NCBI RefSeq assembly: GCF_013365435.1
Contig: NZ_CP046577.1
Location: 960,001-992,000 of the forward strand
Source of the DNA: Wolbachia endosymbiont of Litomosoides sigmodontis
Lineage (GTDB): Bacteria; Pseudomonadota; Alphaproteobacteria; Rickettsiales; Anaplasmataceae
Reading direction: 5' to 3'
DNA length: 32,000 bases
Shown here: piece by piece, positions 1 to 32,000 of the stretch
How the letters are laid out: each line of letters opens with the position of its first letter
Position numbering within the stretch: the first letter of the stretch is position 1
The notes under the pieces: generated by a model
The model's input: only the letters and a program-made list of their open reading frames with translations
What the model was told of the DNA's origin: nothing
The model's database searches: none
Translations under genes and position numbers: made by a program

Positions 1-860
1 GTTCTCTAGGAGTTATGCTAGATGATATTATAGCTGCAATTTTAGCCTGTATTCTTATAGGGGCTTTCTACTGTCTGTGTATGCGGGATAAGAAAATTTA
101 TTATTCAAGCTTAGTTACTCAAAATCTAAAGGATTATATACTTTATGCAGCGGATTTATCTAAATGGGAAGTACATGATAAATTCGATAACGTTACATTC
201 ACAATAAATGGTACTAGAGAGTCATTATTTAATTTTGTGTTTTGTGAAGATCAACGTACTGAGCTTTCTGTACAAAAAACTTTAGCTTATCTCAAAGCAA
301 GAGATATAGAAGCAACATGGGTAATGAATTCGCATACAAAGACACAGGGCATTTTAGAAAAGTGTGGAATAAAACACGTTAGCACACCAAAAAAAGTTTT
401 ACTTAATATGAAAAATTACTTCTTACCAGCTGATGTAGTTCCAGGCTTAAAGTTGAACGCCGTAACTAGTAGCACTCTCTTAGAACAGTTAGATTCATAT
501 ACTTCTAAGATTTTTCACCATAGTACTGGAATTGTTAGTACATTTTTTCGTGGGTTATCAAGTTATGATGATAAAAATTCAAGGTTAAGATTTTTTCTTG
601 TAACACTAGACAATGAAATTATTGGAACATGCGGCTTTTATACCCAAGACGGAATAGCAGGTTTTTATAGTGATGGAGTTTTGCCAATTTATAGAAATCG
701 TGGGATAGGTACACAAATGGTTTTAGAAAGAATCAAAATAATTCAGCAGCTTGAATGCAAATATGTAGTAGCACATTGCATGAAACCTTCTATTAACCTT
801 TATAAAAGACTGGGTTTTCAGATATTAGGCAATCTTTACTTGTACACTTCTTCAGCGTAA
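1..860 (+). CDS. 5'-partial ORF: PgpA-like C-terminal helix continuing in frame into a GNAT-family N-acetyltransferase domain
   Basis: The frame is open from nt 3 (S-L-G-V-MLDDIIAAILACILIGAFY). This resembles the conserved C-terminal G-x-M-x-DD-hydrophobic helix of phosphatidylglycerophosphatase A. The same frame runs without a stop into a GNAT fold with acetyl-CoA motif A (YRNRGIGTQMVLERI) and a typical C-terminal KRLGFQ. Confidence 0.6.
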   Translation, partial: SLGVMLDDIIAAILACILIGAFYCLCMRDKKIYYSSLVTQNLKDYILYAADLSKWEVHDKFDNVTFTINGTRESLFNFVFCEDQRTELSVQKTLAYLKARDIEATWVMNSHTKTQGILEKCGIKHVSTPKKVLLNMKNYFLPADVVPGLKLNAVTSSTLLEQLDSYTSKIFHHSTGIVSTFFRGLSSYDDKNSRLRFFLVTLDNEIIGTCGFYTQDGIAGFYSDGVLPIYRNRGIGTQMVLERIKIIQQLECKYVVAHCMKPSINLYKRLGFQILGNLYLYTSSA

Positions 861-915
861 CTTAACATACCCTTACCAAGGGGTTATAAATTTTTACGTC
901 TGTTTTAAAGGTACT

Positions 916-2052
916 ATGTTTTTTCTGTACGAAGTAGTTTTATTATTAATTTTAATATTATTCTTTCTTTCTTATTCTAAATTGAAAGTGGATAATAAAA
1001 TTAAGAGTTTACAACATCAAAATATTATAATAAATAATTTAATTGATACTGTAGATGATGGTTTTTATATTTGGGATGCAAAAAAACGTATAGAAAAATT
1101 TTCTCCTAACTTATTGATTTTACTTAATACTGTTTTTTACTCATTTAATGAATTTGCAAATTTTTTCGAGCAATCGGAAAGCTTAATTAAAAATTTTACT
1201 GAGGCAAAGGAAATAAATAAATCTTTCACTTTGGATTTAAAGTCAAAAGACGGTGAAGTTTATTGTATGTGTTACGGAAGAAGCATAATAGACGATTCTA
1301 ACAAAGTGATTGGTGTGCTGTTGTGGATAAGAAATATTTCAGACTACAAGATAAAAGCTAATGCACTTGAATTAGAAAACAACAAACTCATACAAGAGAT
1401 AGAAAATTATAGAAATATTTTTAACTCTTTGCCATTTCCAATACTAAAATATAATGAGAATAAAAAAGTAAAGTTCTGTAACTTGTTTTATGATAAATAT
1501 ATAAATAGCTCTCAGAGATTAGCTGTAGTTAGTAGCGTCTATAACACAAAATCAGGAAAACATGTGATCACTTGTAAAAACGAACGCAAGGTTTTTGATT
1601 TTATAAAAATTCCAATACGAAGTTCCGGCAGTATGGTGATATATGGAAAAGATATTAGTGATGCAGAGGGGTTGCGCGCTGAATTAGACAGCTACCTGGC
1701 TACACAGAAAAATTTACTTGAGGAATTACCAATTGCTATCGCAATATATAGTAAGAATCAAAAACTAAAATTCTACAATAACGCTTTTGTAAAAAGCTTC
1801 CAACTTGATACAAAATTTTTGATATCTTATCCAACTTATCATGAAATTATGCTTTATCTATTCGAATCTAAAAAGCTTTTAGAAAAAGAAAATTTCCAAA
1901 CCATTAGTAACCAAAGGCATGAGTTGTTTAAAAAATTATTTGGACCACATAATGATACAATCCATCTCACAAACGGAAAAATATTCAGAATACTAACGAT
2001 ACCCTACGCTTCAGAAGGTTTACTCTTTGCATATAAGGAATATAAAAGATAG
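916..2052 (+). CDS. membrane-anchored multi-PAS-like sensor protein with no transmitter (kinase) domain
   Basis: 378-aa ORF with an N-terminal hydrophobic helix (FFLYEVVLLLILILFFL). It has three PAS-like blocks: LIDTVDDGFYIWDAKKRIEKFSPN; IFNSLPFPILKYNENKKVKFCN; LLEELPIAIAIYSKNQKLKFYNNAFVKSF...YHEIMLYLFESKKL. No H-box or ATPase motifs. The stop lies 3 nt from the convergent sdhB stop. Confidence 0.55.
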   Translation: MFFLYEVVLLLILILFFLSYSKLKVDNKIKSLQHQNIIINNLIDTVDDGFYIWDAKKRIEKFSPNLLILLNTVFYSFNEFANFFEQSESLIKNFTEAKEINKSFTLDLKSKDGEVYCMCYGRSIIDDSNKVIGVLLWIRNISDYKIKANALELENNKLIQEIENYRNIFNSLPFPILKYNENKKVKFCNLFYDKYINSSQRLAVVSSVYNTKSGKHVITCKNERKVFDFIKIPIRSSGSMVIYGKDISDAEGLRAELDSYLATQKNLLEELPIAIAIYSKNQKLKFYNNAFVKSFQLDTKFLISYPTYHEIMLYLFESKKLLEKENFQTISNQRHELFKKLFGPHNDTIHLTNGKIFRILTIPYASEGLLFAYKEYKR

Positions 2053-2055
2053 AAC

Positions 2056-2844
2056 TTAAAATCCTTCTCTTTCTACCATAAGCTGTTTTATTTTCGCTAT
2101 TGCTTTCGCTGGATTAAGCCCTTTAGGGCAGGTTTTCGTGCAATTCATTATTGTATGACAACGATACAACTTGAATGGGTCATTTAATGCATAAAGTCTT
2201 TCATCTGTTTTATTATCACGACTATCAACAATCCACCTGTAAACTTGTAATAGTATCGCTGGCCCTAAAAATTTATCATTATTCCACCAATAACTTGGGC
2301 AACCAGTAGAACAGCAAGCACATAATATACAATCAGAAAGGCCATCCAATTTTTTTCTATCTTCAGGAGATTGTAAATATTCTTGATTTAACAAATGAGA
2401 CTTATCTGCCTGTAACCAAGGACTAACTGACTTATACTGCTCATAAAATTGGGTCAAGTCTGAAACTAGATCTTTTATTACATACATATGAGGTAATGGA
2501 TATATTTTTATATCACCCTTTATATCTGATATAGATTTAGTACATGCAAGAGTATTTGTTCCATCAATATTCATAGCACAAGATCCACATATCCCTTCCC
2601 TACAAGAGCGTCTAAAAGTCAAGGTGGAATCTATTTCATCCTTTATTTTTATTAACGCATCAAGCACCATAGAGCCACAATCATCCATATCAATGAAAAA
2701 CATATCTACTCTAGGATTTTTCTCACCATCAGCAGACCAACGGTAAATTTGAAATCTTCTAACATTTTTTGCTCTAATAGGAGCAGGATAAATCTTGCCT
2801 TTTTCATTAACTTTAGAATTTTTTGGCAAAGAAAATTGGATCAT
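2056..2844 (-). CDS. sdhB: succinate dehydrogenase iron-sulfur subunit
   Basis: 262 aa with three Fe-S cysteine clusters: [49 protein letters not shown]. Confidence 0.95.
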
Positions 2845-2937
2845 ATTGCTTACCTTTTATCGTCTATAACTAAAAGCCCCTTTGCTTTATGAATAACATA
2901 TTTTGGCATCATCTACTATATTTTTATTAAATTCTTT

Positions 2938-3420
2938 TTAAATTGCACATATATTGTAGCCAAGCGAAGTTAAAATCTTACCTTCCAGGCTTTTCATTAC
3001 AACTTCCTCACTTTTTTTTTTGTGATCATAGCCAATTAAATGCAATAATCCATGCACTAACATATGCGCAACATGAGCCAGAATTGGTATATGATACTCA
3101 TCTGATTCTTTTCTCACTGTGTCTATTGAAATTGCTATGTCTCCTAAGTCGCATTCACTAGACAATTGCTCGCACGGAAATGATAGCACATTAGTTGGCT
3201 TATCCATCTGTCTAAATCTTAAATTAAGTTGATGCAGCAAATTATCATCAGCAAGAGCAATCGATATATTCGGGTTATATTGGCCTATTTTCAACTCTTT
3301 GAGAAAGGCATTTATAATATTCAATATAAAGCTCTCTGGATCCTCTATAATGCTGTACCATTTCTTATCAAGAATATTTACTTCTAGCATGAGCAACATA
3401 CTAAGAGTGGCGTTATACAC
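2938..3420 (-). CDS. ybeY: rRNA maturation endoribonuclease YbeY
   Basis: 160 aa with the zinc motif [15 protein letters not shown] and the NVLSFP block. The true start may be one of the internal Met codons at 3399 or 3390. Confidence 0.9.
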
Positions 3421-3456
3421 TTGAATGACATCATTCGTGAATTAAAATGACAAGTA

Positions 3457-3857
3457 CTACACATCACTTATTTTTACTATTTCATTCCATTTGATTCTAA
3501 AACTAGAGAAATTGATAAGCGTACTTGTTTTAAAATGACTAAAGTTTTCTAAAAGAAGACTTCTTTTTATATCACTTAACGTTACTTGGTTAAGTAAAGG
3601 CTTAGAAAATCTTACACCTACCAACCCAAATTTAAAACCATTAACATGGTGGTACTTTTTAAATACTTCAGCTACTCCAAATATTACTTTCTCTTTACTT
3701 ATATGATAAAAAAATGCAAAATCACCTAATTTTATAATTTCCATATAATTTTGAGCTTGATAATTGTATACACCATCTCACACCTAACTTCCTACTCTCT
3801 TTCCATTCTTTATTATGAAAACTTACTTGCTCTGACTTAAGTAGTTAAAATTGGCAT
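3457..3857 (-). pseudogene. EVE-domain (PUA-like, thymocyte nuclear protein 1-like) gene, disrupted
   Basis: The 95-aa ORF 3457..3744 (KLGDFAFFYH...GVAEV) is the C-terminal part of an EVE domain. Upstream, the same frame reads V-TGA-DGVYNYQAQNY, matching the W-x-GVRNYQARN motif with TGA where W is expected. Preceding residues (LLKSEQVSFHNKEW) lie in another frame. A TAG also lies in that stretch. A candidate ATG at 3855-3857 overlaps the ftsZ stop as TAATG. Confidence 0.7.
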
Positions 3858-5044
3858 TATTTCTTTCTTCTTAAATAAGCTGGTATGTCATAGATATTGC
3901 TACTCCACTTAACTCTTTCACTTGCTTGTTCAGCTTGTTTTGTCTCTGGAAATGGAATTTGGCTGTAAGACCACTCGAATTTTTCCTCCTCTGAAGTCAA
4001 ATCTTGATTTGTAGATAAAGCTTCTGTTTTATCATTATAAGTAACGCTATAATCAATGCCAGTTGCAAGAACAGAAACCCTAACTCTTCCTTCCATTGCT
4101 TGATCAAAGGTAGCACCAAATATTATATTTGCATTTTCATCTACTTCTTCACGCACTCTATTCGCTGCAGCATCAACTTCAAACAGAGTCATATCTGCAC
4201 CACCAGTAATATTAATCAATATTCCTTGTGCTCCTTTCATTGATACATTATCAAGCAATGGATTAGATATCGCAGCTTCTGCAGCACTGACTGCTCTATC
4301 TTCTCCCCCTGCCTCCCCAGTACCAATCATTGCTTTACCCATTTCGCTCATTACTGTTTCTATATCAGCAAAATCAAGATTAATGAGCCCTGGCATAACC
4401 ATTAAGTCAGTTACCCCTCTAATGCCAATATGCAGTACATTGTCAGCAAGCTTAAACGCATCAGAGAATGTAGTTTTTTCATTGGCAACCCTAAATAAGT
4501 TTTGGTTTGGAATGACAATAAGCGTATCTACGCATTTTTGTAATTCTTCAAGTCCAAGCTCCGCAATACGCATACGGCGCACACCTTCAAAGTCAAATGG
4601 CTTAGTTACAACCCCAACAGTTAATATCTTTTTTTTTGACGCTTTATCCTTAATTGCAGCACCTGTCTCTCTTGCTGCTTTTGCAATTACTGGTGCTGCA
4701 CCTGTTCCAGTACCACCACCCATCCCTGCCGTAATGAAAAGCATATGACTATCTTTTATATGTTCCATAATCTCATCGATTGACTCTTCTGCCGCACCTT
4801 TGCCAACATTAGGCAAAGCACCAGCACCAAGACCCTTAGTTAAATTAATACCTAGCTGAATCTTCTTATTACATAACGATTTTTCTAATGCTTGAGCATC
4901 GGTATTTGCTACAACAAAATTCACTCCTTGCAAATCAGATTGGATCATATTGTTCACAGCATTCCCACCAGCACCTCCCACTCCCACAACGGTAATTCTT
5001 GGGTGTAATATAGGCATCTCTGGTAAATTAAGGTCAATTGACAT
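3857..5044 (-). CDS. ftsZ: cell division GTPase FtsZ
   Basis: 395 aa with the tubulin signature [13 protein letters not shown], an N-terminal [14 protein letters not shown] block, and a C-terminal [10 protein letters not shown] tail. Confidence 0.97.
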
Positions 5045-5209
5045 TTAAATTACTCAAATTCAGTAAATTTACTTGATAATAAGTTACTATCTTTTTAGTA
5101 ACATGCAAATACTTTTCATCTCCACAGACATAAATAGCAAACATGGTTTACTTATTCCCAACATTTATATTAATAATTACCATCAATCACTAGATGGTAA
5201 CTATTAATA

Positions 5210-6105
5210 CCAATTCCCACTGAGCAAGGAACGGATAGATAATGATGAGAAAGAAGTCATGCTGAAGTAAGTGAAATAACAAAGATTTAAATGGCGTTGA
5301 AATCAAAATTATCTGATAAAAAAGTTGTAAAATCAGCAAAAGAAATGCTGAAGAAAGTGCAAAATAGCGCACATATTGCAAAAAACTAAATGCTGCAATT
5401 GCAGTAAAAAGCACAATATAATAGCTGTAGCAAAAATACGCTGTATTTCAAGAACAGCACCACTGCATGGATAAATCATCTTAAATTTGAAAAAAGTAAA
5501 ATTATTTATTCTTTCAAAGCCATAAAAAACTAAATTAAATCAGAGTCAATTTGAATAAGTTGAAGTATGAATACAAGGAAACCTTATGTTATCATTAAGG
5601 AATGAAGATAATAATCAGGGAAAATTTGACTTGAGTATTAGCAAGTCTACAGCACATCTTAATATGCAAAAAATGTTATACATTACACCAAGACTAACTT
5701 GCAATGAACAAGATAAAGGTGGACAAGAGGAGTTAAAAAAAACTTGACGAGATTATTAGTAAGTATCTCAAAAAAAGTTACTTTTCTTTAATGAATTGTG
5801 GTTTAGCACACATTCAGAAGTTGGATACTGGTGATTAAAAAAGGATGTTAAAACGCAGATTAAAGTAAAATTAGGTAGATAAAGTTTTTACTTCTACAAT
5901 GCAGCCCATTTTAGAAATGGGAAGAATTCTATCTTATTTGCATCGAATGTCAACACTGATTATATAAATATGTTTCTTGAACAAATGTTGCAGTATTTAG
6001 AAACATGAAGAGCATTTCTTGTCATGAATTGTGCTAGTTAGTATAAGTAGAAAAATTTAAATGTACCTAAAAATATTGAGATTACATACCTACCATCATA
6101 CTTAT
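5210..6105 (+). mobile_element. degenerate IS630/Tc1-mariner-like element, copy A (3'-truncated)
   Basis: Begins TA|CCAATTCCCACTG. It carries a decayed HTH region and transposase body full of stops. It breaks off inside the YLPSY... (LPPYSPDLNPIE-like) block at the TA at 6105-6106. It is a near-identical inverted copy of 6292..7187. Confidence 0.8.
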
Positions 6106-6106
6106 A

Positions 6107-7187
6107 CTAATTCTCGTTATTAATTGGTTAAATAAGTAAAATTGCAAAGTTATTTGATTGCGAATGAGAAAGAGAGGTAATATGTTTATATAAAGTGCTT
6201 CCAAGCAAAGCAATTATGTTATAAACTTTATTATGCAAAATGGTCTGTTTATATAGATAACCAAAGTCTCTCAATAGGATTGAATTTAGGTAAGTATGTG
6301 ATGGTAGATATATAGTCTTAATATTTTTAGGCACATTAAAATTTTTCTACTTATACTAACTAGTACAATTCATGACAAGAAATGCTCTTCATGTTTCTAA
6401 ATACTGCAACATTTGTTCAAGAAACATATTTATACAATCAGTGTTGACATTCGATGCAAATAAGATAGAATTCTTCCCATTTCTAAAATGGGCTGCATTG
6501 TAGAAGTAAAAACTTTATCTACCTAATTTTACTTTAATCTGCGTTTTAACATCCTTTTTTAATCACCCGTATCCAACTTCTGAATGTGTGCTAAACCACA
6601 ATTCATTAAAGAAAAGTAACTTTTTTTGAGATACTTACTAATAATCTCGTCAAGTTTTTTTAACTCCTCTTGTCCACCTTTATCTTGTTCATTGCAAGTT
6701 AGTCTTGGTGTAATGTATAACATTTTTTGCATATTAAGATGTGCTGTAGACTTGCTAATACTCAAGTCAAATTTTCCCTGATTATTATCTTCATTCCTTA
6801 ATGATAACATAAGGTTTCCTTGTATTCATACTTCAACTTATTCAAATTGACTCTGATTTAATTTAGTTTTTTATGGCTTTGAAAGAATAAATAATTTTAC
6901 TTTTTCCAAATTTAAGATGATTTATCCATGCAGTGGTGCTGTTCTTGAAATACAGCGTATTTTTGCTACAGCTATTATATTGTGCTTTTTACTGCAATTG
7001 CAGCATTTAGTTTTTTGCAATATGTGCGCTATTTTGCACTTTCTTCAGCATTTCTTTTGCTGATTTTACAACTTTTTTATCAGATAATTTTGATTTCAAC
7101 GCCATTTAAATCTTTGTTATTTCACTTACTTCAGCATGACTTCTTTCTCATCATTATCTATCCGTTCCTTGCTCAGTGAGAATTAGG
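6107..7187 (-). mobile_element. degenerate IS630-like element, copy B (full length, about 1.08 kb, no intact transposase)
   Basis: The right-end terminus reads TA|CTAATTCTCGTTATTAATTGG on the + strand at 6105. ORF 6128..6334 keeps YLPSHTYLNSILLRDF (a relic of YLPPYSPDLNPIE). ORF 6559..6810 keeps the mid-transposase region. The left end is at about 7187. Confidence 0.8.
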
Positions 7188-7281
7188 CATAAGTAGGTTA
7201 CCACTTCACTATAAAATAAGTTTCCCTTACAAACTGTTTTGCTAATATTAATTCTCACACTAAACTCTAAATTAACTATAA

Positions 7282-7851
7282 ATGATGAAAAAGATAAAAT
7301 TAGGAATATTAATTTCAGATAGGGGATCAAACATGCAAGCATTGATGAAAGCATGTCAAGATTACAGCTTTCCTGCAGAAATGGCATGTGTTATCTCAAA
7401 TAATAATAAAGCTGCTGGTCTAAAAGTAGCAGAGCAGGCAGGAATGCCAACGTTTATTGTTAAAAATAAACCACTTGATGTTGATAAAATTCATGAAATA
7501 CTCGTTCAATATAAAGTCAATTTAGTTTGCCTTGCGGGATTTATGAGAATTCTCAAAGCTGACTTTCTTAGTAAATGGCATGGCAAAGTTATAAATATTC
7601 ATCCTTCTTTACTTCCTTCTTTTAAGGGACTAAATGCCCAGGAACAAGCTCTGAAAGCAGGTGTAAAAATTACAGGTTGTACTGTACATTACGTCACTCC
7701 TGAAGTTGATTCTGGAACTATAATTGCTCAAGCTGCTGTACCAGTGTTACCAAATGATACTATTCATAGTCTCTCAGAACGAATCTTAACTGAAGAGCAT
7801 AAATGTTACGTGAAAGCAGTAAAGTTAATAGCAATACTAAGTAAAAACTAG
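7282..7851 (+). CDS. purN: phosphoribosylglycinamide formyltransferase
   Basis: 189 aa with ILISDRGSNMQAL at the N-terminus, the catalytic block NIHPSLLPSFKG, and GCTVHYVTPEVDSGTIIAQ. Confidence 0.93.
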   Translation: MMKKIKLGILISDRGSNMQALMKACQDYSFPAEMACVISNNNKAAGLKVAEQAGMPTFIVKNKPLDVDKIHEILVQYKVNLVCLAGFMRILKADFLSKWHGKVINIHPSLLPSFKGLNAQEQALKAGVKITGCTVHYVTPEVDSGTIIAQAAVPVLPNDTIHSLSERILTEEHKCYVKAVKLIAILSKN

Positions 7852-8036
7852 AAAGACCGTAAAAGTACAGCTATCTTTTCCTTTATCAACCGCATTTTCA
7901 TTTTTAAAAAGGTATGATAAAACCTCAACTTTGCCTTTTTATTAACTGTATTACTATTAGCTTATTTACTATTATCTCCTTTCAGCATTTTCTTTAAAAA
8001 ACGAACCTCTTGTCGTTTTTCTCTGTCTTTCTTATA

Positions 8037-9115
8037 TCAATTCCCACTGTTAATAGACTAACAAGTGACATTGCAGAATTGCTTAATTCGGAGTGAAAAA
8101 GAGAGAAATAAATTTGCACAAAGTGCTTCCAAGTAAGGCAATTATATCATAAACTCTATTACGCAAATAGCTCTGTTTTATATACAATCAAAGTCTCTCA
8201 ATAGGATAAAACTTAGGTGGTATGATGGTAGGTATATAATCTTGATATTTTAAAATATCTTTAAATTTCTCTACTTATGTAGATTAGCATAATCCATGAT
8301 AATAAATGCTTCTCATGTCCTTAAACATTGCAACATTTATTCAAGAAATATATTCATATAATCAGTGTTGACATTCTGTATTAATAAGTTAGAGCTCTCT
8401 CCATTTCTAGGATTAACTGCACTGTAGAGATAAAAATTTTATTTACCTAATTTTACTTCAGCCTACGCTCTAACACCATTTTCAAATCATCCGTGTCCAA
8501 CTTTCGAATGTGTACTAAACTGCAATCCATCAAAGATGAGTAACTTTTTTTAAGATATTTGCTAATAGTTTCATTAAGTTTTTTTAAACTCTTCCTATTT
8601 ATCTTTATCTTGTTCATTGTAAATTGATCTTGGCATAATATATAAAAACTTCATTTTTCGCACATTAAGATGTGCTATAGACTTACTAATACTCAAGCCA
8701 AATTTTTCCTGATTATTATCCTCATTCCTTAATAGAAACATTAAGATTTTTTTGTATCCATACTTCAACTTGTTCAAATTAACTCTGATTCAATCTAATT
8801 TTTTTACAGCTTTGAAAGAGTAAACAATTTTACTTCTTTTCCAAATTTTAGGTGATTTGCCCATGCAGTAGCGCTGTTCTTGAAATGCAGCGTATTTTTG
8901 CTATGGCTATTATACAGTGCTTTTTGCTGTGATTAAAGCATTTAGTTTTTTGCAAAATATACATTATTTCTCACTTTCTTCAACACTTCTTTTGTCTATT
9001 CCACAACTTTATTTTGATTTTAAACGCTATTTAACTTCGCTATTTTACTTACTTCAATATAGCTCCCCCCCCTTTTCCACTATTGCCTAATCCATCCCAG
9101 TACAGCTAAAATTAG
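8037..9115 (-). mobile_element. degenerate IS630-like element, copy C (full length)
   Basis: Right-end terminus TA|TCAATTCCCACTGTTAATAG at 8035. The body is collinear with copy B at roughly 80% by eye. The left end is at ...AAATTAG|TA at 9115. Confidence 0.8.
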
Positions 9116-9508
9116 TATTAGAACACAGGTTAAAGTAAAATTAGGTAGATAAAATTTTCATCTCTATAGTGCAGTTAATCCTAAGAATAGAAAGAGCTCT
9201 AATAAATGTTGCAATATTTAAAGACATGAGAAGCTTTTATTATCAGGGATTATGCTAGTCTACATAAGTAGAGAAATTTAAAGATATTTTAAAATATCAA
9301 GATTATATACCTACCATCATACTCACCTAAATTTTATCCTATTGAGAGACTTTAGTTGTATATAAAACAGAGCATTTTGCGTAATAAAGTTTATGATATA
9401 ATTGCCTTATTTGAGAGCACTTTGTACAAATTTATCATCTCTTTTTCTCACTCAGCAATTAAACGACTCTCAATGTCACTTATCTGACCTATTAACAATT
9501 ATAATTAG
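9116..9508 (+). mobile_element. IS630-like right-half fragment, copy D, inverted against copy C
   Basis: Starts TA|TTAGAACACAGGTTAAAGTAAAATTAGG (element position about 645), directly abutting the left terminus of C. It ends ...ATAATTAG|TA at 9508. It carries an internal deletion of about 50 bp relative to C. Confidence 0.75.
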
Positions 9509-9527
9509 TATAAACACTTGTGTAAGG

Positions 9528-12191
9528 CTATTTAATAACTTGCCTTAAAATCTTCTCTTGTTGCTGAGCGTGAACATTAGCATAACCACATGCAGGAGAC
9601 GCAGAAGCAGGTCTTGCGATGCACCTAAGCCTTTTTGCTTTAATATTGAGGCTAGACAATACTTCCTCTATCAATGGATTGACAAAAAACCACCCTCCCA
9701 TATTTTTTGGTTCTTCCTGACACCATATAATTTCAGCGTTTTTATATTTTTCAAGCTCAATGCTTAGCTTATCGGCAGGAAATGGATAGAACTGTTCCAA
9801 CCTTATCACTGCTATATCGTTTATTTTTTGTACTTCACATACCTCAATTACATCGTAATAAATCTTACCACTACATATTACAATCTTACGCACTTCATCA
9901 TCAGAAACTAAATTCTTCCTATATTCCTGAATTACCATAAGAAATTCACCTTTAAAGTCAGATAAGCTAGAAACTGCTTTTTTATGACGTAATAGCGATT
10001 TAGGTGTAAACACTATTAAAGGTTTACGAAAGTCTCGATGAATTTGCCGGCGTAAAACATGAAAATAATTCGCTGGAGTAGAGCAATTAACTACTTGCAT
10101 ATTATCTTCTGCACAGAGTTGCAAAAACCTTTCTATACGCGCTGAGCTATGCTCAGGCCCCTGACCTTCATAGCCATGAGGTAACAATAAGACCAAACCA
10201 CTTGATCGCAACCACTTTGTTTCTGCAGATGCAATAAACTGGTCGATCATAATTTGCGCACCATTTGCAAAGTCACCAAACTGTCCTTCCCAAAGCACTA
10301 GTGAATATGGAGAATCAAGACTATATCCATACTCAAAGCCCATTACAGCATACTCTGATAAAGTGCTATCTATGACTTCAAAGTGAGCTTGCTCTTTATT
10401 TATATTGTTCAGTGGAACAAAAACTTCTTCTGTCACCTGATCAATAAGCCTTGAATGGCGGTGTGAAAAAGTGCCTCGACTCGAGTCCTGTCCTGACAGA
10501 CGCACACCTATTCCTTCTGTGAGCAATGATGCAAATGCAAAACTCTCAGCTGTTGCCCAGTCTATATTATTACCAGAATTTATATTCTCTATTCTTTTAT
10601 CAAATATTTTTCTAACTTTATTATTAATATTAAAACTACTTGGAATATTGCTATTTATGAGTACACCTAGCTTTTTCAGCTCGCCTTCTGAGACACCAGA
10701 ATCTGTATGATATTCATTCAGATCATTTAACCTTGCCCTTCTTAATTTTGACCATACTCCCCCAAACCAGTCAGCTTTTTTGGGAGCATAAGACACTGAT
10801 TCAGCAAGGCTTTTATCCAATCTTGCCCTAAACTCACTGCGTAATTTATTTACTTCGTTATCACTTAATATTTTATCTGCAGTCAACTTCTCTTCATATA
10901 GCGTCCCTGGAGTTTTATGCCTTGATATTGTTTTATACATGAGTGGCTGAGTAAAACTAGGCTCATCGCCTTCATTATGGCCACATTTGCGATAGCATAT
11001 TATATCAATCACCACGTCTTTCTTAAATTTCTGCCTATATTCTATCGCCAGACCTGCAACAAAATTCACAGCTTCAGGACTATCTCCACTTACGTGAAAC
11101 ACCGGAGCCTCTATAGATTTAGTTACGTCAGTGCAATAAGAAGACGATCGTGCACAGCACGGATTAGTAGTAAAACCAACTTGGTTATTAATGATAACGT
11201 GTATAATACCATTCACTTTATACCCTTCAATATTGCTTAAGGTCAAGGTTTCGCTAACCACCCCTTGACCAATAAAAGCTGCATCACCATGAATTGATAT
11301 TCCAAGCACAGATCTTATTTTTTGTTTTGCTCTCATCCTTCCAGCTAGAACTGGATTGACCGCTTCAAGATGAGATGGGTTAGAGCACAAACTTAAATGT
11401 ATTATCTTGCCATTAGCAAGTGTTCGATTAGAAGAATAACCAAGGTGATATTTAACATCACCAGATACTTCAAGATTGCTTGGATATGCAATATTGCCTT
11501 GGAATTCAGATAGCACTGCTGCATATTCTTTTCCCATAACTTTGGTTAAAACGTTAAGCCTTCCGCGGTGAGCCATACCGAGAACTATTTCCTCAACACC
11601 AAAAGTAGTGGAATCAGTAATAATTCTCTCAATTGCAATAATAGCTGATTCCCCACCCTCAATAGAAAAACGCTTATACCCAGGAAATTTCATATGGAGA
11701 AATTGTTCGAACACTTCAGACTCTATTAAGAGTCTGAGCATTTCCTTTTTATCTTGCAAACTCAGCACACAGGTTTGATTTTCGATCTTTTCCTGCAGCC
11801 ACATTCTCTCTTCATAAGAGGAGATATGCATAAATTCAAAACCAATGTCCTTGCAGTAAATATCTTTATAGACTTCAGCATCATACTCTGGAGAGAGATT
11901 CGAATATTTCTGATAATTTATTTCTTTATTTGCATTTGGTAACAATGGATTTAAATCCGCAAAAAAATGACCGTAAGATCTAAAAAAATTTGCTACTGAA
12001 TCATCTACCTTAGCTATATGCTGCACAACACAAGGCTCTGCTTTATTAACTTCCAAATCATTCGAAAAAATTTTATACCAATCCTCTCCTATTGATTTGT
12101 CGCCCTGCAGATAACGGTTATACATGTCTTCTACAAATTCTACATTATCACCATAAAAGCAGGAGCTGCTTCTCAAAGCTGACATAATCAC
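9528..12191 (-). CDS. sucA: 2-oxoglutarate dehydrogenase E1 component
   Basis: 887 aa, full-length and collinear with SucA. Contains the ThDP-binding region (GDAAFIGQGVVSETL), HGYEGQGPEHSSARIERFLQ, and the C-terminal WCQEEPKNMGGW block. Confidence 0.95.
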   Translation of the reverse strand: MIMSALRSSSCFYGDNVEFVEDMYNRYLQGDKSIGEDWYKIFSNDLEVNKAEPCVVQHIAKVDDSVANFFRSYGHFFADLNPLLPNANKEINYQKYSNLSPEYDAEVYKDIYCKDIGFEFMHISSYEERMWLQEKIENQTCVLSLQDKKEMLRLLIESEVFEQFLHMKFPGYKRFSIEGGESAIIAIERIITDSTTFGVEEIVLGMAHRGRLNVLTKVMGKEYAAVLSEFQGNIAYPSNLEVSGDVKYHLGYSSNRTLANGKIIHLSLCSNPSHLEAVNPVLAGRMRAKQKIRSVLGISIHGDAAFIGQGVVSETLTLSNIEGYKVNGIIHVIINNQVGFTTNPCCARSSSYCTDVTKSIEAPVFHVSGDSPEAVNFVAGLAIEYRQKFKKDVVIDIICYRKCGHNEGDEPSFTQPLMYKTISRHKTPGTLYEEKLTADKILSDNEVNKLRSEFRARLDKSLAESVSYAPKKADWFGGVWSKLRRARLNDLNEYHTDSGVSEGELKKLGVLINSNIPSSFNINNKVRKIFDKRIENINSGNNIDWATAESFAFASLLTEGIGVRLSGQDSSRGTFSHRHSRLIDQVTEEVFVPLNNINKEQAHFEVIDSTLSEYAVMGFEYGYSLDSPYSLVLWEGQFGDFANGAQIMIDQFIASAETKWLRSSGLVLLLPHGYEGQGPEHSSARIERFLQLCAEDNMQVVNCSTPANYFHVLRRQIHRDFRKPLIVFTPKSLLRHKKAVSSLSDFKGEFLMVIQEYRKNLVSDDEVRKIVICSGKIYYDVIEVCEVQKINDIAVIRLEQFYPFPADKLSIELEKYKNAEIIWCQEEPKNMGGWFFVNPLIEEVLSSLNIKAKRLRCIARPASASPACGYANVHAQQQEKILRQVIK

Positions 12192-12368
12192 TACAATAAG
12201 ATATCAAATACTTATAAGTATAACTTAAGTTTTTTAAAAGAGAACTTTTTTGATATCTGTAAATTAAGTCAGCACATTAGCAACTCTTTAAGACTATTTT
12301 AACATTTAGCTTAACATTATTTACTAATCTTTTTGCAATAACTTTAGCAAAGTTGGAAGAAAGCTCCT

Positions 12369-13237
12369 TTATTTTTGCGAAAATGCGGCCCGCATAGGCT
12401 TTTTAACAAAGAAATACTCGGCAAACACAAATACTCTGCTGTCGGCATATAATATCATGGATGAAGCTATACTAAACAAAGTAGCAGAAGCGACCATTAA
12501 GCAACAACAAGTAAGCCCAGCCCGGCTAATGATATAGCGTCTATCAACACCATCATATTCAGTTATTAACTTTTTAACTTTTACTACTGTACAGCAAAAC
12601 AAGCACCCCAATGCAATTTATTATCACAAGCAAAATACGAAGTGAGTTCTATTAATCTCCTTCGTAGTAACTTTTTACAGGAGAAGCAGCTGCATTAAGA
12701 TCTACACCATACTTTAAAATAAAGCTAAGTGTTTTTCTTTTTCACACTCACTACAATGCATTATTTCATATAGTGGAGTGCTATCAAATATATTCTATAT
12801 ATTTAGGATCAGCCCTATATCTTTAAAACTAATTCTGCAACTTCATAGAATTTATCATGCGCAGCTCCATCTAATGGAGCAAGATCATGCATTCATTATA
12901 GATTAGAGTTAGCACTACACTCTAAAAGTAATTTTACAATATTACCACATGTGATAATTCCCAAATAACGCAATGAAGTATACTTACGGAATGTTTTTAT
13001 ACTAGAATTAAAATTCTTCTCTAAAAGCAGGCTTATAAGATCAATATTATACAAATTGATAGCAGCACCCAACAGCAAGTGACCCTGTACACATTTCATT
13101 AACGTAATCATCAAATTTCTCATCTTTACTACTCTTAAACTTGAAAAAGAGCTTATTAAGAAATAATGTATTTCTCTTGAAGAGAGCCGTATATAAGCAA
13201 AATTTTAAATCCTTGATAGAGCTAATTCTAGCTAATA
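12369..13237 (-). pseudogene. ankyrin-repeat protein with C-terminal transmembrane tail, frameshifted and 5'-truncated by the IS
   Basis: ANK-like repeats are spread over three frames: GHLLLGAAINLYNIDLISLLLEKN; TSLRYLGIITCGNIVKLLLECSANSNL; LAPLDGAAHDKFYEVAELVLK; STPLYEIM...; LKYGVDLNAAASP. The last ORF (12369..12611) holds a hydrophobic tail, GLTCCCLMVASATLFSIASSMILY. The upstream reading frame runs straight into the IS terminus at 13238. Confidence 0.6.
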
Positions 13238-13530
13238 CCAATTCTTATTGTTAGTAGGTCAAATAAGTAGCATTATAGAGTATTTAATTGCGAAGTGAGA
13301 AGAGAGATAGGTAATAAATTTGCACAAAGTGCTCTCAAGCAAGCAATTGTATTATTGCTTTATTATGAATAATGTTCTGTTTTATACACAATTAAAGTCT
13401 CTCAATAGGATTAAGCTCAGCTGAGCATGGTAGTAAGTATATAATCTCCGTATTTTTAGGTACCTTTAAAATTTTTTTAATTCATACCAATTAACACAAT
13501 TCATGATAAGAAAGTCTTCTATGCTATTAT
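13238..13530 (-). mobile_element. IS630-like right-end fragment E1 (about 290 bp)
   Basis: TA|CCAATTCTTATTGTTAGTAGGTCAAATAAG terminus at 13236. It is truncated at element position about 800 and abuts the left terminus of E2. Confidence 0.75.
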
Positions 13531-13531
13531 A

Positions 13532-14485
13532 GAAATTTCCACTTTACAAAGAACAGATAGATAATAATGGGGAAAAATCCTTGCTGAAGTAAGAAAAATA
13601 GCGAAGTCAAATGGCATTGAAATTATTAGTGAAAAAGTCGTGGAATCAATAAAAGAAATTCCGAATAAAGCATATATTGCAAAAAACTAAATGCTGTAAT
13701 TGCAGCAAAAAAAACACTGTATAACAGCCGTAGCAAAAATATATTGCATTTTAATAACAGCATAATTTCATGGATATAAAAAACTAATATTACCATATTA
13801 AAAAATGAAAATAATAGTTTAATAAAAATTTGGCTTGAATATCAGCAAATCTACAGTACACCTTAATATTCAAAAAATGAAGTTTTTGTATATTACGCCA
13901 AGAACAATTCACAATAAACAAGATAAAGGTAAGCTGGAAGAGTTTAAAAAAACTTAATGAGACTATTGACAAGTACTCTGAAAAAAGGTTACTCATCTTT
14001 GATGAATCGCGATTTGGCATACATTCAAAAATTAGCTACGAGTGATTTAAAAAGGGCGTTAGAACACAAATTAAAGTAAAATTAAGTAGATAAAAATCTT
14101 CATTTCTATAGAGCAAATAATCTTAGAAATGGAGATGATTCTAGCTTATTTGCACTGAATGTCAACACTGGTCATATGAATATATTTCTTGAATAAATGT
14201 TGTAATATTTAAAAATATGAGAAGCATTTCTTATCATAGATTACATTAGTTAACATAAGTCAACACATTCAAAAGTACTTAAAAATATGGAGATTATATA
14301 CCTACTACCATACTTAGTTGAACTTAATCTTATTGAGAGACTTTAGTTCATATAAAACAGAACATTTCGCATAATAAAGTTTACGATATAACTGCTTTGC
14401 TTGAGAGCGCCTGTTAAATCAACATAACTATAAATTAAAAGCATCATCATCTCTCTCAAATAAGCTTATTTACTCTTTATATTAG
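13532..14485 (+). mobile_element. degenerate IS630-like element, copy E2
   Basis: Keeps IFDESRFG (13995..14018, first-D region of the DDE transposase) and IIYLLPYLVELNLIERL (14293..14340, relic of YLPPYSPELNPIE). The frame is broken many times. The right end is eroded by deletions. Confidence 0.8.
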
Positions 14486-14820
14486 CTCGTCAACAAATTC
14501 ATTACCAGTTAATATTAGCAAAAATCTGGATTATAATTCACACCAAATTTAATTAAAAAATATGCATAAAATTCCGGACTAAAATAGGTAGTCCACTTCA
14601 TTCCACTTAGATATAGTTTAAATAATTGCTTTATCAGTAATTTCTTTGGAAAATCGTGGTAGTGCTTGCAATAAGATATCTTTTTCATAGCCCAAGTCTA
14701 TAGTACAGGCCATAAATAACAATATAAATAAATATGCCTTCTTCATATTCAAATTTTTAGTCTTTTTTTAACATTTAAATCTCATACACCACCTCAGATT
14801 TTCCTTGATGTAGGTAAAAG

Positions 14821-14894
<74 letters not shown>

Positions 14895-15003
14895 TCGTTA
14901 TTTATTTAGTTATTATATATGCAATAATGGGAAATAAAAGAATAAAATCACATTTTAAGGTGTATATTTTGGTATTCTTAAACTCTCCTTGATACAATAG
15001 TTA

Positions 15004-16074
15004 CACCATTATCATTGTTAATAGATTAAATAAGAGACATTGCAAAGTGAGAAAGAGAGTAATAAATTTACACAAAGCACTCTTAAGCAAAGCAATTATA
15101 TTATTGCTTTTATTTATAAAATGTTCTGTTTTATATATAACTAAAGTCTCTCAATAGAAGAGAGCTCAACTAAGTATGGTGGTAGGTATATAATCTACAT
15201 ATTTTTAAGTACTTTTGAATGTGTTGACTTATGTTAACTAATAACACAATCTATAATAAGAAAGGCTTCTCGTGTTTTAAAAAGTTACAACATTTATTCA
15301 AGAAATACATTCATACGACCAGTGTTGACATTCAGTCAAATAAGCTAGAATCATTTCCATTTCTAGGATTATTTGCACTATAGAGATAAAAATTTTGTCT
15401 ACTTAATTTTACTTTAATTTGTGTTCTAATATCCTTTTTAAACCACTCGTAGCTAATTTTTGAATATCTGCCAAATCGTGTTCATCAAAGATGAATAACC
15501 TTTTTTCAGAGTACTTACCAATAAGTCTCATTGAGTTTTTTTAAACTCTTTCTGCTACCTTTATCTTGTTTATTGTGAATTGTTCTTGGTGTAATACAAA
15601 AACTTCATTTTTTGAATATTAAGGCGTACTGTAGTCTTGCTGACATTCAAGCTAAATTTTTCTTAGATTATTATTTTCATTCCTTTAATGGCAATATTAT
15701 AGTTTCTTTGTATCTATACTTTAACTTATTCAAATTGACTTTGATTCAATCTAGTTTTTCTATGACTTTAAGAGAAAGCAAACAATTTTTCTTCTTCTCC
15801 AAATTTTAGGTGCTTTATCTATGTAGTTAGTGCTGTTCTTAAAATGAAACATATTTTTGCCACGGCTATTATACTCGCTTTTTTTGCCGCACTTACAGCA
15901 TTTAGTTTTTGCAACATATGTGTTATTTCGCACTTTTCTCAGCATTTCTTTTTCTAATTTTATGACTTTTTTCATCTAATAATTTCAATGCCATTTAAAC
16001 TTCGCTATTTTATTTACTTTAGCATGACTTCTTTTCCATTATTGTCTATTCGTTCCTTGTGTAATAGAAACTGG
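15004..16074 (-). mobile_element. degenerate IS630-like element, copy G1 (full length)
   Basis: Right-end terminus around 15004 (CACCATTATCATTGTTAATAG). Left end ...GAAACTGG|TA at 16074. Same decayed architecture as B, C and E2. Confidence 0.8.
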
Positions 16075-16078
16075 TATG

Positions 16079-16783
16079 AGAATAATAATTGAGAAAAAAA
16101 TTGACTTGGATGTCAACTGAGTATATAATACATTGCAATATGTAAAAAATGAAATTCTCGTATATTACGCCAAAACCAGTTCAAAGTGAACAAGGTTAAG
16201 AGGTAAACAGAAAGAGTTTAAAAAAAATTTAACGAGACTTATTGGTAAATACTCTGAAAAAAGGTTATTCATCTTTGATGAACACGATTTGGCAGATATT
16301 CAAAAATTAGCTACGAGTAGTTTAAAAAGGATATTAGAACACAAATTAAAGTAAAATTAAGTAGACAAAATTTTTATCTCTATAGTGCAAATAATCCTAG
16401 AAATGGAAATGATTCTAGCTTATTTGACTGAATGTCAACACTGGTCGTATGAATGTATTTCTTGAATAAATGTTGTAACTTTTTAAAACACGAGAAGCCT
16501 TTCTTATTATAGATTGTGTTATTAGTTAACATAAGTCAACACATTTAAAAGTACTTAAAAATATGGAGATTATATACCTACCACCATACTTAGTTGAGCT
16601 CTTTTCTATTGAGAGACTTTAGTTATATATAAAACAGAACATTTTATAAATAAAGGCAATAATATAATTGCTTTGCTTAAGAGCACTTTGTATAAATTTA
16701 TTTTATCTCTCTTTCCCACTCCGCAATTAAACTACTCTGCGACGTAGCTTATTGACCTATTAATTACTAATAGCAAGGATTAG
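16079..16783 (+). mobile_element. IS630-like 5'-truncated copy G2, inverted against G1
   Basis: Starts at element position about 390 (GAATAATAATTGAGAAAAAAATTGACTTGG), immediately after the TA flanking the left end of G1. It runs to a right-end terminus near 16783. Confidence 0.75.
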
Positions 16784-16960
16784 TGTAACAACAAAAAAAT
16801 GCACTAGATGCAAAAGATGATATAACTGACGTTGATAAAAAAATTGAAACTATACAAACAAAACTAGATAGCTTAACCTCAATTTTAGTGTGAAATCAAT
16901 AATTCACTACTAGAGAAGATTTCCTACCTATTTTTTTTATATTCAAGTATATAAGAATTG

Positions 16961-18094
16961 CTATAATTTATTCCAAACTTCAACTATATCTTCATCAAAG
17001 TCTACTACTTCTACTTTCTTAAATTGGTAGCAGTTATTAATGGACTGAATTCCCAAATTTCCTATAAAAGGAGTGGAGTCATTGCCTAGAATTTTACCAC
17101 TACGGCAGATTATCAACCTGTCAATTAAATCATACTTTAATAGCTCTGTAATTAATACTCCTCCACCTTCGACTAATAACCTTGTTATACCAATCTCTGA
17201 AACAAGTTTTAATGCCATATCTTTTAGGCAGATTTTATCTGCACTATATTCCTCTTGATTTGATGTCATTCCAGACTTACACGCTAGAATAGGTTTGTCA
17301 TTTGAGTTAACTATTAAATAGTTAATACTTTTTATTTTTTTCTCTACCTCTTTATTTGTTATTACCCAAGTTGTTACTTTGTCTGCAGTCCTTGCAATAT
17401 TATGCTTTTCCTTTAATCTTTCTTGGCTATCCACGATTAGTCTTATTGGAAATTTATTTTCAAGTCTTGGTAATCTGCACGTTAAGACCGGATCATCATT
17501 AATGAGAGTATTACTGCCAATCATAATTGCATCATATTTTGCTCTGAGTTCGTGTACCCAATTTCTTGTGCTTTCACTTGTTATCCATTTGCTATCACCT
17601 GTAAATGTCGCAATTTTCCCATCAAGAGTTGTTGCAATTTTGCAAGCTATAAACGGTCTGTGTAACTTCTTAGCAGTAAAAAAGCCGGTATTTAATTTTT
17701 CCGCTTCCTCTTGCATAATTCCTTGTTTCACTGCAATTCCTGCTTCTTCTAAAGCTTTAATACCACTACCTGAAACTCTTTTATCAGGGTCAACCGCTGC
17801 AATCACTACCCTTTTTATTCCTGATCTTATGATTTCTACAGTGCAAGGTCCTGTAACCCCATAATGGCAGCATGGCTCAAGGGTGACATACATAGTTGCA
17901 CCATGAATTGAACCTTTAATACTTTGCAAAGCGGCCACTTCTGCATGTGGGCGCCCACCGATTCCTGTATAGCCCTCACCAGCTACCATCCCATCTTTTA
18001 CAATGACACACCCGACAGCAGGGTTTGGTGCAACATTTCCTAAAGTTTTTTCTGCAAGCTTTAATGCAATTGACATGAAATAGTTGTCAATCAT
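16961..18094 (-). CDS. ribD: bifunctional riboflavin biosynthesis protein RibD (pyrimidine deaminase / uracil reductase)
   Basis: 377 aa with the CMP/dCMP deaminase zinc motifs HAEVAAL and TLEPCCHYGVTGPC, followed by a reductase domain (KIATTLDGKIA, LLVEGGG). The start overlaps the dgt stop as TAATG at 18092-18096. Confidence 0.93.
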   Translation of the reverse strand: MIDNYFMSIALKLAEKTLGNVAPNPAVGCVIVKDGMVAGEGYTGIGGRPHAEVAALQSIKGSIHGATMYVTLEPCCHYGVTGPCTVEIIRSGIKRVVIAAVDPDKRVSGSGIKALEEAGIAVKQGIMQEEAEKLNTGFFTAKKLHRPFIACKIATTLDGKIATFTGDSKWITSESTRNWVHELRAKYDAIMIGSNTLINDDPVLTCRLPRLENKFPIRLIVDSQERLKEKHNIARTADKVTTWVITNKEVEKKIKSINYLIVNSNDKPILACKSGMTSNQEEYSADKICLKDMALKLVSEIGITRLLVEGGGVLITELLKYDLIDRLIICRSGKILGNDSTPFIGNLGIQSINNCYQFKKVEVVDFDEDIVEVWNKL

Positions 18095-19293
18095 TAGAAA
18101 GAAGTCATTTCGTATGAAGTATCAAAGATTCTTCTATGCTCGTGTATAGCAAATCTATCTGTCATGCCTGAGATATAGTCACATATCACTACTGAACGCT
18201 GAAATTGATGAGCAAGCTTGCTCCACTCTGCAGGTAATAATCCTAGATTTTCATAAAAACAGTAAAAAAGCTCCTTTACTATACGTTTTGCTTTGTTCAT
18301 CGTTCTATTAAGCTTGTAGCTTTTGTATATTTTTTCCATATTAAATTTTTTTATTTCCTTTGTAGCATTTGCTATTTCCGGTGAAAATGTGACTAGCATT
18401 TTATCTAGACTTCTTACGTCTTCTACACTTTTTATTTTATAATCTTCAATATTTTTTTTTGTCTGAAAAACAACATCATCTATCATAATTCCTATAGTCC
18501 GACTCAATGATTCATGTATAAGTTTGCTCTGAGGTAATTCCGAATACTTACTTTTTATGTCTTTAAACGTTTTTCCAATCAAAGGAACATTAAACAAGTC
18601 CTCGATAATTACCAAATTCGCTCTTAATGCATCATCAAGGTCATGAACGCTGTAAGCAATATCATCGGCAATTGAGGCAACTTGTGCTTCAATGCTTGAA
18701 AATTCTTCAAGTTTTAGATTATATTTTTCATTATATTCTAGCAATAGCTGATTATTTGTATAAGATACTGCATTTTGACCAAGCAATGGGCCGTTATGCT
18801 TTGCAACTCCTTCAACTACTTCCCAACTTAAATTCATGCCATCAAAATCAGCATGTTTTTGTTCAAGATAAGTTAAAATCCTTATAGCCTGAACATTATG
18901 ATCAAATTCATATTTCTCGTTATTAAGATTCAGATCTTGAATTGCCCTCTTTAAAGCATTTTCACCTGTATGGCCAAATGGAGAGTGACCAAGATCGTGT
19001 GCAAGTGCTATGCATTCAGTAATATCCTCATCTAAACCCAGTCTACGCGCGATAGACCTCGCAATTTGTGCAACTTCAAGGCTATGGGTAAGCCTAGTAC
19101 GATAGTAGTCGTGTTCATAATTAATAAAAACTTGGGTTTTGTACTCCAATTTTCTAAACGCATTAGAATGAATAATGCGATCTCTATCACGCTGAAAACA
19201 GCTGCGATTCTCATCTTCTTTCTCTTTAAAGTATCTTCCTCTTGTTTTATTTGGAAAGCACGCGTAACTTAATAGAAAATTATTGTTTGACAT
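18094..19293 (-). CDS. dgt: dGTP triphosphohydrolase-like HD-domain protein
   Basis: 399 aa with FQRDRDRIIHSNAFRKLEYKTQV, HD motifs RLTHSLEVAQIARS and LAHDLGHSPFGH, and a C-terminal DYISGMTDRFA block. Confidence 0.9.
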   Translation of the reverse strand: MSNNNFLLSYACFPNKTRGRYFKEKEDENRSCFQRDRDRIIHSNAFRKLEYKTQVFINYEHDYYRTRLTHSLEVAQIARSIARRLGLDEDITECIALAHDLGHSPFGHTGENALKRAIQDLNLNNEKYEFDHNVQAIRILTYLEQKHADFDGMNLSWEVVEGVAKHNGPLLGQNAVSYTNNQLLLEYNEKYNLKLEEFSSIEAQVASIADDIAYSVHDLDDALRANLVIIEDLFNVPLIGKTFKDIKSKYSELPQSKLIHESLSRTIGIMIDDVVFQTKKNIEDYKIKSVEDVRSLDKMLVTFSPEIANATKEIKKFNMEKIYKSYKLNRTMNKAKRIVKELFYCFYENLGLLPAEWSKLAHQFQRSVVICDYISGMTDRFAIHEHRRIFDTSYEMTSF

Positions 19294-19329
19294 GTAAATT
19301 TCTACTATAATAAATTATCAAAATAATAA

Positions 19330-19797
19330 ATGGTGATGATTATGTCAATAGATTACAATATTAACCTAACTGACAGCGCATTAAAGAAAATTCATTCTCT
19401 TGTAGAGCAAGAAAAGGACAAAAGTTCTATTTTGCGAATTGCAGTTTCAGGTGGTGGATGCTCTGGCTTCAAGTACAATTTTCTTATGGACCAAATAAAT
19501 AAAAACCTATCTTTGAATGATGAAGATGACGATGAAGATGATGAATTTGATGATGAAGGTGATGATTATGAAGAAAGCGAAGACTATAGAGGACACTCTA
19601 GCTTGAGTGGAAAAAACAAAGATATAGTAATTAATGACAAAGATGGAAATCCTGTATTAATGATAGATAATTGTTCAGCGAAATTTTTAAATAATTCAAT
19701 TATAGATTATACTGAAGATTTAAGTGGCTCTAGTTTTCAAGTAAAGAATGCCATCGCTAAGTCTCAGTGTGGATGTGGCAATAGCTTTTCAGTTTAA
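19330..19797 (+). CDS. erpA: A-type Fe-S cluster insertion/carrier protein (ErpA/IscA/HesB family) with an acidic insertion
   Basis: Contains RIAVSGGGCSGFKYNF and a C-terminal CGCGNSFSV. About 40 extra residues, including NDEDDDEDDEFDDEGDDYEESEDY, lie between the conserved blocks. The start may be Met-5 (19342). Confidence 0.8.
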   Translation: MVMIMSIDYNINLTDSALKKIHSLVEQEKDKSSILRIAVSGGGCSGFKYNFLMDQINKNLSLNDEDDDEDDEFDDEGDDYEESEDYRGHSSLSGKNKDIVINDKDGNPVLMIDNCSAKFLNNSIIDYTEDLSGSSFQVKNAIAKSQCGCGNSFSV

Positions 19798-19835
19798 TTA
19801 ATTACCAGAGTTTAGATGCATCTTGAATTTTCAAT

Positions 19836-20510
19836 ATGGGTGGTAATATAGCACTAGAGCTTACTTCTGTAAGTAAGAGCTTCAAAAGAAATTCTGCTAT
19901 TATACAAGATATCAATCTAAGTGTTGCCAAAGGACAAGTAGTTGCATTAATTGGCAGTTCTGGTTCAGGAAAAACAACTATACTGCAAGTCGCAGGTTTG
20001 TTAGATAAGCCAACTTCAGGAATAGTTACAATAGATGGAGTAAACTGTACACAAGCCAGTGATAAAAACAAAACTCATATGAGAAAGAATTTTCTTAGCT
20101 TTGTTTATCAATTTCACTATTTATTACAAGAGTTGTCGGTATTGGAAAATGTTATTCTTCCTCAATTAATTGCAAGAAAAAGCAAAGCTGAAGCAATAAA
20201 AAATGCACAAGTAGTGTTAGAGAAATTTGGTCTGGAAAACAAAGCAAGTAGTATGATATCTGAGATTTCTGGCGGAGAAAGGCAAAGAGTTGCAATTGCA
20301 AGAAGCATTGTGAATTCTCCAAGGCTTTTACTTGCAGATGAACCTACAGGAAATTTGGATCCAATAAATTCTTTAAATGTATTTTTACTATTGTATTCGT
20401 ACGTAAAGGAAAATAATAGCTCTATGCTTATAGTAACACATAATCATCTTCTTGCAGAAAAAGCAGATTATATTTTGCAATTAAAAGATGGATCGTTAGT
20501 AAAATTATAA
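19836..20510 (+). CDS. lolD: ABC transporter ATP-binding protein, LolD-like
   Basis: 224 aa with Walker A GSSGSGKTT, the signature ISGGERQRVAIARS, and Walker B LLLADEPTGNLD. Length and N-terminal layout are typical of LolD/MacB-type ATPases. Confidence 0.7.
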   Translation: MGGNIALELTSVSKSFKRNSAIIQDINLSVAKGQVVALIGSSGSGKTTILQVAGLLDKPTSGIVTIDGVNCTQASDKNKTHMRKNFLSFVYQFHYLLQELSVLENVILPQLIARKSKAEAIKNAQVVLEKFGLENKASSMISEISGGERQRVAIARSIVNSPRLLLADEPTGNLDPINSLNVFLLLYSYVKENNSSMLIVTHNHLLAEKADYILQLKDGSLVKL

Positions 20511-20527
20511 ATAGGTAGAGCCTATTT
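20509..20527. terminator. short hairpin between convergent lolD and the small lipoprotein-like ORF
   Basis: AAATAGG-tagag-CCTATTT, a 7-bp stem spanning both stop codons. It is AT-rich and has no clear U-tract, so support is weak. Confidence 0.2.
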
Positions 20528-20692
20528 AGCTATTAACTTGTATCTACCCAGCCAGTGATCATTGACAGAATATAATTCACACGAAGTGCTTTCATTGCCT
20601 TTTATACATGGACTTTTTAACTTGCGTGGCTTAGAACACCCACCTTGTAGAGCAAAAACAACTAAAATACATAATAATAATTCCTTAAACAT
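20522..20692 (-). CDS. 56-aa putative small lipoprotein (below the ORF-track cutoff)
   Basis: My translation: MFKELLLCILVVFALQGGCSKPRKLKSPCIKGNESTSCELYSVNDHWLGRYKLIAK. It has a signal-like hydrophobic core followed by a lipobox-like LQGGC. It sits 18 nt downstream of the hydrolase gene on the same strand. Confidence 0.3.
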   Translation of the reverse strand: MFKELLLCILVVFALQGGCSKPRKLKSPCIKGNESTSCELYSVNDHWLGRYKLIAK

Positions 20693-20710
20693 GACTAAAT
20701 CTTTTTCTAA

Positions 20711-21409
20711 TTAAGCACACTCTTTTACTCTCACCTCTTTTCTAACCTTTTGAGAAGAAATAGCTGTACTATTTAAGCGTAATCTTACATAATTGTCTAT
20801 AATTTGAGTTACTTCCTCTTCTTTATCTCTCAAGAAGTGATTAGTGTCGTCTATAATGTGGTATTCCATGTGACCACTCTTTACTGAATTTATCAGCCTT
20901 CTTGCTAACTCTGTTACATTGCTTTCTTCTGAAATTGTGTCATTACTGCTTTGTATGATAAGCCCAGGAACTGGACAAGGAGAGAGAAAAGAAAAATCAT
21001 ATTTTGTTACTGGAAGGGAAAGAGCAATAAAACCTACTATCTCAGGTCTACGCATTGTTAATTGCATAGCTACCCATGCTCCAAAAGAAAAACCAACAAT
21101 CCAAATTGGAACGTTACTAGGATTATGTTCTTGAAGCCAATCAATAGCTATTGCAGCATCAGTTAATTCTCCTATACCCTTATCGAAGGTTCCTGTAGAT
21201 TTTCCAACACCACGGAAGTTAATCTTCAATGCAGAAAAATTATTATCTATGAAAGATGTATATATACTATGTATTATTTTACTATCCATACTTCCACCAT
21301 ATTGAGGGTGATGGTGTAAAATTAACACAACTGGTGCATTGATTTCTTTGCTTTGGTGATACTCACCTTCTATTTTTTTTGTTGCATTATTCAAAAAAAC
21401 TTCTACCAT
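20711..21409 (-). CDS. alpha/beta-fold hydrolase (COG2945-like)
   Basis: 232 aa with the nucleophile elbow VGFSFGAW (G-x-S-x-G), a late D and H (SSNDTI, TNHFL), and LILHHHPQYGGSM near the N-terminus. Confidence 0.75.
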   Translation of the reverse strand: MVEVFLNNATKKIEGEYHQSKEINAPVVLILHHHPQYGGSMDSKIIHSIYTSFIDNNFSALKINFRGVGKSTGTFDKGIGELTDAAIAIDWLQEHNPSNVPIWIVGFSFGAWVAMQLTMRRPEIVGFIALSLPVTKYDFSFLSPCPVPGLIIQSSNDTISEESNVTELARRLINSVKSGHMEYHIIDDTNHFLRDKEEEVTQIIDNYVRLRLNSTAISSQKVRKEVRVKECA

Positions 21410-21542
21410 AGCAGCTCCTAATAAAGACCTGTTAACAGATATATAAATTGTGCATGTATTAATTATGTATTAATTTTACTATTCTTGCAACAAGCTTTTT
21501 ATCGTGTTAAAGCTAATATATAGTTAATAGCAGGTTAATTAA

Positions 21543-22703
21543 GTGACAAATGAACCTTTGAATCCATCTTCTTTAGAAAGTAGTGATTACATATACGCTG
21601 ACTATAATGCGACTTTTCCAGTTAGTGGTGATGTAAAAAAGAGTATACTTGAAGTTCTATCAAGACAGGTTCTTAATCCTTCATCACTACATAGAAAAGG
21701 ACAAGAAGCAAGAAGGATTCTTCAGGCCGCAAGATATAACGTTCGTAATGCCATTGGCGTTCCAAGTAATAAAGAAATAGTTTTCACATCTGGTGCAACT
21801 GAAACAAATAGTCTTGTTATGAGAGGAATATCTGGCTTTCAACATGTGATTTCAGCTATAGAACATCCCTCGATTCTTAATTCTGCATGCAATCCACATA
21901 TAATACCCGTTAATCAGGAAGGTATTGTCGATCTTTTGGTACTAGAAAGAATTCTAAACAAACTTAAAGGGAACAGAGTAATAGTTTCAGTTATAATGGC
22001 CAATAACGAAACTGGAGTTATTCAACCAGTTAAAGAAATAGCTGAAATAGCACATAAATTCGAAGCAATCTATCACACTGACGCTGCTCAAAGTGTTGGG
22101 AAAATCAAGGTTGATATGGAAGATTTAGGGATAGATTTATTAACTTTATCTGCCCACAAATTTGGCGGTATAGCTGGTAGCGGGGTTTTAATATTTAATA
22201 AAGACCTTGTAATAGAACCTATCATAGTAGGTGGTGGACAAGAAAAAGGATTGCGCGGTGGCACGGAAAATATTGTTGCAATTGCAGGCCTTTCCTCTGC
22301 ATTGCAAGGTATTCAAAATCTCTTATCAAAGATGGATGAAATAAAGAAGTTACGTGATCAATTAGAGCATGAGTTATTGAATCTTGCCTGTGATGTCAAA
22401 ATCTTCGGTAAGAACTCTAAAAGATTGCCAAACACGAGCCTCATTTATATGCCAGGAGTGAAAAGTGATGTGCAGCTCATGCATTTTGACTTAAATAACA
22501 TTGCAGTTAGCAATGGCTCTGCGTGTTCTTCTGGAAAGGTTGAGCCTTCCCATGTTTTACTTGCAATGGGGGCAACAAAAGAACAAGCAGAGTGCTCAAT
22601 TAGAGTCAGTATAGGTCCACAAACCAAGCCACAAGACATAAGAAAAATAGTAGATTGTTGGTATAATATTTACACGAAGAATACCTTAAATATGTATAAG
22701 TAA
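21543..22703 (+). CDS. cysteine desulfurase, class V aminotransferase (NifS/IscS family)
   Basis: 386 aa starting at GTG. Contains YADYNATFP, the PLP-lysine block LSAHKFGG, and the catalytic cysteine loop SNGSACSSGKVEPSHVLLAMG. Confidence 0.9.
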   Translation: MTNEPLNPSSLESSDYIYADYNATFPVSGDVKKSILEVLSRQVLNPSSLHRKGQEARRILQAARYNVRNAIGVPSNKEIVFTSGATETNSLVMRGISGFQHVISAIEHPSILNSACNPHIIPVNQEGIVDLLVLERILNKLKGNRVIVSVIMANNETGVIQPVKEIAEIAHKFEAIYHTDAAQSVGKIKVDMEDLGIDLLTLSAHKFGGIAGSGVLIFNKDLVIEPIIVGGGQEKGLRGGTENIVAIAGLSSALQGIQNLLSKMDEIKKLRDQLEHELLNLACDVKIFGKNSKRLPNTSLIYMPGVKSDVQLMHFDLNNIAVSNGSACSSGKVEPSHVLLAMGATKEQAECSIRVSIGPQTKPQDIRKIVDCWYNIYTKNTLNMYK

Positions 22704-23177
22704 TTGACTAGCACAAAAAAACTACTTGAACAAACCTTGCCAGCTCTTTTAAACCATTAGAATTGAACATATTCAGTTATCTTTAATCTCTGCAGAGAGA
22801 AAATGATAAGGTATCATAGTTGGCGTCTTATGTTTAATTTTTTGCACCATACACATCATGTTTTAACAATGTTTCTAGTTCTATATCTATAGAAACCGAA
22901 ATATGCTTACAGATCGCTCGAAGTAATATAATATATTAATTTTAGAATTAGAAAATAAGCAACTTTTACCACAGAATTCTCTCGCCTTTTTCTGCTTAAT
23001 AAAATTTAAAAACATTTATGACTAAAGGTTAATTGTAATAAAAGGTAGCTGAGTCGCGGTAAGTATTCAAAATATAAAAAACACCTATGTTTTTAAATAG
23101 ATATTAACTAGTGCTTTTTCTCATTTGAGCCCCTTAACTGCTCAAGCAAAAATTTGTCACAAATTATGAAGCTAATA

Positions 23178-23619
23178 CTAATTCTCACTATATTAACAGG
23201 CCAAATAAGTGAAATTATAGAGTTGTTTAATTGCAGAGTGAGAAAGGGAGGTAATAAATTTGCAAAGCGCTCTCAAGCAAAGCAATTGTATGATAGACTT
23301 TATTACGCAAAATATTCTATTCTATATATAGAATTAAAGTCTCTCAATAAGATTTAGCCCAGGTGAATTGGTGGCAAGTATGTAATCTCAATATTTTTAG
23401 GTACCCTTAAATTTTTCGGTTTATTTTAATTAGAATAATTCTAGCCAAGAAAGGTTTTTCATATTCTTAAGCATTGCAACATTTATTCAAGAAATATATT
23501 CGTATAATTAGCGTTGACACCCGGTACAAATAAGCCAAAATTCTCTACATTTCTAAGATTAATTGCACTATAGAGATAAAAATTTTGTCTATCTAACTTT
23601 ACTTTAATCCATGTTCTAA
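23178..23619 (-). mobile_element. IS630-like right-half fragment F1 (about 440 bp)
   Basis: TA|CTAATTCTCACTATATTAACAGG terminus at 23176. It is truncated at element position about 645 (...CATGTTCTAA|TA) and abuts the left terminus of F2. This is the same junction as C/D in the opposite orientation. Confidence 0.75.
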
Positions 23620-23621
23620 TA

Positions 23622-24544
23622 CCAATTCTCATTTTATAAGCAACGAATAGATAATAACGGAAAAGAAGTCATACTAAAGTAAGCAAAATAACGAGGTTCA
23701 AATGATGATGAAATCAAAATTATGGGGTAAAAAGCCTTGGAAATTAGCAAAAGAAATACTGAAGAAAGTGTAAAACAACGCACATGTTATAAAAAATTAA
23801 ATGCTGTGATTGCAGCAAAAAAAAGCATAATATAATACTGTAGCAAAAATATGTTTCATTTTAGGAATAACACTAACTACATGGACAACGTACTTAAAAT
23901 TTAGAAGATAAGTAAAATTGTTTACTCTCCTTCAACATTGTAAAAGAACTAGATTAGTCAGAGCCAATTTGAACAAGTTGAAGTATAGAACAGAAAAACT
24001 TAATGAGATTATTGGTAAGTATCATAAACAAGAGTTATTCATCTTTTATAAATCTCGGTCTGATACATATTCGAAAATTGAACACTAGTGATTTAAAAAA
24101 GGTATTAAAACACAAGTTAAAGTAAAATTAGATAGACAAAATTTTTATCTCTATAGTGCAATTAATCTTAAAAAGAGAGAGAATTCTGGCTTATTTGTAC
24201 AGAATGTCAACGCTAATTATATGAATATATTTCTTGAATAAATGTTGCAATATTTAAGAACATAACAAGCCTTCCTTGGCATGAATTATTCTAATTAACA
24301 TAAGTTAAAAAATTTAAAAGTACCTTAAAATATCAAGATTATATACTTATTACCATATTCACCAAAGTTTAATCTTATTGAGAGATTTTAATTACATATA
24401 AAACAGAACATTTTGCGCAACAAAGTCTATAATGCAATTCCTTGCTTAAGGAAGCTTTATGCAAATTTATTGCCTCTCTTTTTTACTCTACAATAAAATA
24501 ATCCTGCAATGTCACTTATTTAAGTTACTAACAAAGAAAATTGG
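23622..24544 (+). mobile_element. degenerate IS630-like element, copy F2 (internal deletion of about 190 bp)
   Basis: Left terminus TA|CCAATTCTCATTTTATAAGC and right terminus ...GAAAATTGG|TA at 24544. The block between about 23985 and 24000 is missing relative to other copies. Confidence 0.8.
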
Positions 24545-24546
24545 TA

Positions 24547-25024
24547 TAAAAAGCGAAAAAGAGAGAATGGAAAATTGATTTGATTGTAAAAAGAAATCTA
24601 TATCGAACTGATTTACACGAGGAAATCATAAAATCAAGATCCCAATGTTACGCATTGTAATAGCAGAGGAAAAGGAGTGCTGTTATGACAGGAAAATAAT
24701 GTGTCATTTCAACACATGATTAGGGAAAAAGACATAAATCTCAGTGGCATTGAAAAGACAACGATTGAGGTATCATGAAAGTGTCTGGACTGCAGAATAG
24801 TGCGATCTTAGCCTACTAATGGCGCAAACTTTAGTGCATGACATTAGAATTTATAACTAACGATAATTTACTTTTATCGTCTAAAATCTATATCGAATAC
24901 AAGGATTAAAGTCAACTAGATTACAGTGTTACGCACTAAAATGATAAGAAAAGTACAGAAATAACGTAATGGAACGTTATCCAGGTGGTTACCAATCTCA
25001 AGAAAGTGCAACATCATTACTTGT
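24547..25024 (+). repeat. R480 repeat, copy 1 (unclassified)
   Basis: About 480 bp, collinear with 27910..28397 at roughly 85% by eye. Both copies start right after the TA that follows an IS right terminus. It contains two direct sub-repeats of about 90 bp (AAATCTATATCGAA...GTTACGCA...). Confidence 0.7.
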
Positions 25025-25610
25025 ATAGAAAAATCAAAACCATATTCGCATGGCTACATGCATACAAAAATGAAGTGCATTTTGGTCATTAACAAAATTG
25101 ATCTGGTAAAAAAGCTGAGCTAAAGATAGTGTGCGGACATCTGAACTTGCTTTATAAATTTGAAAAAACTTTTATAATATCAGCATTAAAAGAGTGATGG
25201 ACTTTATAAGTTAATGGATTACTTATCTGAAGTTGTACTGGTAAGTTCTCAATTTTATAGGAAAGATCAGGTAACTAATTCCTCGACAGGTTTTTTGTTC
25301 AGCGAAAATTACAAAGGGAAAATTGTTCTTGAATTTGCATAAGGAATTTCCATATTCTGCAGATGTCATAACAGAACAATTTGAAGAGGGAAAAGATGAA
25401 AGTTTGTCCATAAAACAAGTAATGTTTGTCCTGAAAGATAGTCATAAAAAATAGTGCTAGAGAAGCCGTGAAAGTAATATTAAGGAAAAAATTGGCATCA
25501 AAGGTATGTGTTGAATTAGAAAAGTTATTTGAGCATAAAATGCATCTATTTTTGTTTTTGAAAATACAACATTGAACTGATCACCTAAGGAACATATAGA
25601 AAATGTTTAA
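25025..25610 (+). pseudogene. era: era pseudogene (lacks about the first 100 codons, many frameshifts and stops)
   Basis: Collinear with era 30085..30667. Reads EKSKPYSHGYMHTKMKCILVINKIDLVKK-LS*R*..., with stops and frame changes throughout. Confidence 0.85.
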
Positions 25611-26412
25611 TTCTTTATTGGTATTTGATATTGAAACTATACCAGATGTAAATTCCTGCAGGAATTTACTCGATATTAATAATAGTAGCGTAAAAGAGAA
25701 AAGAGATGCGTTAACAAAATACCACCTTGAAATAACAAACGGACAAAACCCCTTTTTGCGTCAGCCCTTTCACCAAGTTATAGTTGTTAGTTTTTTACTT
25801 TGCAGTGTAGCTTACCAAAGTGGTTACGAAGTATTCACCCTTCAGGAAATTAGATCTGGAGGCACACTAGATTCCAGTGAAAAGGAACTGGTAAAAGAAT
25901 TTTTTGACTACATATCAGAAAAAAAACCAAGGCTAATTTCTTTCAATGGACGCACTTTTGACATACCAGTACTTAAATATCGTGCTATGGTCCATGGCAT
26001 CCAAGCAGAATATTTTCATAAAGCTGGCGATAAGTGGAATAGCTATAATCAAAGATATAGTAGTGATTGGCATTGTGATTTACTCGAATCTCTCTCTGAT
26101 TTTGGAGCATCTGCTAGAGTAAAAATGAACGAGGTCTGTGCAGCATTTAATCTTCCTGGTAAAATTGGAGTTGATGGATCGCAAGTTGTAGATTTGTATG
26201 ATAGCGGTAAAATACAAGAAATCCGAAATTATTGTGAAACAGACGTAGTTAACACTTATTTAATTTATTTGAGATTTATGCATCATCAAGGAAGAATCAC
26301 TACCAAAAGCTACAACAAAAATGTAGAGGAGCTACTCTCGGAATGCGAAAAAAAAGCGCACCTAAAAAAATTTAAAGAGGAGTGGGAAATATATCTACAC
26401 TCAGCTAAGTAA
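25603..26412 (+). CDS. PolB-like 3'-5' exonuclease (DEDDy, RNase H-like fold, COG3298-type)
   Basis: 269 aa with Exo I LVFDIETIPD, Exo II LISFNGRTFDIPVL and Exo III NYCETDVVNTYLIY. The start is embedded in ATGTTTAA, which overlaps the (decayed) era stop. Confidence 0.8.
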   Translation: MFNSLLVFDIETIPDVNSCRNLLDINNSSVKEKRDALTKYHLEITNGQNPFLRQPFHQVIVVSFLLCSVAYQSGYEVFTLQEIRSGGTLDSSEKELVKEFFDYISEKKPRLISFNGRTFDIPVLKYRAMVHGIQAEYFHKAGDKWNSYNQRYSSDWHCDLLESLSDFGASARVKMNEVCAAFNLPGKIGVDGSQVVDLYDSGKIQEIRNYCETDVVNTYLIYLRFMHHQGRITTKSYNKNVEELLSECEKKAHLKKFKEEWEIYLHSAK

Positions 26413-26526
26413 CGTGAAAGATGATAGGCAGGAGATTGTAGAAGGTTTTAGCTCCTTTTATTTTCATGCTAAGTATGATAAAATTATTCATTCAAGGAAT
26501 GAATTTCCTCTTCCGATTGAGTAACA

Positions 26527-26814
26527 CCAATTATCATTGGTAATAGGTCAAATAAGCGACATACAGAATTGCTTAATTGCAAAATGAGAAAAGAGAGGTG
26601 ATAAATTTGCAAAAGCACTCTCAAGCAAAGCAATTGTACTATAGACTTTACTATACAAATGTTCTGTTTTATATACAAATAAAGCCTCTCATAAGATTAA
26701 GCTCTAGTGAGTATGGTGATAGGTATATAATCCTGATATTTTTAGGTACCTTTAAATTTTCTGACTTATGCTAACTAGAACCATACATGACAAGAAAGGT
26801 TTTTTGTGTTTTTA
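26527..26814 (-). mobile_element. IS630-like right-end fragment H1 (about 290 bp)
   Basis: Terminus CCAATTATCATTGGTAATAGGTCAAATAAG. It is truncated at element position about 800 and abuts the left end of H2. Same junction class as E1/E2 and I1/I2. Confidence 0.75.
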
Positions 26815-26816
26815 TA

Positions 26817-27907
26817 ATAATTTGCAATGTAAAGAAAAAGATAGACAATAATAGAAAAGAAATCTTACTGAAGTAAGTAAAATAGCGAGATTCAAACGCT
26901 GTTAAAATCAAAATCATTGAATAAAAAAGTAATGAAATCAGCAAAAGAAATACTGAAGAAAGTGCAAAATAACGTACATGTTGTAAAAAATTAAATGCTG
27001 TAACTGCAGCAAAAAAGCACAGTATACTAGCGTAGCAAAAATATGTTGCACTTCATAAACAACATTAATTGCATGGATAACGCACCTAAAATTTGGAAGA
27101 TAAGAAAAATTATTTACTCTCCTTCAACATCGTAAAAAAACCAGATCAGTCATAGTCAATTTGAATAAGTTGGACATAAAACAAGAAAACTCTAACATTA
27201 TCATTTAAAGAAATGAGGATAGAAATCTAGGAAAATTTGGCTTAAATGTTAGAAAATCTACAATACATCGTAATACGCAAAAAATGAAGTTTTCATATAT
27301 CACGCCAAGACCAGTTTATAGTAAACAAGATTAAAGGTAAATAAGAAGAGTTTTAAAAAATTTAATGAGATTATTGGTAAATATCATGAATAAGAGTTGT
27401 TCATCTTTGATGAATCTCGGTTTGGCATACAATTCGAAAATTGAACACTGGTAATTTAAAAAAGGCATTAGGGCATAGATTAAAGTAAAATTAAGTAAAC
27501 AAAATTTTTATCTCTACAGTGCAGTTAATTCTAGAAATGCAGAAACCTATGGCTTACCTACATCAAATGTCAACATTAATTATCGAATATATTTCTTGAA
27601 TAAATGTTGCAATATTTAAGAACATGAAAAACCTTTCTTGACATGAATTATTCTAATTAACATAAATTAAAAAATTTAAAAGTACCTAAAAATATCAAGA
27701 TTATATACTTACTACCATACTCACCCAAATTTAATCCTATTGAGAAATTTTAGTTATATATAAAACAGAGCATTTTGCACAACAAAGTCTATAATGCAAT
27801 TACTTTACTTGAGGAAGCTTTATACAAATTTATTACCTTTCTTTTTTACTCTACAATAAAATAACTCTGCAATGTCACTTATTTGACTTGCCAACAAAGA
27901 AAATTGG
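26817..27907 (+). mobile_element. degenerate IS630-like element, copy H2 (full length)
   Basis: Left end ATAATTTGCAATGTAAAGAAAAAGATAGACAATAATAG and right end ...GAAAATTGG|TA at 27907. The frame is broken throughout. Confidence 0.8.
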
Positions 27908-27909
27908 TA

Positions 27910-28397
27910 TAAAAAGCGAAAAAGAGAATGGAAAATTGATTTGATTGTGAAAAGAAATCTATATTGAACTGATTTACATGAGAAAATCATAAAATAAAAT
28001 CGAGATCCCAATGTTACGCATTGCAATGACAGAGGAAAAGTAGTACCTAATATGACAGGAAAATAATGTGTCATTTTAACATATGATCAGGAAAGAAGAC
28101 ATAAATCCCAATGGTATTATTAGAAAGGCAATGATTGAGGCATCAGAAAGTGGCTGGACTATAGAGCAGTGCAATTTTGCCTACCAATGGGGTAAACCTT
28201 AGTGCATGACACTAGAATTTATAATTAACGATGATTTATTTCTATCATCCTGAAATCCATATCTGATATAATGGTCAAAGTTAACTAAGATTACAGTGTC
28301 ACGCGCTGAAATGATAAGAAAAGTGCAAGAATAACGTGATGAAACGCTATCCAAGTAAATTACCAATCTCAAGAAAGTGTAGCAGCATCATTTATTG
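27910..28397 (+). repeat. R480 repeat, copy 2
   Basis: Collinear with 24547..25024. Similarity ends at ...ATCATTTATTG, where copy 1 continues into era' and copy 2 continues into the SurA-like remnant. Confidence 0.7.
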
Positions 28398-28419
28398 AGA
28401 TCTTAAAAAATAATTGTGA

Positions 28420-29625
28420 CATTATTTCTCTTATAGAGTCTTGAAATATTGGATCTTTAACGTTAACCTGGATTACAATATCAGTTTTAAAATCTGTATT
28501 ACCTTCAAGTTATTTATTACTGTGCCTCGCAACCTTGAGTCACTTATCACAGCAGTGTAAAAATCTGGATTTTGCACGTAACTTCATCAGTTAACCTTTT
28601 TTATTATTAGGAAATAGTTTGGTAACTACTTCTTTAGCTATTGGGTCCATTCCTTTTTTGCTAAAAACCTTTGCTATTTGACCTTATACTCTATACCAGT
28701 GATACCAAGAGATCCACTAAGCTTTTCTACTAGAATTAATTTTTGGTCATCTTTCGCATCAAGCACTTTTTTTACTACAGCTGATGTTCCAAGATCAGCA
28801 ATTTTGACAAATATCTTAGCTAATTCACTTTCAACAATCTTTACTCCTTTATTGCTAATACCCCTTCACATTAAATATTGCTCCTATTAAAGCTTTTTCT
28901 TTATCTGTTTGAGTTGCAATGCTTGATTCATCAGCTTTAACAAAGCGAGCCTTTTTCAGCTAAGAAATCCTTAACTGTCATTTTAGAATTGCTGTTGCCG
29001 TACACTGCGCTAAGCTCATCAAAAGATCTAGCAAATTTTTCTATTAGAATTGATTTTCGGTCATCTTTTGAAGAAAGTACTTTCTCTGTGAAAACTTTTT
29101 GATTTGCTGCATCTGTCAGATTGGAAGTATCTTTTTTAACAAACTTGCCTTCTAGTTCAGTTTTACAACTTTTTTTACTCGAATTACTTAGATCTGTTAC
29201 TCTAAACATAGCATCTGCAATAGGCTTTATTGACACTTCTTCTGCAAGGAGTATCGCTGTATCAGCGAACATTCTTCATATCAAGAACATCCTTCATAAG
29301 GAGCTCTTTTATAACTTCTTCTGCAAGAATTAATCTACCACCTATAGCTTTTTATGTAGCAAGCAATGTACTTACAATGTTACCAAGACCTTTTATTTGA
29401 ATTGCGCTACATCTCTTTTCTGATATATAAATTTTACCTTTCCTTTCAGCAGATTGCTTAATTTGATATCATTAATGTTAACTAGAGCAGAAATATTTGA
29501 AGCATCTTATGGTATTAGTCGTTGCCTCCACCATCTTTATAAATTATAGCTTTAACTTCATTTAGACATAATGTCATTCCTTTGGCTTTTACTAATTTTC
29601 CATAAAGATGAAAATTATCTACCAT
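28420..29625 (-). pseudogene. heavily decayed gene, possibly a SurA/PpiD-type periplasmic chaperone
   Basis: Minus-strand fragments occur in several frames. They include an N-terminal MVDNFHLYGKLVKAKGMTLCLNEVKAIIYK, LILAEEVIKELLMKDVL / ILLAEEVSIKPIADAMF, and two similar blocks, KDDRKSILIEKFARSFDELSAVYGNS and KDDQKLILVEKLSGSLGITG. The two blocks resemble the helix plus loop that precede parvulin cores. The family call is tentative. Confidence 0.3.
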
Positions 29626-29782
29626 ATCACTCTCTGTCAATTATAAAATCTAAAGATATATAAAAAAGTATAATTTTCATAAATGTCAGATCTTATATAA
29701 GACCCTCTTAAAGTTTATTGTTTTAGAATTCTCTTCATTGCACGCTTGACACTAAAACCTAGTTTTCTTTACAATTTCCTTT

Positions 29783-30667
29783 GTGAAAGAACAAAAATGC
29801 TTATTTATTACCATAGCTGGTTTACCAAATGCAGGAAAGTCTACACTAATTAACAGCATTATCGGTAAGAAAATTGCAATCGTTACTCCCAAAGTGCAAA
29901 CAACGAGAACACAAATAAGGGGTATTGCAATATGCAATGATACACAAGCTATCTTTACTGACTCTCCAGGGATATTTTCAGCGGAAACAAAACTTGAGAA
30001 AGCCCTGATCAAATCCGCATGGTCAGCAATCAAGGGTGATGACGTTACTTTGTTGCTTATTGATGTGAGTAATTATTTGGAAAATATAGAAAAAATCAAA
30101 ACCATATTCGCACGGCTGCAGCACATGAAAACAAAGTGCATTTTGGTCGTTAACAAAATTGATCTGGTAAAAAAATCTGAGCTAAAGATGGCATACGAAC
30201 ATCTGAATTTGCTTTATAAATTTGAAAAAACTTTCATAATATCAGCACTAAAGAGCGATGGACTTTCTGATTTGATGAATTACTTATCTAAAGTTGCACC
30301 GGTAAGCCCTTGGTTTTATGGAGAAGATCAGGTGACTGATTCCTCAACGTGGTTTTTGTCAGCGGAAATTACAAGGGAAAAATTGTTCTTGAATTTGCGT
30401 GAAGAATTGCCATATTCTGCAGCTATCAGGACCGAACAATTTGAAGAGAAAAAAGATGAAAGTTTAGTCATAAAACAAGTGATATTTGTACTGAAAGATA
30501 GTCATAAAAAAATAGTGCTAGGGAAGAGTGGAAGTAATATTAAGAAAATTGGCATTGAAGCGCGTATTGAATTAGAAAAGTTATTTGAGCGTAAAGTTCA
30601 TCTATTTTTGTTTGTGAAAGTGCGACCTTGGACTGATTGTCCTGAAGAATATATAGATGATGTTTAA
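29783..30667 (+). CDS. era: GTPase Era
   Basis: 294 aa starting at GTG. Contains G1 AGLPNAGKST, G3 DSPG, G4 NKID, and a C-terminal KH domain (VLGKSGSNIKKIGIEAR). Confidence 0.95.
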   Translation: MKEQKCLFITIAGLPNAGKSTLINSIIGKKIAIVTPKVQTTRTQIRGIAICNDTQAIFTDSPGIFSAETKLEKALIKSAWSAIKGDDVTLLLIDVSNYLENIEKIKTIFARLQHMKTKCILVVNKIDLVKKSELKMAYEHLNLLYKFEKTFIISALKSDGLSDLMNYLSKVAPVSPWFYGEDQVTDSSTWFLSAEITREKLFLNLREELPYSAAIRTEQFEEKKDESLVIKQVIFVLKDSHKKIVLGKSGSNIKKIGIEARIELEKLFERKVHLFLFVKVRPWTDCPEEYIDDV

Positions 30668-31378
30668 TCCTTTGTTGGCATTTGATATTTAAACTATACC
30701 AGATGTAAATTCCTGCAGAGATTTGCTCAGTATTAGCGATGATAATAGTATAAAAGAGAAGAGAGGCGCGTTAACAAAATATTAACTCGTAATAATAAAT
30801 GGACAAAACCCTTTCTGTATCAGAATTTTCACCAAGTTGAAGTCATTAATTTTTTAATTTGCAATCAACTTAACAAAGTGGTTATGAAGAACACTAGATT
30901 TCAGTAAAAAAGAACTAGTAAAAGGATTTTTTAATTACATATCAGAGAAAAAAACAAGCTAATTTCCTTACAATAGATACACGTTTGAAATACCAATACT
31001 GAAATATTATGCTATGGTCCATAGCATTTAAGCAGAATAACTATAATCAAAGATATAGTAGTGGTTAGCATTGTGATTTACTTAAATCTTTCTCTGATTT
31101 TAAGCCTCTGCTAGAGTAAAAATGAATGAGATTTGCATAGCCGTTTAATTTTCTTGGAAAAATTAGAGCTGATTGCTTACAAGTTGTAGGCTTGTATAAT
31201 AGTAGAAAAATACAAGAAATTCAAGATTATTCTGAAGTAGAAGTAGTTAACACTTAATGGAAGAATCACTACCTAAAGCTACAACAAAAATGTAGAGGAG
31301 ATGCTTTTGGAATGCAAAAAGCGCACCTAAAACATTTTAAAGAGAAGTGGAGAATATACCTCCATATTCAGCCAAGCG
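30660..31378 (+). pseudogene. PolB-like exonuclease pseudogene (paralog of 25603..26412)
   Basis: Starts with the same ATGTTTAA overlap with the era stop. Reads MFNPLLAFDI*TIPDVNSC..., so the Exo I glutamate codon is now TAA. It has many further stops and deletions and is about 90 bp shorter than the intact copy. Confidence 0.85.
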
Positions 31379-31496
31379 GTGTGGAAGATAATAGGTAGAA
31401 GATTGTGAAAAAGATTTAGCTCATTTTATTTTTATGCTAAGTATGATAAAATTATCCATTCAAGGAATACATCTCCCTCATTCCAATTGAGGAATA

Positions 31497-31776
31497 TCAA
31501 TTATCATTGTTAATAAGCCAAATAATCAACATACAGAATTGCTTAATTGCAAAATTGAGAGAGAGGGTAATAAATTTGCACAAAGCATTTTCAATACAAA
31601 GCAATTGTACCATAGACTTTGCTACCATTTTATATATAATTAAAGCCTTTCAATAAGGCTAAGCTCTGATGAATATAGTGATAGATATATAATCTTAATA
31701 TTTTGAGGTACCTTTAAATTTTTTGACTTATGCTAATTAAAGCATACATGACAAGAAAGGTTTCTCATGTTCTTAC
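31497..31776 (-). mobile_element. IS630-like right-end fragment I1
   Basis: TA|TCAATTATCATTGTTAATAAGCC terminus at 31495. Collinear with H1 at roughly 87% by eye and has the same junction to the following copy. Confidence 0.75.
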
Positions 31777-32000
31777 AATAATTCGCAACGTACAAGAAAA
31801 AGATTTTCAATAATAGAAAAGAAATCTTACTGAAGTAGGTAAAATAGCAAGATTTAAACGCTGTTAAAATCAAAATCATTGAATAAAAAAGCAGTGGAAT
31901 CAGCAAAAGAAATGCTGAAGAAAGTGCAAAATAACGCACATATTGTAAAAAACTAAATGCCGTAATTGCAGCAAAAAAGCACAGTATAATAGCACTGCAA
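31777..32000 (+). mobile_element. degenerate IS630-like element, copy I2 (runs off the window)
   Basis: Left end ATAATTCGCAACGTACAAGAAAAAGATTTTCAATAATAG. Collinear with the H2 5' region. Confidence 0.75.

Follow-up and report, generated by a model that had tools for sequence, protein, structure and literature searches.

Inverted pairs of a decayed element in the window

The window analysed here is a stretch of 32,000 nucleotides from wLsig, the Wolbachia of Litomosoides sigmodontis and a filarial-worm endosymbiont. It contains 14 fragments of one element, arranged as seven abutting inverted pairs (Table 1). This layout had been described in a first-pass annotation, and it was reproduced by nhmmer with a 1085-bp consensus as the query. 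Right ends form both borders of six pairs, and left ends those of the seventh. In the former, an inverted right arm abuts the left terminus of a longer copy; for example, D is joined to C at TA/TTAGAAC, forming a right-right composite, and G1 meets G at TA/TGAGAAT. The inner right-arm breakpoints, previously placed at about 800, 645 and 390, fall into the classes 795-797, 634-637 and 392, and the pairs C/D and F indeed share the TTAGAACA junction. The pair A/B had been regarded as a different kind, which is not borne out: the left terminus of A faces outward and its broken end, at TTA (ancestral TCA), abuts the right terminus of B, making a left-left composite that mirrors the other six. In E2, the element can be aligned to position 1002 (at 14415), and the final ~70 nt are unrecognisable.

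Table 1. Element fragments and neighbouring features, with positions in the 1085-bp consensus in parentheses.
Feature	Window coordinates	Strand	Description	nhmmer match (consensus)	wLbra orthologue
A	5208..6104	+	left arm, element 1-909, terminus outward	5211-6111 (2-909)	
B	6105..7189	-	full-length dead copy	7186-6109 (1-1083)	left end: L014 3-94, at contig start
C	8035..9117	-	full-length dead copy	9114-8038 (2-1084)	L014 998-2022; flanks 84-94% identical
D	9118..9510	+	inverted right arm 635-1085, class 635	9106-9504 (634-1081)	
E1	13236..13529	-	inverted right arm 797-1085, class 795	13528-13238 (797-1085)	L014 6098-6391
E2	13530..14485	+	copy with internal deletion (~264-394)	13535-14415 (4-263, 395-1002)	
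tRNA-Met	14820..14894	-	between inverted copies E2 and G		
G	15003..16076	-	full-length dead copy	16067-15008 (8-1082)	
G1	16077..16766	+	inverted right arm 392-1072, class 392/403	16073-16763 (392-1072)	
F1	23176..23619	-	inverted right arm 637-1081, class 635	23628-23182 (637-1081)	
F2	23620..24546	+	copy with internal deletion (361-533)	23623-24544 (2-361, 533-1085)	
Segmental duplication copy 1	24547..26524		paralogue 27910-28392 + 30085-31494		
H1	26525..26814	-	inverted right arm 795-1085, class 795	26815-26527 (795-1085)	L010 1090-1360
H2	26815..27909	+	full-length dead copy	26833-27907 (18-1085)	
I1	31495..31775	-	inverted right arm 783-1084, class 795	31791-31498 (783-1084)	
I2	31776..32000	+	full-length, runs off window, end at window-equivalent 32870	31780- (3-)	

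After the 14 fragments were masked, a profile-HMM scan at E<=10 recovered nothing more of the element from the window, and the complementary halves are therefore truly absent from it, as had been claimed for the six right-right pairs. The second half of the interrupted copy is present at 0 of 7 pairs, which is not the structure of a simple nested insertion. The pairs also differ from composite transposons, since one member of each is a partial arm and the members abut with no cargo between them, and from foldback-type elements, since the arms are plain element sequence and the junction contains an entire internal terminus together with its TA.

Element identity and decay

The element, of ~1.09 kb, belongs to the IS630 family (IS630/Tc1/mariner superfamily), as was recognized in the first pass. 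Even the degraded wLsig consensus scores 103 bits against the curated IS630 model NF033545 of NCBIfam (cutoff 100) and 72 bits against Pfam DDE_3, PF13358 (cutoff 28.6). Its short terminal inverted repeats span ~14-16 bp and differ at 2-3 positions of the consensus, with (TA)CCAATTCCCACTGT at the left end and, when reverse-complemented, (TA)CTAATTCTCATTGT at the right. All copies here are pseudogenes, with no ORF of >=100 aa in any window copy. The consensus of copies from the sister genome wLbra encodes a 334-aa transposase, intact save for one shift at an A8 run. Compared along its whole length, this protein shares 86% identity with intact IS630 transposases from arthropod Wolbachia, and it shares 73% with that of ISWpi10. 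The genes for those arthropod-Wolbachia proteins measure 1006-1012 nt, lengths not divisible by 3, and an A9 run is present in one, L023. Stops in wLsig copies fall where wLbra copies mostly retain TGG, CAA or CGA, and the decay was therefore parallel in the two genomes. The family tree is star-like, with a mean pairwise identity of 79% (SD 3.8).

Termini, targets and inner junctions

Read outward, the 50 termini that face unique DNA show T in 96%, A in 98%, T in 94%, any base, A in 92%, and G in 48% or C in 26%. The first-pass annotation was right that TA flanks the termini (96-98%), whereas TA, whose duplication it proposed to check, is probably not the target: the pattern T-N-A follows at 94%/92%, and although decayed copies are ambiguous in this respect, three intact relatives read C-TCA-[TA..TA]-TCA-G, C-TAA-[..]-TAA-G and C-TTA-[..]-TTA-G. 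Judged from these sequences, TNA is most likely what is duplicated on insertion, with TA forming the terminal dinucleotide of the element itself.

All inner junctions, like the outer termini, read TA-TNA-(G/C) outward. They consist of the terminus with its TA followed by TTAGAAC, TAAGAAC, TAAGTAT or TGAGAAT, which match ancestral TNAG sites at positions 657, 807, 556 and 403 of the wLbra consensus, respectively; all four right-arm breakpoint classes thus lie on such sites. The inner junctions are genuine, canonical transposase products. Both TGA(403) and TAA(556) serve right arms at some loci and left arms at others.

Solo copies, orientation and age

Copies were tallied in the window, in 36 kb of additional wLsig sequence including a separate 21-kb region, and in a sample of wLbra (among its loci and contigs L006, L008, L010 and L013-L016). 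The statement that no fragment is solo is correct within the window and fails outside it: four solo copies occur in the additional wLsig sequence (3.7 kb upstream of the window, 4.9 kb downstream, and two in the 21-kb region) and about nine in the wLbra sample. Like-ended inverted composites make up ~2/3 of loci. The wLbra sample was drawn with a 24-mer present in full-length copies and in the longer right arms, a choice that slightly favours composites. Every abutting pair in the wLsig and wLbra sequence examined is inverted, and none is direct. This inverted-only pattern can be explained by survivorship, with direct nestings collapsing.

The pairs C/D, E and H/I and the two composites close to pyrD are matched by orthologues in wLbra, and they therefore predate the wLsig/wLbra split. 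Orthologous copies are 79-85% identical, and the internal deletion of E2 is also found in its wLbra orthologue. The C/D orthologue lacks the left terminus and arm positions 634-750, and the site corresponding to E2-tRNA-G-G1 is a single copy in wLbra, a difference ascribed to later recombination. Nearby solo copies, age before the split and the survivorship of inverted pairs were all overlooked in the first pass, as were the duplication and conversion described below.

Later duplication and gene conversion

The pairs H and I, previously taken as independent events, look alike because of a tandem segmental duplication. Self-BLAST with the elements masked aligned duplicated segments, carrying era and ORF269 pseudogene fragments, at 83% and 78% identity, and the duplicates H1 and I1 are 84-86% identical. 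The left part of H2 resembles I2 and the part beyond ~800 resembles F2, so that H2 is the recombinant joint of the duplication; the 90% identity between the right ends of F2 and H2 reflects the same history.

Arm identity is 76-90% in every window pair except A/B (98%), a near-perfect palindrome with 890-bp arms; A is 98-100% identical to B. G and G1 share a 485-nt tract at 97% identity, with the first ~145 nt of G1 divergent (a mosaic), and C and D share a 122-nt tract at 96%. Identity between C and D is 88.6%, against only 79-83% between each of them and its orthologue. Within-pair identity in wLsig is lower where the spacer is longer (Spearman rho -0.94, n=7), a correlation not seen in wLbra. 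Arm-to-arm gene conversion, not recent formation, accounts for the arm identities of 97-100% in the pairs A/B and G/G1; such conversion acts between the arms of one inverted pair, scaling with arm length and spacing.

Recurrence of composites

The 635-class junction occurs at at least eight loci in two genomes, as expected of a mobile like-ended composite: C/D, F and two more loci in wLsig, and L006, L008, L013, L016 and L015 in wLbra. Their flanks are unrelated except between orthologues, and each locus is bounded by true termini and lacks the complementary half. No left arm ending at the 635 site was found among the wLsig and wLbra copies examined. The chance of 7 of 14 right-arm junctions sharing one of 89 TA sites is P<=6e-9. 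Each of the classes 795, 556 and 403 is represented at a minimum of two loci. In an arthropod Wolbachia (L025), an intact copy and an inverted left arm (1-153, 93% identical) form a left-left composite flanked by matching TTA..TTA in a C-TTA-G target.

A check for duplications at the outer ends, suggested in the first pass, gave matching TNA in about 5 of 9 independent composites against ~33% by chance, and decayed solo copies match less often. Matches were found at F, A/B, L008, L016 and L025, and mismatches at C/D, H/I, L005 and L013. No empty-/filled-site polymorphism was found for the composites, and those that could be judged are all common to both species. Full copies in 635-class composites share 0 diagnostic substitutions (null mean 1.1), which gives no support to descent from a single founder, in a test that has little power on a star-like tree. 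The same 635-class pattern would be expected from a very hot target site if right-right composites were also mobilised preferentially.

Four 'double-armed' wLbra loci have both left and right arms, which are non-contiguous (384/635, 400/635, 71/799 and 400/556) with gaps of about 155-730 bp. These loci need an extra step, such as a composite inserting in another copy followed by direct-repeat collapse.

Origin of the composites

The first-pass annotation left a choice between a mobile like-ended composite and a one-sided process; the recurrence of the 635 class better supports composite mobility. The best explanation, and on balance a probable one, is that the element inserted into its own copies in inverted orientation and that like-ended sub-composites were then mobilised, probably moving as units with two ends of the same kind. 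An autonomous IS630 element of 1.09 kb, with a programmed-frameshift transposase and close relatives still intact in arthropod Wolbachia, would have undergone one burst in the ancestor that wLsig and wLbra shared. As the junctions show, its copies integrated in other copies, inverted, at TNA targets preferably followed by G. Such a nesting would have four outward-facing termini, from which the transposase may have moved sub-composites with two right or two left ends. These, consisting of an inverted right arm and a full copy or of the left-left type, would have inserted elsewhere and abandoned the complementary half, and a two-right-end composite with the ~635 junction may have become a successful subfamily. 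Direct nestings and partial tandem duplications could have been lost to a single copy via recombination between direct repeats, while inverted pairs survive because, unlike direct ones, they cannot collapse in this way. After the death of the transposase, the fossils were remodelled by homologous recombination of the host: an unequal crossover between direct copies created the tandem duplication giving H from I and F, and arm-to-arm conversion homogenised the longer, closer arms (A/B, G/G1 and, in part, C/D and F).

One alternative is a one-ended reaction in which a cleaved left end attacks an opposite-strand TNA of the same or a sister copy, so that each class arises repeatedly. The resulting foldback strand would be a reverse-complemented full copy followed by x..right end, and its replication and cleavage at two right ends would give a right-right composite. 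This reaction would yield only inverted products, always without the other half and with canonical terminus-TA/TNA junctions, and it agrees with the lack of shared diagnostic substitutions among 635-class full copies and with the service of TGA(403) and TAA(556) to both kinds of arm. It leaves unexplained, however, the presence of at least eight right arms and no left arm at TTA(657); the arms of E, H and I are no more similar to their partners than background, though age could have erased such a signal. The composite must still be excised and re-integrated, so that this scheme differs only in how founders arise. IS630/Tc1-mariner transposases are not known to form an intermediate of this kind, and we regard the reaction as unlikely.

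We consider it quite improbable that the pairs were instead formed in place, by nested insertions at hot spots whose other half was deleted later, the composites never having moved. Wolbachia genomes do contain nested IS insertions, with 18 cases on record (PMC3205602), junction-spanning deletion does occur, as in the wLbra orthologue of C/D, four wLbra loci retain parts of both halves, and the one comparison with an outgroup reveals replacement of 786 bp instead of a clean insertion, with DNA lost beside one composite. However, the missing half is gone at 7 of 7 window pairs and at most wLbra composites, while the full copy's terminus and TA-TNA flank are intact, where random deletions would not halt every time, and the 635 site starts at least eight right arms and ends none of the left arms.

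Palindromic chimeras from PCR-based capture and PacBio library preparation can scarcely be credited, even with a wLsig assembly made from PCR-amplified captured fragments read as CCS (PMC8116671) and a palindrome like A/B, since C/D, E, H/I and two other composites have orthologues in the independently assembled wLbra, all arms but those of A/B are diverged, unique genes bound every pair on both sides without duplicated flanks, and the junctions obey the element's target rule.

Comparison with known systems

The Wolbachia IS630 elements of the ISWpi10/ISWpi11 group have the same length (1097-1098 bp), termini (TACCAATTC...GAATTGGTA) and A-run frameshift site. These elements are annotated as 'IS630 family transposase' in arthropod strains. 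About two thirds of the loci here are like-ended composites and not simple copies, an arrangement that we did not find described for the Wolbachia IS630 family in the literature searched. In maize, 'double Ds' and Ac/Ds alternative transposition likewise involve an element inserted inverted in an identical element and the use of unconventional end pairs; that system is eukaryotic, belongs to the hAT superfamily and leads to chromosome breakage, not to amplification of half-composites.

In the wMel, wRi and wPel strains, 18 split IS copies result from nested insertions (Cerveau et al. 2011, PMC3205602). Our pairs share with them the integration of one copy in another at a normal target, with a terminus and target duplication at the inner junction; they differ in that both target halves flank a nested insert, and where wLbra has both arms these are non-contiguous. 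A Mos1 transposon with two right ends transposed in vitro 26-fold better than the natural left-right form (PMC4505599). Mos1 belongs to the same IS630/Tc1/mariner superfamily, two identical ends are functional there, and its preference parallels the excess of right-right over left-left composites in our data. It is a laboratory construct with short terminal repeats, whereas the second right end here carries 290-690 bp of inverted body and its activity is read from fossils. Finally, dead IS copies in wBm are kept or made similar by gene conversion, according to the account of Cordaux (2009) given in PMC3205602. The high arm identities of A/B and G/G1 against the family mean of 79% are comparable, and conversion here acts within a single inverted pair, from arm to arm.

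Genomic context and layout of the IS630 copies

The complete genome of wLsig, the supergroup D Wolbachia of Litomosoides sigmodontis, has a G+C content of 32.1% and is a Canu assembly of PacBio CCS reads (PMC8116671). Supergroup D genomes have undergone more rearrangement than other filarial Wolbachia genomes (PMC8116671), and the wLsig genome paper reported insertion sequences (IS) as ISsaga counts only, leaving degraded copies uncurated. The window is AT-rich (G+C of about 31%) and carries one tRNA-Met gene and the alphaproteobacterial housekeeping genes sdhB, ybeY, ftsZ, purN, sucA, ribD, erpA, lolD and era, as well as those for a dGTPase and a cysteine desulfurase. The ErpA-like ORF of 155 aa matches the iron-sulfur insertion protein model (115 residues) in two stretches, approximately 11-58 and 96-155, suggesting that about 40 residues have been inserted in its middle.

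Using nhmmer with a 1085-bp consensus made from the window copies, we recovered the 14 fragments, in seven abutting inverted pairs, that the first-pass annotation had mapped, at coordinates differing by a few bases. Six of the seven pairs consist of an inverted right-end arm followed by a full copy, and they fall into classes named after the element position at which the arm meets the terminus of its partner (Table). Pair A/B, which had been set apart as tail-to-tail, is indeed inverted but mirrors the plan of the other six, A being a left arm (1-909) whose broken end lies on the right terminus of B. No ORF of at least 100 aa is left in any window copy. The halves complementary to the arms, already noted as absent, are truly missing, since a profile HMM run on the window with the 14 fragments masked found no further element DNA.

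Table. Features of the IS630 composites and their surroundings; positions are those of the window unless a contig or the element is named
Feature	Location	Remarks
Right-arm start, pairs E, H, I	element position 795-797	
Right-arm start, pairs F, C/D	element position 634-637	
Right-arm start, pair G	element position 392	
Termini, window examples	5205-5209; 9116-9120; 27908-27912	TA-T-N-A-(G/C) outward
Termini, arthropod-Wolbachia examples	L023 2914-2920; also L024, L025	TA-T-N-A-(G/C) outward
ErpA-like ORF	19330-19797	
E2, tRNA-Met, G, G1	13530-16766	
Single wLbra counterpart of E2 to G1	L014 6392-7354	
Duplicate units	24547-26524 vs 27910-31494	
Duplicated tract	24547-25018 vs 27910-28392	83% identity
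Duplicated tract	25024-26524 vs 30085-31494	78% identity
era	29783-30667	intact
era	25010-25607	stop-riddled fragment
ORF269	25603-26412	intact
ORF269	30660-31365	pseudogene
795-class composites, wLbra	L002 6852-7999; L010 7-1362	
Internal-to-internal junctions, wLbra	L018 338-855; L020 7557-7999	
pyrD-region composite site, wLsig vs third Wolbachia	L026 12203-13729 vs L027 3822-4608	786-bp replacement

Identity and decay of the element

Taken by itself, the element is an unremarkable IS630 of Wolbachia. Even the degraded wLsig consensus scores 103 bits with the curated IS630 model NF033545, above its cutoff of 100, and matches Pfam DDE_3. A scan with a conserved 24-mer over one genome per species gave matches in wLbra only (20 tiles), the sister Wolbachia of Litomosoides brasiliensis and a species distinct from wLsig, with 81-87% identity over syntenic parts. 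The wLbra copies are less decayed, and a single shift at an A8 run is all that interrupts the 334-aa transposase encoded by their 1097-bp consensus. Compared with intact 'IS630 family transposases' from arthropod Wolbachia, this protein shows 86% identity along its entire length, and its identity to ISWpi10 is 73%. The arthropod-Wolbachia genes have lengths of 1006-1012 nt that are not divisible by three, and no straight translation leads to their product; together with an A9 run in one of them (L023), these features indicate programmed slippage.

The stops common in wLsig copies coincide with TGG, CAA or CGA codons that are mostly kept by wLbra copies, thus pointing to a family derived from an autonomous element and to parallel decay. 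We considered that copies already dead had been amplified, as the approximately 23 stop codons in the wLsig consensus might imply, and rejected it because the C-terminal stops reflect parallel GC-to-AT decay and the wLbra consensus is intact but for the single A-run frameshift. The wLbra copies also lie nearer to the family consensus (83-87% identity with their nearest neighbours) than the wLsig copies (72-80%), and many of the wLsig stops arose by change of a TGG, CAA or CGA codon. Pseudogene DNA seems to evolve faster, or under stronger AT bias, in wLsig than in wLbra (G+C of 32.1% vs 34.5%).

Target site and inner junctions

The textbook rule for the IS630 family is duplication of a TA target. 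At 50 termini facing unique DNA, the outward sequence reads T (96%), A (98%), T (94%), any base, A (92%), then G (48%) or C (26%), and three intact copies from arthropod strains read C-TCA-[TA…TA]-TCA-G, C-TAA-[TA…TA]-TAA-G and C-TTA-[TA…TA]-TTA-G. Most simply read, TA belongs to the element as its terminal dinucleotide, and it is TNA, within a CTNAG-like site, that seems to be duplicated. The inner junctions consist of a terminus TA followed by TTAGAAC, TAAGAAC, TAAGTAT or TGAGAAT, and the ancestral TNAG sites lie at positions 657 (635 in the wLsig consensus), 807, 556 and 403 of the wLbra consensus. A TNA target with TA belonging to the element fits all four right-arm junctions; TA as the integration target fits none of them, since CG, AA or an extra TA stands in the ancestral sequence where TA is expected. 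Left arms likewise end in TNA ahead of the TA-terminus of their partner. As judged from these sequences, the inner junctions are transposase products, all of them canonical under the TNA rule, so the pairs began as the element integrating into its own sequence.

Frequency and age of the pairs

The absence of solo copies noted for the window does not extend beyond it. Two solo copies lie in the 15 kb flanking the window, and a 21-kb wLsig region around pyrD contains two more along with two further composites of the 635 class with both right ends outward (right-right). The wLbra sample comprises approximately nine solo copies, nine right-right composites, four to five composites with both left ends outward (left-left) and four double-armed loci. 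Composites thus make up roughly two thirds of loci, far above chance. Every abutting pair in the window, its flanks, the pyrD region and the wLbra sample is inverted, and none is direct. This may be survivorship, as recombination would collapse direct repeats and could not collapse inverted ones.

That the pairs are assembly artefacts, a concern raised at the outset, is not borne out. Orthologous composites of C/D, E and H/I with matching flanks are present in two wLbra contigs (L014 and L010), and with both pyrD-region composites these are common to the two genomes, which makes the pairs older than the split of the two Wolbachia. Such inverted pairs break short-read assemblies, several wLbra contigs ending inside one, and they inflate or confuse automated IS counts.

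Recombination after element death

The fossil composites were later reshaped by recombination. Self-comparison with the elements masked revealed a tandem duplication whose units have degenerated complementarily with respect to era and ORF269, a 269-aa product with DNA-polymerase-B-exonuclease/RNase H-like domains (Table). Copy H2 is like I2 in its left part (87-92%) and like F2 past position ~800 (89-91%), a mosaic that marks unequal crossing-over between two copies in direct orientation. H and I, initially counted as independent loci, therefore represent one pairing event. In wLbra, a single copy, collinear with E2 on its left and G1 on its right, stands in place of the wLsig segment E2–tRNA-Met–G–G1. 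The simplest reading is that a deletion in wLbra, running from one direct repeat (E2) to the other (G1), would have removed a tRNA-Met gene; the examined wLbra tiles contained no tRNA-Met.

Within pairs, A matches B at 98-100% over 890 bp. A 485-nt tract common to G and G1 is 97% identical, while the first ~145 nt of G1 are divergent, and a 122-nt tract common to C and D is 96% identical. Overall, C and D are 88.6% identical, and each is only 79-83% identical to its wLbra orthologue. Identity within the seven window pairs, of which H and I are non-independent, is lower the longer the spacer (rho -0.94) and higher the longer the arm (rho 0.86), a trend absent in wLbra. These patterns point to arm-to-arm gene conversion after element death, for which conversion among dead IS copies in wBm, as cited in PMC3205602 (Cordaux 2009), is a precedent. 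The full copies of two 795-class wLbra composites are 91-97% identical, far above the family background, so wLbra too appears to have undergone recent duplication or conversion involving the H/I orthologue. The fossils show dead IS copies still driving duplications and deletions in supergroup D Wolbachia, and they form a graded inverted-repeat series in which gene conversion in a reduced endosymbiont genome becomes measurable against arm length and spacing.

Proposed mobility of like-ended composites

The identical 635-class junction occurs at at least eight loci (C/D, F, two near pyrD, and wLbra L006, L008, L013, L016 and L015), whose flanks are unrelated except between orthologues. That seven of 14 right-arm junctions should fall by chance on one of 89 TA sites has P≤6e-9; over 17 TNAG sites the same chance is, as a rough estimate, about 1e-4. 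No left arm ends at the 635-class site, and no complementary half lies beside the 635-class composites. Inverted nesting would create four outward-facing termini, and pairing of two right ends, or of two left ends, would excise exactly the structures observed. In the Wolbachia of Dactylopius coccus (L025), an intact copy and an inverted left arm (1-153, 93% identical) are flanked as a whole by TTA…TTA in C-TTA-G.

Only about five of nine composites have matching outer TNA triplets. All composites of known orthology are common to wLsig and wLbra, including both in the pyrD neighbourhood, and comparison of that neighbourhood in wLbra, wLsig and a third Wolbachia (GCA_902646685.1) gave no clean empty site for a composite. 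The third genome has no element copy near pyrD, and at one wLsig composite site it carries 786 bp of other sequence, comprising a secretin fragment and a portion of a 344-aa ORF; rnc, the next gene after pyrD there, is absent from wLsig. The copies form a star-like tree (mean identity 79%, SD 3.8; orthologues 79-85%), leaving a founder-lineage test by tree and diagnostic sites powerless, and the 635-class full copies have no diagnostic substitutions in common. The four double-armed wLbra loci have non-contiguous arms, for which mobility requires an extra step. Two other wLbra loci (L018 and L020) join element positions 1-229 on one strand to ~964 down to 669 on the other, an internal-to-internal junction with no terminus that looks like the inverted middle of a copy.

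Two explanations had been proposed for the missing halves, a mobile composite and a one-sided process. The second survives as a possible origin of the founder composites by one-ended self-integration. The recurrent 635 junction in unrelated flanks, the lack of left arms and complementary halves, and the L025 pair, taken together with the behaviour of Mos1, lead us to favour mobilisation of like-ended sub-composites by the transposase. In Mos1, a member of the same superfamily, having two right ends raised in vitro transposition 26-fold over that of the natural arrangement (PMC4505599), and the right-right form is also the recurrent one here.

Like-ended inverted composites, above all the two-right-end form, look like a genuine and apparently undescribed variant of known transposon behaviour, and their mobility would suggest a route to long terminal inverted repeats. 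Such mobility would amount to evidence from nature that an IS630/Tc1-mariner element is able to transpose, and even to spread by preference, in the form of a composite with two identical ends. More tentatively, the two-right-end composite, especially with the ~635 junction, might be a naturally arisen, more active IS630 derivative that became more numerous than its parent in the ancestral Wolbachia of Litomosoides, an idea we hold to be rather unlikely; a related possibility is that one-ended self-integration is an intrinsic activity of this transposase and gives rise to the composites. If the derivative did outnumber its parent in this way, it would offer a snapshot of the birth of long-terminal-repeat Tc1/IS630 elements and would parallel, in bacteria, the greater activity that mariner shows in the laboratory when both its ends are right ends.

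Follow-up and report, generated by a model that had tools for sequence, protein, structure and literature searches.

Probable tandem duplication of an era-exonuclease block between insertion sequences, with loss of a different gene from each copy, in the Wolbachia of Litomosoides sigmodontis

Background

How did two genes of one overlapping operon come to be each present twice, and each intact only once, in different copies of the same chromosomal segment? The question is raised by a locus that carries era and the gene of a PolB-like exonuclease (exo) in the Wolbachia of Litomosoides sigmodontis (wLsig), which is both a drug target and a model among filarial symbionts. The answer is very probably that the era-exonuclease block was duplicated in tandem between insertion sequences (ISs) and that a different gene was then lost from each copy. 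A first-pass annotation had proposed such an IS-bounded duplication with complementary loss, exo being kept in copy 1 and era in copy 2, and the proposal is borne out by the self-BLAST blocks, the single-locus relatives, the IS630 identity of the repeats and the chimeric middle IS.

Results

The window, that is, the whole stretch of DNA analysed, is 32,000 nucleotides long. The region of interest runs in the order IS (F), unit copy 1, IS (H), unit copy 2 and IS (I), with all three ISs on the plus strand relative to their consensus. Its features are listed below; the part of I past the window end was taken from locus L001.

23175-24547, plus strand: IS F, degraded IS630-family element forming the left boundary; no intact ORF; matches the 12-copy consensus
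24548-26523: unit copy 1
24548-25024, plus strand: "R480" of copy 1, the duplicated unit's left end; ancestral, from downstream of gene X
25025-25610, plus strand: era' pseudogene of copy 1, codons ~102-294 only; frameshifted, with stops
25603-26412, plus strand: intact PolB-like 3'-5' exonuclease gene (269 aa), the retained copy, in copy 1
26524-27910, plus strand: IS H, IS630-family element at the junction; chimeric
27911-31493: unit copy 2
27911-28392, plus strand: "R480" of copy 2
28363-29625, minus strand: pseudogene of gene X (tblastn with the intact protein of locus L014, about 50% identity over three frames)
28393-30084, no strand: 1,692-bp stretch found in copy 2 only; alignment breakpoints against copy 1, wLbra, wWb and L014
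29746-29775, plus strand: best sigma-70-like promoter match (TTGACA-18-TACAAT), just upstream of era; 11/12 positions, a consensus match only
29783-30667, plus strand: intact era (GTPase Era, 294 aa), the retained copy, in copy 2
30660-31380, plus strand: exo' pseudogene of copy 2; nonsense codon, deletions and frameshifts
31494-32874 (the window ends at 32000), plus strand: IS I, degraded IS630-family element forming the right boundary

Self-BLAST of the region gives two blocks, both collinear and paralogous: 23994-25018 against 27356-28392 (84.8% identity, 1043 columns), and 25024-27910 against 30085-32874 (80.5% over 2917 columns, E = 0). The copy identity of 85-88% claimed earlier was too high, the computed value being about 80-83%. 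The IS start-to-start offsets of 3349 bp (F to H) and 4970 bp (H to I) match the earlier figures exactly, and the deletion of about 1.69 kb that had been placed in copy 1 measures 1,692 bp (the equivalent of 28393-30084). Its junction in copy 1 lies at 25024/25025, and the alignments to wLbra, wWb and L014 have the identical breakpoint. In copy 2 the corresponding stretch holds most of gene X, the X-era intergenic region and era codons 1-101. The sequence R480, which had been taken for a repeat family, is found in the two unit copies only (84.5% identity between copy 1 and 27911-28392) and belongs to the ancestral segment, of which it is the left end; copy 1 of it is collinear with wWb (L013 7347-7807) and wLbra (L003 ~137-617). 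An IS followed by R480 had been expected past position 32000. The IS does continue, to 32874, but what follows it is unique sequence with a nuoN-like gene and not R480. With R480 at the unit's left end, unequal crossing-over between the flanking elements predicts exactly this arrangement.

The repeats are degraded members of the IS630 family. The consensus built from 12 degraded copies encodes HTH_33 (PF13592, E = 1.3e-12) and DDE_3 (PF13358, E = 2.3e-20), and no individual copy among the 12 is intact. F, H and I share inverted ends (CCAATT...AATTGG), with TA beside most ends, and have inverted repeats of unusual length (~300 bp). The copies here are all non-functional and 13-30% diverged, and a 40-kb stretch of wLsig holds at least 10 copies of IS630. 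The middle element, H, is a mosaic that resembles I over its left ~1065 bp and F over its right ~320 bp, with a breakpoint near 27589 (maximum chi-square 28.7, with 0/2000 permutations as high). Left of the breakpoint, H agrees with I at 120 sites and with F at 64; right of it, H agrees with F at 47 sites and with I at 17. Quartets likewise join H with F at the right end (24:4:3) and H with I in the left part (29:17:13). Such a chimera of I and F in the middle position is the hallmark of unequal crossing-over between the two outer elements.

The two genes have had opposite fates in the two copies, as the first-pass annotation had read them. In copy 2, Era matches the NCBIfam equivalog NF000908 (330.6 bits, cutoff 237) as well as TIGR00436 (238.9 bits, cutoff 116), carries the Pfam domains MMR_HSR1 and KH_2, and is 93% identical to the Era of wLbra, whereas era' in copy 1 is recovered by tblastn as fragments in three frames (45-56% identity), with indels visible in the alignment. 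The exonuclease of copy 1 matches PF10108 (DNA_pol_B_exo2) over profile positions 1-213 of 213 (E = 3e-73, 246.5 bits against a cutoff of 24), whereas in exo' of copy 2 the codon for the Exo I glutamate (FDIET) has changed from GAA to TAA, and deletions of 31, 29, 29 and 4 bp are accompanied by 1-bp indels. These deletions total 93 bp, close to the 90 bp or so of the earlier estimate. Private substitutions are asymmetric between the copies: copy 1 has 62 in the era remnant and 18 in the intact exo, and copy 2 has 10 in the intact era and 77 in exo'. To judge from the substitution patterns, both retained genes are under purifying selection (dN/dS of 0.12 for era, and of 0.06 for exo against wLbra), and the dead copies are evolving neutrally. 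The candidate era promoter (29746-29775) falls within the stretch deleted from copy 1, and a promoter scan of the whole region gave fewer consensus matches than shuffled sequence. Transcription of the surviving exo of copy 1 probably now starts at a new promoter or an internal one.

The intact orthologue of gene X at L014 is a 397-aa Wolbachia protein with no Pfam or NCBIfam family above its cutoff and no NCBIfam match at all; its sole Pfam match, LptD_N, is sub-threshold (E = 0.008, 16.8 bits against 20.4). The X pseudogene had been labelled SurA-like. We found no SurA match (BLASTP against a Wolbachia SurA_N protein, E = 0.18), and with no similarity to the SurA N-terminal or PPIase domains in Pfam, NCBIfam or BLASTP searches, X is rejected as a SurA-like chaperone.

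A single era is present in each of the 10 other Wolbachia loci that were retrieved. Nine of them have exo directly after it; these include wLbra, wWb, wDimm and two whose names refer to insect hosts (supergroup A or B). The match to the tenth, L010, covered era alone. ORFs were read in three loci (wLbra, wWb and L014), all with both genes intact, and the era stop and exo start overlap in the strains aligned. The synteny comparison suggested in the first-pass annotation thus finds a single era-exo locus in the relatives, with two loci in none of those retrieved. R480, X, era and exo form a single collinear block in wWb (L013 7347-10792) and in L014, and no IS was found in the 20-kb wWb locus. 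In wLbra the order is iscS-like gene, IS ... IS end, R480, X, era, exo, IS and nuoN-like gene, and the outer flanks are those of wLsig: an IS also occupies the site of F after the iscS-like gene, the IS at I is orthologous with the same right flank, and on this side the two strains stay collinear as far as the equivalent of 33998. The wLbra locus is split over two contigs, one (L016) ending with the iscS-like gene and the IS start and the other (L003) running from the IS end onward. Both break inside the upstream IS, so a further copy could lie between them. The wLbra proteins on record comprise one exo and one era, with no second of either.

Discussion

We infer that in an ancestor of the Litomosoides Wolbachia a segment U lay between same-orientation IS630-family copies F and I, which had already diverged. 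U would have comprised R480 (the spacer downstream of X), the minus-strand gene X and the overlapping genes era and exo. I of one chromosome copy would then have undergone unequal homologous recombination with F of the other, giving the arrangement F-U-H-U-I, whose new middle element, H, resembles I on the left and F on the right. As U was duplicated, every gene in it would have become redundant. A single deletion of 1.69 kb probably stripped copy 1 of X, the promoter region of era and the first 101 era codons, after which the era remnant would have decayed; the decay of exo in copy 2 probably involved four deletions and a nonsense change in the codon of the catalytic glutamate. What is left is a single functional era, in copy 2, and a single functional exo, in copy 1, both under purifying selection. 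Where the ancestral order has era and exo adjacent, the functional order is now exo (25603), 3.4 kb, and era (29783). The region amounts to a "tandem duplication - random loss" rearrangement whose fossils can still be read.

A timing variant of this explanation, possible though rather unlikely in our view, places the same IS-mediated duplication before the L. sigmodontis and L. brasiliensis strains diverged, with wLbra later losing copy 1 and with copy-to-copy gene conversion later homogenising R480 and the IS in wLsig; recombination between F and H in wLbra would recreate the wLbra layout exactly. The signals on timing appear to conflict and are not clean, since a patch of era joins copy 2 with wLbra, whereas the neutral flanks join both wLsig copies. 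Within this 283-bp patch (25217-25499), 13 sites unite copy 2 and wLbra against 2 and 3, and strict outgroup polarisation gives 6, 0 and 3. An older date would also accommodate the star-like distribution of informative sites over the coding segments overall (15/16/19) and the private divergence of era' (~10.7%), which is about that of a whole lineage since the split and about twice that of the adjacent R480 (~5.9%). However, R480 (19:7:3) and the left IS part (29:17:13) favour the wLsig copies as sisters, exo gives no support to the pairing of copy 2 with wLbra (8/10/5), just one exo and one era protein are on record from wLbra, and extra events are required (conversion in wLsig, loss in wLbra). 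If the older date were true, homologous recombination would have been long active in an obligate mutualist of filariae that is commonly taken to be recombinationally static, and duplication-random loss, known from mitochondria, would reshape operons in reduced bacterial genomes and could lock in unstable duplications.

It is very improbable that the two loci are independent, either as an ancient paralogous era-exo pair or through a second copy that came horizontally from another Wolbachia and was inserted beside the first, and this reading is already largely refuted. Copy 1 is slightly nearer to wWb (87.3%) than copy 2 is (85.2%), and two or three of its sites have states that are otherwise specific to the wWb clade. 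Its greater nearness to wWb is due to its intact exo, however, and the closest sequence to copy 1 is wLbra (88.7%); moreover, the non-coding flanks (R480, the exo-IS spacer and the IS) are duplicated collinearly with the genes, and two loci occur in no relative retrieved. An assembly artefact, with the repeat collapsed or expanded in a long-read assembly, is scarcely credible even in an IS-rich region for which the second record may not be independent, because the copies differ by 15-20% and carry different large indels and complementary lesions that mis-assembly is unable to create.

Tandem duplication between ISs followed by complementary loss is a known kind of event, of which this locus is a textbook-type worked example; it involves no new molecular system. 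The earlier description of the region as a compact example of duplicate resolution is a fair one, and the outcome is neutral and expected, not surprising. A process that is usually only inferred can be read here from its probable substrate in the sister strain, recombinant IS, pseudogene fossils and selected survivors within 10 kb. Even dead insertion sequences can go on rearranging a reduced endosymbiont genome, and era-exo, an operon of overlapping genes that the Wolbachia loci examined conserve, shows that such a unit can be broken up and reordered while gene content stays the same. Complementary decay can also turn a normally unstable tandem duplication permanent, and recombinational collapse of the repeat would now remove an intact gene. 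Annotation and expression studies of wLsig should treat era' and exo' as pseudogenes and the surviving exo as a gene without its ancestral promoter region.

IS-mediated tandem duplications are normally unstable and are seen as young, near-identical copies under selection, and their origin by unequal recombination between direct repeats belongs to classical bacterial genetics (e.g. Anderson and Roth; Reams and Roth reviews). The wLsig locus shares with them the three same-orientation ISs, the two segment copies and the hybrid junction IS, and a sister strain probably has the IS-unit-IS substrate (the wLbra contigs break inside the upstream IS). It differs in being ancient (15-20% diverged), in lying in a reduced endosymbiont whose ISs here are all dead, and in having been fixed by complementary decay.

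Duplication-random loss (TDRL) is a model of gene-order change in animal mitochondrial genomes (e.g. PMC5745709, PMC4223735). Here too, adjacent genes were duplicated in tandem, one copy of each was lost and pseudogene remnants mark an intermediate stage; because the survivors lie in different copies, the gene order changes from era-exo to exo...era. Unlike the mitochondrial cases, the wLsig rearrangement concerns a bacterial chromosome, IS recombination and not replication slippage, and a protein-coding overlapping operon and not mostly tRNA genes. A literature search for TDRL in bacteria returned, among its top matches, mitochondrial papers only.

Reciprocal gene loss, or divergent resolution of duplicates, has been treated by Lynch and Force and, for yeasts after whole-genome duplication, by Scannell et al. 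As in those cases, one functional copy of each gene is kept, in complementary fashion across two duplicated blocks, but in wLsig this happened at one tandem locus and not between populations or species; being confined to one genome, the loss has no implication for speciation.

Finally, all 52 of the 52 IS copies in wBm have been reported as non-functional, only three of them IS630 (Cerveau et al. 2011, PMC3205602). The wLsig copies described here are likewise all non-functional, but at least 10 IS630 copies lie in 40 kb of wLsig, and one pair of them very probably caused a rearrangement.

Structure of the duplicated region

The window comes from wLsig, the supergroup D Wolbachia of Litomosoides sigmodontis. 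A self-BLAST of it, extended by locus L001 as far as the equivalent of 40667 (adding 19782 to an L001 coordinate gives the window coordinate), resolves two collinear paralogous blocks, 23994-25018 against 27356-28392 (84.8% identity) and 25024-27910 against 30085-32874 (80.5% over 2,917 columns). With the ends of the three insertion sequences (F, H and I) set by mapping on their family consensus, the region reads as follows.

Features of the duplicated region (window coordinates)
23175-24547: F, degraded IS630-family copy
24548-25024: R480, copy 1
25025-26523: era remnant (era'), exonuclease gene (exo) and spacer
26524-27910: H, degraded IS630-family copy
27911-28392: R480, copy 2
28393-30084: gene X (minus strand) and the 5' part of era
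30085-31493: remaining part of era, exonuclease remnant (exo') and spacer
31494-32874: I, degraded IS630-family copy

Unique sequence with a nuoN-like gene follows I beyond 32874. The start-to-start offsets reported in the first-pass annotation, 3349 bp from F to H and 4970 bp from H to I, are exact, and they differ because copy 1 is without 1,692 bp and the deletions in exo' total 93 bp. The earlier estimate of 85-88% identity between copies was somewhat high, the value over gap-free columns being 82.7% for the segment of the era 3' part and exo. The observation of an IS-bounded tandem duplication with reciprocal loss is confirmed and its interpretation holds with the corrections described below; leaving its timing aside, we regard an IS-mediated event of this kind as very likely.

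The single-copy state in related strains

An Era scan using one genome per species gave ten loci, nine of them from Wolbachia, and the remaining one (L012, an alphaproteobacterial MAG, 47% identity) was left out of the comparison. Protein look-ups added five more Wolbachia loci, with era present in two (L013, from wWb, and L014). Across the scan and look-up loci era is single in each other Wolbachia locus, and by DNA comparison exo directly follows it in all of these except L010, where the match covers era only. An overlap of the era stop with the exo start, ATGTTTAA, is seen in the sequences aligned, namely wLbra (the symbiont of Litomosoides brasiliensis), wWb and the two copies of wLsig. 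ORFs were read in three loci (wLbra, wWb and L014), and each has an intact era and an intact exo. Whether aligned to wLbra, wWb or L014, copy 1 shows the same break at 25024/25025, and this common breakpoint indicates that sequence was deleted from copy 1 and not inserted in copy 2; the deletion, put at about 1.69 kb in the first-pass annotation, corresponds to the 1,692 bp of 28393-30084.

In wLbra the IS repeat is present at both outer positions. The contig with the iscS-like gene is collinear with the window up to the first ~150 bp of F, where it ends, and the era contig starts 136 bp before the end of an IS and then runs through R480, X, era, exo, an IS and the nuoN-like gene, collinear with window positions 27758-33998. 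These short-read contigs appear to break in the long inverted repeats of the IS, and a further copy could lie between them; the wLbra proteins on record include only one Era and only one exonuclease.

In wWb (L013 7347-10792) and in L014 a single collinear, uninterrupted block holds R480, X, era and exo, and R480 is therefore the left end of the ancestral segment. An independent R480 repeat family was considered and rejected: the 40 kb examined have R480 in the two units and nowhere else, and the collinear sequence of wWb, L014 and wLbra is single-copy. The minus-strand gene 5' of era in copy 2, X, is a pseudogene (28363-29625, minus strand) whose intact counterpart, in a wWb-like strain (L014 846-2039, minus strand), encodes a protein of 397 aa. 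The earlier label of SurA-like must be dropped, as the 397-aa protein, which has an internal repeat, contains no SurA domain, matches no Pfam or NCBIfam family above cutoff and has no similarity to the Wolbachia SurA_N protein. X is intact only in L014 and is broken up in wLsig, wLbra (L003 591-1404, minus strand) and wWb (L013 7826-8963, minus strand), so that its decay in the filarial strains seems to have been parallel.

Two observations concern the surroundings of the locus. The non-coding stretch 22715-23006, after the iscS-like gene, is ~70% identical to wWb L013 6684-6979, ~370 bp upstream of R480; the gene beside the wWb stretch belongs to the OTCase family (pyrB-like) and is not iscS, and the genes after the iscS-like gene of wBm and wBp are truB-rpsO-pnp. 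The synteny of the locus therefore differs between the Litomosoides and the Brugia/Wuchereria strains. Separately, a 2,184-bp contig (L015, WNGO01267427.1) of the very fragmented assembly GCA_009772655.1 (>267,000 contigs) has a 404-aa ORF at 718-1932 joining the region of the era KH domain to the exonuclease, which is probably Wolbachia DNA, or a transferred fragment, within a host genome assembly.

Reciprocal loss of era and exo

The assignment of an intact exo to copy 1 and an intact era to copy 2 is borne out by family matches: era (29783-30667) scores 330.6 bits against the NCBIfam Era equivalog (cutoff 237), and exo (25603-26412), a PolB-like 3'-5' exonuclease gene, matches PF10108 end to end (E = 3e-73). 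The nearest relatives of both proteins are all from Wolbachia, with the closest Era in the L. brasiliensis symbiont (93% identity), and an intact Era and an intact exonuclease are each encoded once on OY365737.1 (GCA_959347385.1). In copy 1, era' begins at codon ~102 and is recovered by tblastn only as pieces in three frames (45-56% identity). In copy 2, exo' carries deletions of 31, 29, 29 and 4 bp and several 1-bp indels, and the glutamate of the FDIET motif has changed from GAA to TAA, as the first-pass annotation had read for the Exo I glutamate.

With wLbra and wWb as references, copy 1 has 62 private substitutions in its era segment against 18 in exo, and copy 2 has 10 in era against 77 in exo, the lost twins having drifted at about four to six times the rate of the survivors. 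Compared with wLbra, era of copy 2 has a Nei-Gojobori dN/dS of 0.12 and exo of copy 1 has one of 0.06, as low as or below the values between the wLbra and wWb orthologues (0.18 and 0.15). Judged by sequence evolution, the asymmetry in private substitutions and the low dN/dS argue that the surviving era and exo are functional genes.

The best promoter-like match in the region (29746-29775, 11/12 positions) lies just upstream of era, within the stretch deleted from copy 1; if it is a real promoter, exo would now have to be transcribed from elsewhere. Promoter and terminator scans gave no enrichment over shuffled sequence, promoter matches being fewer than in the shuffled sequence. Retention of era' as a leader for exo is unsupported, the last 100 bp of era' being its most diverged part (20-25%).

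The IS630-family elements

No IS copy has an ORF of note. A majority consensus from 12 copies (ten in the window and extension, two in wLbra) encodes, apart from a few stops, a transposase whose two domains, a winged-helix HTH (PF13592, E = 1.3e-12) and DDE_3 (PF13358, E = 2.3e-20), are those of the IS630 family. The elements have inverted ends, CCAATT...AATTGG, most of them flanked by TA. The terminal inverted repeats, which take in the 3' end of the transposase reading frame, span ~300-420 bp, as in H (26524-26827/27607-27910) and F (23203-23623/24101-24521), and are unusually long for a bacterial IS630 element. At least ten degraded copies lie within 40 kb.

Stretches with IS630-family copies (window coordinates)
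5195-9513
13230-16765
23175-24547
26524-27910
31494-32000
36900-37757 (L001 equivalent)

Pairwise identity among the copies is 70-87%, one inverted pair excepted, so they are all old and dead, which fits the report that all IS copies of wBm are non-functional (PMC3205602). The excepted pair (5195-6104/6291-7203), two IS630-type copies ~186 bp apart, forms a 914-bp inverted repeat of 97.9% identity, and this value against 70-87% for the other pairs indicates either a recent inverted duplication or arms held alike by gene conversion. Because at least ten copies occur in these 40 kb, against three reported for the whole wBm genome (PMC3205602) and none in the 20-kb wWb locus, the data suggest an ancient IS630 burst specific to the Litomosoides Wolbachia lineage. 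The only RNA gene of the window, a tRNA-Met (CAU; 14820-14894, minus strand), lies between IS630 remnants, and an Rfam scan of the window found nothing besides it.

Probable unequal crossing-over and the chimeric junction element

Unequal crossing-over of I with F would produce a junction IS with its left part from I and its right part from F, and H is chimeric in agreement with this prediction. In a four-way alignment the first ~1,250 columns of H are 83-92% identical to I and 71-85% to F, and the last ~300 columns are 90-91% identical to F and 75-84% to I. Of the sites that distinguish F from I, those left of ~27589 have the I state in H at 120 and the F state at 64, and those right of it have the F state at 47 and the I state at 17; the maximum chi-square for this breakpoint, 28.7, was matched in none of 2,000 permutations. 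In a right-end quartet that includes the wLbra orthologue of I, 24 sites join H and F, against 4 and 3. Transposition as a composite transposon was rejected as the mechanism, as it would yield four ISs (IS-U-IS, IS-U-IS, where U is the unit R480-X-era-exo), and we found three with a chimeric middle one. Past 32000 the IS continues as the first-pass annotation had expected, but the R480 that it also expected there is absent; this absence is what unequal crossing-over between the flanking ISs predicts, so it was mis-specified as a refutation.

Timing of the duplication

By their site patterns the neutral segments favour a duplication within the wLsig lineage, younger than the split from wLbra: the two wLsig copies are joined by 19 sites of R480 against 7 and 3, and H and I by 29 sites of the left IS part against 17 and 13. 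Divergence between the copies at neutral segments is ~15%, about three quarters of that between wLsig and wLbra (~18-19%). The coding segments give a star (15/16/19). One era stretch, 25217-25499 (283 bp; 30278-30556 in copy 2), has an apparent history that conflicts with its neutral flanks, 13 sites joining copy 2 and wLbra against 2 and 3 (6, 0 and 3 under strict outgroup polarisation), for which gene conversion, an older duplication or homoplasy are possible reasons. If the duplication preceded the split, with later gene conversion in wLsig and a collapse of the repeat in wLbra, this would account both for the pattern in that stretch and for the private divergence of era', which is about twice that of R480; homoplasy at fast-evolving sites would account for part of the era pattern, and we hold the earlier date to be rather unlikely. 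A duplication after the split seems to us somewhat the better supported. The event is ancient under either timing.

Comparison with known processes

Tandem duplication mediated by ISs through unequal recombination is a well-known process, as is the reciprocal (random) loss of redundant copies, called tandem duplication-random loss in mitochondrial genomics. Neutral loss had two equally likely outcomes, of which the survival of era and exo in separate units is one, and the structure is now locked, since each possible recombinational collapse would delete an intact gene. We found no description of the era-exo locus in the available portion of the wLsig genome paper (PMC8116671), and a literature search for tandem duplication-random loss in bacteria had only mitochondrial studies among its top hits. 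Within the reach of these sources, the wLsig locus is therefore a new and well-preserved case of a known type of event and not a new system, combining IS-mediated duplication by unequal recombination with loss of the tandem duplication-random loss type.
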